Counted from the first letter of the stretch, positions 1 to 64,000 are shown. The stretch: 64,000 nucleotides of DNA from Candidatus Hydrogenedentota bacterium (GCA_963668025.2 CAXXTH010000012.1:96001-160000), one strand, 5' to 3'. The notes: generated from the sequence alone by a model not told the origin. Numbers and translations are program-made.

Positions 1-154
1 ACCAAGTGTATTCGGAAGGCGCGGACGGGAAATCGGGATTTGACGGGCGCGGCGGCGAAGAAGACAATATAACGAGCTGGGATCAAGCAAAATCCTGGCG
101 CGGCGCGTATAAGGAATTGAACCGCCAATTCATGAAAGGGCGTTAGGCGTGCCC

Positions 155-1423
155 ATGGAACTGAAACTGTTATATGGCGCGGAGCCTGTCCAGGGAAGCA
201 TCGATTGGGGGCGATGCCTCGGCGTGCTTGATATCGCCGAAGGCCCTTCCACACATGATGCGGAAGAGATTATCCAGCAGGCCATTCTACATCCCATCGG
301 CCTTGAACAAGATATCTTCCAGATAGTCCAGCCCGGCGAGACGGTGGCGATTCTGGTGTCCGATTCGTTCCGAGAAACGAAAGCAGACTTGATTCTACCT
401 TTTCTCATCGAGGGGCTGAATGCGCGCGGCATACGTGATGAAGACATTTTTTTCGTTTTCGCCACGGGCACCCACCGTGCGCCGAACCCCGATGAGCAAG
501 CCCACATCCTCGGGCAGGCCATGTATGAGCGTTTTCGCGGCCGGGCTTGCCTTCATGACCCACGCGATGAAGCTAACCTCGTCGAGGTGGGTGTCACAAG
601 CCGGGGCACGCACATGCGCATCAACCGGCGCGTCCATGAGGCGGACCGCATTATCAGCACGGGCGCGGTGGTGCTGCATTATTTTGGCGGCTTCGGCGGC
701 GGGCGCAAATCCATTTTGCCGGGCATCAGCGCTATCGACACCATATCGCATAATCACGCCATGAACCTCGATCCAAACGAGGACCGCATCAATCCGGACG
801 TGCGCATCGGGGCGATGGAGGGCAATCCCGTTGCGGAAGACATGCTCGAAGCGGCGAAGCTCGTGCATGTGGATTATATTATTAACACTGTTTTGGACCG
901 GCATGGGCAAATCGCCGCCGTGTTCGCGGGTGAACTCGATGCGGCCCACCGCGCCGCCACAGAATATGCTTGGCGGCTCTACGCCTTGCCTATTCGGGAG
1001 CAGGCCAGCTTGGTGATCGCATCATCGGGTCCGGCCCGCAATTTCGTACAGTGCCATAAGGCCCTTTATAACGCATACCAAGCGGTGAAACCGGATGGCC
1101 GCATCATCTTCTTATGCCAGTGCAGGGAAGGCCTGGGCGGCGAACAATTCGTGAAATGGCTGCGTTTGGGCAGCAGGGAAGCCATCATCGCGGGTCTGCG
1201 CCAACATAGCGAGATCAACGGCCAAACCGCTCTTTCGACCATCCAGAAAAGTCCGATTGCCTTGCTTGTGACGAATATGGGCGAGGCGGAGGTGGGCTTG
1301 TTGGGCGCACGCAAGGCGGCGAGCCTGGATGCAGCGCTGGATATGGCCCGCGCCGAACTGCCGGAAAATCCTACATATTATGTCATGCCATCCGCGGCAT
1401 ACACCGTGCCATTCCTCGAATAG
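155..1423 (+). CDS. larA: LarA-superfamily nickel-pincer 2-hydroxy-acid racemase/epimerase (DUF2088)
   Basis: Motifs SDSFR, ATGTHR, HYFGGFGGGRKSILPG, NH and QCHKAL match LarA catalytic/cofactor-binding positions. Start at ATG 155 (alternative GTG 149). Substrate not determinable. Confidence 0.85.
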   Translation: MELKLLYGAEPVQGSIDWGRCLGVLDIAEGPSTHDAEEIIQQAILHPIGLEQDIFQIVQPGETVAILVSDSFRETKADLILPFLIEGLNARGIRDEDIFFVFATGTHRAPNPDEQAHILGQAMYERFRGRACLHDPRDEANLVEVGVTSRGTHMRINRRVHEADRIISTGAVVLHYFGGFGGGRKSILPGISAIDTISHNHAMNLDPNEDRINPDVRIGAMEGNPVAEDMLEAAKLVHVDYIINTVLDRHGQIAAVFAGELDAAHRAATEYAWRLYALPIREQASLVIASSGPARNFVQCHKALYNAYQAVKPDGRIIFLCQCREGLGGEQFVKWLRLGSREAIIAGLRQHSEINGQTALSTIQKSPIALLVTNMGEAEVGLLGARKAASLDAALDMARAELPENPTYYVMPSAAYTVPFLE

Positions 1424-1484
1424 GCGGCTTCTTTCTGTTTTACTGCCGAGAAGGTGCCGAGGGGTGTGCGTCCCAATTGTGCTT

Positions 1485-2798
1485 TCATGCGGCATCTTTC
1501 CTAGCTCTGTCGGCCCAGAAGTCTTCGAAGTCTCTGTTCAAGAAGGCGCATCGTAGCGTAATGATCTTGTTTGCACCGTTGACCGTCCATCTCATTCCGG
1601 ACTGCTTGAGCCGTTTTCCTACAACATTTTTGCAGCCGGCCTCTATGACGCCGGAGCCGACGAACAGTTTTTGTTCCCGGAATTCGGCATAGCGCATCAT
1701 GTGGGCGCGGCTGCCCAGATACAGAAAATGTTCCCAGGCCGCCTTGCCGTCATCGTCGTGGCTGGGCATGTGTGGCCGCAGTAGCTCCAGGGCCTGCGCG
1801 GCCTCTCCCTGCCGCACGAGTTCGCTGAGGCTTTGGCGCATCCGCATCCCCAGCTCAGTGGTCTTCCCAAAGAGCAGCGCGCACAACAGCGCCAGGTGTT
1901 CCAGTGCGTGATACAGGTCGAGGATGTGAACGGCCCCGGGGAAGTAGTCGGCGGCGATGTTCGCTATCCATTGCGCGCCGTCGGAAAGGACCACCACCTT
2001 TTGCGCGCGTTCCAGTCCACGGCGCTGGGCTTCGGCGAAGATGCGGCCTGCAAAGGCTTCGGCGTTTTCCACGGCGCCGGAAAAGGTGGTGCTGCCGGGG
2101 TCGCGCACCGGCTCCCCCTTCTCGTCCGTGCTGGTTTGTGTGAAGACGCATCCGATTTTGGCCTCACGGGTTTTGGCGGATCCGTCTTGCGCCTTTCCCT
2201 TGCGCCCGTCCGTTTCGGACTTGACGACGGGAACCCCCGTGCCGTCCATTTCGATGTACAGGACGGGAATCTCATCGCCGGTGCTGGGCTGCGCGGGGTT
2301 TGACGGATGCCCGCGCCGCTGCTTTTCCCACGCGGCCACGTCCGCTCCCGTCTGCTCGCTGGACCGCTCGCAGTCCTTGGCGCTCACGCTGATGCCCGCC
2401 AGTTCTTTTAGATCCCCGGCGGCGTCCGCGAAGCTTTCCCGCGCGCCAAGGCGCGCCGTCATTCGCCTGACGCCGGGCGAACGCGAAGTGCCCGCGACAT
2501 CCAGCAGTTCGTCCGCTGGATAGGCGGTGGCCCCGCATGGGCAGCGGTACATCGCGCGCTCCTGCGTGACGTTCCCCAGAATGGTCGTGATGCGCCTGGC
2601 CCGCATGCCCGCGCGGCGCATGGGATGGCCGCACAGCGGGCACGCATGCTCCTGGCCCTGGACAATGGCGTTTGCCTTGTCGAACAGGACGGCCAGCGTC
2701 TTTCCCGCGCCTTCCAGGGCGGCGGTGCGGATGAGTTTCTCCGTTGCTTCAAAGTCCACGCCGCGGTCCCGGCGGACTAGCGCCAGCGCCCGCGACAT
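1485..2798 (-). CDS. ISKra4-family DDE transposase (ORF B; probably fused to ORF A by -1 frameshift)
   Basis: LYIEMDGTGVP, REAKIG, SDGAQWI, LDLYHALEHL and GSGVIEAGCKNVVGKRLKQSGMRW motifs; N-terminal CPxC...CPC zinc finger. Confidence 0.9.
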   Translation of the reverse strand: MSRALALVRRDRGVDFEATEKLIRTAALEGAGKTLAVLFDKANAIVQGQEHACPLCGHPMRRAGMRARRITTILGNVTQERAMYRCPCGATAYPADELLDVAGTSRSPGVRRMTARLGARESFADAAGDLKELAGISVSAKDCERSSEQTGADVAAWEKQRRGHPSNPAQPSTGDEIPVLYIEMDGTGVPVVKSETDGRKGKAQDGSAKTREAKIGCVFTQTSTDEKGEPVRDPGSTTFSGAVENAEAFAGRIFAEAQRRGLERAQKVVVLSDGAQWIANIAADYFPGAVHILDLYHALEHLALLCALLFGKTTELGMRMRQSLSELVRQGEAAQALELLRPHMPSHDDDGKAAWEHFLYLGSRAHMMRYAEFREQKLFVGSGVIEAGCKNVVGKRLKQSGMRWTVNGANKIITLRCAFLNRDFEDFWADRARKDAA

Positions 2799-2821
2799 TT
2801 CCGCGGACCTTTCCAGTTCGA

Positions 2822-3172
2822 CTAGAGCCCTTTTTTTTGCCGCTCGTGGGCGGCCTCCTTGTCGCGCTCAAGCTCTCCGAGCTGTTGTGTCAGCTCGCAA
2901 AAGCGTTCGGCGAGTTCGTGAATACGCTTGCTGTTGTCCGTCTGTTCACGGGCGCGCCGCACGTCCTCGGGACTTCGCAGCCGCTGCCGCCGGGGCTTTC
3001 CCTGCTCGTACCACTGCAGGGAGTAATAAGGTCCCCGTTCCACGGCCTCCGGCATGTCCTTGCGTGTGCCCTTGACCATTTGCTCCGACACGCCGCCCGG
3101 GTGGGCGCTTCGAATGGCGCGCATCTGCCCCAAAATACATTCCCGTTGCGCTTCAATCGTCTCAATGTTCAT
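2822..3172 (-). CDS. IS ORF A (DUF6788-like N-terminal part of the ISKra4 transposase)
   Basis: GGAGG RBS before ATG 3172; GPYYSLQW motif; ends CAA AAA AAA GGG CTC TAG at an A8 slippery run. Confidence 0.75.
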   Translation of the reverse strand: MNIETIEAQRECILGQMRAIRSAHPGGVSEQMVKGTRKDMPEAVERGPYYSLQWYEQGKPRRQRLRSPEDVRRAREQTDNSKRIHELAERFCELTQQLGELERDKEAAHERQKKGL

Positions 3173-3205
3173 GGCGGCCTCCATTTGTGTCTATACAGAC
3201 ACAAA

Positions 3206-3234
3206 ATTATACCGCAAAAAACATCTGGACGCAA
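3206..3234 (-). promoter_or_regulatory. Sigma70-like promoter of the IS transposase
   Basis: Minus strand TTGCGT-N17-TATAAT. A perfect 9-bp inverted repeat (3184-3205) overlaps the predicted start site. Confidence 0.6.
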
Positions 3235-3275
3235 CGAAACACAATCATGGCGCACACCCGGTGCCGAGAAGGTGC

Positions 3276-3304
3276 TTGAACAACGCGTATAAAACGGGTA
3301 GTAT
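3276..3304 (+). promoter_or_regulatory. Sigma70-like promoter of tRNA-Leu
   Basis: TTGAAC-N17-TAGTAT, 12 nt upstream of the tRNA 5' end. Confidence 0.6.
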
Positions 3305-3316
3305 ATCTACCGCTTC

Positions 3317-3404
3317 GCCCGGATGGTGGAATCGGCAGACACGCTAGGCTAAGGACCTAGTGCCTGTAATGGGTGTGGGAGTTCGAGTCTCCCTCCGGGC
3401 ACCA
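3317..3404 (+). tRNA. trnL: tRNA-Leu, anticodon AAG
   Basis: Acceptor stem GCCCGGA/TCCGGGC, discriminator A plus encoded CCA, anticodon arm CTAGG-CTAAGGA-CCTAG (AAG at 3351-3353), long variable arm, T arm GGGAG-TTCGAGT-CTCCC. Confidence 0.95.
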
Positions 3405-3414
3405 TATAAAACAT

Positions 3415-3455
3415 ACCCCTGGCGGGAGATTTTTCCGCTAGGGGTTTTGTTTTTT
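3415..3455 (+). terminator. Rho-independent terminator after the tRNA
   Basis: Hairpin ACCCCTGGCGGGA/TTCCGCTAGGGGT followed by TTTGTTTTTT. Confidence 0.8.
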
Positions 3456-3565
3456 ATGATTGTTTGTGATTCAATTAACCGTTAATATGTAATTATGGTT
3501 ATGGGATAGACCCAATCAGAAATGCTTTACTACAGTAAACATGCTGTGCTGAAAGGAGCTGTCGA

Positions 3566-5095
3566 ATGCTTATCCTGTTGGGAAAAGAAACCACGATGGT
3601 ATCCAGCCGTTTCATGCTGAAATGTTTGTTCGTCATCTGCATACTCCTCATGCCCATCGCGGCGGAATCCGCTACGCCAGCGCCAAGCTCCGGCCCCGAA
3701 CCGTGTATAAACGGCCCCCGCGTGATAGGAGCAACTCCAGGCCACCCGTTTCTTTTTCGGATTCCGGCAACGGGCGAAGGCCCATTGAAGTTTTCCGCAA
3801 AAAAACTTCCCGCTGGACTTGCGCTGGAGCCATCAACTGGCGTCATCACCGGTTCGCTGGAGAAAGCGGGGACATACAAGCTGAAACTTAAACTCAAGGG
3901 CGCTCACGGCACAGCTACAAGAATGCTTACCATCATTGGCGGCGAGCATCAACTGGCGCAGACTCCCCCCCTGGGATGGAATTCCTGGAACATCTGGGGC
4001 ATACAGATAGACGAGGAGAAGGTTCGCGCTGCTGCCGACTGGATGGTTAAAAGCGGGCTGGCCTCCCACGGGTATCAATACATCAACATTGACGACGGCT
4101 GGCAAGGCGAGCGTGACGAAGATGGCGTGCTCCATCCCAACGAGAAGTTCAAAGATATGAAGGCGCTGGCCGATTATGTACACAGCAAAGGGCTCAAAAT
4201 AGGGATTTACTCTTCGCCTGGACCGGCCACCTGCGGCGGTTTTGCCGGTAGTTATCAGCACGAAGAACAGGACGCCATGATGTATGCCGAATGGGGCATG
4301 GACTATCTCAAGTATGATTGGTGCTCCTATGGAGATATTGCCAAACAGGACGGCGGCCTAGAGGAATTTAAAAAACCATACTTCATCATGCGCGAGGCGC
4401 TGGACAAGTGTGGCCGGGACATCGTCTTCAGCCTCTGCCAGTATGGCATGAGCGACGTTTGGGAATGGGGCGCGGAGGTGGGCGGCAACCTCTGGCGCAC
4501 CACTGGCGATATTCACGATACATGGCAAAGCCTGTCCGATATTGGATTCAAGCAAGGAAAATCCAGTCCTTTCGCCAAACCAGGCCAATGGAACGATCCG
4601 GACATGCTGGTCGTTGGAAAAACCGCGGGAGCATGGGGTGAAATTCACCCGACCATTCTCACGCAAAACGAGCAGATCACCCACATCACCCTTTGGAGTT
4701 TGCTGGCCGCACCGTTGCTGATCGGATGCGATATGGCCGAAATGGACCAGTTCACTCTTGACCTGCTCTCGAATGACGATGTTCTGGATGTCGACCAAGA
4801 TCCCTTAGGCAAAGCTGCTGTCCCTGTGCAGGCAAAGGAGGCGGTTGAAAACTCCCCTGGACTCGAAGTCTGGTCCAGGCCGCTGTGGGACGGCACGATT
4901 GCCGTGGGTCTTTTCAATCGCAGCGACAAGGAAACGGTGGTGACTGCGAAATGGTCCGAGCTCGGCCTATCCGGCAAGCAGCCCGTGCGCGACCTTTGGA
5001 AGAAAAAAGATATGGGCAAATTCGATGGTTCATATGGTGTTTCGGTCGCGCCACACGGAGCCGCCTTGTTGAAAATAGGAAAACCCAAAAAATAG
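3566..5095 (+). CDS. Secreted alpha-galactosidase, GH27, with N-terminal Ig-like (He_PIG) domain
   Basis: TPPLGWNSWN, YINIDDGWQ, DYLKYDWC, WRTTGDI and WNDPDML motifs; signal peptide; AAGGAG before ATG 3566. Confidence 0.92.
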   Translation: MLILLGKETTMVSSRFMLKCLFVICILLMPIAAESATPAPSSGPEPCINGPRVIGATPGHPFLFRIPATGEGPLKFSAKKLPAGLALEPSTGVITGSLEKAGTYKLKLKLKGAHGTATRMLTIIGGEHQLAQTPPLGWNSWNIWGIQIDEEKVRAAADWMVKSGLASHGYQYINIDDGWQGERDEDGVLHPNEKFKDMKALADYVHSKGLKIGIYSSPGPATCGGFAGSYQHEEQDAMMYAEWGMDYLKYDWCSYGDIAKQDGGLEEFKKPYFIMREALDKCGRDIVFSLCQYGMSDVWEWGAEVGGNLWRTTGDIHDTWQSLSDIGFKQGKSSPFAKPGQWNDPDMLVVGKTAGAWGEIHPTILTQNEQITHITLWSLLAAPLLIGCDMAEMDQFTLDLLSNDDVLDVDQDPLGKAAVPVQAKEAVENSPGLEVWSRPLWDGTIAVGLFNRSDKETVVTAKWSELGLSGKQPVRDLWKKKDMGKFDGSYGVSVAPHGAALLKIGKPKK

Positions 5096-5434
5096 GGCCA
5101 TACTCTCTTAATACTACTATGAAATATGGCATTTTTTGGCAAATGCAATTTGTGTATTTTTTTAGCCAACTGAAGTGTTGCCAGGTTATGAACGTAGCAA
5201 GCTTGAGTGCTACAGGCCCGATAGGAACTGTGCTTTTAGCGTTCCATTCTTCTAATTCTGGTTTGTATTGGCCTGGAAATGCAGGTTTGACAGTAAGCAT
5301 AGGGTTTGATAGGCTTTGTATCGCGGATGGCGGAACCCTCTTGGGGGCAGTCTATGCGGGTGCTTTCCCCTATGAATGCCGGGGTTCAGCTTGGTGGATG
5401 GGAAACCCTTCTTTTACTTCTAGGAGTGCATATT

Positions 5435-7024
5435 ATGCCTAAGATTCTCGTTCTGGATAATTTGAGCGAAGAAGGCGTCGAGATTTTCAAGAAGGCCGAG
5501 GGGTTCGAGGTGGATGTTAAGCCGCCACAGAAGCCCGAGGAACTCGCCGCCATTATTGGCGATTATGACGGATTGGTCGTGCGAAGCGGCACGAAAGTGA
5601 CTGCGGAAGCCCTCGAAAAAGCCACCCGCTTGAAAGTCGTCGGGCGCGCCGGAGCAGGCACGGACAATATCGATAAAAACGCCGCCACGAAGATGGGCAT
5701 TGTGGTGATGAACACGCCTGGCGGCAACACGATCTCGACTTGCGAGCATACCTTCGCCCTTTTATTCGCCCTTTTGCGGCATATCCCCGCCGCCCATGCC
5801 TCGATGCGTGAAGGCCGGTGGGACCGCAAAAAATTCCAAGGCACGGAAGTGCGAGGCAAGACACTGGGTATCGTCGGCATCGGACGCATCGGCGGCGAAG
5901 TGGCCAAACGCGCCCAAGCCTTTGAAATGAAAGTCTTGGCCTACGACCCCATCTTGACGAAACTCAAGGGAGATGCGCTGGGCGTCGAATTGGTCGAGTT
6001 GGATGAGTTGCTTACCCGCTCGGATTTCATCACCATACACGCCCCCAAAACGGACAAGACCGCCAATCTGCTCGACTTGGCGGCGATCAAGAAAATGAAG
6101 CCCACGGCGCGCATCATCAATGCGGCCCGCGGCGGCATCGTGAATGAGCAAGACTTGGCCCAAGCCTTGCGCGAAAACGTCATCGCGGGCGCGGCGCTGG
6201 ATGTCTACACTTCCGAACCCTTCGAGAATAATCCGTTCCTCGGCCTTGATAACATTGTCATGACGCCCCATTTGGCGGCGTCCACGGACGAGGCCCAGCT
6301 TACCGTCGCCATCGACATCGCCCATCAAATGGTCGATTATCTCACCACGGGCGCTATCGTGAACGCCGTCAACGTGCCCAGCTTGGACGCCGATACCCGG
6401 GCGAAGCTCAAGCCGTTCTTGTATTTGGCGGACCGCTTGGGGCGGTTTCAATCGCTCTTCATACAGGGCAGCCCCACGGCCATCGAGATCGAATACGGGG
6501 GCGATATGGGCGTCACCGACACGTATCCCATCACGGCGGCGGTGCTCCAAGGTTTCCTGACGCCGTTAATGGAAAATGTGAACATGGTCAGTGCGCCATC
6601 GCTTCTCCAGGAACACGGCATCCAATTCAGCGAGACCCGCAGCGCCAGGCCTACGGATTACGCGTTCAGCATCACGGTGCGCGTCACGACCGAGCATGAG
6701 AATCACCAAGTGGCGGGCACGTTGTTTGGGTTTAACAAAGATCCCCGGATTTGTGTCATCGACCATACCCGGGTGGATGTGCGTCCCGAGGGCTGGATTC
6801 TAGTGGCGTTCAATGAAGATAAGCCGCTCATCGTAGGCCGCATCGCCACGATTATTGGGGAAGCAGGCGTCAATATCGCCGATATGACGCTGGGGCGTGA
6901 TGCGCGGGGCGGCCGGGCCGCGACCGTGCTCAACCTGGATGGCCCACTCCGGGACGCCGACATGGAAAAAATCCGCCAGGTGCCTTTCGTCAATCAAGCG
7001 CGGATGGTGCAGTTAGACCATTGA
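5435..7024 (+). CDS. serA: D-3-phosphoglycerate dehydrogenase (long type, ASB and ACT domains)
   Basis: VVRSGTKV, GRAGAGTDNID, GIGRIG, INAARGG and TPHLAAST motifs; C-terminal ACT-like domain; AGGAG RBS before ATG 5435. Confidence 0.95.
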   Translation: MPKILVLDNLSEEGVEIFKKAEGFEVDVKPPQKPEELAAIIGDYDGLVVRSGTKVTAEALEKATRLKVVGRAGAGTDNIDKNAATKMGIVVMNTPGGNTISTCEHTFALLFALLRHIPAAHASMREGRWDRKKFQGTEVRGKTLGIVGIGRIGGEVAKRAQAFEMKVLAYDPILTKLKGDALGVELVELDELLTRSDFITIHAPKTDKTANLLDLAAIKKMKPTARIINAARGGIVNEQDLAQALRENVIAGAALDVYTSEPFENNPFLGLDNIVMTPHLAASTDEAQLTVAIDIAHQMVDYLTTGAIVNAVNVPSLDADTRAKLKPFLYLADRLGRFQSLFIQGSPTAIEIEYGGDMGVTDTYPITAAVLQGFLTPLMENVNMVSAPSLLQEHGIQFSETRSARPTDYAFSITVRVTTEHENHQVAGTLFGFNKDPRICVIDHTRVDVRPEGWILVAFNEDKPLIVGRIATIIGEAGVNIADMTLGRDARGGRAATVLNLDGPLRDADMEKIRQVPFVNQARMVQLDH

Positions 7025-7050
7025 CAATTGGATACTTGCCAATGAATCCA

Positions 7051-7077
7051 GAGGCCGGTTGGCATACAACCGGCCTC
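7051..7077 (+). terminator. Hairpin downstream of serA (possible terminator)
   Basis: 11-bp perfect stem GAGGCCGGTTG/CAACCGGCCTC; no clear U tract. Confidence 0.45.
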
Positions 7078-7231
7078 AGGTATTATATCGGTGGCCTCTC
7101 TCTTTTTATGTCCCTCAATGCGCTGGCTGCGCAGTCGCAGGGGATTTGTAATAACCTCTGGTGGCGGTGTAGGCTGGTTTTCGTGATTAGGCTAATGTGC
7201 GTTTCCATAAACAGGAAAGGCTTTTCGTGTC

Positions 7232-8143
7232 ATGAAGCAATCACCTGCAAAACGTGTTCGCCACAGGATGCTGCTTAGTACGCTTATGGCGCTGTCTGTA
7301 GCGGCCTTGGCAGGTTGTCCGAGCCCGGTGTCGCCCGGTGTAACGATTACCACGGATGTGACGTATGCCGTGGGATATGTGTCCGATAGCGACACGAGCA
7401 CCACCTGGACGCTGAAACCGCTGTTGATTGATATCTATGAACCGGCTTCCTCGAAGGCGACAAATCCGGCGATCTTGCTGGTTCATGGCGGCAGTTTTAC
7501 CGATGGCAGCAAGGAAAAAGAGGAGATCGTCGAATACGCGAAATTCTTCGCGAACCATGGGTATGTCGCTTTCGCCATGAATTACCGCCTTAGCGGCGAT
7601 TATCCGCCTGCTCCATCCTATTGGCAAACGCTCGCGGTCACCTCATCCGCCCATGCAGCCATGGTGGATATAAAGAATGCGGTCCGCTTTATCCGAGCCA
7701 ATGCGGAAGAATATGGCGTGGATACGGAACGCATCGGGCTCATGGGCGAATCGGCGGGCGCTATCGCCGGGGCGGCCGTAGCGTTCACGGATGATGATGA
7801 ATTTGTTACCGACGGAGACGAGTTTGCCGTGCCTGAGCAGAACCATCCCGGCATATCCGCCCGCGTGAATGCCTACTGCCATTTCTGGGGCAATGCGGAT
7901 TTATTTCTGACGGAAGTGGACCGGAATGATCCCCCGGTCATGATCGTTCATGGCACGGACGACGACGAAACATTCACCCCGTTTGCATCCGCCAAGCGGC
8001 TGCATTCGCTGCTCGAACTCTATGGCATCCCGCATGAATTCTACGAAGCGGAAGGATATGGGCACGGCGCATGGGAATACCGGAATAACATGAAGAATCT
8101 CAAGCAGTTGATGCTCGCGTTTTTGGATGAACAGCTCGGTTGA
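7232..8143 (+). CDS. Alpha/beta-hydrolase (esterase/lipase), probable lipoprotein
   Basis: HGGSF oxyanion motif, GESAG nucleophile, HGTDD and GHG motifs; lipobox LAGC. True start may be slightly downstream. Confidence 0.85.
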   Translation: MKQSPAKRVRHRMLLSTLMALSVAALAGCPSPVSPGVTITTDVTYAVGYVSDSDTSTTWTLKPLLIDIYEPASSKATNPAILLVHGGSFTDGSKEKEEIVEYAKFFANHGYVAFAMNYRLSGDYPPAPSYWQTLAVTSSAHAAMVDIKNAVRFIRANAEEYGVDTERIGLMGESAGAIAGAAVAFTDDDEFVTDGDEFAVPEQNHPGISARVNAYCHFWGNADLFLTEVDRNDPPVMIVHGTDDDETFTPFASAKRLHSLLELYGIPHEFYEAEGYGHGAWEYRNNMKNLKQLMLAFLDEQLG

Positions 8144-8240
8144 AGCTTAAGCGCTTTCTTCAGTTCGTGTTCGTTTCTTTATAAGCTGGCCCCATGCAAG
8201 GCGGCGCAGACAGGAGCCCGCATTCATCTGGATGTACAGA

Positions 8241-8807
8241 TTAGCAGGATGGAGGAATATCGCTATATTCGTCCAAAACAATTTGTGGATATAATTTCTT
8301 CGCACATTCAGGGCATAGGCCATGGCTAAATTCCGCCTCCGTGTGGTCGCGGACATAAGATTCCACTTGATGCCAGTAACCGTTATCATCTCGAATTTTC
8401 TTGCATGATGCACAAATAGGAAGTATGCCTTTTAGTTGCTTAATCTCACCGAATGCCTGCTGAAGGTCATCATTTTTCTTTGATATAAGATGATTCATCG
8501 CATTAAGCTGCCGCCAGCGATATACAGAATAACATGCCAATACGAACACGAGGACTAGCGATACCGTTATAAACTCATCGAGCTGCCAGTGTTCATGCTT
8601 TCTTGTAAACTCCACGAGATATTCAAGCGCATCATAATATGCTGACAAAATGAAGGCTATAATAGCTATCGTAGTGACAATGGCGATATCCCAAGAATGA
8701 TTACGCGGCTTATCTTGGGCAATATTATGGTTTCTCATGCCTGCGCTCCTCTTCATTTGGCGCCAGCTACGATTAAAATCAACGGGCGCGTAAATGCGCC
8801 TTTGCAT
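8241..8807 (-). CDS. Two-TM membrane protein with coiled coil and C-terminal Cys4 domain
   Basis: Two hydrophobic segments, then LKGILPICASCKKIRDDNGYW...FSHGLCPEC. Start uncertain (8738-8807). Confidence 0.75.
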   Translation of the reverse strand: MQRRIYAPVDFNRSWRQMKRSAGMRNHNIAQDKPRNHSWDIAIVTTIAIIAFILSAYYDALEYLVEFTRKHEHWQLDEFITVSLVLVFVLACYSVYRWRQLNAMNHLISKKNDDLQQAFGEIKQLKGILPICASCKKIRDDNGYWHQVESYVRDHTEAEFSHGLCPECAKKLYPQIVLDEYSDIPPSC

Positions 8808-8999
8808 TTGTCTTGCTAGGCTTGGGCTGAAGGCCGTTTCTCTATGCTCAACACAATACTCAAAAGAACATCGCCACAGAAAAAAGGCAACTGCTATCTA
8901 CATTATATCGTATAACTTGCTCAAACATCAGGAATGGTCTGATAGAACCGCCTACAAAGGCGTCCATTATTCTTGTCTAGATAGTCGCAGCAAAGGAAA

Positions 9000-9033
9000 A
9001 CCTGAAAGCGGAGGCAAGCTTCCGCTTTCAGGT
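9000..9033. terminator. Hairpin after the ETF-QO-like gene (terminator or REP-like)
   Basis: ACCTGAAAGCGGAG-GCAAG-CTTCCGCTTTCAGGT, just past the 9067 stop. Confidence 0.55.
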
Positions 9034-9066
9034 AAAGAGTTGTTGGCCGCTCATTTATTTGCCCGC

Positions 9067-10932
9067 CTAATTCTCCGCCGAGTGCAATCCGCCCGCGCCC
9101 GCGCGGAACTCGACATTGGCCTTTTCCGGTTCGCCGGGACGGGCTTGCGAGCAGTTCCAGAAACATGCGCCGCAATGGACGCATTTTTCGCGGTCGAACA
9201 GCGGCACGCCGCCTTCTGGATTCATGGTTATGGCCTGGGCCGAACACATCTCGATGCAAATTTTCACGCCGCAGGATTCGCACAGGTTCGGGTAGAGAAA
9301 CGCCACATGGTCGGCGAAGCCTGCTGGGGCCTGGACTTTTCCCCCTAAGAGCAGGGCGTCCTGGTGCGATACCAGCAATTTGCCGTCGAAGGGGATCTCG
9401 GGCCAGCCCACGCGGTTCATGATGGCGTCGTGGAGCGACGAACCCTTGGCCGTGCATTCCTCGCGGATCTTCTGGATCTCGGCGGCGGACAGCTTGTCTT
9501 TGTAATACTCTTCGACGGACGGGATGCGTTCGTAGGGCCGGAGGGGCTTGCCGGGGATAGCCAATGCGCCGCCCGTAAAACCCACGAGGGACATGCCGAT
9601 CATGCCGGGGATGAATCCGCGCTGGAATCCGTCGCGCGCCTTCGCCGCCGCAACGGCCCCCTTCTCGACCCAGCTCGCGCGCCGCCGCGCCACATAGGCC
9701 GCTTCGAGATTCGCTTTCGTGAAGGGCTTATCCGCCTTGAGTAATTCCGCCACGGCCTTGCCCAATTGCACGCCCGTGGTCCACGCCTCATCCACGCCCG
9801 AGCCCGTGAGCATATTCGTGCTGCCCGAGCCTTCGCCGATGCGGGCATAGCCGTCGCCCGCCAGATGCGGCTCGCCATGCTTGCCCGCCTCTTGAAGCGT
9901 CTTCGCGCCCCACGAGCGCAACGCGCCGCCATCGATGTGCCGCCAGATGTAGGGGTGCATCATCCAATGCTGGAGATAGCGGTAGGCCGTGCGCATGGGA
10001 TTGTCGAACCATGACGGGATGAAGATGCCGAGGGACGCCACGCGTTCGGGGTAGACATAAAGGAAGCCGAAGATTTCCGGTTCCGGGTAGCCGAAGGTAT
10101 GGATGACCGTGCCCGGCTCGAGGGCGCATGTTTCGGGCAGGTCGATGACGAACTTCATGCCCACGGCCCAGTCACGCTGGTGGTGGCCCTCGGGCATGCC
10201 GAACCGGTCATTCAGCGCCCGGCCCACAGGACCGACCGGGCCATCACCCACGACGGTCAGCGCGGCATGGATGTCCATGCCCGGCATGAAGCCCATGTCG
10301 GGCTTGCCCTGTTTGTCTACGCCCTGATCGGCCAGGCGCACGCCTTTGACCGCGCCATTCTCGATGAGCGGTTCGGCCACGGGCATGCCCGGCCACACTT
10401 GCGCCAGGCCCGACGCCATGACTTGCGCCCCCACCCATTGGTTGAACTGGCCGATGGACAAGAGCAGGCCGCCATGTTTCGCGGCGAAGGGCGGCGTGAA
10501 GGGCAGCTCGACGGCGCAATGCTTGTACAACGGATTCACCGCGCTCGTGACCTTTATGACAGCGTCCTTCATGCGCAGCAATCCCGGCCTCCGGCTCGCG
10601 CCGATGGGATCGAGGAGATACGCCATCGTCTCCTTCTTGACTGGCGTGGCGTGGGGAATGCCCGCGTTCTCGATATCCGGGAAGCTTTCGCGGATGCCTT
10701 TCGCCATGGTCACCACGCCCGACACGCCAAAGCCGGTGTCGTCCGCGCGCTCGTAGCAAATGACCTGTGGCGGCATGCCCGGCATAACTTTGCTCTCGAC
10801 GGCGGGCGTGCCATCCTCGTTCGTCAACTCGCGCGACAGCGTCGTGAGGAAACCGCCTGTAGCGGGGCCGAATCCCACGCAGACGATATCCACATCCATG
10901 CTCTGGCGTTCGATGCTGGGTTCTTCCGACAT
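9067..10932 (-). CDS. Electron-transfer flavoprotein:quinone oxidoreductase-like protein (FixC with fused FixX ferredoxin)
   Basis: DVDIVCVGFGPA FAD-binding start, IGEGSG..NMLTGSGVD, and C-terminal CESCGVKICIEMC / CVHCGACFWNC clusters. GAGGTG RBS before ATG 10932. Confidence 0.88.
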   Translation of the reverse strand: MSEEPSIERQSMDVDIVCVGFGPATGGFLTTLSRELTNEDGTPAVESKVMPGMPPQVICYERADDTGFGVSGVVTMAKGIRESFPDIENAGIPHATPVKKETMAYLLDPIGASRRPGLLRMKDAVIKVTSAVNPLYKHCAVELPFTPPFAAKHGGLLLSIGQFNQWVGAQVMASGLAQVWPGMPVAEPLIENGAVKGVRLADQGVDKQGKPDMGFMPGMDIHAALTVVGDGPVGPVGRALNDRFGMPEGHHQRDWAVGMKFVIDLPETCALEPGTVIHTFGYPEPEIFGFLYVYPERVASLGIFIPSWFDNPMRTAYRYLQHWMMHPYIWRHIDGGALRSWGAKTLQEAGKHGEPHLAGDGYARIGEGSGSTNMLTGSGVDEAWTTGVQLGKAVAELLKADKPFTKANLEAAYVARRRASWVEKGAVAAAKARDGFQRGFIPGMIGMSLVGFTGGALAIPGKPLRPYERIPSVEEYYKDKLSAAEIQKIREECTAKGSSLHDAIMNRVGWPEIPFDGKLLVSHQDALLLGGKVQAPAGFADHVAFLYPNLCESCGVKICIEMCSAQAITMNPEGGVPLFDREKCVHCGACFWNCSQARPGEPEKANVEFRAGAGGLHSAEN

Positions 10933-11302
10933 GTTCCACCTCTTACGTTCGCAGGCTAAAGCCCGGTTTGTCCTCACCCATCGCGGGCAGCCTCGGGAGA
11001 GCCGTGTGGCGCAATATCTTCCCCTGAACCAACGGCGTCCTGCCCGGCTGGAAAGGGTGATTATAGCCATAATTGGCGTTGGAAGCACAAAATGAGCGGC
11101 TAAACCATAATGAACATGCCGGACGCTGGGGGGGGTGGTGATGGCTCTAGGATTTTCACCACAGAGGCTCCGAGGAACACCGAGATACGCGCTACAGTTC
11201 GTTCTAACCCAAAAAACGGTGATATGGTATCCTGGTGCTCCCAAAACCACCGGACAGCGATGCGCATGAAAATATCCGTCGGCAGGAGATGGAGGCTGGC
11301 TT

Positions 11303-12202
11303 ATGATGTATGCATGTATAAGAAAACGATCTCGGCGAAGCAACAATTGGCGCTTGCCCGCATTTGCGGATCTTTCCACGTCTGGCCCGCCACCTATTCC
11401 GGCAAGGCCCAGCGCGCCGCCGCCCGTGCCCGCGCCCAATGTCCGCCCGGGCATGCCCACTTTCGGCATCCTGGCTATCATTGGCGGCGTGGGCATTGTT
11501 TGCGTGATCACGTTTGGGATCGTCATGGCGGCCATCATGACCCCTGCGTTCATACGTGCGCGGGAGGTCGCTGGAAGATCACAGTGCAAGGAAAACTTGT
11601 CTCGTTTTGCTCTGGCGTTCAAATGGTACGCAGAAGATCATGAAGGGAGATTGCCCCTACTTGGTCCAGCGCCGGGCTGCTTTTCCGTGGTTCCCGGCAC
11701 CCTCTATCCTGAGCATATGGACTTAAGTGCTTTCACCTGTCCCAGCGATGAATCAGCCGATGACGGCACCAACAAAGAAAACGCAACGCGGATTCTCAAA
11801 CGAAATAGCTATGCCTATCTCGGATATGTGCTGCTCAACGAGAAGGAAGGGCAAGCATTTATCGAAGCTTGCCGTGCCCATTTTGCCGAAGGGAAGACTC
11901 TATCCGGTGAGATTTCTGTTCCAGAAGGCACTGGAAGCGGCGGAGGCAGCTTATTGTTCCCTTTGACCAGTGATGTATACACGCGTTTGCCACAGGCCGC
12001 TGATGGGAAGCCGGTTACTGCTGCTAGCATCCCCATTTTGATGGACAAGCAACCATATCATACGCCTGGTGGTATTTGTGTGCTGTATCTTGATGGCCAC
12101 GTGGAGTTTATTCGTATGGGAGAGAAATGGCCCGCCGACCAGGATTTTCTCGATGCAATTGTGAAACTCGAAGCGCAGTATGCGCCTGTGGAAGAGGAGT
12201 AA
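11303..12202 (+). CDS. H-X9-DG (DUF1559-like) pilin-like protein, copy 1
   Basis: Pro-rich stretch plus TM, ARE..GRSQCKENL, FTCPSD, HTPGGICVLYLDGHVEF. Start uncertain. Confidence 0.8.
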   Translation: MMYACIRKRSRRSNNWRLPAFADLSTSGPPPIPARPSAPPPVPAPNVRPGMPTFGILAIIGGVGIVCVITFGIVMAAIMTPAFIRAREVAGRSQCKENLSRFALAFKWYAEDHEGRLPLLGPAPGCFSVVPGTLYPEHMDLSAFTCPSDESADDGTNKENATRILKRNSYAYLGYVLLNEKEGQAFIEACRAHFAEGKTLSGEISVPEGTGSGGGSLLFPLTSDVYTRLPQAADGKPVTAASIPILMDKQPYHTPGGICVLYLDGHVEFIRMGEKWPADQDFLDAIVKLEAQYAPVEEE

Positions 12203-12210
12203 CTTCTTGG

Positions 12211-12328
12211 ACCACGAAATACACCAAATACACTAAAAATTTAAGTGGAGTGGGAGTTGTTAGCGTAGGGTGGGGCTTGCCCCACCGATGGCGGTTTTTA
12301 TGTTCGTGTGTTTGGTGTGTTTGGTGGT
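12211..12328. repeat. 118-bp composite palindromic intergenic element, copy A
   Basis: ACCACGAAATACACCAAATACAC ... GTGTGTTTGGTGTGTTTGGTGGT arms enclosing GTAGGGTGGGGCTTGCCCCACC (12265-12286); repeated at 14824-14941. Confidence 0.85.
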
Positions 12329-12370
12329 TATAGAAAATGCGTGCATGGAGAATGGAGGATGATGTATGAA

Positions 12371-14061
12371 CCTAAAAACGCCAGTTGAATCTTGAGTGTC
12401 GAGCAGGAAGTAGTTCAAGATAAAGAACATGGAAACAGAATCGCAACAGCAAGATGCTCCCCCATTGGGAGAGGAGGAATGGTTGTCTTTGGAGGCGCCG
12501 ATTTTCGTAGATAGCTACGGGGGCCGGGTGCATGTGGAATGGGACCGGGAGGCGGCAACGACGCCGTTTGGCCAGTTGGCGTTCTTTATCGATTTTCTCA
12601 AGACGGCGGAGCTTTTTGAAGCGTGGGTGGAGGACTGTCCGCTGGCGTACGCCAGCAATAATGCGCCGCGCAAGAGGGATGTGCTGGGCACGCTATTTTT
12701 ATCAGTGCTGGCGGGCCACACCCGCTATGCGCACATTGACGCGGTCCGTTACGACGCGGTGAACCCGGGCTTGCTGGGTATGAGCAAGATCATGAGCGCC
12801 TCCTCGGCGCGGCGGGCATTTATACTGGCGGACGGGGAAGCCTGCGCGGGCTGGCTACAGAAGCACCTGCGCCGCTGTTATGAGCCGTTGCTTTATGAGC
12901 CTTGGATTTTGGACGTGGATACAAGCGTGAAGCCCCTGTTCGGCCATCAAGAAGGGGCCGTGCTGGGCTACAATCCGGCGAAACAGGGCCGTCCTTCTCA
13001 TGTGCTGCATACCTATTTTATGGCGAACACGCGCTTGGTGCTGGACGTGGAAGTCCGGCCGGGCAACGAGACGGCGGCGAAATACACCATGCCTGGATTG
13101 TGGCATTTTCTCGATGGCTTGCCGCGCGCGGCCTGGCCGGGCATGATTCGCGGCGACTGCGCCTTCGGCAACGAACGCGACATGAGCGAAGCCGAAGCGC
13201 GCGGAGTGCCCTATCTGTTCAAATTGCGGCAGACCAGCAACGTGAAACGGCTTATCCAGCAGGCCTTTTGTTCTAAGGACTGGACGCCAGCAGGCCAAGG
13301 CTGGGAAGGTTTGGAAGACCGTCTGGAGCTTATGGGATGGACGAGCAAACGCCGGGTAATCGTTCTGCGGCGCAAGCTCAAAGGGAGTATCGTTCTGGAA
13401 ACGGAGCCGCTATTGCCTGACCCCTCCCCCCAACTACAGCTCATTGAGATCCAAGCGGGAGCCGTGCAGCAGTATGAATACGCGCTGCTGGCCACTTCGC
13501 TGACAGACCCCCTATCGGCCTTGGCCCAGCATTATCGCGACCGGGGCGATGCGGAAAACATCTACGATGAACAGAAAAACCAGTGGGGGTGGGGCGGGTA
13601 TACCACCCACGATATGAAGCGCTGCCAAATCATGGCGCGAATCATAGCCCTGATTTACAATTGGTGGTCTTTGTACGTGCGCTTGGCGATTCCGGAGCGC
13701 CACGCCGAAGCGATCACAAGCCGCCCTCTGCTGCTGTATGGTGTGGGACAGCAGACCCGCCACGGAGGCCAAACCACGCTCACCATCACCCCCGTGCATG
13801 CGCAAGGACATGCTATGGAACAAGTTCTGAAATCCGTAAACGCCTTTTTATTGGAGGTGAAAGCAACTGCGCGGCAGTTGAACTGGAACGAACGATGGCG
13901 GACGATCCTCAGCCGGATCTTCGCCAAAATACTCGAGGGAAGGCCGCTGGCCACCCCCAACCTGCTGTCGGCGCCAACGTAAAGAGCGGGCCAGGACAGT
14001 TATTTCTTTACAAAATTGGGCTGGAAAAATCCCAAAGCAAGTTCCTACTGCCTTTTTTAGG
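12371..14061 (+). mobile_element. IS1380-family insertion sequence, intact (1691 bp)
   Basis: IRs CCTAAAAACGCCAGTTG and (reverse complement) CCTAAAAAAGGCAGTAG. 5-bp target duplication ATGAA at 12366-12370 and 14062-14066. Confidence 0.88.
12429..13982 (+). CDS. IS1380-family DDE transposase
   Basis: ILDVDTS..FGHQEGAVLGYNP, IRGDCAFG and YRDRGDAENIYDEQK motifs. Confidence 0.88.
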   Translation: METESQQQDAPPLGEEEWLSLEAPIFVDSYGGRVHVEWDREAATTPFGQLAFFIDFLKTAELFEAWVEDCPLAYASNNAPRKRDVLGTLFLSVLAGHTRYAHIDAVRYDAVNPGLLGMSKIMSASSARRAFILADGEACAGWLQKHLRRCYEPLLYEPWILDVDTSVKPLFGHQEGAVLGYNPAKQGRPSHVLHTYFMANTRLVLDVEVRPGNETAAKYTMPGLWHFLDGLPRAAWPGMIRGDCAFGNERDMSEAEARGVPYLFKLRQTSNVKRLIQQAFCSKDWTPAGQGWEGLEDRLELMGWTSKRRVIVLRRKLKGSIVLETEPLLPDPSPQLQLIEIQAGAVQQYEYALLATSLTDPLSALAQHYRDRGDAENIYDEQKNQWGWGGYTTHDMKRCQIMARIIALIYNWWSLYVRLAIPERHAEAITSRPLLLYGVGQQTRHGGQTTLTITPVHAQGHAMEQVLKSVNAFLLEVKATARQLNWNERWRTILSRIFAKILEGRPLATPNLLSAPT

Positions 14062-14086
14062 ATGAAACATCCTCGGAGGCATAGAC

Positions 14087-14815
14087 GTGAAAAAAATCAT
14101 GATTAGCGTGAGCAGAATTATACTGGTGCTAGCAATCATATTTGCCATCTTGACTGCCGTGCTTTTACCTTCTCGCGAGCAGGCCCGTCGTCTGGAATGC
14201 CGTGGACAACTGCGTGAGATTGGCTTAATCTGCCACGCGTATTCGGATGCGCATAACAAAACCTATCCATTTATGAGCCAAACGCCAGGATGCTTTGCCT
14301 TTCAACATGGTTTCATAAATCCTACAGCTCCTAATGCCTGTTCCTCAATATTGGCTTGCCCCTGTGATGAAGAGACGTGGGAAAACTACCCAGAATGGAC
14401 TATCGAGCGGTATCTGAATCGCAACAGCTACCTATATCTAGGCTACGCATTGCTCAGCGAAACGGAAGGCCTTGCGTTCACGGATACATGCCGGGCACAG
14501 TTTGCCGCTGGCCATACACTATCTGGCGAAGTTCCCGCACCGGAAGGCGCTGGAAGCGGCGGCGGCTGTGTCTTTCTTCCCTTGGCCGAAGATATCGCCA
14601 CGCGCTTGCCAAAGGCTTCTTCAATCGTCACCAACGCCAATATCCCTGTCGTAGTGGAAAAGCGTTATCATCATCCACGAGGTCGCGTAGGTGTGCTGTA
14701 TTTGGATGGACACGTGGAATATGTGCGCATGGGTGAAAAGTGGCCCGCGAATGAAGAATTCCTGGAAGCGCTTGAAGACATTGAAGCGCAGTATGCACTT
14801 GAGGAAGAGAAATAA
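14087..14815 (+). CDS. H-X9-DG (DUF1559-like) pilin-like protein, copy 2
   Basis: GGAGG RBS plus GTG; ILTAVLLPSREQARRLECRGQL, LACPCD, HHPRGRVGVLYLDGHVEY. Confidence 0.82.
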   Translation: MKKIMISVSRIILVLAIIFAILTAVLLPSREQARRLECRGQLREIGLICHAYSDAHNKTYPFMSQTPGCFAFQHGFINPTAPNACSSILACPCDEETWENYPEWTIERYLNRNSYLYLGYALLSETEGLAFTDTCRAQFAAGHTLSGEVPAPEGAGSGGGCVFLPLAEDIATRLPKASSIVTNANIPVVVEKRYHHPRGRVGVLYLDGHVEYVRMGEKWPANEEFLEALEDIEAQYALEEEK

Positions 14816-14823
14816 CTTCTTGG

Positions 14824-14941
14824 ACCACGAAATACACTAAATACACTAAGGATTTATGTGGGGTTGGAGTTGTTAGCGTAGGGTGGGGCTTGCCCCACCG
14901 ATGGCGGTTTTTATTTTCGTGTGGTTCGTGTATTTGGTGGT
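14824..14941. repeat. 118-bp composite palindromic intergenic element, copy B
   Basis: Near-identical to 12211-12328, including the inner GTAG hairpin at 14878-14899. Confidence 0.85.
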
Positions 14942-14970
14942 TGTAAAAACGGTTGCATGGAGAATGATGT

Positions 14971-15870
14971 ATGAAGCATTTATCTGGAAGCCATCACTAC
15001 CCTTGGCGATTGCCCGCATTTGCGGATCTTTCCACATCTGGCCCGCCGCCTATTCCGGCTAGACCCAGCGCGCCGCCGCCCGTGCCTGCGCCCAATGTCC
15101 GCCCGGGCATGCCCACTTTCGGCATTCTGGCTATCATTGGCGGTGTGGGCATTGTTTGCGTGATCACGTTTGGGATCGTCATGGCGGCCATCATGGCCCC
15201 TGCGTTCATCCAAGCGCGCGATATGGCGCTCAGTTCATCGTGTCAGAGCAACTTGAAAATGGTTGATATCATATGCCGGATGTATAAGGGCGAGAATGAA
15301 GGGCAATATCCACCGCTCACCACCGAGCCAGGCTGTTTCGCTATGGAACCTAGCGCGGTGTATCCGGAGTATCTCTATGATCTTTCAACACTGGTATGCT
15401 CCAGCGACGAGTGGTCTCCGGCGGATTATAGTGCAGAAAATGCACAAAAGATCCTTAATCATAACAGCTATATTTATCCCGGCTATGCGTTGCTCAATGA
15501 AAAAGAAGGGCAAGCATTTATCGAGGTTTGCCGTACACGTTTTACTGTGGGAGGAGCTTTGTCTGGTGAAGTCTCCGTACCGGAAGGTGCGGGGAGTGGC
15601 GGAGGCAAATTGTTTTTGCCATTGGCCGAGGATATAGCCGCGCGCCTGCCTCAGACCGCAGCAGGAATGGCCGTCTCGCCCGCCGATATTCCGGTCATGA
15701 TGGATAAATATGTGCATCAATCAGAAGATAAGCCGGATGGTATATGTGTGCTCTATATGGATGGCCATGCAGAGTTTATTCGTATGGGAGAGAAATGGCC
15801 CGCCGACCAGGATTTTCTCGATGCAATTGTGCAGCTCGAAACGCAGTATGCACCTGTGGAAGAGGAATAG
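14971..15870 (+). CDS. H-X9-DG (DUF1559-like) pilin-like protein, copy 3
   Basis: N- and C-termini almost identical to copy 1; CQSNLK, LVCSSD, HQSEDKPDGICVLYMDGHAEF. Confidence 0.8.
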   Translation: MKHLSGSHHYPWRLPAFADLSTSGPPPIPARPSAPPPVPAPNVRPGMPTFGILAIIGGVGIVCVITFGIVMAAIMAPAFIQARDMALSSSCQSNLKMVDIICRMYKGENEGQYPPLTTEPGCFAMEPSAVYPEYLYDLSTLVCSSDEWSPADYSAENAQKILNHNSYIYPGYALLNEKEGQAFIEVCRTRFTVGGALSGEVSVPEGAGSGGGKLFLPLAEDIAARLPQTAAGMAVSPADIPVMMDKYVHQSEDKPDGICVLYMDGHAEFIRMGEKWPADQDFLDAIVQLETQYAPVEEE

Positions 15871-15928
15871 TTTTTTGGACCATGAAATACGTAGCGCGGC
15901 ATGGCCGCAACCAAAGATCCGAATTTTG

Positions 15929-16086
15929 AATCACGAATGGACACCCGTGTACACCAATAATACCGGTTCCACTTTTCCACCGATTACGCGGATTCTCAGA
16001 AAAAGTGAATAGCTTGAATGCTGCTTCACATGGGTGTTGATTGGCGCCTATTCGTGGTTGGGATGCAGAGCGGGGCTTGCCCCACC
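15929..16086. repeat. Degenerate REP-like palindrome cluster
   Basis: AATCACGAATGGACAC... pairs with ...GGCGCCTATTCGTGGTT (ending 16059), followed by GCAGAGCGGGGCTTGCCCCACC. Confidence 0.55.
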
Positions 16087-16096
16087 GCTGGCTCTT

Positions 16097-16629
16097 CTCC
16101 GTCCGCGCACAAAACCAACGCGTGTTCAGGCGGATCCAGATACAAGCCCGCAATGTCCGTCACCTTCTCTACAAAAGCCGGATCGTTGCTCACCTTGAAC
16201 ATATCAACCAAATGCGGTTTCAGTCCGTTGGCGCGCCATACTCGGGTAACCATCGACTGGCTGACGCCCAACTCCCGCGCAAGCATACGCGAGGTCCAGT
16301 GGGTGGCGTTGTCGGGTTTCGTCTCGATCGTGCGCCGGATGATCTCCCGCGCGGCACGATTGCGCTGGGTCGGCTTGCGCCCCCCCTCTGGGCGCATCTT
16401 TCTCGATGCCAGACAGGCCCAGCTTGGCAAAACGAGAACGCCACCGCCCCGCCAGAAGGCGTGTCACCCCAAGTCTCAACGCGATATCCTTGTTGGTTAT
16501 CCCTTCGCTCGCCAATAACATGATCTGCGCACGCTGCATAAGGCGAACCGGCGTGCTGGGGCCCCGCGCCCATTTCTCAAGGGTTTGACGATCTGCCGGG
16601 CTCAATATAATCTCTGGGGCTTTCCGCAT
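16097..16629 (-). pseudogene. IS630-family transposase fragment (frameshifted, truncated)
   Basis: MRKAPEIILS...RAQIMLLA, WRSRF, HWTSRMLA, FKVSNDPAFVEKVTDIAGLYLDPP and LCAD motifs. Frame change at a G7 run (16380-16386); homology ends at the first catalytic Asp. Confidence 0.85.
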
Positions 16630-17149
16630 GGGGTATCTCCTTTGATACCATATCAATACCCAATGTGGATTAAACGTTTCATCAATTATGACTCAAAACA
16701 CTTGGATGTGCTGAAATATCCCTGCCGTTCGTTTTCTATAGACCTTTGCGGCTTTGCATGAAATAGGTTCAAGATAAACATTGCCTCTCGTATGAGGCGA
16801 TATTATGGTGTATAGAGCAAAGCATAAGGTGTCCGAGCCTGCCCCATGTAGCTGAAGTGTGATTAAAAGCGGAAATGCCGCCGCCAGTAAATCCTGTCCA
16901 AAAAATATTTAAAACCCAAATTCGCATTTTTATTAGCACGGATTTCGTGTTATCATACAGTAGACTGATTGAACGGGTGCGGGAAGAAACACATTGTTTT
17001 TGTTGTTCGTGATGTTATTCACGATAGAAAAGGATTTCATTTTTAACATGATATCGTAAATTCCGCCATACATAGAGGAAAAACAAGGCATCCAGTTTTA
17101 AACCGCCTCGATTTTTGACAGGCGCCATGCTACTGACAGGCAAAACAGG

Positions 17150-20100
17150 ATGAGGCTCATGCACAACGAAACATCCGATGAATTTCGAACCATTCTGTAT
17201 TCCATTGGGGATGCGGTCATTGTTCTGGATGTGGCTGGCCGGGTGAAGCGGATGAACAGCATGGCTGAGCAGCTTACGGGATGGACGGAGCAGGAATCCC
17301 AGGGCAAGCTCTGTCTTGATGTGTTACACCTTGTCAATGAGGAAACCCGGATGGAAGTGGCCAGCCCAGCCGAGTATGTTCTGCGCGAGGGCCAAATCAC
17401 GGCTTTGGCCAATCACACCCTCCTGATTGCCCGCGATGGAACGGAACGTCCTATCACCGACAGTGGCGCGCCTATTCGAGATCAGGATGGCGTGGTATCG
17501 GGCGTGGTGCTGGTATTTCGCGATCAGACCGCGGAACGCGCCGCGGAACGCGCCTTATATGAAAATGAGCGTTCCCTGAGCACATTGATGAGCAATCTGC
17601 CTGGCATGGTGTTCCGCTGCCGAAATGACCGTGACTGGACAATGGAGTTCTTGAGCGAGGGGGTGCTGGCGCTTACGGGGTATCGAGCGGAAGAGTTTCT
17701 AAAAGAACAGCACGGCTCCTTTTCTTCCTTGATTCATGCGCTAGACCAGAACAGGCTGTGGGAATGCGTGCAATTAGCAGTGGCGGCGCACCAGCCCTTC
17801 GAAATAGAATACCGCATCTATACAGCGGAAGGGCAAATAAAGTGGGTATGGGAACGTGGCCAGGGCGTTTATGCAGCAGATGGCTCCCTGCTATTTCTAG
17901 AAGGCTTCATCGCGGATATCACGAAGCGCAAAAAGGCGGAAGCCGCGCTCAGCGAAAGCGAACAGCAGTACCGGGAATTGTTCGAGAGCGCACCTGTCGG
18001 TATTTTTGAGACTACCTCTACCGGCCGAGTCATTTCATTTAATCCCACCTTGGCCCAAATGCTAGGATTTTCCAGCCCAAAAGAAGCCATGCAGTATTAT
18101 ACGGACCTTGGACACCAAATATATACACAGCCAGAACGGCGCGTGGAACTTATACGCCTGCTATATAAACACGGCTCCGTTAATAATTTTGAATTCGAGG
18201 CGAAAACCAAAGACGGCCAGCGAATTTGGCTCACGACGAACACGAGAATCGCCAAACGCAATCCTGACGGCTCCTTCAACATGTCTGGGTTTCTCATCGA
18301 TATCACGGAACGCAAACGGGCGGATGAAGCGCTGCAGTTGAGCGAGCAGCGGTATCGAGAACTGTTTGAGAGCGCCCCTATTGGCATTTTCGAGACCATG
18401 TCCACAGGCCAGCCCATCGCATTTAATCCCACAGCGGCTTATATGATGGGATTCGCCAGCCCGGAAGAATTCATTGAATATTGCACTGATATTGGGAGCC
18501 AGCTATATGTCGAGCCCGAAAAGCGCGAAGAATTATTGCGCCTCATTCGGAAGAATGGATTCGTCAAAAACTTTGAATTCGCGTCGAAAACCAAAGCTGG
18601 CCAGCACATTTGGCTTTCGATGAACGCTAGAGTATCCAGGCATCATCCCGGTGGCACATTCAATTTGGAAGGCTTTTTGGCCGACATCACCGAACGCAAA
18701 CGGGCGGACGAAGCGCTCCAGTTAAGTGAACAGCGATACCGGGAGCTATTTGAAGGCGCGCCTATTGGTATCTTCGAGACAGTATCCACAGGCTCCGTGA
18801 TCACATTCAACCCGACCTTGGCTCATATGCTGGGATTCTCAAAACCAGAGGAAGCAATACAGTATTACACCAATCTTGGAGAACAATTATACACCCAGCC
18901 AGAACGGCGCAAGGAATTCTTACAACAAATGCGGGAAGAAGGCTTTGTTAGCAATTTTGAACTTCCTGCCAAGACTAAGGATGGCAGGAATATCTGGTTC
19001 ACGATGAATGCCAAGATCTCGGCGCATAACCCGGATGGCTCCTTTAATATGGTGGGATTCCTCATCGACATCACGGAAAGAAAACATGCCGATGAAGCAC
19101 TGCAGTTAAGCGAGCAGCGGTATCGCGAACTATTCGAGGGGGCCCCTATTGGCATCTTCGAGACCATCTCCACGGGCTCCGTGATCAGGTTCAATCCAGC
19201 CTTGGCCCATATGCTGGGCTTCTCACAACCGGAAGAAGCAATACGGTATTACACAGACCTTGGGCGCCAATTATATGTAAACCCAGAACGGCGCGAAGAA
19301 TGGATACGCCTGATTCGAGAAAAAGGCTCCGTTACCAATTTTGAACTTGAGGGAAAAACTAAAGATGGCCAGATCCTCTGGCAGCATATGCATGCCAGAA
19401 TCTCGAAACATAATGCAGATGGCTCCTTCAACATAGAAGGATTCCTCATCGATATCACGGAAAGAAAACATGCCGATGAAGCACTGCAGTTAAGCGAGCA
19501 GCGGTATCGCGAACTATTCGAGGGGGCCCCTATTGGCATCTTCGAGACCATCTCCATGGGCTCCGTGATCAGGTTCAATCCGGCCTTGGCCCATATGCTG
19601 GGCTTCTCACAACCGGAAGATGCAATACAGTATTACACCGACCTTGGCCGCCAATTATATGTAAACCCAGAACGGCGCGAAGAATGCATACGCCTGATTC
19701 GGGAAAAAGGCTCCGTTACTAATTTTGAACTTGAAGCAAAAACCAAAGATGGCCAGATCATCTGGCAGCATATGCATGCCAGAATCTCGAAACATAATGC
19801 AGATGGCTCCTTCAACATAGAAGGATTCCTCATCGATATCACGGAACGCAAGCATACGGAATGGGCTTTACAACGAAGCGAGCAACGATACCGCGAACTG
19901 TATGAAAATGCCCCTGTGGCGATTTTTGAAACCTCATCCGAAGGCAACTGTATCTCGATGAATCCAGCCAATGCGGAGATGCTCGGTTTTGGGAATCCCG
20001 ATGAAGCCATTCTTTATTACAATAATGTTTCAAACAAGTTTTATGCCCATCCGGAACAACGCAAGGGAATTCTGCAGACACTACAAAAACAAGGCTACTT

Positions 20101-23100
20101 CAAAAATGTCGAAATCGCCGCGAAAACCAAAGATGGCATTGAAAAATGGTTTTCAATGGATGCAAAAATTGAACGGTATAATCCAGACGGCACCTTCATT
20201 ATTGTAGGATTCTTTATCGATATCACGGAACGGAAGCGCGCAGATGAAGCATTGAAAATGAGTGAGCGGAATTATCGGGAGATTTTCAATTCCACCCATG
20301 AAGCGATCTCCATTATAGACACGATAACTGGCGATACTATTGACGTTAACCAGCCGATGGTCGATATGTATGGATTTTCCGACAAAGACGAGATTATATA
20401 CGGCGATAATAGCCGGCTTTGTGCGGGAGACAGCATATATACAGTAGAGCAGGCGCATCAAAATAACCTGATGATCGAGCCAGGGCATCCCATGATATTC
20501 GAATGGCATGCCAAAAAGAAGAACGGCGAACTATTCTGGGTGGAAGTATCGCTTCGCCGTTCCATGATTGGCGGCCAAGACCGGGTGCTGGCTGTCATTC
20601 GAGACATCTCAGAACGCAAGCAGGCGGAAGACGCACTCCAGCAAAGCGAGCGGAATTACCGGGAGATCTTCGACGCCACGCATGAAGCGATTTTCATTAT
20701 CGACCCCGCGACTGGCCAGATCACGGATGTGAACCAGTCGATGGTCGAGATGTATGGATATTCCAGCAAAGATGAAATCGTGTACGGCGATAACCGCCGG
20801 CTTAGTTCGGAAGAGGGGCATTATATCGAGGAAGAAGCGAACCGGAATATCCGAATTGCCAGGGCAGGGAATCCTCGAATATTCGAGTGGCAAGCCAGAA
20901 AGAAGACTGGCGAATTATTCTGGGTGGAAGTATCGCTTCGCCGTTCCACGATTGGCGGCCAAGAGCGGGTATTGGCCGTGGTGCGTAACATCACGGAACG
21001 CAAACAAGCGGAAGACGCCTTGCACCAAAGCGAGGAACGCTGGCGCAGCTACATCGAGCATGCTCCATATGGCGTGTTTATCGTGGATGAATTAGGGCAT
21101 CCCGTACAGGTGAACGCCACGGCCTGCCGCATGACGGGCTATGAAGAATCGGAACTATTGGCCCAAAATGTGGCCGGCTTTCTAGCTCCTGATTCTATTG
21201 AAGCGGGGCGGAAAGGGTATGCTGAACTGCTCGAACGCGGAGCATTATCAATTGAACTCACCTATAAAAACAAACAAGATGAAATGCGCTGGTGGGCGGT
21301 GGCGGCTGTCCGCATCGCCGAAAATCGCTATTTGGGGTACGCAAATGACATTACGGATAAAAAACAAGCGGAGCTCGCGCTAAAACGAAGCGAATATCTC
21401 TTACAGCGGGTTTTTGATATTCTGCCCGTTGGCCTATGGTTTGCCGATAAAAACGGCATGCTGATTCGCGGCAATCCCAGGGGAGTCAAGATTTGGGGCG
21501 CGGAACCGCATGTCGCGCCTTCCGATTATGGCGTTTTCAAAGCGCGCCGCCTGCCATCTCGGGAAGAAATCGCCCCAGATGATTGGGCGCTGGCGCGTAC
21601 AATCCGGGAAGGGGTTTCCATCGTCGAGGAATTGCTGGAAATTGACACATTTGATGGCCAAAAGAGAATCATTCTCAACTACACGGCTCCCGTATTGGAC
21701 GATGATGGAAACATGCTGGGCGCCATCGTGGTCAACCACGACATTACACGGAGATGGCAAGCAGAAGAATCGCTTCGGGAAAGTGAGCTGTTTTCAAAGG
21801 AAATTCAACGGATTGCCCGGCTGGGAGGATGGAAAGCCAATCCGTTCACGGATTATCTCAAATGGACCGAGGGCGTGAATGCCATTCTCGAAGCGCCGCG
21901 CGAGTATGCGCCCAGCCTTTCGGAAGGAATGATGTATTTCCAGCCCGAGTATCTGCCCTTGTTCAAGAATAACCTGACCCATTGTTTGGAGACAGGAGAG
22001 CCATTCGCGATTGAATGTGAAGTAAATACCATGACTGGGCGGCGGCTATGGGCGGAAGTGCGGGGCCTGGCGCCTGTAGTCGAGGGCGAACGGTATTCTG
22101 TAATTGGAACCTATCAAGACATATCCGAACGCAAGTCAGCAGAGGAGGAAAAGGAAAAACTGCAAGTCCAACTGCTTCAAGCGCAGAAAATGGAATCGGT
22201 GGGGCGGCTGGCGGGCGGCGTAGCCCATGATTTTAATAACATGCTTGGCGTCATTCTGGGCAACACGGAGTTAGCGCTGACAGAAATGCCGACGACGAAT
22301 CCCATCTACATGGATCTTCTGGAAATCAAGAAGGCGGCCCAGCATTCCACGGACTTGACCCGCCAGCTTCTGGCTTTTGCCCGCAAGCAGACCGTAAGCC
22401 CGAAAGTGCTCGATTTAAACGAAACCGTCGCGGGCATGCTCACCATGCTGCGCCGACTGATCGGCGAAGACATTGAGCTGTCATTGAAACCGGGCATGGG
22501 CCTTTGGCCCGTTAAAATGGACCCTTCCCAGATAGATCAAATGCTGGCTAATCTATGCATCAATTCGAGAGACGCCATCAGCGGCGTAGGCATGATCACC
22601 ATCGAAACGAGGAATGCCACATTTGATGAAGCGGATTGCGAAGATAACACGGAAGTGCGCCCCGGCGAATATGTCATGATGGCGGTGAGCGATACGGCGC
22701 AGGCATGGACCACGAGACCATTACGCGCATCTTTGAACCGTTCTACACGACAAAAGGCTTAGGCAAAGGAACCGGCCTAGGATTAGCCACGGTGTATGGC
22801 GCGGTCAAGCAGAATCAAGGCTTCATCAATGTATACAGTGAAATAGGCAAGGGCGCTACTTTCAAGATTTATCTGCCTCACGCCGAAGAAACCGCGGCCA
22901 TACCCGCTACGCTCGATGAGAAACCCGCCCACGGCAATGAGACGGTGCTCATAGCGGAAGATGAGCCGGCGATCCTTCTTTTAGGCAAAACGATCCTTGA
23001 ACGATACGGATATACCGTGCTGCCTGCATGCACGCCAGCAGAAGCCCTAACGCTGGCCTCGCACTATGAGGGCCCTATCCATCTGCTGATTACCGATGTG

Positions 23101-23322
23101 GTGATGCCAGGAATGAATGGAAAAGAGTTGCTGGACCAGCTTTTGCTGTTGCGCCCGGAAATAAAAGTCTTGTTCATGTCGGGCTATCCGGCGGATGTCA
23201 TCGCACACCATGGGATCGTCGACGAGCATGTTGAATTCCTGCAGAAACCGTTTTCGAATGTTACGCTGGTCTTGAAGGTGCAGGAAGTGCTGGGGCAGCA
23301 TGGGTGCGCCGATGCACAGTAA
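17150..23322 (+). pseudogene. Cytoplasmic multi-PAS hybrid histidine kinase/receiver, split by a 1-nt frameshift (real or assembly error)
   Basis: 13 PAS/PAC modules; H box AGGVAHDFNNML; N box NLCINSRDA. The G1 box reads GAT ACG GCG CAG GCA TGG where GAT ACG GGC GCA GGC ATG (DTGAGM) is expected at ~22697. ORF 22705-23322 carries FEPFYTTK, GTGLGL and the receiver (LLITDVVMP, QKPF). Confidence 0.85.
17957..21028 (+). repeat. Eight consecutive 384-nt PAS-PAC modules (six of one type, two of another)
   Basis: Module starts at 17957, 18341, 18725, 19109, 19493, 19877, 20261 and 20645, exactly 384 nt apart. Confidence 0.9.
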
Positions 23323-23507
23323 AAGCAGTATGGAATCATAATTCTTCCCAAAATCATCTGTTTGGCCCGGACTCGCGGCCAAGTATGGAATGATGCCAGG
23401 TTTGTACTTTGTTCAAACCACGAAAGAATCTTCATTGTTTTTCTTGCCTGAAATACGGAACATGTGGTATTTAAAAGGAAGCAATTATACATAGGGGGCT
23501 CCAGAAA

Positions 23508-25625
23508 GTGATGTATGCCATTAAACGCCTGTTTCTGGGAGTTTTTTTGATCGCTTTAGCCTCAGGGATCCTGCTGGCTTCCGATCTCGGCCATCGCAAG
23601 GGAAAAGAGTCCAACGCCTCTTCCAGCGGCCATATCCCCCATATCGCCCTGTTCGTGTTTACAACCTCAACGTTGCTTGACGATGGGGCAAAAGGCGTGC
23701 TCGATGTGTTTGAGGAAGAGGGGATCATCGACGGCCAGACAGCCAAGATCGACCATTTCAACGCCGAGGGCGACATGCCTACGGCGAATAGCATCGCCAA
23801 ACGCATTACCGGCGAAGGATATGATATCGTCGTGACGCTGAGCACGCCCACTCTGCAAACCATGGCTTCCGCTAATAAGGAAGGCCAGGTGCGGCATATT
23901 TTTGGAGCGGTCACGGATCCGTTCGCGTCAGGCGTAGGCATCAATCCGGCTGATCCCCTCGAGCATCCGCCTCATCTGGCAGGCATCGGCACGTTTCAAC
24001 CCGTGGATATTACATTGCAATTGATGCATTACCTCGCCCCGCATATAAAAACATTGGGCATTGTGTGGAATCCATCGGAAGCCTGCTCGGAGGCCTGTAC
24101 ACTAAAAGCCAAAAAGACCGCCAGCAACTTGGGCTTGACGATTATTGAAGCGCAAGTGGACAACACGGCGGGCGTGTTCGAGGCGGCAACTTCACTGGCG
24201 GCGCGAGGCGCGGACGCCTTTTATGTGGGCGGCGATAACACCGTCGAGACGGGAATAGAGAGCCTGATAAAGGCCGCTTCAGCCGCAGGCATTGGCGTGA
24301 TCACGAATACGCCGAATGACGCACTCAAAGGGGCCGCGCTGAATCTGGGCGCGAATTATTACGAAGTGGGCCGCCAGGTGGGCCAGATGGCGGCGGAAGT
24401 GCTCCAGGACGGACTTGATCCGGCTACGGTGGCAATCAAGGATGTCGTGCCGCGCAAACTCGCTTTGAATACGGCGGCCTTGGAGAAACTAGCAACGCCT
24501 TGGGCTATCCCACCCGATATTATGGACTGCGTGGCCTTGACCGTCGATGAAAAAGGCCCGCATGACTACACGGAAACAGCTAAGGTTTTACCTGATTTTA
24601 AGGATGGCAAGCCGGTTTCACCCGCAATGCCCGCTGAATCGGCCAGCGCGCCGCAACCGGCCGCAACAGCTCCTTCCCAGGAAGAAGTCGTTCCAATATC
24701 AGCTCCTCTCGGCAAGAAATGGCGGCTGCGTTTTATCGATTATTGCGAGGCGGAGCATGTGAGCGGCTGCCATCAAGGTTTTTCGGAGCGCATCAAGGCG
24801 CTGGGCTTAGTGGAGGGGCGTGATTATGAGCTCGCCGTCCAGAATGCCCAGGGCGATATCGCGGCCATGAATACGATGATCACCGCAATTGCCGCGGAAA
24901 AACCGGACATGGTGCTGCTGACCTCCACGCCCACTTTGCAGGCGGCTGTTCAAAATATAAAAGACATCCCCGTCTTGTTCAGCAATGTCGCAAATCCCAT
25001 CATCGTGGGCGCGGGCGTGTCTGATACCGACCACCTGCCCAACATCACTGGCATCTACTCAGAACACGATTGCGCGGCCATGGTTAAGCTGATCAAAGAG
25101 TGCCTGCCGCAGGCGCATACCATCGGTACGCTCTACTGCCCGGCGGAGGCCAATTCGGAGTACAACTCCCAAAAACTGGGCGATGCCACTCAGGCCGATG
25201 GGCTTGCATTCATCCGTATCTCCGACGCCAATGCATCCGAAGTTCCGCAGTCGGCCCAAGCGCTCCTCGAGCGCGGCGTCGATGTCATATGCCAGGTGGT
25301 CGATAATTTGCACGATACGGGGTTCACCAGTATCGTCGAGGCCGCACGACGCTCCAAGACGCCATTGTTCAGCTTTGTGCCCGGCTTGGTCCGTGAACAC
25401 GGTGCGGCTATCTCCTTGGCGAAGGACTATAATTCGTCTGGTGAAGATCTGGCCGATTTGGTGTTGCGGGTGATGCGGGGAGAACACCCGGAAGATATCC
25501 CATTCCACTCGATCCGCCGCACAAAATTGGTGGTCAATTTGGAAAACGCGCGTTTATGCGGCCTGGAAACGCCTCAATCGGTTATCAGCCGCGCTGACGA
25601 AGTGATCGGCGGGGCCGCCCAGTAG
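23508..25625 (+). CDS. ABC transporter substrate-binding protein with two tandem ABC_sub_bind domains
   Basis: Two homologous halves (NAEGDMPTA..STPTLQ..AVTDP and NAQGDIAA..STPTLQ..NVANP) joined by a Pro/Ala linker; N-terminal signal/anchor. Confidence 0.85.
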   Translation: MMYAIKRLFLGVFLIALASGILLASDLGHRKGKESNASSSGHIPHIALFVFTTSTLLDDGAKGVLDVFEEEGIIDGQTAKIDHFNAEGDMPTANSIAKRITGEGYDIVVTLSTPTLQTMASANKEGQVRHIFGAVTDPFASGVGINPADPLEHPPHLAGIGTFQPVDITLQLMHYLAPHIKTLGIVWNPSEACSEACTLKAKKTASNLGLTIIEAQVDNTAGVFEAATSLAARGADAFYVGGDNTVETGIESLIKAASAAGIGVITNTPNDALKGAALNLGANYYEVGRQVGQMAAEVLQDGLDPATVAIKDVVPRKLALNTAALEKLATPWAIPPDIMDCVALTVDEKGPHDYTETAKVLPDFKDGKPVSPAMPAESASAPQPAATAPSQEEVVPISAPLGKKWRLRFIDYCEAEHVSGCHQGFSERIKALGLVEGRDYELAVQNAQGDIAAMNTMITAIAAEKPDMVLLTSTPTLQAAVQNIKDIPVLFSNVANPIIVGAGVSDTDHLPNITGIYSEHDCAAMVKLIKECLPQAHTIGTLYCPAEANSEYNSQKLGDATQADGLAFIRISDANASEVPQSAQALLERGVDVICQVVDNLHDTGFTSIVEAARRSKTPLFSFVPGLVREHGAAISLAKDYNSSGEDLADLVLRVMRGEHPEDIPFHSIRRTKLVVNLENARLCGLETPQSVISRADEVIGGAAQ

Positions 25626-25643
25626 CTCAAGGGACATATATCC

Positions 25644-26873
25644 ATGGAACTCGAACAGATTAAGGCAGGCGCATGGCTTCATCTCAAGATGCGGGGCCGA
25701 TTGGATGCGACGAACGCACGGGAAGCAGACGCCCAGCTCGATGAGATTGTGCGCGCGGGCGAACACCAAATCCGCGCGAATATGGCCGAAGTAGATTATC
25801 TGAGCTCGGCGGGCATCCGCGTACTGGTGCGCCAGCGGCAATCACTCGGGAAATTGGGCGGCGCTTTTTGCATTGTGTCGCCTTCCATCCAGGTTCGCAC
25901 CGTGCTTGAGTTGACAGGCTTAGGCGGATTCATTGTGGATGACGGTCCCGAACCAGGTGCGGAGGAGGAAAAAACAGGGCCGGTCTTGACGGAACATGGC
26001 GGCATGCGGCTCGAAATTTTTCCGCCGCCATCCATGACGCCGCTTGAAGGCTTCCTGATGGGCGATCCGGCGAAACTATCCACCGGCAGTTTCGGTGAAG
26101 GCAGTGTGTCCTCCTTACGGCTTACGCCAGAAACGCTGGCCGTGGGCGTCGGGGCTTTTGGCTCCAATTATGCGGAAGCCAAATCCCGTTTTGGGGAGTT
26201 TATGTCCATCGGCGGCGCGGGTATATGCCTGCCGGGAGATGGTTCGGCCGATGTGGACTTTATGCTGGCCCAGGGCGAACTGGCTCCCGAAGCGCAGATG
26301 CTGTACGCCGTGGGCGCTCGAGGCGCGCTGGAGCATTGCATGCGCTTCGAGAGCCTGGCGGACGAGGAAGGCGTGCCGCTTTCGGCATTGGCCCAAATGG
26401 CCCTTGAGCACATGGATAGCTCATCGGCCGCAGTAGTGATATTGGCGGAAACCGCGGGATTGGTAGGCGCATGGCTGCGCCGCTCACCTGCGGATGATGA
26501 GCCTCAAGCGGCGTTCTTCGAGCATCCCGCTATTCGCCAGCGCTTGTCTTTCGCGCCTGAACGCATGTATGGCCGTTCTCTGGCATTGGCGGTGGGAATC
26601 ATATCGCGCCAGCCGGAACCAGCGATTGCACCTTTCATCCGGCCATTAGCAACAGGTTCAGATGTGGCAGGCCATTTCCACGCCACGGTATTTACATTCC
26701 GCGTATTGCCGCACGGGCCATTCGCGCTGGACGGCATGGTGCAAGAACTGTTCGAGGAACAATCGATCATAGGGCTGATGCATTTAGTAAACGATGCGCG
26801 CCCTTATACCGGGGGAGGCGAAAGCCTATTTATGCGCGGGGCGCTTTGGGCCGGGCCGGTGGCTTGGCAATAG
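25644..26873 (+). CDS. STAS (anti-sigma antagonist-like) domain fused to a ~290-aa unknown domain
   Basis: LKMRGRLDA, VDYLSSAGIRVL and VRTVLELTGL in the first ~100 aa. Confidence 0.85.
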   Translation: MELEQIKAGAWLHLKMRGRLDATNAREADAQLDEIVRAGEHQIRANMAEVDYLSSAGIRVLVRQRQSLGKLGGAFCIVSPSIQVRTVLELTGLGGFIVDDGPEPGAEEEKTGPVLTEHGGMRLEIFPPPSMTPLEGFLMGDPAKLSTGSFGEGSVSSLRLTPETLAVGVGAFGSNYAEAKSRFGEFMSIGGAGICLPGDGSADVDFMLAQGELAPEAQMLYAVGARGALEHCMRFESLADEEGVPLSALAQMALEHMDSSSAAVVILAETAGLVGAWLRRSPADDEPQAAFFEHPAIRQRLSFAPERMYGRSLALAVGIISRQPEPAIAPFIRPLATGSDVAGHFHATVFTFRVLPHGPFALDGMVQELFEEQSIIGLMHLVNDARPYTGGGESLFMRGALWAGPVAWQ

Positions 26874-26914
26874 CGCAGGCCGCGCCGACACGACGACCAT
26901 AGAGGAAGAATGCC

Positions 26915-27853
26915 GTGAATTTATTGATTGCCGCTCTCTCGATAGGATTCATCCTGTCGCTGCTGTCCATCGGGGTATACATATCATTTCGGATTTTTGA
27001 TTTCCCCGATATCACCACGGACGGCTCGATAACCCTGGGTGCGGCGGTGGCCGCGGTGCTGATCGTGAAGGGAGTCAATCCCGCCTTGGCTACGGTGCTT
27101 GCGGGTGTTGCCGGTTGCTGCGCAGGTTTGGCCACTGGCGTGCTGCATACCCGCTTCGGCATCCATAAACTACTCTCGGGCATTCTCGTAATGACGGCGC
27201 TGTATTCGGTCAACCTGCATATCATGGGACGGAGCAACGTGCCGCTAATGGGCGAAGCTTCACTAATGGCGTGGGCGGGGAAAGCCGCGGAGCGGCTCTT
27301 CGGCGGTGCAGGGAACGTCAACTTGCTGGGTTGGGAAATGCCCATGCAGGACCTCGCCGTGCTAGTGGCGCTGGCCATGCTGATTGCGGCGGCCTGCCTG
27401 CTGCTGTATCTCTTCTTGCGCACGAACCTGGGCACGGCCATGCGCGCCACGGGCAATAATGACCAGATGATCCGCGCGCTGGGCGTCAACACCAACAACA
27501 TGATTGTCGCGGGCATCGCCTTGGCGAACGGCTGCATCGCCCTCAGCGGCGCGCTGCTCGCACAATACCAAGGCTTTGCGGATGTGCAGATGGGCATCGG
27601 CATGGTGGTGTGGGGGCTTGCCAGCGTCATCATCGGCGAAGCGCTCGTGCGCACCAATACGCTGGCCCTCACGCTTTGCGGCGCGGTGATGGGAGCGGTG
27701 CTGTTCCGGCTGCTGGTGGCCATCGCCCTGCGCTGGGGCCTGAATCCCAACGATCTCAAGCTGATTACAGCGCTTTTTGTATTCGCCGCACTCGTGCTGC
27801 CCGCAATACTGGGTAAATTAAAACGCCGGTCCACGGAGGTGCGGCATGCTTAA
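26915..27853 (+). CDS. ABC transporter permease (aromatic amino acid-like family)
   Basis: ISFRIFDFPDITTDGS, ILVMTALYSVNLHIMG and GFADVQMGIG motifs; multi-TM. Confidence 0.9.
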   Translation: MNLLIAALSIGFILSLLSIGVYISFRIFDFPDITTDGSITLGAAVAAVLIVKGVNPALATVLAGVAGCCAGLATGVLHTRFGIHKLLSGILVMTALYSVNLHIMGRSNVPLMGEASLMAWAGKAAERLFGGAGNVNLLGWEMPMQDLAVLVALAMLIAAACLLLYLFLRTNLGTAMRATGNNDQMIRALGVNTNNMIVAGIALANGCIALSGALLAQYQGFADVQMGIGMVVWGLASVIIGEALVRTNTLALTLCGAVMGAVLFRLLVAIALRWGLNPNDLKLITALFVFAALVLPAILGKLKRRSTEVRHA

Positions 27854-28658
27854 AGTTGAATCGTTCCGAAAAACATTCAACCCGGATACCGCCAATGAGG
27901 TGCGCGCCTTGCGCGGGGTGGATATGGCGCTCGAGGATGGCCAGTTTCTCGTCATCATCGGCACCAACGGCTCCGGCAAATCGACCTTCCTCAATGGCCT
28001 CGCTGGAACCTATTTTCCCGACACCGGGAGCGTCCATCTGGCTGGACATGATATCACGCGCTGGCCTGAACACCGCCGCGCACGCCTTATCGGCCGTGTC
28101 TTTCAGAATCCCTTCAGCGGCACCGCACCCGCCATGAGCATATCGGAGAATCTCGCACTGGCGGCCTTGCGTGGCAAGAATCGCGGCCTGGGCTGGGCGC
28201 TTTCACACAGGCGCATGCATGAATTCCGCGAGCGGGTGCGGGCGCTCGACATGGGCCTCGAAGACCGCCTCGGCAACGCCATCGGCAGCCTCTCGGGCGG
28301 CCAACGCCAGGCGCTCACCTTGCTCATGGCGGCCTGGCTGCGCCCGGAATTGCTCTTGCTGGACGAACACACCGCCGCCCTCGACCCCAAAACCGCCGCA
28401 CAAGTCATCCAATTGACGGACTCCATCGTGTCTCGCGACAAACTGACCACGCTCATGGTCACGCACTCGATGCAACAGGCGGTCAGCCTGGGCGACCGCC
28501 TGATCATGATGCACCGGGGCCAGATCGTCTACGATGTGTCCGGGCGCGACAAAAAACGCTTGCGCGTCGAAGACCTGCTCGAACGCTTCGAAGAATTGCG
28601 CCGACTCGAATTGCTCGATCCCAGCGCCGCTGAAATGCTGGCGGGGCAGTATGTGTAA
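27846..28658 (+). CDS. ABC transporter ATP-binding protein
   Basis: GTNGSGKST, LSGGQRQ, LLLDEHTAALDP and MVTH motifs. Confidence 0.93.
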   Translation: MLKVESFRKTFNPDTANEVRALRGVDMALEDGQFLVIIGTNGSGKSTFLNGLAGTYFPDTGSVHLAGHDITRWPEHRRARLIGRVFQNPFSGTAPAMSISENLALAALRGKNRGLGWALSHRRMHEFRERVRALDMGLEDRLGNAIGSLSGGQRQALTLLMAAWLRPELLLLDEHTAALDPKTAAQVIQLTDSIVSRDKLTTLMVTHSMQQAVSLGDRLIMMHRGQIVYDVSGRDKKRLRVEDLLERFEELRRLELLDPSAAEMLAGQYV

Positions 28659-28763
28659 TAAAGCCGACTCATTTTGAGCGTGAAGTGAATAAACACCTGG
28701 TGTGATCGTTGCCCACAAGCCAACAGAAAGGTATGATCTGTTATTCTGCTAAATCTTCACCTT

Positions 28764-28869
28764 CTTGGCGTCTTTGCGGCTTTGCGTGAAAACAAAATAA
28801 ATGGGCGTCTTCATGGTAGTACCACGTACAGTACTGAAAAATCTCACGCAAAGCCGCAAAGACGCCAAG
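28764..28869. repeat. Perfect 26-bp inverted repeat with 9-nt internal periodicity (REP/MITE-like)
   Basis: CTTGGCGTCTTTGCGGCTTTGCGTGA (28764-28789) and its exact reverse complement (28844-28869). Confidence 0.85.
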
Positions 28870-28897
28870 TTTGCAACTGAATGATCCTCTTGCAAAA

Positions 28898-28942
28898 TTT
28901 TACCCGGGTAATATTGACTTTTAGTTTTTACCCGGGTAAAAT
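28898..28942 (+). promoter_or_regulatory. Sigma70 promoter overlapped by two TTACCCGGGTAA palindromes
   Basis: TTGACT (28914-28919)-N17-TAAAAT (28937-28942). Palindromes at 28900-28911 and 28926-28941 (16-bp perfect). Confidence 0.8.
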
Positions 28943-29015
28943 ACAAAAGCAGGCTCGGTGTGTGAGTTCTCACTTCCGTAGAACTCCCGAGCCCGACATC
29001 AGAAAGAGGATTCCC

Positions 29016-29621
29016 ATGGCAGACTCTCCAACCTATACGGCATTCGCTGGCGAAAAGCGCATTGTTTCTGGCGATTTGAATACGATGCTCCTCCAGACCA
29101 AGGAGTTTTTGGATTCCGGCTCTTCAGGGCCCGTGTTGATCTTTGACGACCAGACGGGCAAAGAGGTCGATTTTGATTTCCGGGGCACGCCCGGGCAAGT
29201 GCTGGCGAGGCTTGCGTCCCACCCGCTTTTTGTTGCATCCGAAGCGCCGGCGGCTCCCAAGACAGGCCCGGGACGCCCAAACCTGGGTGTGGTTAGCCGC
29301 GAAGTTTCGTTGCTGCCTCGCCATTGGGACTGGTTGAGCAGCCAGCAAGGGGGTATTTCCGTGACCTTGCGGCGGCTCGTGGATGCGGAACGGAAGCGCA
29401 CGGGGGGAATGGAACGGGCGCGTGCGGCCCGTGATGCCGCCGGTAAATTCATGTGGACGATGGCTGGCAACCAGCCAGGTTTTGAGGAAGCCTCGCGCGC
29501 GTTGTATGCCAACGATCAGACGCGTCTGGAGAATCTCATCAAAGAATGGCCTCAAGACATTCGAGAACATTTACTCAGGCTTATGGCGAAAGTGGAACAT
29601 ATGGAACAGGCTGCGGAATAG
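29016..29621 (+). CDS. DUF2239 family protein
   Basis: LIFDDQTGKEVDFDFRG, GPGRPNLGVVSREVSLLPRHWDWL and MAGNQPGFEEASRALY motifs; GAGG RBS before ATG 29016. Confidence 0.88.
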   Translation: MADSPTYTAFAGEKRIVSGDLNTMLLQTKEFLDSGSSGPVLIFDDQTGKEVDFDFRGTPGQVLARLASHPLFVASEAPAAPKTGPGRPNLGVVSREVSLLPRHWDWLSSQQGGISVTLRRLVDAERKRTGGMERARAARDAAGKFMWTMAGNQPGFEEASRALYANDQTRLENLIKEWPQDIREHLLRLMAKVEHMEQAAE

Positions 29622-29641
29622 CCGTTTGCTTGGACTGCATG

Positions 29642-29680
29642 TTGATATCCACCTGTAACGTATAATCAGGTGGATATCAA
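29642..29680. terminator. Hairpin between convergent genes
   Basis: 14-bp perfect stem TTGATATCCACCTG/CAGGTGGATATCAA. Confidence 0.55.
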
Positions 29681-29910
29681 TCTCGTAATTCCCCTTTCCA
29701 AAATGCAAAACCGTATAATCCGGACAAGATTGCCGCAATGAGTGCGCATCCAGCGATATACAGCCAATCCTCTTCGAGGTTTAGTTTGCCTTCGTCATAA
29801 AGGCCATATGCCGCCAGGCCGCCCCCCGCCACCGCGCCAAAAACCGTGTAGATGACGTGGTCAAGCCAGTCCATGGGCTTTTCCATGTCCATATCGAATA
29901 ATCGAAACAT
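29677..29910 (-). CDS. Small two-TM hypothetical protein
   Basis: PMDWLDHVIYTVFGAVAGGG; two hydrophobic helices; paralog of the adjacent gene. Confidence 0.65.
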   Translation of the reverse strand: MFRLFDMDMEKPMDWLDHVIYTVFGAVAGGGLAAYGLYDEGKLNLEEDWLYIAGCALIAAILSGLYGFAFWKGELRD

Positions 29911-29920
29911 GATGACGCCT

Positions 29921-30187
29921 CTACCACCATCTTGATGCTTTACCCGCCACTCTATTCCATATATTTGGGCCGAATATCCCACCCAACAGGGCGGCGGAGA
30001 TAATGATGATTATGATGAAAAGCCAGGGCTTTTCAAGACACCAATAGCCTTCGGGATACCGATATTCATGACTCTTTATATGCAGTAAAAAAAAGACAGC
30101 CCCGGCGCCGCCAATGACCGCTCCAATGATCATGTCAATAAAGCGGTCTATCCAATCAATGGGAGGCTGGTCCGTATACAGCATCAT
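29921..30187 (-). CDS. Small two-TM hypothetical protein
   Basis: PIDWIDRFIDMIIGAVIGGAG; GAGGTG RBS; paralog of the adjacent gene. Confidence 0.65.
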   Translation of the reverse strand: MMLYTDQPPIDWIDRFIDMIIGAVIGGAGAVFFLLHIKSHEYRYPEGYWCLEKPWLFIIIIIISAALLGGIFGPNIWNRVAGKASRWW

Positions 30188-30320
30188 CACCTCTATTGCA
30201 TGGCAACGGTTCAAGCCCTCACGCAGCTATGCTCAACCGTCTTCAAGATACGATATGCTATACAGATATTCAACTGAATGAACTTGCCCGAATCGCCGGA
30301 TAAAAAAAGAGATATGCACT

Positions 30321-30434
30321 TCTCGTAGCATGGGCGGGACGCCCATGCTACGAGATCGCACTGAATGGACAATAGTTTTGGCGTTTCCGTGTATAGGCGA
30401 ATCCCTTGAACGGTGGGGGCAATCTCCACCCTAC
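30321..30434. repeat. GTAG-type REP-like hairpins
   Basis: 16-bp perfect stem TCTCGTAGCATGGGCG/CGCCCATGCTACGAGA (30321-30355) and GGTGGGGGCAATCTCCACCCTAC (30412-30434). Confidence 0.65.
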
Positions 30435-30439
30435 AGAAA

Positions 30440-31408
30440 TTAGTTGCGGGTATACACGGCCCCTTCCGCTTTGTACACGAATTCGCGGATCTGTTCGAGC
30501 GTGCCTACGATGATGTCATATTCATATTCGAAGGTGTCATCTTTCTCAAATCGCTCATCCCGTAATGGCGAGATATATCCGGTGGACGGGTCTTTTTCGC
30601 CTCCGCCGGGCTTTCCACAAAAACCGCCCGTAAAGAATTGCGTATCCTTGTTATACACGCCGACGCCCCATAATTGATCATCCACCAGCGCGGCCCATTT
30701 TTCCGTGGGCTGCTCCCTTCCCCATGACGCCCATGGCGGCCCTTGATTCTTGATCTCGGTGAGCGCATCCATGGTGAACGGTTTCGGGCCTTCATAGGTG
30801 TACAAATGATAAAGGTCCGCAATCGTGTATACCGCGGGCAGCTCTTGGGAACGCGTTTCGACTCCCCACCGTTCATCCGTACGGTGAATGGATAGCCGGT
30901 TGCGGACATGCGCCGTGTTGCCTTTGAGCGACACCCATTGCTCGAAATAACACTCCCCAGGCTCGTTGTTCATATCCCACAATAGCGGAATAGTCTTCAC
31001 GTACGCTTCTTTCTTGCTCTGCCGGGACTCGGCCACCGTGGCGGAATGGCCATACGCATCTCCCACTTGGATGGGATTCCAGGACCATGGCGACCAGCTC
31101 TTACTCTGGCCTTCCGCGCGGCGGTCCAAGTCTTTACCTGCATAATAGGACTGTTGAATCTGCCTGCCCCGGTCGTAATTGTTAATCAGATTTCTATCTT
31201 CTCCCGAAACAGACAGATAGGTGATCGCACCGCCGGAATGGAGGTCCATGCGAACGGCAATCACGCCATTGTCTAGAGATAGACACGATTTTTCCGAATG
31301 CGCCGCAGGCGTGTTGCAAGCCATCAATCCACTCCCCAATAAAACCGCGCTCATTATCCACAGAGCTATTCTATTGTTATTCATCTTCCGCATCCTTCTT
31401 TCACTCAT
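30440..31408 (-). CDS. Hypothetical lipoprotein, possibly a mutarotase-like beta-sandwich
   Basis: Lipobox LMAC; LDNGVIAVRMDLHSGGAITYL..NLIN start resembles the aldose-epimerase-like fold; last gene of the sugar cluster. Confidence 0.7.
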   Translation of the reverse strand: MSERRMRKMNNNRIALWIMSAVLLGSGLMACNTPAAHSEKSCLSLDNGVIAVRMDLHSGGAITYLSVSGEDRNLINNYDRGRQIQQSYYAGKDLDRRAEGQSKSWSPWSWNPIQVGDAYGHSATVAESRQSKKEAYVKTIPLLWDMNNEPGECYFEQWVSLKGNTAHVRNRLSIHRTDERWGVETRSQELPAVYTIADLYHLYTYEGPKPFTMDALTEIKNQGPPWASWGREQPTEKWAALVDDQLWGVGVYNKDTQFFTGGFCGKPGGGEKDPSTGYISPLRDERFEKDDTFEYEYDIIVGTLEQIREFVYKAEGAVYTRN

Positions 31409-31419
31409 CCGTATAAATT

Positions 31420-33786
31420 CTATCTTTCGGCATCCTCTATAGTGTAGTCAAGCAAGGGCCGGATGACGATATCTTCAAAATCCACTTCCGCGTTTTCGGC
31501 AAAGAAAAACAAGCGCTCCCCGCGTTCGTTGTTCCGGGTAATAATCGTCCGGCTATTGTTGATGCATACATCAATGATGTCATCCTTCATCACAATGTCG
31601 AGCATGAAAGGCTGCTCCAGCCCTTCCACGCCATCAATGCGATAGGGAACAAACCATGCAGCGGCAGGTTCTTTAGCGAGCTGGCCATTTTCCGGCATGC
31701 CGAATTGCACCTGTTTCGTCTCCGGTGCAAATTGAAGTTCACATCCTTTTTCATATAATCCAGCGCCACGGAAACAGAGTCCAAAACGTCCCGTTTTCCC
31801 AGAAGGCTTTACGAGCATGGTGATGCGCGCATTCCGCGGCATCGCGGCCTGCATGCCCATTTCGAGAGCGCCCGTGGAATGCACCTGGACGGCGGACGCA
31901 TCGCCTGAAGCATGCGGGGTCAATGAGGCAAATGGCCGTGTGATGGGCTGGCCTGATGGCGGGATAAATTCATCGGCAAACTTGAGCCCGAGAGCGCCGT
32001 CGTTATGCTGAACGAGTTCCCAAACCACCAAGTTCCCGCCCCATCCCTCGTCAGGGATGAAGCCCGCCGTCAAGCGCCTTTCACCTATGGGAAACGCCTT
32101 GGGAACTTTAAGGATGCTCATTTCCATCAGCAATGGCTGGCATGTCCAAGGCCCAAAAGGCTCGGAGGAACGCCACGCTTTGCGCAACGAACCTTCCAGC
32201 AAATAGCGCCAGCCGTTCCATTCGAAATAATCCGGGCAAATGAATTCGCGTTCGTTCTCCACCAATAGCGGTTTTGGCTGAGGCTTCCAATTTCGTAGAT
32301 CCGTAGAGGTAAACCAATTGAGCGTATATTGTTTATCGGCATTCATGCCGCCCATTGCGAAAAGATGATATTGCTTTTCTCTTTCGTCCCATATCACCGC
32401 ATTATCCAGCAACTCATCGATAATGGGCTTCTCCGATTCTTTGCTGAAGTGAATGCCGTCTTTACTCGTGGCGGTGAAAATCCCTCCTTTCCGGCTCGGC
32501 AGCATGGACATCACCGGATACTGCATGTAAAACGTATCGTCTTTATATACGCATGAACCCGTGCCGACAAAGCCCTCATATTGTTCCGTAATCGGTATGG
32601 CGAGGGGATGGTGTTGCCAATGAATCAAGTCTTGCGAGGATGTATGCGCGACCTGCAATCCGCCATGCCCGCTCCACCATTTTCCATGATGATTGCGCCT
32701 TCCGAGCAGATAATACAGGTGAAGCGTATCATTCACGTACAGGGGAATGCAGTCGCCCAGCCGTACATTGAAACCATTTGGACGGAAGTATTGGATGCGT
32801 TCTGGCGTCCGGCCCAGCATCTCGATGGCCCGTGTTTTAGCGTGGCCCGGCCCGCCGCTAAGCAGTTCGATTTCCTGATCGGAGAGGGCGCGATTCCAGA
32901 CTGCCACATGATCGATCTCGCCATGGAATCCCGATACCTCTTCCCCATGGGAAGAGGCTGCTCCAATCAAAAAAGGCGCGGCATTCGTGCGAAGGTCGCC
33001 GATGGGGAATTCTTCATCCATCAGCACGCCATCCACAAACAACTGCACCTTTGGGCCGGTGAACCGAATAACGAGGCCATGCCAGTCTTTCGCGCCAATG
33101 AGCCCCACCGGCGCACAAATGCGCATGCACCCCTTCCTGGCCTCTTCCAATATGCGGGGATCGCCGTCTCCCGATATTTTACCTAGAGTGTCCAACGCCT
33201 CCCGTGATGGACTCAGGCCTATCCGGAACTCGATGAGTTGGCTGGAAGCACTCACCCGCTTATACCCATCGGGCTGGTGAAACAGGAAGTATTCTTCCGT
33301 AGGAACAGTCTGGCCGAAGATGTTTTGAATGGTTTGCGGTTTGGCCGCGCCGTCTGTGCAAGAGAGATAATAACTTGCCGTATCGTCTTCTCCCGATTTG
33401 CCCAGAATGGGCGCATCCCATTCGCCCGATGGAACACGCATGCGGATGCAGATACTCATCTCACTGCCGGAAAGCGCCAGCCGCTTTTCATCTTCTGCTG
33501 GAACACTCAGGTATCCTCCGTCGAAGACAGCGGCATAACCATCGCCGCAGGATTGGAGCGAGGCATCCCGCTCCAAGCCTTGCAAAGAAACGCCGGTTTG
33601 CACCGCACCGTGAATCACAAGAGAAAGGATGTTTGGTTCTTTATTCTCCTCTGGACTCATCGTCCAATAGGCAGCAGCGTCATGGAAAGGGGACTCGGCC
33701 TCGCCATATCCGATAGCCGGATAGGCGCATGCGCACCAAATCGCTATTGCCCATATGCCCGCGCGGTTTGCCATTATTTCTTTCAT
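31420..33786 (-). CDS. Secreted LamG + GH32-like beta-propeller glycosidase (non-canonical)
   Basis: Signal peptide; LamG (GEIDHVAVWNRALS); GDCIPLY, AHTSSQDLIHW, GTGS, SxDL repeats, ICPDYF; C-terminal beta-sandwich. Confidence 0.8.
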   Translation of the reverse strand: MKEIMANRAGIWAIAIWCACAYPAIGYGEAESPFHDAAAYWTMSPEENKEPNILSLVIHGAVQTGVSLQGLERDASLQSCGDGYAAVFDGGYLSVPAEDEKRLALSGSEMSICIRMRVPSGEWDAPILGKSGEDDTASYYLSCTDGAAKPQTIQNIFGQTVPTEEYFLFHQPDGYKRVSASSQLIEFRIGLSPSREALDTLGKISGDGDPRILEEARKGCMRICAPVGLIGAKDWHGLVIRFTGPKVQLFVDGVLMDEEFPIGDLRTNAAPFLIGAASSHGEEVSGFHGEIDHVAVWNRALSDQEIELLSGGPGHAKTRAIEMLGRTPERIQYFRPNGFNVRLGDCIPLYVNDTLHLYYLLGRRNHHGKWWSGHGGLQVAHTSSQDLIHWQHHPLAIPITEQYEGFVGTGSCVYKDDTFYMQYPVMSMLPSRKGGIFTATSKDGIHFSKESEKPIIDELLDNAVIWDEREKQYHLFAMGGMNADKQYTLNWFTSTDLRNWKPQPKPLLVENEREFICPDYFEWNGWRYLLEGSLRKAWRSSEPFGPWTCQPLLMEMSILKVPKAFPIGERRLTAGFIPDEGWGGNLVVWELVQHNDGALGLKFADEFIPPSGQPITRPFASLTPHASGDASAVQVHSTGALEMGMQAAMPRNARITMLVKPSGKTGRFGLCFRGAGLYEKGCELQFAPETKQVQFGMPENGQLAKEPAAAWFVPYRIDGVEGLEQPFMLDIVMKDDIIDVCINNSRTIITRNNERGERLFFFAENAEVDFEDIVIRPLLDYTIEDAER

Positions 33787-33811
33787 TGCGTGGCCTTCCT
33801 CTATTTCTGAG

Positions 33812-34729
33812 TTATGCTTTGAATGCGCCCGAAGTTACGCCTTCAATAAACGGCTTGGTGGCATACACGAATACGAGGAGCAATGGAATGCTGGCCACCA
33901 CATAGGCGGAAAAGAGCGTGGAAAAGTTTTGTCCATATTGGGAAGTGGCCATGACAAAAAGGCCTGATGCAATGGGATGCATGCTCGTATCGGGAAGCGT
34001 GACGAACGGCCACATGAAATTATTCCAGGTGCCGAAAACCGACATGATCAACACCACGGAAACGACCGGCTTTGACAAGGGCAGCACCAGCCTGGAATAG
34101 ATCTGGAAATGGCCCGCGCCGTCGATACGGGCGGATTCGAATAAGTCTTCCGGCAGCCCTTCAAAAAAGCTCTTAAAGATAAACGTGGTCAGCGCTTGCT
34201 GGCCCGCTATGCCAGGCAGGATGATCACCCAATACGTGCCCAGCATGCCCATGGACTTGACGATCATATACGAGGGAACAAAGAGCAGCACGCCGGGGAA
34301 CATCATCGCGGACATAATATAGTAGAAGAAAAGCTGTTTTCCCGGAAAACGATAGCGCGATAACACATAACCAGTGACGGAGGAAAGCACGATAACGCCC
34401 GCCGCGATGGAGGTGGAGAACATCAGGCTGTTCAAGATATATTTCCGCAGAATGTCCCATCCCAATTGATAGCCCCGCGTGGCGGTATCGATGTTGTTCA
34501 GGAGCGTTTCGCATAACGCGCCGAAGGAAGGCTGCTGCACACCGCCTCCGGCCCATGCGGAAAGAGCGGCGCACATATTGTTCACGGCTTGCGGCAATCC
34601 AAAAAAAGTGTGGTATAGTTCGCTATTCGAACGGAACGAATTGTTCAATACAAATAGGAACGGAAGCAAGGTAAGCCCCGCCAGCAGGAGCAGGCTACCG
34701 TGCAGCAAGAACGCGCGAAGCCGTTTCAT
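33812..34729 (-). CDS. Carbohydrate ABC permease (MalG-like)
   Basis: EAA loop FESARIDGAG; WNNFMWP. Confidence 0.92.
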   Translation of the reverse strand: MKRLRAFLLHGSLLLLAGLTLLPFLFVLNNSFRSNSELYHTFFGLPQAVNNMCAALSAWAGGGVQQPSFGALCETLLNNIDTATRGYQLGWDILRKYILNSLMFSTSIAAGVIVLSSVTGYVLSRYRFPGKQLFFYYIMSAMMFPGVLLFVPSYMIVKSMGMLGTYWVIILPGIAGQQALTTFIFKSFFEGLPEDLFESARIDGAGHFQIYSRLVLPLSKPVVSVVLIMSVFGTWNNFMWPFVTLPDTSMHPIASGLFVMATSQYGQNFSTLFSAYVVASIPLLLVFVYATKPFIEGVTSGAFKA

Positions 34730-35658
34730 GCCTTACCCTCCAATTCTTCCGTCGAGCGTACGTATCGAAACGCCATCAAGGTCAATCCCAGAATTAAGAA
34801 GAACAGGCACACCCCGACCGCGCACGCATAACCCATTCGTTGAAAACTAAAGGCATTGAAGTACATCCAGAGCGCGGGAACCATGGTGCGGAAACCGGGG
34901 CCGCCCCGCGTAAGGATGAAAATACCTTCATAGGTCTGCACGCCGCCGATGATCGTCAGCACCATGATCAGCTTGAGCTGGCTGAACACCATGGGGATGT
35001 CTATGCGGATGAATTTACTAACGCCGGTGCAGCCCTCGAGCTTGGCGGCTTCATTCACGCTGGTGGGGATGCTGGCCAATCCGGCATAGTAGATGAGTAC
35101 ATTGATTCCGCCAATCCAGGGGAATCCCACGAAGGCTATCGCCAGCAAAGCGGTCTTAGGACCGCTGAGCCAGCCCTGGCTCATACCGCCCAGCCCAATC
35201 ATGCGAAGCACTTCGTTGAACATGCCCGATTCATTGTAAATCATGCCGCCCCAGATCAACTGCACGGCCACGCCAGGAGCGACAATAGGCACTAAGAACA
35301 GGAGCCGGTATAAATACCTCCCCCGTTCCTTATCGAGCGAAAATATGAGCTTGGCCACGATGAGCGGGACGGTGATCTGGATAGCGGTTCCAAACAAGGT
35401 GAGCAGCAGCATGTTGATGACGGCTGGATAGATGACGGGATCCATGGTGAATAGTTCCACGTAATTCCGCAAGCCGACAAACTCGGATTCGCCGCCGACT
35501 TCAAACTTGAATAGCGAATTCACGAACGCCCACAAAACCGGTAAGTAAATGAAGACCGCCATCAAGATGGCTGGAAGGGCGAGAAGGGCGTAGCAGCTCA
35601 CACTAAACCGCTGTTTCTCGCTCATATGCCATAGGAATGGTTTGATGGATTTATTCAT
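34726..35658 (-). CDS. Carbohydrate ABC permease (MalF-like)
   Basis: FVGLRNY, EAAKLEG and LTRGGPG motifs; start overlaps the SBP stop. Confidence 0.92.
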   Translation of the reverse strand: MNKSIKPFLWHMSEKQRFSVSCYALLALPAILMAVFIYLPVLWAFVNSLFKFEVGGESEFVGLRNYVELFTMDPVIYPAVINMLLLTLFGTAIQITVPLIVAKLIFSLDKERGRYLYRLLFLVPIVAPGVAVQLIWGGMIYNESGMFNEVLRMIGLGGMSQGWLSGPKTALLAIAFVGFPWIGGINVLIYYAGLASIPTSVNEAAKLEGCTGVSKFIRIDIPMVFSQLKLIMVLTIIGGVQTYEGIFILTRGGPGFRTMVPALWMYFNAFSFQRMGYACAVGVCLFFLILGLTLMAFRYVRSTEELEGKA

Positions 35659-37255
35659 TGGGAAGATCCTTATAGGCGGCCCGGAGCGGCGCAAGCGCCT
35701 CCCATGTAGCTTGCATGTTCTCCATATCGACCTTCTTCCGTTCGAGATGATTTACACAGGCCGCGCGGATATTCGAGACTTGCCAGTCCATGAAACCTTC
35801 AAGGCTGATGCCGTCATTCAAATACATCTCCAGCATGCGTCGCTGGATTTCCAAGAACTTCAAATCAAACGAAAACATCCACTTCGTCGATGTATACCGG
35901 CGCTCCAATATCTCCGCGAAAGGATGCAGCGGAGGAAGCGGTTCCACGCCACGGATGTTGGGAATGAAGCAAGGATATTCATTCACGATGCGCGTGTAAT
36001 TGTCTGGCATGCAAAGAAAGTGAAGAAATCTGACCACCTGCTGGAGGCGTTCGGAGCGATTCATGCGTTCCTGCATGGGAAGCGCGGGCTCGGTGTCGCC
36101 CACAGCAGTGTTCGTAATCTCAAATTGCGTTCCAGAGCCGCCGATAACGCACATGTCCACTGGTTCCGTAACAAAGGGGCTTGTTTGCGGCGTTAGGGGA
36201 GGCGGATAAAAAACACCCCATTCGAAATCCAGCGAGTTGTCGGCTTGCAATCGATACGTGATGGGGCTCGAATTCCACATCATGGCGGCGTGCTGGGTGA
36301 CGAATTCCCTCAGAAAATCGGTGCTGTTCAAATCTTTATTGCAGTAGGCGCGCAGGCCTTTCATCACGCGCCACAATTCGAGATAACGGGGATCCTGATT
36401 CGTGAAGAATTTTTTGCCGAAGAGAAAACTGAGTTCATCCGCATCCAGATAGCCCTTCATGTATTTTTCGCGTGCGGCATCTCCCTTGAGGACATCAATG
36501 CCGGGCAGAATCGAAAAATAGAGCTGGTTAAACAGTATATCGGTACACCAATCGTTGAACGTGTCCGTGTTCATCAAGAGGGGAATATAGCCTAATGCGC
36601 GAATCTTCGCCATGCCATCGTGCCATTCTTCCCAGGTAGTGGGAGGCTCCACACCCGCTTGGCGGAAAATCGTTTTATTGTAAAAAATGCCCGTTTCGAC
36701 CATGTCGAAGCTGAGGCAATAGTTGCGCCCATCCGGCGCGGCCTTGCCGCGGCTAATCGCCTGGTAGCGGAACATGTCCCACCATGAGTAATAACCGGGA
36801 AGAGAAGGATCGCCCTTTTCCTGGATATAGGGATTCGGAGCGTTTAGAAACGCATCGAGCGGAACATACCATCCTTTGTGGACATCCACCCACACCTCTT
36901 CGACGTTGACATTGATAATGTCAGGCGCCTGCCCGCTGCTGAGTTGGGTCACCAGATATTCCCGGGCGAAAGGCACATTCACGAGCTCGATCCGCACGTC
37001 CGGATTTTCCGACTCGAAATCTTGAATGACATCGCGCAAGCCATGGATCTTATCGCCGATTCCAAAGGGCACGGAACCGGGCATATAGGGAACGCCCGGT
37101 GAAAACTTGATCACATACTTTGCGTTCTTTTGACGTTGAAGCTCCGGCCCGCCATTGGAGGCGGCTCCGGGCGTTCTGGGCCACAGCAGCCATGCGCTGG
37201 CGATGAGCACCACGGCTAGTGAGCCCCATCGAAAGATAGCGCGTGCATAGTTCAT
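35651..37255 (-). CDS. Carbohydrate ABC solute-binding protein (family 1)
   Basis: FESENPDVRIE, SGQAPDI and IFYNKTIFRQAGVEPPTTWEE motifs; N-terminal TM/signal. Confidence 0.88.
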   Translation of the reverse strand: MNYARAIFRWGSLAVVLIASAWLLWPRTPGAASNGGPELQRQKNAKYVIKFSPGVPYMPGSVPFGIGDKIHGLRDVIQDFESENPDVRIELVNVPFAREYLVTQLSSGQAPDIINVNVEEVWVDVHKGWYVPLDAFLNAPNPYIQEKGDPSLPGYYSWWDMFRYQAISRGKAAPDGRNYCLSFDMVETGIFYNKTIFRQAGVEPPTTWEEWHDGMAKIRALGYIPLLMNTDTFNDWCTDILFNQLYFSILPGIDVLKGDAAREKYMKGYLDADELSFLFGKKFFTNQDPRYLELWRVMKGLRAYCNKDLNSTDFLREFVTQHAAMMWNSSPITYRLQADNSLDFEWGVFYPPPLTPQTSPFVTEPVDMCVIGGSGTQFEITNTAVGDTEPALPMQERMNRSERLQQVVRFLHFLCMPDNYTRIVNEYPCFIPNIRGVEPLPPLHPFAEILERRYTSTKWMFSFDLKFLEIQRRMLEMYLNDGISLEGFMDWQVSNIRAACVNHLERKKVDMENMQATWEALAPLRAAYKDLPNE

Positions 37256-37296
37256 TTGAGGCATCTCTCCGTTCAAGGCCATTTGGCCGCGAAGAT

Positions 37297-39546
37297 TTAG
37301 CAGAGCGGGCAAATCCGTATGGAGTCGAAAACGGCTTCACATCCCTGCGCAAAGAAAAATAGGCGGCTGCCTTCCGAAGCATCGCGAACGGCCAGCGTGC
37401 GCCGATTGCCGATACAGGCGTGAATGATATGGCCATCGGCCACAAGCTCCAGCGAAAACGGCTCCGTGATCTCATCCACATCCGTGATCCGCGCCGATGT
37501 CCCATCACCGGGCATTCCATCCTTCGGGCGGCTAAACTGCACGCATCGATTCGCTAGATCGAATTGCAGTTCACAGCCATCGGCGTATTCTCCAGAACCG
37601 CGCAGGCACAACCCGAATCGGCCTAGACCAGATTTGGGCGTTACGCGCACAGTGATGTGGGCGTTTTTCGGCGCATGTTCGAGCGTGGCGATTGCCATGT
37701 TTCCACCCGGCTTGAGTTCGATACGTTCCGCACTGCCGAAGGCGGCGGATGTGAGTGCGGTGAACGGCAACGGGAGCGGCTCTTTCTCAGGAGGGATCAG
37801 TTCACTCGGGAACTTCACGCCCAAACGGCCTTCCTCGTCCTGGACCAATTCCCGAATGATGATGTCGCCGCCCCACGAGCCGGGGTTATCGCTCACCCAG
37901 CCGATTTGAATCCGCCGGTTTCCGAAAAAGGCGGCTGACTTGGGTACGTACGACGAGTCGGGCGTGCTGGGCCGCTGCATTTGCCACGGCCCGAAGGGCT
38001 GTTTCGATTTCCATATGGTGGATTTACATCCCGCCACGATGTAATGCCAGCCATTCCATTCAAAATAGTTTGGGCAGTACAAATGATTTTTGATGTCATC
38101 ATTGGTGAGGATGGGCGCATCCTGCTGTTGCCATTGGCGCAGATCACTGGAAACAAAGTGCGCCAGCTCGGTGCGCTCCGCGCCTGGCCGCTCGGAAAAG
38201 GTGATTAAATGAAACAGGCCCGAAGCATCCTTGAAAACATCGGCATCGCCTCCCTCCAATAACGGGCGCGGATCCTGTTTCACGAAGTGAACGCCATCGG
38301 CGCTTACCGCCAGTTGAATGCCGCCGGGGCGTGATTTTGGCATGCAGGTAAGCGTCGGGAAAAAGAGGTAATACACGCCCTCGTGCAATATGCAGGAACC
38401 GGTGCCATGCCAGCCTTCCCACTGATCGGAGATCGGCACGGCCATCGGCAGAAAATCCCAGTGGAGCAGATCCTTGGTAGTCATGTGCTCTACTTGAAGG
38501 CCGCCATGCCCGCCCTGCCATTTGCTATGCGAACTGCGCCGAATGGTCAAGTAAAACACATGCAGTTTCTCGCCATCGAAATAGGGGAAGCAGTCCCCCA
38601 CTTTCTTGTTGTGTCCTCGCGGACGCCAGTGCAGGCGAACTGGATGGCGCAGCCCGAGAAAACGGCTTTCGCTACCGGCGGCCACCGCTGGGCCGCCGCT
38701 CAGCGTGATGATCTCGCCATCGTTCAATGCGCGCGGCCACAACGCGACATGGTCGATCTGGCCGTTGAATCCAGCGGCCGGCACTCCCCGGTTCATCGCG
38801 GCTCCGATTAGGAAGGGAACCGCATTTTGGCGTAGCGTCCCGATGGGATATTCCTCATCGAGCAATACGCCATCGACGAAAAGCTGTAGCTTTGGGCCAG
38901 TAAACCGCACGATCACATCATGCCATTCCGGCGCACAGCCGTGCGCCATGGGTGCGCCGATATGCAGGACGCCTTGATTCGCTTCGTGTACTAACACTGG
39001 GGAGTTGTATGGATAATGATTCAGCCATTCCACTGTTTCTTCCGGCAGATTTCCGCCCCAGGTGAATTTGAGAAGCGGAGCAGGTGTTTCTGGTTGTTTT
39101 ATTGGAGAAGTATCCTGTTCCGCATGAAAGAAGGCCTTCTCCTTGCGTTCCGCGCTCTGGCCCGCATCTGCTTCAATTTTCACGCCCGTGTTTCCGAGGA
39201 AGTAACTCGCCTCTTCTTCACCGCCGTATTTTCCGGCCAATGGCGCGTTCCATGTTCCAGAAAAATCGCGCACCCGCACACAGAGGCTCATCTCCGTTCC
39301 CGATAGATTAAGCTGTTCTTCGTATGCGGAGGGCACACTGAAATAGCCGCCATGGAACTCCGCCGCCATGCCGTCACCGCCGCGCGCTATAGAGGCCTCC
39401 CGTTCACGCCCCTCCAAGGCAACGCCTAAGCGCACATCGCCGTTAATGATCAAGGGAATGCTATCCGCCTGGCCCGACATATGCCACACGGCGAGGGCGT
39501 CATCGAACGGGTGAATTGATCCGTCTGATCGGTCTGATCGATTCAT
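37297..39546 (-). CDS. LamG + GH32-like glycosidase, no signal peptide (non-canonical)
   Basis: Paralog of the 31420 and 39543 genes; GDCFPYF, GTGS, YCPNYF. Confidence 0.8.
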   Translation of the reverse strand: MNRSDRSDGSIHPFDDALAVWHMSGQADSIPLIINGDVRLGVALEGREREASIARGGDGMAAEFHGGYFSVPSAYEEQLNLSGTEMSLCVRVRDFSGTWNAPLAGKYGGEEEASYFLGNTGVKIEADAGQSAERKEKAFFHAEQDTSPIKQPETPAPLLKFTWGGNLPEETVEWLNHYPYNSPVLVHEANQGVLHIGAPMAHGCAPEWHDVIVRFTGPKLQLFVDGVLLDEEYPIGTLRQNAVPFLIGAAMNRGVPAAGFNGQIDHVALWPRALNDGEIITLSGGPAVAAGSESRFLGLRHPVRLHWRPRGHNKKVGDCFPYFDGEKLHVFYLTIRRSSHSKWQGGHGGLQVEHMTTKDLLHWDFLPMAVPISDQWEGWHGTGSCILHEGVYYLFFPTLTCMPKSRPGGIQLAVSADGVHFVKQDPRPLLEGGDADVFKDASGLFHLITFSERPGAERTELAHFVSSDLRQWQQQDAPILTNDDIKNHLYCPNYFEWNGWHYIVAGCKSTIWKSKQPFGPWQMQRPSTPDSSYVPKSAAFFGNRRIQIGWVSDNPGSWGGDIIIRELVQDEEGRLGVKFPSELIPPEKEPLPLPFTALTSAAFGSAERIELKPGGNMAIATLEHAPKNAHITVRVTPKSGLGRFGLCLRGSGEYADGCELQFDLANRCVQFSRPKDGMPGDGTSARITDVDEITEPFSLELVADGHIIHACIGNRRTLAVRDASEGSRLFFFAQGCEAVFDSIRICPLC

Positions 39547-41915
39547 TTCATCTCCCTTTCCAACAGTGGCCGCACCGTGATAGCCTCGAACTCGACATCG
39601 GCATTGTCCGCGAAGAAGAACAGCCTTTCACCGCGCAGCGTGGAGCGCGTAATGACCGTGCGTTGATGATCGATATTGGCGTCAATGATCCCGTCTTTGA
39701 TAATAATATCGAGATCAAACGGGCGGTCTATACCGGTTACGTCATTGATGAGATAGGGCTCGAACCAGCCGCTGATCGGCTGTTCGGCCAGTTTGCCCTT
39801 TTCGGGATTGCCATACTGTACGCATCCCGCCTTGGGATCAAAGCGAAGCTCGACGCCACTCTCGTACAATCCGGAACCACGCAGGCACACCCCAAAACGC
39901 CCGGAAGCATTCTTCGGATTCACCCGCAGGGTGACGCGCGCATTGAGGGGGGCACCCGCCAGCATGGCGAATTCCGGCTTATCCGTAGAGGTAATCCGTA
40001 TGCTGCCCGGGCCGCCTGAAACGCCCGGCGTGAGCGCCTCGAAGGCCATATCGAGAGGCGCACCGGAAGGGGGAATCAATTCGGGAGCGAATGTAACACC
40101 TACGCTTCCGTCTTCACGCTGCGTTAATTCCCACATGACAATGTCGCCTCCCCAGCCATCTTCGGCCAGGAAACCGGCGGATATGCGGCGGTTTTCACCA
40201 AAAGCAGCCACTTTCGACACTTTGACCAAGGCCAGCTCGCCGGGCATCTGGAGGGTGTAAGACCCATGCAATTGGCGCGAGCGCCATATCTTGCGGGGGG
40301 ATTGGCCCACGATGTAATGCCACCCATTCCACTCGAAGTAATTGGGGCATCCAAAAGCGGTCTCATCGCGAAGAATAGGCTCTTCCTCGCGCGTCCAGTT
40401 GGCGAGGTCATCGGAGTAATAGCAGTCTAGGCGGAAACGGCCATCAGCCTCCCGCGGACCAGCGGAGAGCATGCAAAACCGGTTTGATTCCTTATCGAAG
40501 AACACATCATTGTCACTTCCCGAAGCCAAGGCCGGTGCGTCCAATTGTTTCTCGAAATGGATGCAGTCCGGGCTCGTGGCGGCATAGACCCCGCCCGGGG
40601 CGTCGCTCTGGACCACTGACATCACGGGATAGAACCAGTAGTACAGCCCCTTATTAAAAATACATGAGCCTGTCCCGATGAATCCTTCCCATTGCTCCGT
40701 GATGGGCAGCGCCAATTCTTCCTGCTTCCAATGGACCAAATCCTTCGTGGTGGCGTGGGCTACTTGGAGGCCGCCATGGCCGCATTGCCATTTGCTGTGA
40801 TGATTCCGGCGGACTATCAAATAAAACAAGTGGAAGACGCCCGTGTTTGAGTCGTAATAGGGTATGCAATCGCCCGCGCGGATATTCAGCCCGGCAGGGC
40901 GTCCATATTGGAGGGATTGCTGGGGAGGCCCGAAGATATCGAGTTGGCGCGAGGCCGCATAATCCTGTCCTCCGCTCAGCGCCGTAATTTCCGCATCCGA
41001 CAGTGCGCGCGTCCACAACGCGGCGTGGTCCATCATGCCTTGAAAACCGGAAACCACGTTCCCTTCTTTTTTACCTGCACCAATGAATAGCGACTCCACG
41101 CTTTCCTGAAGCGTTCCGACGGGAAAATCTTCATCCACCATGACGCCATCAATGAATAGCTGCACTTTCCCGCCATTGAAGCGAACAATAATATCGTGCC
41201 AGTCCGTCGAGCCGATCAGCCCGGCAGGCGCGATCACCGTCATCTCCCCTTTATGCACTTCATCCCCAATGCACTCGTCGCATATTTTCATTTCCTTATC
41301 ATAGAAGCTAATGAAATCCTCGTTCGGCTCGACGCCCAGCGTGAATTCGATCATCTGGGAGGAGCTTGAAACTCGGTGGAAACCGTTGGGTTCTTCGAAC
41401 AGGTAGTAATAGATGGAGGGCACATTCTGGTTAAAGAAATTGCGCAGATGCATAGGCTTTTCTTTGCCGTTTGTTCCCGCAAGCGAAAGGCTTTGCTTGC
41501 CCTCTGGTCCATAGGCGTTGAAGAGTGGCGCATCCCATTTCCCGGATGCGTCCCGCATACGCAAGCATAGGGTCATCGTGTCGCCCGCCAGCAAAAGTGC
41601 ATTGCTCTGGGGCGCATCAAAACTGAGATAGCCGCCATCGAAGATGGCCGCTTTTCCGTCGCCGCCACGCGACAGGGAAGCATTCCGTTCAAGCCCGCTC
41701 AATTCCACTCCGAGTTGCACATTTCCATGCACGGCAAGCGGCGGTTTGTCCGCGGACAGGGCTTCGCCGCCCATGTTCCAAACAGCGGACGCGGAATCGA
41801 AAACCACTTTCGGTTCAATTGGCGCTTCGGCTTCGCCGGAGCAGGCTGGTCCGCATACGGATGCCAGCAGTACGGCCGAAAACAGAATGGCTTTGGATGA
41901 GGTGAAATGACGCAT
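39543..41915 (-). CDS. Exported LamG + GH32-like glycosidase (non-canonical)
   Basis: Signal/lipoprotein-like N-terminus from ATG 41915; GDCIPYY, GTGS, GCPNYF. Confidence 0.8.
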   Translation of the reverse strand: MRHFTSSKAILFSAVLLASVCGPACSGEAEAPIEPKVVFDSASAVWNMGGEALSADKPPLAVHGNVQLGVELSGLERNASLSRGGDGKAAIFDGGYLSFDAPQSNALLLAGDTMTLCLRMRDASGKWDAPLFNAYGPEGKQSLSLAGTNGKEKPMHLRNFFNQNVPSIYYYLFEEPNGFHRVSSSSQMIEFTLGVEPNEDFISFYDKEMKICDECIGDEVHKGEMTVIAPAGLIGSTDWHDIIVRFNGGKVQLFIDGVMVDEDFPVGTLQESVESLFIGAGKKEGNVVSGFQGMMDHAALWTRALSDAEITALSGGQDYAASRQLDIFGPPQQSLQYGRPAGLNIRAGDCIPYYDSNTGVFHLFYLIVRRNHHSKWQCGHGGLQVAHATTKDLVHWKQEELALPITEQWEGFIGTGSCIFNKGLYYWFYPVMSVVQSDAPGGVYAATSPDCIHFEKQLDAPALASGSDNDVFFDKESNRFCMLSAGPREADGRFRLDCYYSDDLANWTREEEPILRDETAFGCPNYFEWNGWHYIVGQSPRKIWRSRQLHGSYTLQMPGELALVKVSKVAAFGENRRISAGFLAEDGWGGDIVMWELTQREDGSVGVTFAPELIPPSGAPLDMAFEALTPGVSGGPGSIRITSTDKPEFAMLAGAPLNARVTLRVNPKNASGRFGVCLRGSGLYESGVELRFDPKAGCVQYGNPEKGKLAEQPISGWFEPYLINDVTGIDRPFDLDIIIKDGIIDANIDHQRTVITRSTLRGERLFFFADNADVEFEAITVRPLLEREMK

Positions 41916-41995
41916 ATCGAGTGTTTCCTTTCTCATAAAGACACACGGGTGGCATGGATATCCTTCGCACATGGAATGAAAACTGCTCACGCAGC

Positions 41996-42946
41996 CTATT
42001 TTCGCCGCCGCACGTCTACATAGACCGCCGCGAGGATGACGAGGCCTTTCATGATGTATTGCAGGGAAAAATGAACGCCCGCCTGGTTCAGGCCTTTGTC
42101 CAGCGTGCCAATGATCAGCGCGCCGAAAAACGTGCCCGCCATCGTGCCGATGCCGCCAGTAAAACTGGTTCCGCCCACTACGGCAGCGGCAATCGCATTG
42201 AGTTCAAATCCGATGCCTGAAGCAGGTTCCGCCGAATACAGTTGGGAAGAGTGGATGATGCCCGCGACACCCGTCAACGCGGCGCAAAGCACATAGACCA
42301 GAATCTCCCGCTGCGCGACGGGTATGCCCGTGAACCGGGCCGCCACGCGGTTTCCGCCAATGGCATAGAGATGCTGGCCGAATCGCGTCCGGTGCAGCAA
42401 TATCGCACATACCAGCAGAAGGGCCAGCATGATCACTACCGGGATAGGAATGATGCCGAAAAGCCGCCCGTTGCCCAGCTCGAGAAAAAACGTCTCGTGG
42501 CTGGGGACATGCATCGGCTTGCCTTCGTTGTAGCGCAGCGCCATGCCCCGTGCGACCATCATCGTACCAAGCGTGACAATGAACGGGGGCATCTTGGTCA
42601 GGGCGGCGCATAGCCCATTGAATAGGCCAAATAGGCTCGCTACGCCCAGCCCCGCGCCAAGGGCCAGCACGATTCGGACCACGCTCTGGGATTCCGGCTC
42701 GCCATATCCGAGGACAAATACCACCGTGGTGCCCACCAAGGCCAGCACGGCCCCGACGGAGAGATCAATCCCGCCGATGAGAATGGCGAGCGTCATGCCA
42801 TAGGCGATAATCGCATTCACCGATACTTGCTGCACCAAATCCAGCATATTGTCTGAAGTTAAAAAGACCGGTATAAAATAGCGGAAGATGATCAGCAGGG
42901 CTACCCATGCGCCAATCAATGGAATAAAACGTTTTGCTGCATTCAT
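41996..42946 (-). CDS. Ribose-type (CUT2) ABC permease, RbsC-like
   Basis: GGIDLSVG, PPFIVTLG, YAIGGN and FELNAIAAAVVGGTS motifs. Confidence 0.92.
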   Translation of the reverse strand: MNAAKRFIPLIGAWVALLIIFRYFIPVFLTSDNMLDLVQQVSVNAIIAYGMTLAILIGGIDLSVGAVLALVGTTVVFVLGYGEPESQSVVRIVLALGAGLGVASLFGLFNGLCAALTKMPPFIVTLGTMMVARGMALRYNEGKPMHVPSHETFFLELGNGRLFGIIPIPVVIMLALLLVCAILLHRTRFGQHLYAIGGNRVAARFTGIPVAQREILVYVLCAALTGVAGIIHSSQLYSAEPASGIGFELNAIAAAVVGGTSFTGGIGTMAGTFFGALIIGTLDKGLNQAGVHFSLQYIMKGLVILAAVYVDVRRRK

Positions 42947-44469
42947 ATTTGACCTACTCCTGTAAGCAGACCCATCACATCCTCCATGTTTGCTTCCTCG
43001 GCGGCCATTTCTTTCACGACCGCGCCGTCCCGGTAAACCGCGACACGGTGCGACATGCTCAACACTTCGGCCAGATCGGAAGAAATGAGAATCACCGCCA
43101 TCCCCTCCTCGACCAATCCCGCGATGACTTGGAACATATCCTCGCGCGCGCCTACGTCGACGCCCCGCGTCGGCTCATCCAAAATCAACACTTTTGGGCG
43201 GCGCTCCATCCAGCGGGACACCAGCACTTTTTGCTGATTCCCTCCCGATAGGCTGTCCACTGGCTGGGAATCCGGATTCGAGACTTTGATCACGCAGCTT
43301 GTAATCGCCCTATCGATAATGCCGCTACGGTGTTTCCGGTTGAACCTGGCCGCATGAATCCAGTCTTTCAGCCACGGTAAGGCGATATTGAATCCAACAC
43401 TTTGCATCATCACCAGGCCTTCGCCTTGGCGATCTTCGGGGATCAAGATAATCCCCGCCTTCACTGCGTCTCCCGGCGAGTGGATCTCGACGCGCTCCCC
43501 ATCCAGCCGTATCTCCCCTTCGCTGAACCGATCCACGCCGAAGATGGCGCGCATCAGTTCGCTGCGCCCCGAGCCGACCAGCCCGGCAATACCAAGAATC
43601 TCGCCGTAGCGCACTTGTAGTGATACGCCCCGCACACGTTCATTGCGCAAACCGCGCACCTCAAGCGCCCGTTTTCCCGGCTTGTGGGCGGGGCGGTGAA
43701 AATAGTCCGTGATATCGCGCCCCACCAGCCAGTGGACGAGTTCCCGCTTGTTGACCTGCGTGGCCTGCTGCGTGCCGATGGTGCTGCCATCGCGGAGCAC
43801 CGTGATACGATCCGCTAATCGCAAAACTTCTTCCAAGCGGTGCGAGATGTAGATAATGCCCACCCCTTGTTTCCGCAGCCGGTCCAGCGTCACGAATAGG
43901 GCTTCCGTTTCCGCGCCGGAGAGCGAAGAAGTCGGTTCGTCAAGAATCAGTACGCGCGCTTCGGATGACAATGCCCTGGCGATCTCGACTAACTGCCGCT
44001 GCGCGATGCTCAGGGTGGAAACCTGAAGATGCACTGCGGCGATTTCCTCGAGTCCAAGGCGTTTCACCAAGGTGCGGGCGTCCTCATTCATCTGCCGGCG
44101 GTTGAGTAAACCGAAGCGCTTCGGCTCCCGGCCAAGATAAATATTCTCGGCTACGGTGAGATTGGGCGCGAGCGACAATTCTTGATGAATCACCCGTATC
44201 CCATAGCGCTCCGCATCCGCGACCTGGTGTATGTCCACCGGATTTCCATCCATGAACACCGCGCCTTCGTCGGCCCGATGGACGCCCGCAAGCACCTTAA
44301 TCAGCGTGGATTTGCCGGCCCCGTTTTCACCGAGCAAGGCATGCACTTCGCCCGCGTGGAGTTCAAAATCCACACCGTTGAGGGCCGTTACGCCGCTAAA
44401 TCGTTTGGTGATGGCATGCAGGCGCAGCAATGGCGCTTTCATTTCCTTGGCTTGCATGGCGGCGCTCAT
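42943..44469 (-). CDS. Ribose-type (CUT2) ABC ATPase, RbsA-like
   Basis: GENGAGKSTL, LDEPTSSL, LSGGNQQKV and DEPTRGVDVG motifs; ATGA overlap with the upstream gene. Confidence 0.93.
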   Translation of the reverse strand: MSAAMQAKEMKAPLLRLHAITKRFSGVTALNGVDFELHAGEVHALLGENGAGKSTLIKVLAGVHRADEGAVFMDGNPVDIHQVADAERYGIRVIHQELSLAPNLTVAENIYLGREPKRFGLLNRRQMNEDARTLVKRLGLEEIAAVHLQVSTLSIAQRQLVEIARALSSEARVLILDEPTSSLSGAETEALFVTLDRLRKQGVGIIYISHRLEEVLRLADRITVLRDGSTIGTQQATQVNKRELVHWLVGRDITDYFHRPAHKPGKRALEVRGLRNERVRGVSLQVRYGEILGIAGLVGSGRSELMRAIFGVDRFSEGEIRLDGERVEIHSPGDAVKAGIILIPEDRQGEGLVMMQSVGFNIALPWLKDWIHAARFNRKHRSGIIDRAITSCVIKVSNPDSQPVDSLSGGNQQKVLVSRWMERRPKVLILDEPTRGVDVGAREDMFQVIAGLVEEGMAVILISSDLAEVLSMSHRVAVYRDGAVVKEMAAEEANMEDVMGLLTGVGQI

Positions 44470-45449
44470 TTGCCGCTCTTCTGTAAGAATGCATCCACAT
44501 TCTCTTTGGTGATCAATTCGACCGGGATCTTGATGTCCTTCTCGACGGGCTTGCCCGCGAGATGGGCATAAACGCATTCCGCCGCCACCCGGCCGATCTC
44601 ACGCGGGAATTGCGCGGAAGTGGATAGAAGCTTGCCTTCCTTGATGGCTGCGGCCCCTTCGGTGGAACCGTCCACCGTCACCACGGTAACCTGGCCGAGT
44701 TTTCCGGAGGACTCGATGGCCGAGATAGCGCCTAGAGCGCTGGGATCGTTAATCGGAAACGCCGCATCCAATTCCGGGAACCGCCCGAGCAGATCACGCA
44801 TCACTGGGCGCGCGCCTTCGGTCGTTCCTTTGCCTTCCTGTGTGTCCAAGATTTTCATATCGGGATGCTTGGCTAGTTCCTCCGTGAATCCCGCTACGCG
44901 GTCAATACACGCCTTGTTCACGGAAAGGTGTAAAATCACGATCTTGGCGTTTGGTTTCACTTTGGCCAAGGCCTGCGCCGCAAGGCGTCCCGCTTCCACG
45001 TTATCGGAAGCCACCTGGCACAAGATAAGGTCAGGCTCACTCACCGGCGCATCCACCACCACGATAGGGATGTTTTTCTTTTGGGCCTCGAGCAAGCTGC
45101 CTTTCACGCCTTCCCAATTGACAGGGTTGAGGAAAATGGCGGATGCCCCTCTCAAGATCAGATCGGACACATCATTCTTCTGTTTAAGGCTGTTCCATTG
45201 GGCGTCCAGGGTCATTAATCTATCGCCATGGCTCTCGACGACTTGCTTGAGGCCTTCATTCAAATCCACAAAAAACGGATTGTTCATCGTTTGAAAGGAA
45301 ACCCCGAAGAGAAGCCCTTTGGCGCCAGCATCCCCGCCGCCCGTATCGCCAGGCGTGCATCCCCATAACGCGGCGATGCCACATGCCGTAAAAAGCCCCA
45401 ACAGGATTCCGATTCGACTCACGTTTTTCTTCCGCCACATCGTTATCAC
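44466..45449 (-). CDS. Ribose-type ABC binding lipoprotein, RbsB-like
   Basis: MNNPFF, VASDNVEAG, NDPSALGA, VDG and AQFP motifs; lipobox LWGC. Confidence 0.9.
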   Translation of the reverse strand: MITMWRKKNVSRIGILLGLFTACGIAALWGCTPGDTGGGDAGAKGLLFGVSFQTMNNPFFVDLNEGLKQVVESHGDRLMTLDAQWNSLKQKNDVSDLILRGASAIFLNPVNWEGVKGSLLEAQKKNIPIVVVDAPVSEPDLILCQVASDNVEAGRLAAQALAKVKPNAKIVILHLSVNKACIDRVAGFTEELAKHPDMKILDTQEGKGTTEGARPVMRDLLGRFPELDAAFPINDPSALGAISAIESSGKLGQVTVVTVDGSTEGAAAIKEGKLLSTSAQFPREIGRVAAECVYAHLAGKPVEKDIKIPVELITKENVDAFLQKSGK

Positions 45450-47551
45450 TCCAATGATTTGAGCCCGCTCACCGCGAAACCACGGATGGCAATCTCCGCG
45501 CCTTCGCTTTCCATGGATAATCCTTCATCCGCATAATCATATGCGCGCATCGTGAAACAGTATTGATTGTTGATGAAGCATTCGATGACGGTTCCGATTA
45601 CAAACACGCGCACATCCACCGGCTGCGCTGCGTCGAAATCGCAAACACGCTTGTAGCTGCGATAGTTATCGCCTAATACAATCTCTTTGCTGTCAAAATC
45701 AATCGCTAACCGATAGCCGCTGGAACGCTCCTCGTCCGGCTGGCGCAGATGGAACACCGCCTTTGCTTGGGAGGTTTTGCTGGCAAGGGTAGTGTGGAGC
45801 ATATAATCGCGGGGAACGGAAAGGCGTTCTAGAGGGATTCCATCATCAGGCAGAGCAAGGACCGGGCGGTTATATGCTTCCATAACCTCCCGCGCGGGGC
45901 GCTGGCATAAACGCCCTTGGGCATCAGCATATAGCTCTCGCGCCATGCTCATCACACCGCCCCATACCCCCTTCCCTGAATCACGATTGCCTTCGCGATC
46001 GCCAATCCAGCCTAAAAGAATGCGGCGCTTTCCATCACTCGTAGACTTTGGCACGAAGAGTTCACCGCAGTCAAACGGCTGCATGGTGGATTGATAGGGA
46101 CCTCCTGGCGCATCCGCCCACGTGTAATGGTGATCCGCGGCGATGATATGCCATTTGCCCTGCTCGAAAAACATCTGCGGGCAATCGCCAGAAAACTCTT
46201 TGGGATATACGTAGAGCGGCTCGCACGGCTTCCATTGGAGCAAGTCATCCGATACATACCGGGCGAACACCGGCATCGAACCGTCAGCCTTCACAGCGTG
46301 CAACAGCATCCACCACCGCGACTCCGCTTCATTCCAAATGACATCCGGATCACGAAACGCCTGGTGGTGATATATCTGCTTATCATCAATCGGGCCATTC
46401 ACCGACTTGCTCCAGTAGATGGTTCCATCCGCATAGAACGTATCTTCAGGGCGCTTGGCCCATACGATAAGGTCGGTGCTCGTAGCCTGCATGACCTTTT
46501 GGTCGCCTTTTGGATCCAGGCTGTTTTTGCCGGTATAGAACAGATGAAAGACGCCGTTTTTCTCGACGATGCTGCCCGTCCAGCAATTCTCCGCATCTGG
46601 CGCGCCGTCCGGGCCTTTTTCAAGCGCATCCGGCAGCTCTTCCCATCGCACGAGGTCTTGGCTGGTGAGATGCCCCCAGCCAGCGCCTTTTAGGTAGAAG
46701 ACATGATAAACGCCTTTCCAATAAAACGGGATGATATCGCCCACCACGCCGGAATCGGGCCGGAAATGAAGGGTCTTGTCGAACCGCATTTGAACAGGCG
46801 TTATCATGTAATCATCCTTTCCATCGAGCAGCAGCTTTCCATCTTCCACACGAGCGCCGCCGTGCAACACACCATCTGGAAAAACACCCATGGCGTCTGT
46901 TGTCGAGCCATCCTGAAAAGTCCACATGCCTAGAGGCGCTGGCTCGGAAGGCGCATCCATGCGAAGCGACCGCAACACCTCTTCAGATAAGGATGTGCTA
47001 TAGATGCGCGCTTCATGGATGGCTCCCGCGAAAAAGGCATTGCCTCCCATTCCGCCAGCCGCCTTATGCCGAAGGCCAAACAAAATGTTGCTCGAACCGC
47101 CAAACTCCGCCGGAGCGGCGATAGGATAAGCAGCGTACAGTTGCCCATTTCTATAGAGCCTTACCTGGCCGCCTTGATACACGGCGGCGATTTGCACGAG
47201 CTCTTCCGGCCCCGCCTGTTCCAGCGCCCAATTGGATTGATCCATCTGGGAGCGCTTGTACAACTCACTTCCAGCCATCCATTTGCCTGGCGCAATCTCG
47301 CCGAACACGATGCCGTCAAACTGGCTTTCCCCTTCGATGCACAGCGTTCCCCCGCTTTGTTGGTCTAAGTTTGACAGGGAGCACCACACCACCAGCGTCT
47401 TATCATTGAGTGTAGAAAATGAAGGCGTTTGCGCAAACAACGGAACAGAAGCGGCTGCCTGGCTTTCCACCATTATCGCGCCGAGGAGGAACGCCAATAG
47501 AAACATCACCTTGCTTGCCAAACCGCTCCTCCTCGCGCATCCATGCCGCAT
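45446..47551 (-). CDS. Secreted LamG + GH32-like glycosidase
   Basis: Signal peptide; LamG; GDIIPFY, WGHLTSQDL, CWTGS, FRDP, GDCPQMF. Confidence 0.85.
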   Translation of the reverse strand: MRHGCARRSGLASKVMFLLAFLLGAIMVESQAAASVPLFAQTPSFSTLNDKTLVVWCSLSNLDQQSGGTLCIEGESQFDGIVFGEIAPGKWMAGSELYKRSQMDQSNWALEQAGPEELVQIAAVYQGGQVRLYRNGQLYAAYPIAAPAEFGGSSNILFGLRHKAAGGMGGNAFFAGAIHEARIYSTSLSEEVLRSLRMDAPSEPAPLGMWTFQDGSTTDAMGVFPDGVLHGGARVEDGKLLLDGKDDYMITPVQMRFDKTLHFRPDSGVVGDIIPFYWKGVYHVFYLKGAGWGHLTSQDLVRWEELPDALEKGPDGAPDAENCWTGSIVEKNGVFHLFYTGKNSLDPKGDQKVMQATSTDLIVWAKRPEDTFYADGTIYWSKSVNGPIDDKQIYHHQAFRDPDVIWNEAESRWWMLLHAVKADGSMPVFARYVSDDLLQWKPCEPLYVYPKEFSGDCPQMFFEQGKWHIIAADHHYTWADAPGGPYQSTMQPFDCGELFVPKSTSDGKRRILLGWIGDREGNRDSGKGVWGGVMSMARELYADAQGRLCQRPAREVMEAYNRPVLALPDDGIPLERLSVPRDYMLHTTLASKTSQAKAVFHLRQPDEERSSGYRLAIDFDSKEIVLGDNYRSYKRVCDFDAAQPVDVRVFVIGTVIECFINNQYCFTMRAYDYADEGLSMESEGAEIAIRGFAVSGLKSLE

Positions 47552-47560
47552 GCTTATTCT

Positions 47561-48568
47561 CTATCCTTGCCCATTAAAACCGGCGTGATCAAAATACTGC
47601 GCCTGATGATTGTACGGGAAATCCTCGTCCTGTTCGCTTTCTTGTTTGTATTTCTTGAATTCGACATGGCCGTCCATATACAGGATATTGCCGCCGCCTG
47701 GCACATGGTTGAATGAAAGCGAGTTATACATCCGCCGCCCGGTGTCAGACCAGCCGACTCCAGCCACACTATCCCACATGATAGGAATGGCCGATTGCCC
47801 TTTCGCGGCGCTGGCTGGATTGTTGATGTCCGTAATGAAAAAACGCTCGATCCCTTCCCGAAGCCTCGTGAGAGTTGTATTTGTCATCCCATCGCTTCCC
47901 GTCCACCCGGTCATATAACCAAGGGATTTGTTTGGATTCGATACGGACTCGAAATCGGTATCCGGAGACGGATAGACCGGCACGGAGCCAGGCGTTTCGC
48001 ACACAGTGTCCGTGACATCGATATAGCTATCCGCAAGTTTCGCGTATTTGGTGGCGTACCAGGACTCGCAGCCGCTGTGCATGGCCCCGATGCTCCAGTA
48101 TGTATTCACCAAATAACCAATGTAAATATAAGAGCGTGAGGGCGTCAGCAGATAATAGAGGCACGCCTTCTCCGCTTCCCCGCCTGAACTCGCCTCCGCG
48201 CCAGCTTTCGCCACCAACTCCGCAGGCTCCCCACTCGGCAAGAGCAATTGCGTGCTGGTGTCCATGGCGTGGGAATCCGAGGGACATAGGGCAATGGCGT
48301 AATCATTCCAATAATCCGGGTAAATGTCGCGTGGTTCGGGCGTATACCACCGGATGACATTGGACTGCCGGGGGTATTTCGCGCCTTTCGTCTCGCCCGC
48401 ATACATTTTATAAACCAGCCCCCACTGTTTCAGGTTGCTGGCGCATGAAGCACGGCGGGCGGCTTCTCTTGCCCGCGCTAGCGCAGGCAAGAGGATAGCT
48501 GCCAGGATAGCGATAATCGCGATGACGACCAGCAGCTCGATTAATGTAAAACCCTGTTTATTCTTCAT
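47561..48568 (-). CDS. Prepilin-type N-methylation / DUF1559 / H-X9-DG protein
   Basis: G|[36 protein letters not shown]; [19 protein letters not shown]; GGAGG RBS. Confidence 0.92.
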
Positions 48569-48643
48569 TGCACTGTCCTCCAATTCCGTATGATTCCAGG
48601 TGCGAGGCAGATACCGCCCCACACACCAAGTCACGATATATCA

Positions 48644-49729
48644 TCAGCCAGCACCGCCGAAAGTCGGCATATAGTTAGGTAAATTCCTACCGAAGGCCGT
48701 TGTAACGATATCATCGCCATCCGTTACAGGCGGCTTCGAGGGATAGCGCAGAAACTCCACATGGCCATCCATATAGAGGACATTCGAGCCGCCGGGCACA
48801 TGATTGAAACGAGTGATCGTTTGCATGGTGTCATTGCCGGTCTGTGCGTAGCTGGTATTATTGTTGCCCCAGCCATCCCACATGATAATAATCGAGCTTT
48901 GCCCCAGCGCGCCGGAGGCTGGATTGTTGATGTCCGTTATGAAGAAGCGTTCGACGCCTTCCTTCAAGCGATAATACGAAGAGGGCAGTTTGGTTCCGTC
49001 ATCATCGGTCATAGCGCCGCGCCAGCTCAAGGTGGCCGCATCATCGATATCCATCGCCCGCATGCCCGGCCAATGGTAAATATGCTTGACATCACTGGGG
49101 CCGCCCAGCGCTTGAATGGCTTTTGAATCCAGCGCCACCCAATGCGCGGCGGTGCCGCTCCATTTCATATGCCCGATATGAAGCGCATCCATTAACTGGG
49201 AAGCAGTTCTACACGCCCAAGGCAAATAAATATACGAAGTCGGATTCGATAGGATGGTATTGCGGAGCGCATCCACCTTCCACGTTCCATCGTCCACAAG
49301 ATTATCAAGCTGTTCCTTGATATCGTCCTCCGTGATCACATTGGTGTTATAATAGTTTCGATCACGGGCATCCGATGGGCAGATTAAAAGGTTCACATCA
49401 TTCCAGTATTCCGGATAGATTGCTCCATCGCCCGGGTATGACTCCACGCCTGAAGAGAAAATTTTAGAGTCAATGTTCCCAAGAGCGTTCAGGCCGCTCA
49501 ACAGAGGAGACTCCGAGACCCATTGGGAGCCGCCAGGATAATACCCCTTATTTTCACCCGAGAACATGGTGAAAATAATACCCCATTGCTTCAGATTACT
49601 CGAACATGAAGCGCGGCGGGCCGCTTCCCGCGCCCGCGCCAAGGCAGGCAGCAAAATGGCCGCCAATATGGCGATAATAGCGATAACAACGAGCAGTTCA
49701 ATCAAAGTGAAGCCTAATCTCTTTTTCAT
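48644..49729 (-). CDS. Prepilin-type N-methylation / DUF1559 / H-X9-DG protein
   Basis: G|FTLIELL... N-terminus; [19 protein letters not shown]. Confidence 0.92.
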
Positions 49730-49886
49730 TGCTGGGTTCCTTCCAAACTGTATGAGTATATAGTCCAACGATTTTTATAGACGGCATTGAAGCTTGGGCC
49801 CAACTTCAAGTTACCTGTACCTGGCTGGCGTCAAAGGAGATCCAATCGAATCCCCATGGCCTTCAACTGTATGCATCGCCTTCATC

Positions 49887-49948
49887 GCCATTCCCGCGAA
49901 AGCGGGAAACTAAAACACGTTCCTGGCTACCCGCTTCCGGAGGATTGC
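49887..49948. repeat. Degenerate ATTCCCGCGAAAGCGGGAA-type palindromic element
   Basis: Same core as the element at 59794-59859. Confidence 0.55.
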
Positions 49949-49981
49949 AATAAATCCTATACAACTATACATCTGCTTAAT

Positions 49982-52414
49982 TTACTCTGTAGATCCTGCC
50001 ACAAACGAATAGAGTGCGAATTCGCCGCTTGTATTCATGGGATCAAGTCGGAATTGGGTGATCGTTCCCCGCCATTCGGGATGGGCGCTCAAGTCAATGC
50101 AGTACTCGTGAACTTGCCCATCCGCTTGAATCGCGAACGGAACGCTGCGCCCTTCCTCAAAGCCTGGCTTTTCATCGGAAGACCAATACATCCGGCCCGT
50201 GGAACCGGCGGATGCGGACAACGATATCTTCACTTCCCGCACCTGGCTGGCATCCAATTGCATCGCCGGAGGGCCAAACAACATGGGCGCACCCTCATGC
50301 GACACGCCCCGTAGTGCGCCATCCGCCCGCTGCATCCGTGCGGGAGAAGGGCCGCCCGCGATAAACCACATGCTCCGGTTTGACGACAAATCCATGGATA
50401 TCCCATGCTCCGTGCTTAAACGTGCGGCATAGCGCTGCTGGTATAGGGACACGATGCTTGGAAGGGCGTCCGTGGTTTGCATGCGCGTCCGCTCAGACGG
50501 CAAGGGAACCGGCGTTTCGTACGGGCCACGGGCGGACCCCAGCACGTTTCGTATAGCAGCAGCCTTGCCGAAACCATATGGCGCGCCCGGCTCGATGGCC
50601 CCGCCTTCGCCCCACTCGTTCCACGACTCGACCAGACCGATTTTCAGATTAGGATCGATGTAATCAGGAAGCATCGACAGCATGGCGTGAAAAGCCGCTG
50701 CATCGTTTCCCGTGGTGCGCCAGGCGCTTTTTGGATTGCGCGGAGTGTCATCCCAGCCTGCCCACGCCGTAGGGATATAGGGAAGGCCTTGCGCCTGGGC
50801 GCGCTCCCGAGCGGCAGCGAACCAGCGTGCGTATTCCGGCAGCAACGCAGCATAATCCACATTGTGTTGCGCATCCTGCAACAGATCACCGCTCATAAAG
50901 GAATAGGCTGTAACACAGTCAAAACCAGCCGACGCATACGACGGCATCCATGGATTATTATGCACGGCGATAAAATAGATGCCCGCATATCCATGGGCTT
51001 GGGCCACACCGCGCATGGCGTCGAGCGCCTTGCGCGCGGCGGAGGCGTTTCCAAGGCCATTCACGAGCCGCCAAGGCTGGTAGATAAAAAATGCCGGTTT
51101 CCCATCAATGCATAGATAATTGGACTGTGAGAAATAGCGTGAGCACAATAATTCCGCTAATTCGGAAAGCGATTGTTCCGAGAAATCATACGGCTTAAAT
51201 TCTTCCACCGTGCCTTGCTGGATACACCAGTGGATGGCAAACTTCATTTGCTCCCGAAAGCGGCTCTTTAAAAAACCTTCATCCAGCGCATCGTTTAGAT
51301 ATTCATATCCTTGGTTGTAATACCAGTCGAAGATGAAGAAGTCGATGCCGTGGCGGGCAGCCCACTGGACATGCCAGTCCGCAACCTCTGGAAGCGCCTC
51401 GTTATAATAACCAAGCAGCGGCTTGGTGTTTTCACACGACCGCATCCCTTGAAAGGCCTCGGTCCGCGTGGACCAATCGATCATCGAGGGAAAGTACCAG
51501 CAGCCAGTTTGATATGACTTCCGCATAGGCTCTGGCTTGGCGAGCTCCGCCGTTGCCGTTGGAATTTCGGTCGGAATCGAGTCAAACACCGGTGTTGCCG
51601 CCCGATGAACGGCCTCTAGATGTTTCCATCCGCCGCACACTTCCACCTGGAATTCCGCTTGGGCATCCACCGACTTTCCAACCAACGGCAAAGTAAACGC
51701 GCGGCCTTCCCACGGGCGCAATGTTCCGACTTTCACTTTTAGCTCATGAGGTGAAGACATGCCCTCAGGCAGCGTAACCTTGGCCAAAACATGCCGCAAC
51801 GGTTCCGAAGCCATGTTTTGGATTCGATACCGCAATTGGGATTCCGCGCCTTCTTGAAGTGGTTCAGGCATCAACGCGATATGGATGGATGGCGCAATGC
51901 CGCTGGCCTGCTCCAGAAACAGCCGGGTCATGCGGCAGGCGCTCCCTGGCGCCACGGAGAGTAAGAGGCGCGCTTTACGTGCATTTTTAGGTGCAATGAC
52001 CTGGGCGCGGTATTCGGTCCATTCATCCCCAAAAAGCATGCCTTGCCAGGAATTGTTTTGTTGGATGAACGCCTCCGATTTGTCCAGCCATGCCACGGCG
52101 ATCATGAACGTCTCATGCCCATATCCGCCCGTGCGCTGGACCATACCGCCGATATCATACGCCTGCCCTTCCTCGACTTCGAAAGGATGTGATTGGGCAA
52201 CTGGCGGCGCGGAAGCGAAGCGGGCGTCCAATGCCAGCGTGAACTCCGCAGGTCCTCCGGTGATGTGCTCAAGCCGCACATACTCCGGGTCTAGCACTTC
52301 CCAGCCGTTTAATCCATCCTCGAATGCCGGATTCGGACAAGAAGGCGAGGCCTGCGCGGCGGCCATCATCCCTATCGCGAGAAGAGGGAGAATCTCTGCC
52401 CACCACCCGCTCAT
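49982..52414 (-). CDS. Secreted GH99-like (WbsX-like) glycoside hydrolase with CBM-like modules
   Basis: PLLGYY, HGIDFFIFDWY, YLCIDGKP, GWDDTPR and SWNEWGEG..IEP motifs; N-terminal NPAFEDG CBM4_9-like module; C-terminal WRGTITQFRLDP module; TAATG coupling to the upstream gene. Confidence 0.82.
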   Translation of the reverse strand: MSGWWAEILPLLAIGMMAAAQASPSCPNPAFEDGLNGWEVLDPEYVRLEHITGGPAEFTLALDARFASAPPVAQSHPFEVEEGQAYDIGGMVQRTGGYGHETFMIAVAWLDKSEAFIQQNNSWQGMLFGDEWTEYRAQVIAPKNARKARLLLSVAPGSACRMTRLFLEQASGIAPSIHIALMPEPLQEGAESQLRYRIQNMASEPLRHVLAKVTLPEGMSSPHELKVKVGTLRPWEGRAFTLPLVGKSVDAQAEFQVEVCGGWKHLEAVHRAATPVFDSIPTEIPTATAELAKPEPMRKSYQTGCWYFPSMIDWSTRTEAFQGMRSCENTKPLLGYYNEALPEVADWHVQWAARHGIDFFIFDWYYNQGYEYLNDALDEGFLKSRFREQMKFAIHWCIQQGTVEEFKPYDFSEQSLSELAELLCSRYFSQSNYLCIDGKPAFFIYQPWRLVNGLGNASAARKALDAMRGVAQAHGYAGIYFIAVHNNPWMPSYASAGFDCVTAYSFMSGDLLQDAQHNVDYAALLPEYARWFAAARERAQAQGLPYIPTAWAGWDDTPRNPKSAWRTTGNDAAAFHAMLSMLPDYIDPNLKIGLVESWNEWGEGGAIEPGAPYGFGKAAAIRNVLGSARGPYETPVPLPSERTRMQTTDALPSIVSLYQQRYAARLSTEHGISMDLSSNRSMWFIAGGPSPARMQRADGALRGVSHEGAPMLFGPPAMQLDASQVREVKISLSASAGSTGRMYWSSDEKPGFEEGRSVPFAIQADGQVHEYCIDLSAHPEWRGTITQFRLDPMNTSGEFALYSFVAGSTE

Positions 52415-54444
52415 TATTGGCAATTCCCAGAAAATGTCTTCACCCAGCGCGTTCCCTTCAAGGCTGCCGCGGACAGCGCCCGGTCGCCAAGCCGGTCTTC
52501 GATATATGAAGCCACCCTTTTTTCCTGGCTTTTATACCCTTGCCTTAAAAACGTCATGCTGAAACGCCATTGATCAACTGGGCACGCCAGTTTGATGACG
52601 ATGCGTTTAGGAGCGTCTTGCCATTCGACAATACAGGAATGGTCCATGGGAAACCATGAACCGGTCGATTCCGAGCGAATGCACTCGACGCCATTGATCC
52701 AAACGGCCATGGGCACGGTCACGCCCATGACAAGCTGGGCCTTCAAAGGCTCCGACGCGGCCACCTCGCGCACAAAGTAATACACCGCTTCACCCGTAAA
52801 GCTCCCGACATGCTGGGCGTCTACAATGCTCTCGCCGAGTTCGAGCAGCATGGGGCACTCATCTGGAAGGTCTTCCACGAGCAGGCGCTCTTCATCCAGA
52901 TAGGGCCGGTCCAGCCGCACGTGGTTGTGGAAACAGGAATAGAATCCGCCCTCCGTCTGTCCAGGATGGCATGCGAAGCCATCATGGCGGAATAAACAAT
53001 ACTCGTCCTTCTTGGTATCATAGATATCCCAATAAGGGCCATAGACGAGCCATTGGCGCGCCCCGGCGAGTCCGAATACATGTTCCAGCGCTGGCGCGCC
53101 ATCCACCCGCCAGGAAGCCGACACCAAATTCCTGTCCCACATCGTGGGCGAATTCTCCGAACGGCAAACCGAGAATGTGAGCCGCTGGGAACTGTTTGGC
53201 CGAACCGACACCTGCGCCGATTCAGGGGATATGCTTAGGCCGTTCACTGGTTCGAGTTGGAGGTGGCCCCGGGCGATATCATTGCCCGTATTCCTCAAGA
53301 TCAGGCTGACACGCGCCTCTTGCGCCACGTGCAGGATCGGTTCCTGCTCATACTCGACTTCCATCGCGATGGAAGGCGATGGCTTCCGGCCCGCTTGGCG
53401 CGCCGTCACTTCTTTCGCTATATCGTCCGGCACGCCGGTGATTTCCACGGCCTTATTGCGCGCCCACGCCATCTCGATTCCGAGCTTGCAAGTATCCAAC
53501 GCGAAATCGCTAATCAACACATCCTTGTGGCGCACATCGAGCCCGCAGTTCAACTTTTTCCCCAACTGCTCGCACCAATCCTTCGGGAGATTCGAGCCGC
53601 CTTGGATAGCGCCTAAAAGCGCGCCCGCCGTGGCTGCCGTGCAGTCCACATCCCACCCGCAATTGATGGCCAGCGTGAGCGCGCGTTTGAAATCACCCTG
53701 GCACGCGATCAGCGACAAATAGGTAAAGGAAAAATTAATGACGCCTTTCGAGCAATCCCGATGCCCATACATGCGCACCAAAAAGCGCCAGATTTTGCGC
53801 CAGTCTTCCCCATCTGCAAAGGCTTCCGCCACTTCATCCATGACGCGATGCAGGATGCTCTCGGACGGCAATGCGGCGCGCCCAGCCGCCAACGCGTGTT
53901 CGAGCGATCTGGACGAGAGCGCCACCGCCATGGCGGCCGCCCAGAATTGCTCCGCGTAAATCGACTCGCCGATATGATCCAGCTCGCCGTCCATTCGCGC
54001 GAAGCCTGCGGCCAATTCGGGATTGCCCGGGGCGGCGCATCCCCAGATTTCCGCACGAATGGGGCATCCCATGGACTCGCAGAAAAACGTATTGTTGAAG
54101 CGTCCGGACAGCGGGGGATCTATCCCGCGCTCTACGTTGTGTAGAAAGTAGCCATATTCGGAGAAATTATACGCGCAACGATCTTGCCAGAGCTCAACCA
54201 AGTCTTGTTGGGAAAACCACGGCCCGCGCTCTTCTAGCATTTCCAGCCAAACCACCTGTATATCCAGATCGTCATTGGGAATAATCGTATCCGGCCAGAG
54301 CGTCTCCGTCTTCTCGCTGCCGAGAGTTTTATGCCCCTCGAATCGCGCACCTACGGTGCCCCCTATAAATTTCCCAAGCCAAGCACCAAGCACACCCTCT
54401 AAGTAGGCATCAAAAGAGAGATGAGTAGACTGTTCATTCGCCAT
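52414..54444 (-). CDS. ADP-ribosylglycohydrolase-family protein with C-terminal beta domains
   Basis: GAWLGKFIGGTVG, NDDLD, MGCPIRAEIWG and GWDVDCTAATAGALLG motifs; no signal peptide. Confidence 0.88.
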   Translation of the reverse strand: MANEQSTHLSFDAYLEGVLGAWLGKFIGGTVGARFEGHKTLGSEKTETLWPDTIIPNDDLDIQVVWLEMLEERGPWFSQQDLVELWQDRCAYNFSEYGYFLHNVERGIDPPLSGRFNNTFFCESMGCPIRAEIWGCAAPGNPELAAGFARMDGELDHIGESIYAEQFWAAAMAVALSSRSLEHALAAGRAALPSESILHRVMDEVAEAFADGEDWRKIWRFLVRMYGHRDCSKGVINFSFTYLSLIACQGDFKRALTLAINCGWDVDCTAATAGALLGAIQGGSNLPKDWCEQLGKKLNCGLDVRHKDVLISDFALDTCKLGIEMAWARNKAVEITGVPDDIAKEVTARQAGRKPSPSIAMEVEYEQEPILHVAQEARVSLILRNTGNDIARGHLQLEPVNGLSISPESAQVSVRPNSSQRLTFSVCRSENSPTMWDRNLVSASWRVDGAPALEHVFGLAGARQWLVYGPYWDIYDTKKDEYCLFRHDGFACHPGQTEGGFYSCFHNHVRLDRPYLDEERLLVEDLPDECPMLLELGESIVDAQHVGSFTGEAVYYFVREVAASEPLKAQLVMGVTVPMAVWINGVECIRSESTGSWFPMDHSCIVEWQDAPKRIVIKLACPVDQWRFSMTFLRQGYKSQEKRVASYIEDRLGDRALSAAALKGTRWVKTFSGNCQ

Positions 54445-54510
54445 TTTTAAACTCCGGCTATTGTGTTTTTCCTATACCGCATCGGTCGTGCGGTGTCTGT
54501 ATCTGTACAC

Positions 54511-54574
54511 ACTATAGCAAGCTGATTGGGAATTTGCGTTGACATTAGACCCAATTTGTAGCATAATAGACCCA
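54511..54574. promoter_or_regulatory. Divergent promoter region between the sugar cluster and the AraC gene
   Basis: Plus strand: TTGACA (54539)-N17-CATAAT (54562). Minus strand: extended -10 TGCTATAGT (54511-54519). TAGACCCA direct repeats at 54546 and 54567. Confidence 0.65.
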
Positions 54575-55482
54575 TGATCCCGCGCTACCTGTATAGAGAT
54601 TATTGCCCGGAGGCCACCTTCCGCTTTCATCTTTTCTACGGCCGTTTTGGCGCTTCCCCGGTGTATGAACTGCATACCCATGAATTCGGCGAGCTGGTGC
54701 TTGTCAGGCGGGGATACTGCAATCATATGTATGAAGAGACCAAATATCCGTTGGTGGCGGGTGACATTTTTTACGTGAAGCCCGACGAAGCGCATGGGTA
54801 CCTGGATTTATCGCCCGATTTTTCCTACTGCAATATCATCTTTGATCCCGCTCAATTCTTAGAATCCTATCCGGAATTGCTCGGAATACCAGGATACCAT
54901 GCGCTATTTCATGTCGAGCCTTTACTTAGAGTGGACCACAGATTCACGAGCAAACTGCATTTAGAAGGAGAGCTGCTTCGGCAGACGTTTGAATTCATCG
55001 AGGCGCTCAAAAAAGAATATGAAGAAAACCAAGCCGGAATGAAGACGCTTATACAATGCATTCTGGTCCAGCTTGTCGTTTCGCTTGCCCGCCAGATTTC
55101 CCAGCCGCAATCCGCCGCCCGGCATACTGTCCTTCGCCTCTCGCAGGCCATTTCATTCATCGAGCTGAACTATGCGGAACCGATTGTGCTTCAAGACATT
55201 GTCGATGCGGCGTGCATGTCAAAAAGCAGCCTGATACGATGGTTCCAGCAGTGTTACAAAACGTCCCCGCTTCGGTATTTACGCGACCATCGCCTGAAGA
55301 AGGCTTCCATTCTGCTCAAAGAAACCAAAGATTCAATCACGGACATCGCCCTCGCCGTAGGATTTTCCGACTCCAATTACTTCGGACGCGCCTTTCAACA
55401 GTTGTTCAATATGAGCCCCCGTGAATACCGCCGCGAGATACATGAAAAAAACAGCGAAGAGAGCCTGCCGGTGCAACCGTGA
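54574..55482 (+). CDS. AraC-family transcriptional regulator (RhaS/RhaR-like)
   Basis: Cupin HTHEFGELV...EAHGY; C-terminal SITDIALAVGFSDSNYFGRAF..SPREYR. Confidence 0.93.
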   Translation: MIPRYLYRDYCPEATFRFHLFYGRFGASPVYELHTHEFGELVLVRRGYCNHMYEETKYPLVAGDIFYVKPDEAHGYLDLSPDFSYCNIIFDPAQFLESYPELLGIPGYHALFHVEPLLRVDHRFTSKLHLEGELLRQTFEFIEALKKEYEENQAGMKTLIQCILVQLVVSLARQISQPQSAARHTVLRLSQAISFIELNYAEPIVLQDIVDAACMSKSSLIRWFQQCYKTSPLRYLRDHRLKKASILLKETKDSITDIALAVGFSDSNYFGRAFQQLFNMSPREYRREIHEKNSEESLPVQP

Positions 55483-55516
55483 CAGGCTCTCTCTCGCAGT
55501 CCCGAATGGTATAGGT

Positions 55517-57517
55517 TTACCGCGCGATTTTACGCCGCGCACCGAATGCTAAGCCTGCACCCAGCAATATCAAACCAGCAACGCCCATGACGGGAAGCGC
55601 AACCGTGGAATCCGGATCCAAGGGATCGCTTCCACTCGACACTTCCAAACCGTCGTTGTAGCTGTCGCCATCCGTATCTTCCAGAAGCGGATCGGTGCCG
55701 TACGTGTTCACTTCATCGCCATCCGACAGATCATCTCCATCGGTGTCCGCGACATTCGGATCCGTTCCGATAGTTTCTTCTTCCGAATCCGAGAGGCCAT
55801 CGCCATCCGTGTCGGTCTCAGCGCCCATCAGCGCGCTTTCATCAGCGCCAATGTCATTCACTGTATTGCCCAGCGGGCGCGAATCGCCATCCACGTCAAT
55901 GGTGAGCGTCGAACCAGTGGCCGCACCCAGCGCGGGAGAGGCGGCGTCACTGATATGGCCATCATCCGTCAACATCGGATCCAGATGAATCGTGTCTGCT
56001 GGCAAGCTCGAACCCTCGCCCGTAATGCCGGAGAACTCTTCATCATACGAAATATTGTGCGCGCCCGTGACGGCTCCGAGCAGGAAAATACCGAACTGCG
56101 CATCGCCGGAGCAATCCACGATGCTGTTATTCATCGTGAACGAACCAGCGGGATCACCCAGCGTGTACGTATGGAAATACGCGCCCGCATCCGCGATGAT
56201 CGTGCAATGGTTCAAATCAATTATGGAACCAGCGCCAGCGCCTTGGTCCGACGCCTCCAGATTGATCAACACGCGGTCGAAAATGGTGTTCGTGGCAGTC
56301 AGCTTGAAGGGATATTCCGTATGCACATCCGCCATGGCGCTATCAATACGCGCCGTGCCCGACAACACGCAACGGTCGAGGATCAGATTCGGCCCCACGC
56401 CATCGGAAGCCGTCGGTTCACGCACCAACTGATTACCGTTCCAGTCCATATTCTCGAGTGTCAGATAGCCGTCAATCAGCTCAAACGCTTGAAAACTGGT
56501 CGTCCCAGCATTCAAGGAGCCATTCTTGATGGTCACGTGCTCATCATTTGAAACATCGATGAGGACATCCCAGCCGCGCACGAATGTGCAGCCATCAAAT
56601 GTCACATCCGTCGTAGCGCCCGTTCCGCCCAAATGGCGCGAGATCAAGCGGCTCCGCAAATCTTCAAACGCGCAGCCATTAAAGATCGCTTTACCGTGCA
56701 ATCTGGGGCCCCAGCTACCTGTGATGGTGCAATTATTGAATTCACTGCGAAGCGCAGGCTCATCGCCAGGCGCCACCCGGTTTTCCACCCAAGGCTTCAC
56801 ATCCTGCCCATTGAATACGCAGTTATTATAGGTCTGATAGCCATTCGTCGAGTTGCCATAATTGATCATGCAACTCAGCCCATTGACGGCATAATTGAAA
56901 TAGCAGTTATTGAAGATTTCACCACCGCTGCTCGGGCCAAATTCCGCCACGGATTCATCGCCAACAGCGGATGTGCCCACAAACTCCACATTCTCGACCA
57001 CCAAGCCAGCGTTGGCCTCCGCATGAATGCATCGTCCCCATTGGGTAGGCGCCGCTTCGAGAATCATCCGGTTCGCCGCACTCTCGCCACGCAACGTCAG
57101 TGAAGCATTCGCATTCGACTCATTATCCCCTTCATACCGGACGCCCAGTACGACAGGAGCCCTTCCTTCATTATCATCCGCGTCCAGCGTCCGCGCATGC
57201 GTCGCGATGGCCGGCGTGACTCCAGCCGCCGCTTCGATTACGATGCCGGGCTGCGTCACATACACATCGCCCTCATAACGCCCCGTCTCTTGAATGGTCA
57301 CGGTGGTGCTTGGGCCATTCGTATCACTATCGTTCACCGCGCGCAGCGCCCGCTCCAGTGCGTCTGTTCCCGCGAAATGCGCCGTGCCCGTGCCCGCGAA
57401 ATCTCCGCTGTCCGCGCCACTGAGATTCACTGTGATGCTCCCAGCAAAAGCAGACCCCGTTGACAACGCCATCAGCACGCATCCAATTACAGAGATACAT
57501 CTTGTTGGCCATTTCAT
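55517..57517 (-). CDS. Secreted/surface beta-helix-like protein with DxDGDG Ca-binding repeats and a C-terminal sorting-like tail
   Basis: Signal peptide; FNNC/FDGC repeats; DIGADE motif; DTDGDGLSD repeats; LPVMG-TM-RRK end. Confidence 0.75.
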   Translation of the reverse strand: MKWPTRCISVIGCVLMALSTGSAFAGSITVNLSGADSGDFAGTGTAHFAGTDALERALRAVNDSDTNGPSTTVTIQETGRYEGDVYVTQPGIVIEAAAGVTPAIATHARTLDADDNEGRAPVVLGVRYEGDNESNANASLTLRGESAANRMILEAAPTQWGRCIHAEANAGLVVENVEFVGTSAVGDESVAEFGPSSGGEIFNNCYFNYAVNGLSCMINYGNSTNGYQTYNNCVFNGQDVKPWVENRVAPGDEPALRSEFNNCTITGSWGPRLHGKAIFNGCAFEDLRSRLISRHLGGTGATTDVTFDGCTFVRGWDVLIDVSNDEHVTIKNGSLNAGTTSFQAFELIDGYLTLENMDWNGNQLVREPTASDGVGPNLILDRCVLSGTARIDSAMADVHTEYPFKLTATNTIFDRVLINLEASDQGAGAGSIIDLNHCTIIADAGAYFHTYTLGDPAGSFTMNNSIVDCSGDAQFGIFLLGAVTGAHNISYDEEFSGITGEGSSLPADTIHLDPMLTDDGHISDAASPALGAATGSTLTIDVDGDSRPLGNTVNDIGADESALMGAETDTDGDGLSDSEEETIGTDPNVADTDGDDLSDGDEVNTYGTDPLLEDTDGDSYNDGLEVSSGSDPLDPDSTVALPVMGVAGLILLGAGLAFGARRKIAR

Positions 57518-57807
57518 GCCTTGGGTCCTCCTGTCCTCATTTGTAGCCTCGCTCTTGGCCGGACGCCATTATCCGGCTCTCGATACTGAGGTTATCAGAA
57601 GAAGTGGAAATCTACCTTCACAAACACGCCAGAAAATCGCACACAATTCTCATTTTCGGTTTTATGCCCCGATTGCCTCATTCCACCTCCAAGCTTGCCC
57701 CTGCTTTTCCACATCAAACAGCAGGCGTCCTTTTTAGTTAACCGGAACAGAGAGCTCATACAATTTATAGCGCCAATAACTATTACTGTAATATGTCAAC
57801 TCTTAGG

Positions 57808-59406
57808 CTATGCACCAGAGGCATCCTGCGTGAACTTCGCGGGAGCCATATCCCAGGCCTGAAGAGATTTGATCACCGCATCTCCCCCTTTAGCGCAAGC
57901 CTTGGCCAACAGCGCCTGCGTACTTTCCGGATATACCATTTGCGTAATACATTGGCGATCATTGGCGAACACTTCTAGCATAGGCTTATCCAAAAACACC
58001 CGCAGTTTCAACGGTTCACCCGGCGCAAGCGCCAGCGGCGCTTCCACCACATAGACCGGTTTCTCGTTCACCGATTGCTCGTTCGCGTTGTATCCGGTAA
58101 AAATGGTCTCGCCATAAAATACATCCGTGCGCAATGTCGAATGCGTCACATCTACTTTAAGTTTCTGCGCCTCCGCGTCATACCAGATCGCCGTTCCTTC
58201 TTTGCCATCCGGCGAACAGCGCACCATGAGGCCCGCCTGTTTCGCACCATTGAGTTCTATCTCCACATCAATCTCCAGGCAATCGCCTTGAACACGGTCC
58301 AGGGTGATTTCCGAGCCTGCTGGAACTGGAAGGTTTTCCATTTGGCGCACGTTACGGCGCAATGTTTCCAGCTCTGGCGCAGGCGTAATATGCACGCCCC
58401 CATCCTTATCTAGAGATAACACGCGGGGAAGGCTTTGAAATCCCGAACCTGTTTTCACCTGGGATGGGCGGATGCGCGGATCGGACACCCAAGCCCAGAA
58501 GATCCGCCGTCCCTTGTCATCCTGCAAGCTCTCGGGAGCGAAAAATTGGCCGCCTGGCCAGTTCATGCGAATATGCTGCTCCGGGTAAAACTTCTCATTC
58601 TCGTACCGCCCGATATAACAGCGCGCCCCCATCTTGTGGCTGATGCACATCAAGCCCCATTTATCATCGCCCAGTTTGAAGAAATCCGGACACGAGCAGT
58701 CTTCGCCATCGACCGTCCAAGTGAGATCCGGATGCTCGTAGAAGGAGTGCAGCGGCGTCCAGTTGACCAGGTCCGCCGATTTGAGCAGATAGAGCGTATC
58801 TTTTTTGTTCGGCAGCGAATTGCCCCCGAGCAGGCAGTAATACGTGTCGCCTTCGAACCACATATAGGGATCCCATACCCCATACACGCCCCATCCCGGA
58901 CTGCCTTCTTTTGTAATGGGAATGACTGGATTTTTCGGATGCTTTTTCCATTGGATCAGATCATCATCTTGCGCCGTGGCCACGCATACGCCCGCGTCGA
59001 TGCCAAACCAGCAAAGCATGGGCGCGCCTTCCTTATTAATAAAGGCATTCCCGCTGAAAATGCCCGTATCGGGATCACCGGCTGCCGGGACCAATGACGG
59101 CGCATGATAGGTCCAATCCACTAAGTTCGTACTCGATAGGTGCCGCCAGCTATGCCCATAGTCAGGAAGCTTCTCATCCTGATAGATGTACATCAGGTGA
59201 TATTTGCCCTTCCAAAAAATACAGCCATTGGTGTCACACGGACACACCACCCCCTGCACGCCTTCTCCCGGCATCGGTCCAATATGATACACAGGCCATT
59301 CTGCATTTCTTGCCATCGTTTGCCCTTCCTGCTCTTCGGCTGATGCACCCGGTGAGGCGTAACAAAACGCCATCGCTGCCGCCATAATGAATGAGAGTTG
59401 CCGCAT
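57808..59406 (-). CDS. Secreted GH32-like glycosidase
   Basis: CDTNG, WRHLSSTNL, FSGN, WDP, SCPDFF, FFAPES, RRIFWAW, SLPRVL and LEVFAND motifs. Confidence 0.88.
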   Translation of the reverse strand: MRQLSFIMAAAMAFCYASPGASAEEQEGQTMARNAEWPVYHIGPMPGEGVQGVVCPCDTNGCIFWKGKYHLMYIYQDEKLPDYGHSWRHLSSTNLVDWTYHAPSLVPAAGDPDTGIFSGNAFINKEGAPMLCWFGIDAGVCVATAQDDDLIQWKKHPKNPVIPITKEGSPGWGVYGVWDPYMWFEGDTYYCLLGGNSLPNKKDTLYLLKSADLVNWTPLHSFYEHPDLTWTVDGEDCSCPDFFKLGDDKWGLMCISHKMGARCYIGRYENEKFYPEQHIRMNWPGGQFFAPESLQDDKGRRIFWAWVSDPRIRPSQVKTGSGFQSLPRVLSLDKDGGVHITPAPELETLRRNVRQMENLPVPAGSEITLDRVQGDCLEIDVEIELNGAKQAGLMVRCSPDGKEGTAIWYDAEAQKLKVDVTHSTLRTDVFYGETIFTGYNANEQSVNEKPVYVVEAPLALAPGEPLKLRVFLDKPMLEVFANDRQCITQMVYPESTQALLAKACAKGGDAVIKSLQAWDMAPAKFTQDASGA

Positions 59407-59660
59407 CGTTCCTGTTCCTTCCCCAAAATGCCCAGCTATATACGATAAACACGTTTCGTAGCATAGAATAAAGCTTAGCATTAGTCATTCCGGCCCGCAC
59501 GAATAGATTGCGCAAAAATTCGTACAGGATCTTCATATTTCTTGCAAAGAAGCATAAAGGCGAAAATGGGAAGCTTTGTTCCGGGCAAGAGACATGGGAA
59601 AACTACGGATGGAATAAGTAACATGCCATCCTTTCACCAAATCGCCCAATGAGAAAGAAC

Positions 59661-59697
59661 GAAAGAACAAATCATATGACATAGTTTACGTAAGAAG
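59661..59697 (-). promoter_or_regulatory. 37-bp conserved upstream element, copy 1
   Basis: 32/37 identical to 62584-62620. Confidence 0.55.
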
Positions 59698-59777
59698 TTA
59701 TGTAGGATATTATAGAGTATAGCTCTGATATTACTGCTCCTGGAAGAATATATCATGTGTACGTATTGAAGAAATAA

Positions 59778-59874
59778 CGTAAAACCGCCTACCTGTCATC
59801 TCCGCGAACGCGGGGATCCAGAGAATTTGCACTGGATTCCCGCTTTCGCGGGAATGACAACGGGGTAGTTTACG
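59778..59874. repeat. Palindromic REP/MITE-like element
   Basis: TGTCATCTCCGCGAACGCGGGGATCCAG pairs with CTGGATTCCCGCTTTCGCGGGAATGACA; outer CGTAAA/TTTACG. Confidence 0.8.
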
Positions 59875-60186
59875 GGATTTTATAGAACGGATGCTATTAG
59901 TCGGTGGGGGAAATCCACCGTATTATGGTTCATCCGCACGCCCAAGAACGGCTCCAATAAGCTGCGGCTATCCCTCGGCAAGGCGAATGGAGCGGTAATA
60001 ACAGAGCTGCACCCCCAAAAAAAATCTCGAACCGCTTATTCGCACATTCGAGCATATAGAAACGTGGATCTCTGCGATACTTTGCGTTCTCCCGCGCCTC
60101 TGCGATGAAAATGACTCAACACAACCAAGAAGATAAATCTCCGAGAATGATGTTTTTTAGCCATGCTAACAAGATGAAACAAGATT

Positions 60187-62493
60187 TTACTTCACTAAAC
60201 TCTCATCGACCGCCAATAGGAATCGTGCGGTGTGCTCGCTAAAATCCGGACCCATCTGGGATCGCGATAGCGCAATGACCAGCTCGTTGTCCAGATCCAC
60301 CAGTAAGATCGTTCCTGAACCGGCCCCGTGTCCAATAATGTTTGGACTCAAGATCATCCGGTCATCCGGAATATCGCCTTTGCCTGCATCGGGATGCCGC
60401 TGTGGCATGTGGCCAATACCCAATCCGTAAGCAAATCCCCGGTTCTCGATTTCGGGGAATGCTTCTTCCAGAGGATGGTCCATCAATAACTCGAACGTCT
60501 GGGGCGAGAAAAACTCCAGCTTGCCATAGGAACCGCGATTGCAAAGCAGTTGGCCGATCTTTGCCAAATCCTCGACGGTACACATCGTGCCGTATGACAT
60601 GGCGACGATCGAGGTTTGGCCGCTCATCCCCAATGGACCAAAGAAATTCTCATGAAACAGGCGAAAGATGCTTTTCCCGCTCACGATTTCCATGACTTTT
60701 CCCGCTAAGTCAAAGCTTGTGCCGTTGTAGATCCAAACCTTGCCGGGCCTAAGGTTTTCCACGCCGTTGGCGATGACGTTGTCGAGCCATGGATTATTCA
60801 TGTTGCACCATTCGCTCTCGACATCCAGGCCGGTCGTCATGGTCAAGCAATGATGCAAAGTGACCGCCTTGCCACCCGTCGTGGGAAAGTCCGGCAAATA
60901 TGTCCCGACTGGATCGTCCAATCCGATCAATCCCTGGTCGAGAAACTGGGCGAAAAGCATTCCACTGAGCGATTTTGTGAGTGACGCCAGTGGAAACTGC
61001 GTGTTCACGTCGGTTGGGCGCTCCGTAGTGCTGCCGACCGCTTCATGAATAACAACGACACCTCGGCGGGCAACCAATACCGTCATGGGATCGCCCGTGG
61101 CCTTATACCACTGTTCGCAAGCGTCATGGATGCGCGCGGCGCTATCGGATTTCATTCCGGCTTCTTCTGGCGCGCCTGTTCGTAGAACAATCGCCGGCGC
61201 ACCATCTTTTTTGTGGGGCAATGCAAGACCCGGATATTTATTTTCCACACCCAAAATTTTCCGCTTGAGCGCCAGATGATAATCTTGATCGCGAATATCG
61301 GGGCCATCTAGCTGGACAGGCTCCCGCCCCAATGGTTTGCTCTCCGCCAAGTGAGCCATCAAACGCGCCCCAGAAGGCTCGGTCGACAAAAATTCAAAAA
61401 ACCAGTTGCCCACGGCGGAACCAATCTGCTCACGCTGTTCCACCAGAGCCTCAGGATTGATGGGGCCGTCCGCTGCTAATGGTTGCAGATATGCCACCCA
61501 ATTCTCTTCCCAGGGATGCCAGTTTTGGTTGCGGCAATAGAAAGTCTGCGCACGGCGAACGGTCATGCCATTGGAAGTTTTTCCTTCGATATACGCGGCG
61601 TATCGGCCCGGCTTCTCCGGAGTAGCTACCTCATTGAACCCGGCGTCGAACCAACGGATATTCAGCGGAAACTCACCGAAAACTGATTTCACCTTATCGG
61701 GATTCTCCCAATGAAGTTTCGGAAAACCGCCAACCTCAAACATGTAGTCCCAACGCCCCTCAGGCCGTATTGCGACGTCCTGGAAATCCTTGACGGCTTG
61801 GCTGCGTTCTTGTTGTGCGACGATCTCCGCGGCCTTGTCTGGCGCCATCAGCTCAAATACATATCCCCAGTTGTTGCCGTGGTTTTCATTCTTGATCAAT
61901 ACCCGGTTCAGGCCCTTATTGAGATGGATGGGAAAATTGAAAGTGCGCCCGATGCAATGCCGCCCAAAACCATTCCAGTCACTGTGCAGCCGTTCACCAT
62001 TGATCCAAACCTGGGAGCTGTCCCCCGCCCCTAAGAAACCGTGATAATCCAAATCGCGCTCCGACCATAAATACGCAAACGCATACGCGGCCTCCCCCTT
62101 CATCCCGATGTAATGGTCAAAAAATGAAGTGATATGGTCCGGCCGGGCTTTGCTGCGCATAGTTTTCGCCGTCTGAGGCGCACCGGCTTCGTCAAGAAAC
62201 GAAACCTGTGTCGTGCTAGTGATGACTGCGTTGGTTTCTCCGCCCACTTCGGCCAAGTAATCCTTGCCGTAACCGATGAGCGGTTCATTTCCTGTCATCA
62301 CTTCTCCTTCGGCCGGTTTTGGAAACGGACCCACCAACAACCAGTCACAAACGAAATCATCGCCAGACCCCACAACATGAACCGGCGCTCTGTTCACATC
62401 TGACGGAGGCGCTCCGCTCAGCATCGATATGGATTGGCAACTCATAAATCCCAGACTTGCCACAAGTATCAATATAAGCGGCATGCGATTCAT
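60187..62493 (-). CDS. Exported serine hydrolase (beta-lactamase/PBP-like fold) with an N-terminal beta-sandwich domain
   Basis: FPLASLTKS (SxxK), LDDPVGTYLP, LGM, GHGAGSG; N-terminal DWLLVGPF...LNKGLNRVLIK; possible lipobox FMSC; GAGG RBS before ATG 62493. Confidence 0.82.
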   Translation of the reverse strand: MNRMPLILILVASLGFMSCQSISMLSGAPPSDVNRAPVHVVGSGDDFVCDWLLVGPFPKPAEGEVMTGNEPLIGYGKDYLAEVGGETNAVITSTTQVSFLDEAGAPQTAKTMRSKARPDHITSFFDHYIGMKGEAAYAFAYLWSERDLDYHGFLGAGDSSQVWINGERLHSDWNGFGRHCIGRTFNFPIHLNKGLNRVLIKNENHGNNWGYVFELMAPDKAAEIVAQQERSQAVKDFQDVAIRPEGRWDYMFEVGGFPKLHWENPDKVKSVFGEFPLNIRWFDAGFNEVATPEKPGRYAAYIEGKTSNGMTVRRAQTFYCRNQNWHPWEENWVAYLQPLAADGPINPEALVEQREQIGSAVGNWFFEFLSTEPSGARLMAHLAESKPLGREPVQLDGPDIRDQDYHLALKRKILGVENKYPGLALPHKKDGAPAIVLRTGAPEEAGMKSDSAARIHDACEQWYKATGDPMTVLVARRGVVVIHEAVGSTTERPTDVNTQFPLASLTKSLSGMLFAQFLDQGLIGLDDPVGTYLPDFPTTGGKAVTLHHCLTMTTGLDVESEWCNMNNPWLDNVIANGVENLRPGKVWIYNGTSFDLAGKVMEIVSGKSIFRLFHENFFGPLGMSGQTSIVAMSYGTMCTVEDLAKIGQLLCNRGSYGKLEFFSPQTFELLMDHPLEEAFPEIENRGFAYGLGIGHMPQRHPDAGKGDIPDDRMILSPNIIGHGAGSGTILLVDLDNELVIALSRSQMGPDFSEHTARFLLAVDESLVK

Positions 62494-62583
62494 TTGTTTT
62501 TCCTCTGTTTCATTTGTTTTGCTTTCAATATGAAAACTCACATTTAGAAAGAAAGAATACAATAGTCGCTCTTGGGTTACATG

Positions 62584-62620
62584 GAAAGAATAAACCATTT
62601 GACATAGTTTACGAAACAAG
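62584..62620 (-). promoter_or_regulatory. 37-bp conserved upstream element, copy 2
   Basis: 32/37 identical to 59661-59697. Confidence 0.55.
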
Positions 62621-62684
62621 CGGCGATGAAGGCTATTATATTCGCGTCCATTCGCGGTTCTCAGGATTCATTTCACTCCCGCCG

Positions 62685-64000
62685 TCATGAACCGCCGGTC
62701 TGCGCCAATCGGCGGGCAATCGGGCGAAGCGCTTCATATAACTCCACGTAGATGCTATACCGTTCCTGGTATGCCGAGACGGCATCCGGTTGCGGATCTA
62801 CCGTTTTCCCATGATGCACCCATTGCTGCACGATGGATTTGAGCGCGCCCGCTCCATCCAACGCACCACGGGCCAGCATGCCGCAGGCGGCGACGCCGAT
62901 CTCCTCATTTTGCAGGACCGTCACCGGCATGCGATACGCATTGGCCCGCAGTTGGAGAAGCTGCTGGTTTTTGGCCGCGCCGCCTCCCGCGAACACACGG
63001 GTGACCGGCAGGCCCGCTTTCCGCAGGTTCTCTAGATTCAGCGCCATCTCGAATGCAATGCCTTCCAGCAGCCCGCGCGCCATGTCCGCCCGCGTGGTGG
63101 CTAAGGTGAGGCCGAGGAATCCCCCCCGAGCACTCGCATCCATATGGGGAGTAGCGGCTCCCGCGAAGTAGGCGGGAACCAGCGCCGGATTTTCGGCCTG
63201 CATGGCGCTTTCAACAATCACATCATAGACATTACGGCCAGACCGTGAAGCCTCCAGTTCCTCGGGAGAGGCAAGCTGGCCTTTCCACCATTGCAAGAGA
63301 TTTCCGCCGCAGGTGCTGAACGCATTGGTGCAGTAAAGGCCATCGGCGGATTGCGGATTACAGGTCAGCGAGCTCCGCTGCATCGCTTCCGATGTATTAG
63401 CGCTGTCGAAGGTGGCGTTCAGGCTATCTGAACTTCCCATGGAATTGACGACGACGCCCGGTTCGATGGCCCCGCCTCCAAGCGCAGCGCAGGATTGATC
63501 CCAGCCGCCTGATACGAGTACGCATCTGGGGTCGAGCCCTAATTTGCTACACATTTGCCCCGGTATTTCGCCCACGATGCGTCCCGCCGGAACAATGCGC
63601 CCCAGATACTCCCGGCTCAATCCCGCCAATCCCAGAATCTCGTCCGACCAATCGCCTTGGCGCACATCATAGAGCCCCGTGCGGCCAGCCAGAGACGGAG
63701 CCAGCGCCGGTTCAAGGCCGAGCCATGCCGCCAGCATTTCATTCCAACATAAAAAGCGCCGGGCATGCGCGAACACCTCGGGTTTTTCCGTTTTCCACCA
63801 GAGGATCTTTCCCAATGTCAAAATGGGGTGCAACACTTGGCCCGTGATGCGAAAAAGAGCCTCAGGCCCCATGCATTCAGATGCAAAGCGTTCAACCTGG
63901 CGGCGGGAACGAAGATCAAGGGCGGTGATGCTTCGGTCGAGGCATTGGCCTTGCGCATCCACGGGCACGACCGCCTCACCCAATGCAGCGGACGCGATGG
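62685..64000 (-). CDS. FGGY-family carbohydrate kinase (5' end lies outside the window)
   Basis: KILWWK, AGRTGLYD, GGWDQSCAALG, RGLLEGIAF and GGGAAKN motifs. Confidence 0.9.
   Translation of the reverse strand, partial: IASAALGEAVVPVDAQGQCLDRSITALDLRSRRQVERFASECMGPEALFRITGQVLHPILTLGKILWWKTEKPEVFAHARRFLCWNEMLAAWLGLEPALAPSLAGRTGLYDVRQGDWSDEILGLAGLSREYLGRIVPAGRIVGEIPGQMCSKLGLDPRCVLVSGGWDQSCAALGGGAIEPGVVVNSMGSSDSLNATFDSANTSEAMQRSSLTCNPQSADGLYCTNAFSTCGGNLLQWWKGQLASPEELEASRSGRNVYDVIVESAMQAENPALVPAYFAGAATPHMDASARGGFLGLTLATTRADMARGLLEGIAFEMALNLENLRKAGLPVTRVFAGGGAAKNQQLLQLRANAYRMPVTVLQNEEIGVAACGMLARGALDGAGALKSIVQQWVHHGKTVDPQPDAVSAYQERYSIYVELYEALRPIARRLAQTGGS

Follow-up and report, generated by a model that had tools for sequence, protein, structure and literature searches.

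The best match to the P0001-P0004 branch studied here, in sequence as well as structure, is BT1760, an endo-levanase of Bacteroides thetaiotaomicron (6R3R/6R3U, 7ZNR, 8A9Y). Its catalytic triad is D41/D169/E221, assisted by the Arg of the RDP motif, and the E221A mutant is reported to be ~4000-fold less active while binding levan well (PMC6560043). For P0005 the reference is the canonical exo-acting GH32 beta-fructofuranosidase, as in the Arabidopsis cell-wall invertase (2AC1) and the enzymes from Bifidobacterium (6NUM/3PIG) and Thermotoga (1UYP). Glycosidases lacking a catalytic carboxylate exist in nature. The plant GH1 myrosinase, a retaining glycosidase naturally without acid/base, still works on a substrate whose leaving group is good, and in the plant “defective invertases”, which are non-catalytic, a catalytic carboxylate is naturally replaced. 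These belong to other families or miss other residues, and serve only as an analogy for how P0001-P0003 might function. A further family for D-arabino-configured furanosides is GH172 (alpha-D-fructofuranosidase / DFA I synthase-hydrolase, alpha-D-arabinofuranosidases), which accepts both D-Araf and D-Fruf (PMC10509167, PMC8605356). Its fold is unrelated to the five proteins, and it bears only on the sugars that the region may handle.

The window, the whole stretch of DNA analysed, is 64,000 nt long, and the feature examined lies at 31420-59406. The host bacterium, a member of a small phylum, has DUF1559 pseudopilins, and the region is one for sugar utilisation. Fifteen tightly packed minus-strand genes (30440-54444), under a divergent AraC regulator, are accompanied by flanking genes. 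The gaps between the 15 range from -112 to +25 nt, with a single exception of 213 nt, and we therefore treat them as one transcription unit. The features are:

30440..31408, minus strand: 322-aa protein without family or PDB match, last gene of the operon
31420..33786, minus strand: P0001, 788 aa, with signal peptide, LamG-like domain, BT1760-like GH32 propeller and C-terminal beta-sandwich
33812..37312, minus strand: CUT1-type ABC importer, with two BPD_transp_1 permeases (33812-34729 and 34726-35694) and a 553-aa SBP_bac_1 binding protein (35651-37312)
37297..39546, minus strand: P0002, 749 aa, with the architecture of P0001 but no signal peptide
39543..41990, minus strand: P0003, 815 aa (790 aa from a later start), with signal peptide, LamG and BT1760-like GH32
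41996..45449, minus strand: CUT2-type ABC importer, with permease (41996-42946), double ATPase (42943-44577) and ribose-binding-protein-like SBP (44466-45449)
45446..47551, minus strand: P0004, 701 aa, with signal peptide, LamG, GH32N and GH32C
47561..49768, minus strand: two pseudopilin-like genes, DUF1559 / N-methyl (H-X9-DG type)
49982..52423, minus strand: WbsX-family protein, 813 aa, distantly GH99-like
52414..54444, minus strand: 676-aa protein with an N-terminal ADP-ribosylglycohydrolase-fold domain, first gene of the operon
54574..55482, plus strand: AraC-family regulator, divergent from the operon
55517..57517, minus strand: 666-aa protein with bacterial TSP3 repeats
57808..59481, minus strand: P0005, 557 aa, with signal peptide, GH32N and GH32C
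60187-62619, minus strand: 810-aa protein with a C-terminal beta-lactamase-fold domain
62685 onward, to 63983 and past the window end, minus strand: FGGY sugar kinase

The CUT1 importer is presumed to take up oligosaccharides and the CUT2 importer monosaccharides. P0002, having no signal peptide, is predicted to be cytoplasmic. Position 59406 is the second ATG of the P0005 ORF, immediately ahead of the signal peptide, and is a likelier start than 59481. The full FGGY kinase scored highest as a xylulokinase, yet under the cut-off of that family. On the same strand, 6 kb past the window, is a GH172 (DUF2961) gene, one of six copies in the genome. Elsewhere, a WbsX-type domain is found fused to P0004-type GH32 proteins.

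All five proteins have a GH32 fold. PF00251 (Pfam GH32N) matched each of them with 32-139 bits (cut-off 22.1). The AF2 models of P0005 and P0001 (pLDDT 84.9 and 84.5) had as best Foldseek matches GH32 invertases (TM 0.74) and BT1760 (target TM 0.73), respectively. Alignments to solved GH32 structures placed the following residues at the position of the acid/base Glu (ECP motif):

P0001: I516 in EFICPDYF, codon ATT at 32239-32241; nucleophile string GDCIP; LDN at the RDP position
P0002: Y490 in HLYCPNYF, codon TAC at 38077-38079; nucleophile string GDCFP; GDA at the RDP position
P0003: G547 in AFGCPNYF, codon GGA at 40350-40352; nucleophile string GDCIP; SDN at the RDP position
P0004: D456 in SGDCPQMF, codon GAT at 46184-46186; nucleophile string GDIIP; FRDP intact
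P0005: S263 in DCSCPDFF, codon TCG at 58693-58695; nucleophile string CDTNG; WDP at the RDP position

Because I516, Y490, G547, D456 and S263 take the place of the acid/base Glu, the five are GH32-fold homologs of divergent sub-lineages rather than canonical GH32 enzymes. A first-pass annotation had read the same from the sequence, and every motif string that it quoted was found in the translations. Its claim that the ECP Glu is missing from all five was borne out by phmmer alignments to PDB chains: “dcSCPDFF” of P0005 fell under “mlECPDFF” of 6num and 7vco, “sgDCPQMF” of P0004 under “mwECPDFF” of 2ac1, and “efICPDYF” of P0001 under “fyACPDVF” of 6r3u, the BT1760 E221A mutant. The nucleophile Asp is indeed kept in 5/5, aligned and invariant in the homolog sets. 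RDP is altered in four, as described: the Arg is gone from P0001, P0002, P0003 and P0005, and the Asp of the motif is present in all five. There are, as also claimed, five intact ORFs of three sequence types. At least three of the five codons sit two or three base changes from GAA/GAG, and are therefore not single read errors.

P0001, P0002 and P0003 are LamG-fused relatives of BT1760. The whole P0001-P0004 branch shares with this enzyme the GDxxP nucleophile motif, the T of GTG, the CP(D/N)xF strand, the blade-5 xxK and W(G/A)G, as well as a propeller plus beta-sandwich with a DUF4975-type C-terminal domain, at 15-17% identity in the Foldseek alignments. Unlike BT1760, all four carry an additional N-terminal LamG-like domain. 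In place of E221 there are I, Y and G in P0001-P0003, where the Arg is lost too, and an Asp in P0004. P0005 has the GH32N + GH32C architecture and fold of the canonical exo enzymes and keeps their nucleophile Asp, the blade-1 Gln and Trp, the SG of WSGSA, the DP of RDP and the CPDFF strand. It differs from them in having Ser for Glu, a four-residue insertion with Glu-Asp, Trp for the RDP Arg, Cys/Tyr/Phe for the Asn of NDPNG in its lineage, and Glu for the blade-5 Gln.

A survey of homologs for loss of the Glu, as the first-pass annotation had suggested, found the replacements to be lineage-wide and conserved in each lineage. As background, 26 GH32 ORFs were taken from the PF00251 loci that scored best in 40 related genomes; 24/26 had Glu at the site, in a sample biased to canonical proteins. 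The genome studied here also encodes, elsewhere, a canonical GH32 (NDPNG/RDP/GECPDFF, contig C17), so the organism retains normal GH32 chemistry, and a further GH32 of the WEVP form (contig C10). Five Glu-less GH32 proteins out of five within 28 kb are unusual, with the five cases not independent, since P0001-P0003 are paralogs.

Among the P0004 homologs, the site of D456 held Asp in 119/121, with FRDP in 121/121 and the nucleophile Asp in 119/119. This conservation suggests that Asp456, at the very site of the lost Glu, may act as general acid/base.

In the P0005 family (121 close homologs), S263 was found in 120/121, E260 in 120/121, D261 in 121/121, W203 in 120/121 and E317 in 118/121. S263 starts a strand in the AF2 model, and E260-D261 lie in the loop directly before it, within a lineage-specific four-residue “xEDx” insertion that is missing from canonical GH32. 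D261 (position -2) was thus invariant among the close homologs, and it was near-invariant among wider representatives; E260 (-3) was near-invariant. E317 is part of the FFAPES motif in blade 5, where a Gln has changed to Glu. The -1 subsite of the lineage is further altered by Asn to Cys/Tyr/Phe in NDPNG and Arg to Trp/Phe in RDP. The wider survey covered 124 diverse representatives in which none of the four sites was missing. Ninety of these combined non-Glu, Asp at -2 and non-Arg, and 73 of the 90 also had the blade-5 Glu; 25/124 were fully canonical, without the insertion, and 9/124 were mixed. Co-variation across the P0005 superfamily is in essence a clade signature and is not open to statistics, as supported branches hold only two phylogenetically independent contrasts. 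The signature was absent from all solved structures among the PDB hits. Asp261 is a candidate for a re-positioned acid/base two residues ahead of the strand, perhaps assisted by Glu260 or the blade-5 Glu317, in a -1 subsite that would be reshaped through loss of the RDP Arg and the NDPNG Asn.

These conserved residues bear on the first-pass proposal that cleavage at this locus does without the usual acid. The loss of the Glu stands; the proposal drawn from it lacks support as worded, as the P0004 lineage keeps an Asp at the site and the P0005 lineage one at -2. That a carboxylate in “EDCSCP” might take over the position, named beforehand as evidence to the contrary, agrees with the conservation of E260 and D261 in the insertion. 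An alternative acid residue and non-catalytic binding are the two live options that remain of those first listed. The reading that we prefer, and hold at about an even chance, is a derived fructan-type operon in which the acid/base has been re-positioned in P0004 and P0005, and P0001-P0003 are loop-acid enzymes or non-catalytic binders.

For P0001-P0003, the family alignment showed no conserved carboxylate at the acid/base site. Of its 121 rows, 78 had E at the site, 5 had D and the other 38 had no acidic residue, with the Glu lost at least three times over the family tree. All three proteins are inside a 20-row clade (support 100) that is entirely E-less. An independent metagenome scan of 80 loci gave E in 43, D in 9, other residues in 24 and gaps in 4. 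P0097, a short P0001 relative with the Glu in place, gave a BT1760 match of E=1.7e-19 and has the VGDxMPF / FRDP / ECPD / WxGN motifs in common with it. The acid could come from the preceding loop, from a relocated His (H367/H374) or from D463/D585, or the proteins could be non-catalytic glycan binders; we regard an enzyme with an alternative acid and a binder as roughly equally probable.

That all three are pseudoenzymes, i.e., LamG-fused, GH32-derived binders holding fructan-like chains for true hydrolases or transporters, like the surface glycan-binding proteins of Bacteroidota, seems to us possible though rather doubtful. The residue at the site is hydrophobic or small and varies within the window clade (I, Y, G, G), the RDP Arg is gone as well, and the terminal branches of P0001 (0.62) and P0002 (0.88) are long. 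None of the candidate replacements (acidic loop residues, H367/H374, D463, D585) is conserved in all three proteins. P0001 lacks all the alternative acids, D463 and D585 among them, apart from E514, the Glu of “EFICP” raised earlier as a possible alternative, which proved not to be conserved. P0001 and P0003 have signal peptides. A binding role for naturally E-less proteins is also quite plausible given the levan binding of E221A, the mutant of their closest solved relative (PMC6560043). However, P0002 has no signal peptide and no upstream extension is possible. This speaks against a role purely as surface lectin, and it is hard to see what use a lectin would be in the cytoplasm. All E-less rows (122/122) keep the nucleophile Asp, and the transition-state Asp is retained both by the window clade and by its sister. 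Acidic residues at -8 to -2, in the loop just ahead of the strand, are commoner in E-less rows (30/38, vs 39/78 in E rows; 19/24 vs 16/43 in the metagenome set), and H367 and H374 do not vary within a 16-row “I” clade or within the window clade. Together, these features suggest a maintained active site.

The first-pass annotation had favoured a non-fructan glycoside (a ribo-, arabino- or galactofuranoside, a Kdo-type ulosonic acid or a phosphate-linked furanose), cleaved through substrate self-assistance or a good leaving group and with no acid from the enzyme. We consider this unlikely. It would fit the missing Glu in 5/5 and the missing RDP Arg in four. The remodelled P0005 subsite fits it too: Cys/Tyr/Phe for Asn and Trp for Arg suggest that the sugar is bound unlike fructose in canonical enzymes. 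The nearest solved relatives of the CUT2 SBP are ribose-binding proteins (2ioy, 2.6e-48), and with the ADP-ribosylglycohydrolase-fold gene and the xylulokinase-like kinase close by, a pentofuranose fits as well as fructose. The operon also holds the GH99-like protein, and the GH172 gene past the window belongs to a family active on both D-Araf and D-Fruf (PMC10509167, PMC8605356).

Against it stand the carboxylates that the P0004 and P0005 lineages conserve in or beside the site, the place of P0001-P0004 in the endo-levanase branch, and the transporter. CUT2 counterparts with 65–75% identity adjoin canonical E-type GH32 pairs in related genomes: the permease (65%) and the SBP (75%, L213 only) have E-type BT1760-like and canonical NDPNG/RDP/ECP GH32 genes as neighbours (G043, G044, G046; L212-L214), a link that counts as a single observation, as all are from one genus (g47). 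Further counterparts adjoin a P0005-type gene (L023, 63–68%) and an E-type P0001 relative plus a GH32 (L134, 55–64%). The exo-beta-D-arabinofuranosidase described in PMC10509167 is a GH116, not a GH32. The locus has no pointers to Kdo, and no DUF4185/GH183 endo-D-arabinanase was found in the genome, a weak negative, as the search matched in no control genome either. The transporter counterparts, the BT1760 kinship of P0001-P0004 and the nearby GH172 point to fructose or another D-arabino-configured furanose and not to Kdo or ADP-ribose. As first worded, the non-fructan claim is thus unsupported; a modified or non-fructan substrate is possible.

Fructofuranosides are intrinsically labile, and endo-type plus exo-type GH32 with oligosaccharide and monosaccharide importers is the architecture of a fructan locus. 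Ordinary levanases/fructosidases with a functionally neutral Glu substitution, or decaying genes, are nevertheless highly improbable, given the ~4000-fold cost of Glu removal in BT1760 (PMC6560043) and replacements that deep clades have fixed along with further changes in the active site. Gene decay itself, already judged unlikely in the first-pass annotation, is ruled out by the intact ORFs (557-815 aa), the tight operon and substitutions fixed over large homolog sets.

Under the preferred reading of a derived fructan-type operon, the region would be built round five GH32-fold proteins from three old sub-lineages, each with the canonical acid/base Glu replaced. Its substrate would be fructose or another D-arabino-configured furanoside. 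The secreted P0001, P0003, P0004 and P0005 would attack the polymer, the oligosaccharides would be imported by CUT1 and then met by the cytoplasmic P0002, and freed monosaccharide would be imported by CUT2. The five genes are not broken; their products probably act through a re-positioned acid or by binding sugars.

The five GH32-fold proteins of the window differed in length and in accessory domains.

GH32-fold proteins of the window
31420-33786, minus strand: P0001, 788 aa; GH32 N-terminal domain, LamG-like domain N-terminal, signal-peptide-like start
37297-39546, minus strand: P0002, 749 aa; GH32 N-terminal domain, LamG-like domain N-terminal
39543-41990, minus strand: P0003, 815 aa; GH32 N-terminal domain, LamG-like domain N-terminal, signal-peptide-like start
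45446-47551, minus strand: P0004, 701 aa; GH32 N-terminal domain, GH32C match, LamG-like domain, signal-peptide-like start
57808-59481, minus strand: P0005, 557 aa; GH32 N-terminal domain, GH32C match, signal-peptide-like start

P0002 was predicted to be cytoplasmic, because its ORF begins 12 residues ahead of the first conserved motif and the frame cannot be extended. A PDB sequence search with the LamG domain gave no significant match. The acid/base site was placed by pairwise phmmer alignments against solved GH32 chains, anchored on the CP(D/N)xF strand. Under the acid/base Glu stood S263 in P0005 (codon TCG), D456 in P0004 (GAT) and I516 in P0001 (ATT), the last aligned with 6r3u, the E221A mutant of the Bacteroides thetaiotaomicron endo-levanase BT1760, as partner chain. 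Y490 of P0002 (TAC) and G547 of P0003 (GGA) occupied the same alignment column as the Glu. The phmmer alignments and the shared column bear out the first-pass annotation, which had reported the Glu missing in all five, and every motif string quoted there was correct in the translations. The nucleophile Asp was kept in all five proteins, the Arg of RDP only in P0004. The missing Glu is a real, lineage-level trait, and the five proteins represent not decay but three conserved lineages.

For P0004 we compared the query and the best 120 of its 193 matches (n = 121). Within this set, an Asp was found at the acid/base site in 119 of 121 sequences, FRDP in 121/121 and the nucleophile Asp in 119/119. 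Of 134 other genomes in the phylum, 14 carried P0004-type genes (E ≤ 1e-60). The proposal that cleavage needs no acid found no support for P0004, where an Asp stands at the site itself, nor for P0005, where the Asp at -2 is invariant in the close set.

This close set of P0005 comprised 121 sequences with 54-72% identity, from Planctomycetota, Armatimonadota, Omnitrophota, Bathyarchaeia and others. Ser, E260 and W203 were each conserved in 120 of 121, D261 in all 121 and E317 in 118. A phmmer search of the whole library gave 5552 matches at E ≤ 1e-3. A wider set comprised the query, the best 150 cluster representatives and three further GH32 of the same genome that lie outside the window; all four sites were covered in 124 rows. 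Ninety of these combined a non-Glu residue with Asp at -2 and a non-Arg residue (blade-5 Glu also in 73/90), 25 were fully canonical (NDPN, RDP, no insertion, ECP, Gln/Lys) and nine were mixed. The non-Glu residues across the wider set were S (47), A (32) and M (12). A four-residue insertion, 'xEDx', was found in the non-Glu rows and was absent from the canonical ones. This association is a clade signature and, with only two independent contrasts on supported branches, no statistical proof of compensation. The AF2 model of P0005 (pLDDT 84.9) has S263 as the first residue of the inner blade-4 strand and E260-D261 in the loop directly before it; Foldseek matches of the model were plant and bacterial exo-acting GH32 enzymes. 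The 'xEDx-[S/A/M]-CP' clade is large, with members in Planctomycetota, Armatimonadota, Hydrogenedentes-labelled MAGs, Bathyarchaeia and others.

From the family of P0001-P0003 we used 121 of 123 rows, leaving out P0007 (P0003 with an alternative start) and the truncated P0117. The acid/base site held E in 78 rows, D in five and no acid in 38. A FastTree phylogeny computed without the trait columns required five changes of the Glu-less state, of which well-supported branches force at least three. The three window paralogs and one outside sequence formed a clade (support 96), sister to a 16-row clade with Ile at the site; both lay inside a 20-row clade (support 100) in which all members lacked the Glu. 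Across 80 metagenome loci scanned independently, the site read E 43, D 9, I 14, V 3, A 3, C 2, one each of G, P and S, and four gaps. The same correlated states recurred there: RDP with E/D, INP with I/V and a Glu at column 585, and H374/L377 with DC[D/E] and Ile. H367 and H374 were fixed in the window clade (5/5, P0007 counted) and in the Ile clade (16/16), and in both the usual H377 of the family was replaced by Leu.

No single carboxylate was common to all three paralogs in the family alignment. D463, two residues past the RDP Asp, and D585 (WGG[D]) were found in P0002 and P0003 and were absent from P0001. E514 of P0001, part of the 'EFICP' string raised in the first-pass annotation, was not conserved in the family. 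An acidic residue within eight positions before the site was found in 30/38 Glu-less rows versus 39/78 Glu-keeping ones, and in 19/24 versus 16/43 in the metagenome set, an enrichment that is no more than a hint, the rows being related. For P0001-P0003, cleavage without an acid may still apply. A P0001-type query found such genes in one of 40 related genomes.

Short Glu-keeping members of this family had BT1760 as best match (6r3r, E = 1.7e-19) and shared with it the VGDPMPF, FRDP, ECPD, xGK and WAGN motifs. The five best Foldseek matches of the P0001 model (pLDDT 84.5) were all BT1760 entries. The catalytic triad of BT1760 is reported as D41/D169/E221; in the E221A mutant activity is down ~4000-fold, levan is still bound well and Gln239 shifts into the void (PMC6560043). 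The five-bladed beta-galactosidase of PMC5342196 is an unrelated DUF377/GH130-type protein.

P0001-P0004 belong to a 15-gene minus-strand operon that begins at 54444 and ends at 30440; its intergenic distances range from -112 to +25 nt, save one of 213 nt.

Gene order of the operon (minus strand)
Position 1, 52414-54444: 676-aa protein, ADP-ribosylglycohydrolase fold
Position 2, 49982-52423: WbsX (PF14307) protein, distantly GH99-like
Position 3: two DUF1559 pseudopilins
Position 4: P0004
Position 5: CUT2 ABC importer with a ribose-binding-protein-like substrate-binding protein (SBP)
Position 6: P0003, then P0002
Position 7: CUT1 ABC importer
Position 8: P0001
Position 9, last: 322-aa protein, no function assigned

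Similarity of the first protein to solved ARH proteins is confined to the final ~50-100 residues of its domain. The WbsX domain is fused C-terminally to P0004-type GH32 in two metagenome proteins (P0332 and P0365, by Pfam), which suggests that both parts act on one substrate; only the C-terminal ~90 residues of this fused domain align to the window protein, with 29% identity. A full-text literature search for WbsX together with a glycoside hydrolase found nothing. An AraC regulator is divergent from the operon. The next unit contains P0005 together with genes for a TSP3 protein, a beta-lactamase-fold protein and an FGGY kinase (top score xylulokinase, 257 bits, under the cut-off of 380). A GH172 gene follows past the window end, adjoining a ROK kinase, a TSP3 protein and another DUF1559 pseudopilin:

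G000:C12:166079-168181 (L079:8079-10181), minus strand: DUF2961/GH172, 700 aa, just outside the window

The genome had 11 GH32N matches, the highest among 41 genomes compared (the rest ≤6), and six GH172 genes, and therefore looks specialised on D-arabino-configured furanosides. Elsewhere in it, the GH32N on contig C17 was fully canonical, that on C10 read WEVP, and paralogs of the variant types were found on C18 (FDPN/WDP/DDDVSCP) and C23 (FRDS/GGDCP). Further variants ('DWDSCME' and 'FDP...GDDGACPY') occurred in two related genomes (L188, G026:C205; L189, G014:C9), so that non-Glu GH32 are scattered through this phylum. The left third of the window held two transposase-like genes (1485-2798 and 12429-13982; UPF0236, DDE_Tnp_1), with genes for a BD-FAE esterase (7232-8143) and a GH27 alpha-galactosidase (3566-5095) near them. 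The sensor protein encoded at 17150-22762 (1870 aa) has nine or more PAS domains and matches HisKA weakly; ABC_sub_bind, STAS and ABC genes come after it (23508-28658).

At 67 genome loci of the P0005 family there was no conserved partner gene. The exceptions were a CUT2 transporter at one (Isosphaeraceae), PfkB kinases at four and GFO-type oxidoreductases at six; other large neighbour clusters were shadow ORFs. At the 80 metagenome loci of the P0001 family, recurrent neighbours were limited to histidine kinases (12), GH38 (8), URO-D-like proteins (7) and GFO oxidoreductases (6), and a single locus, L134, resembled the window. Loci with GFO/IDH/MocA-type oxidoreductases beside variant GH32 include L078, L103 and L213; a tie to oxidative glycoside cleavage is conceivable.

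The nearest solved relatives of the SBP were ribose binders. Three genomes, all of one related genus, had a permease with 65% identity to that of the window upstream of two GH32 genes, one Glu-keeping and BT1760-like (FRDP, TPECPDLF), the other a canonical exo-type (NDPNG, NRDP, STECPD, YATQS). One of these loci, L213, had an SBP 75% identical to that of the window close by. On the metagenome contig L134, the whole transporter (55-64% identity) came after a Glu-keeping P0001 relative and before a variant GH32, and in an Isosphaeraceae MAG (L023) it preceded a P0005-type gene (63-68% identity). The transporter thus travels with canonical and variant GH32 alike. At L213 (G044:C270, 580-12885) the RbsB-like SBP lies apart from the permease and GH32 genes: the interval holds, on the opposite strand, genes for a sigma-54 response regulator and for a dCache/PAS/GAF histidine kinase of 1613 aa. 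No ABC ATPase turned up at this locus, where the SBP may serve sensing.

Fructose-specific CUT2 transporters exist, and the gene neighbourhoods favour fructose or a close analogue as the sugar. D-Arabinofuranose stays a formal alternative; it has the ring stereochemistry of fructofuranose, and GH172 is reported to act on both (PMC10509167). Against it, the known exo-beta-D-arabinofuranosidase described there belongs to GH116 (PMC10509167). A search for DUF4185/GH183, bearing on D-arabinan, gave no match in the genome and none in the control genomes either, which makes this a weak negative.

Judged from sequence, GH32 appears to contain at least three deep, widespread, uncharacterised sub-lineages in which the textbook acid/base was dropped or moved: the 'xEDx-[S/A/M]-CP' clade, the Asp-for-Glu clade, and the LamG-fused BT1760-like clades with at least three separate Glu losses. 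A full-text literature search found no paper on GH32 lineages without the acid/base Glu. Should the re-positioned Asp of the xEDx insertion act as the acid/base, that clade would form a recognisable GH32 subfamily whose -1 subsite is re-modelled and whose specificity is probably new. The LamG-fused BT1760-like group, which includes P0001-P0003, might, though we consider it rather doubtful, comprise either the first natural retaining furanosidases to operate with no acid of their own at the canonical position, or lectins of a new class derived from GH32. The former would mean new chemistry or a new type of substrate; the latter would be used by bacteria without SusD-type binders. If the Glu-less LamG forms bind or use other chemistry, the known range of the GH32 fold widens. 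Automatic annotation calls all these proteins 'beta-fructofuranosidase' or 'sucrose-6-phosphate hydrolase', so estimates of fructan-degrading potential in Planctomycetota-type bacteria and their relatives are probably wrong.
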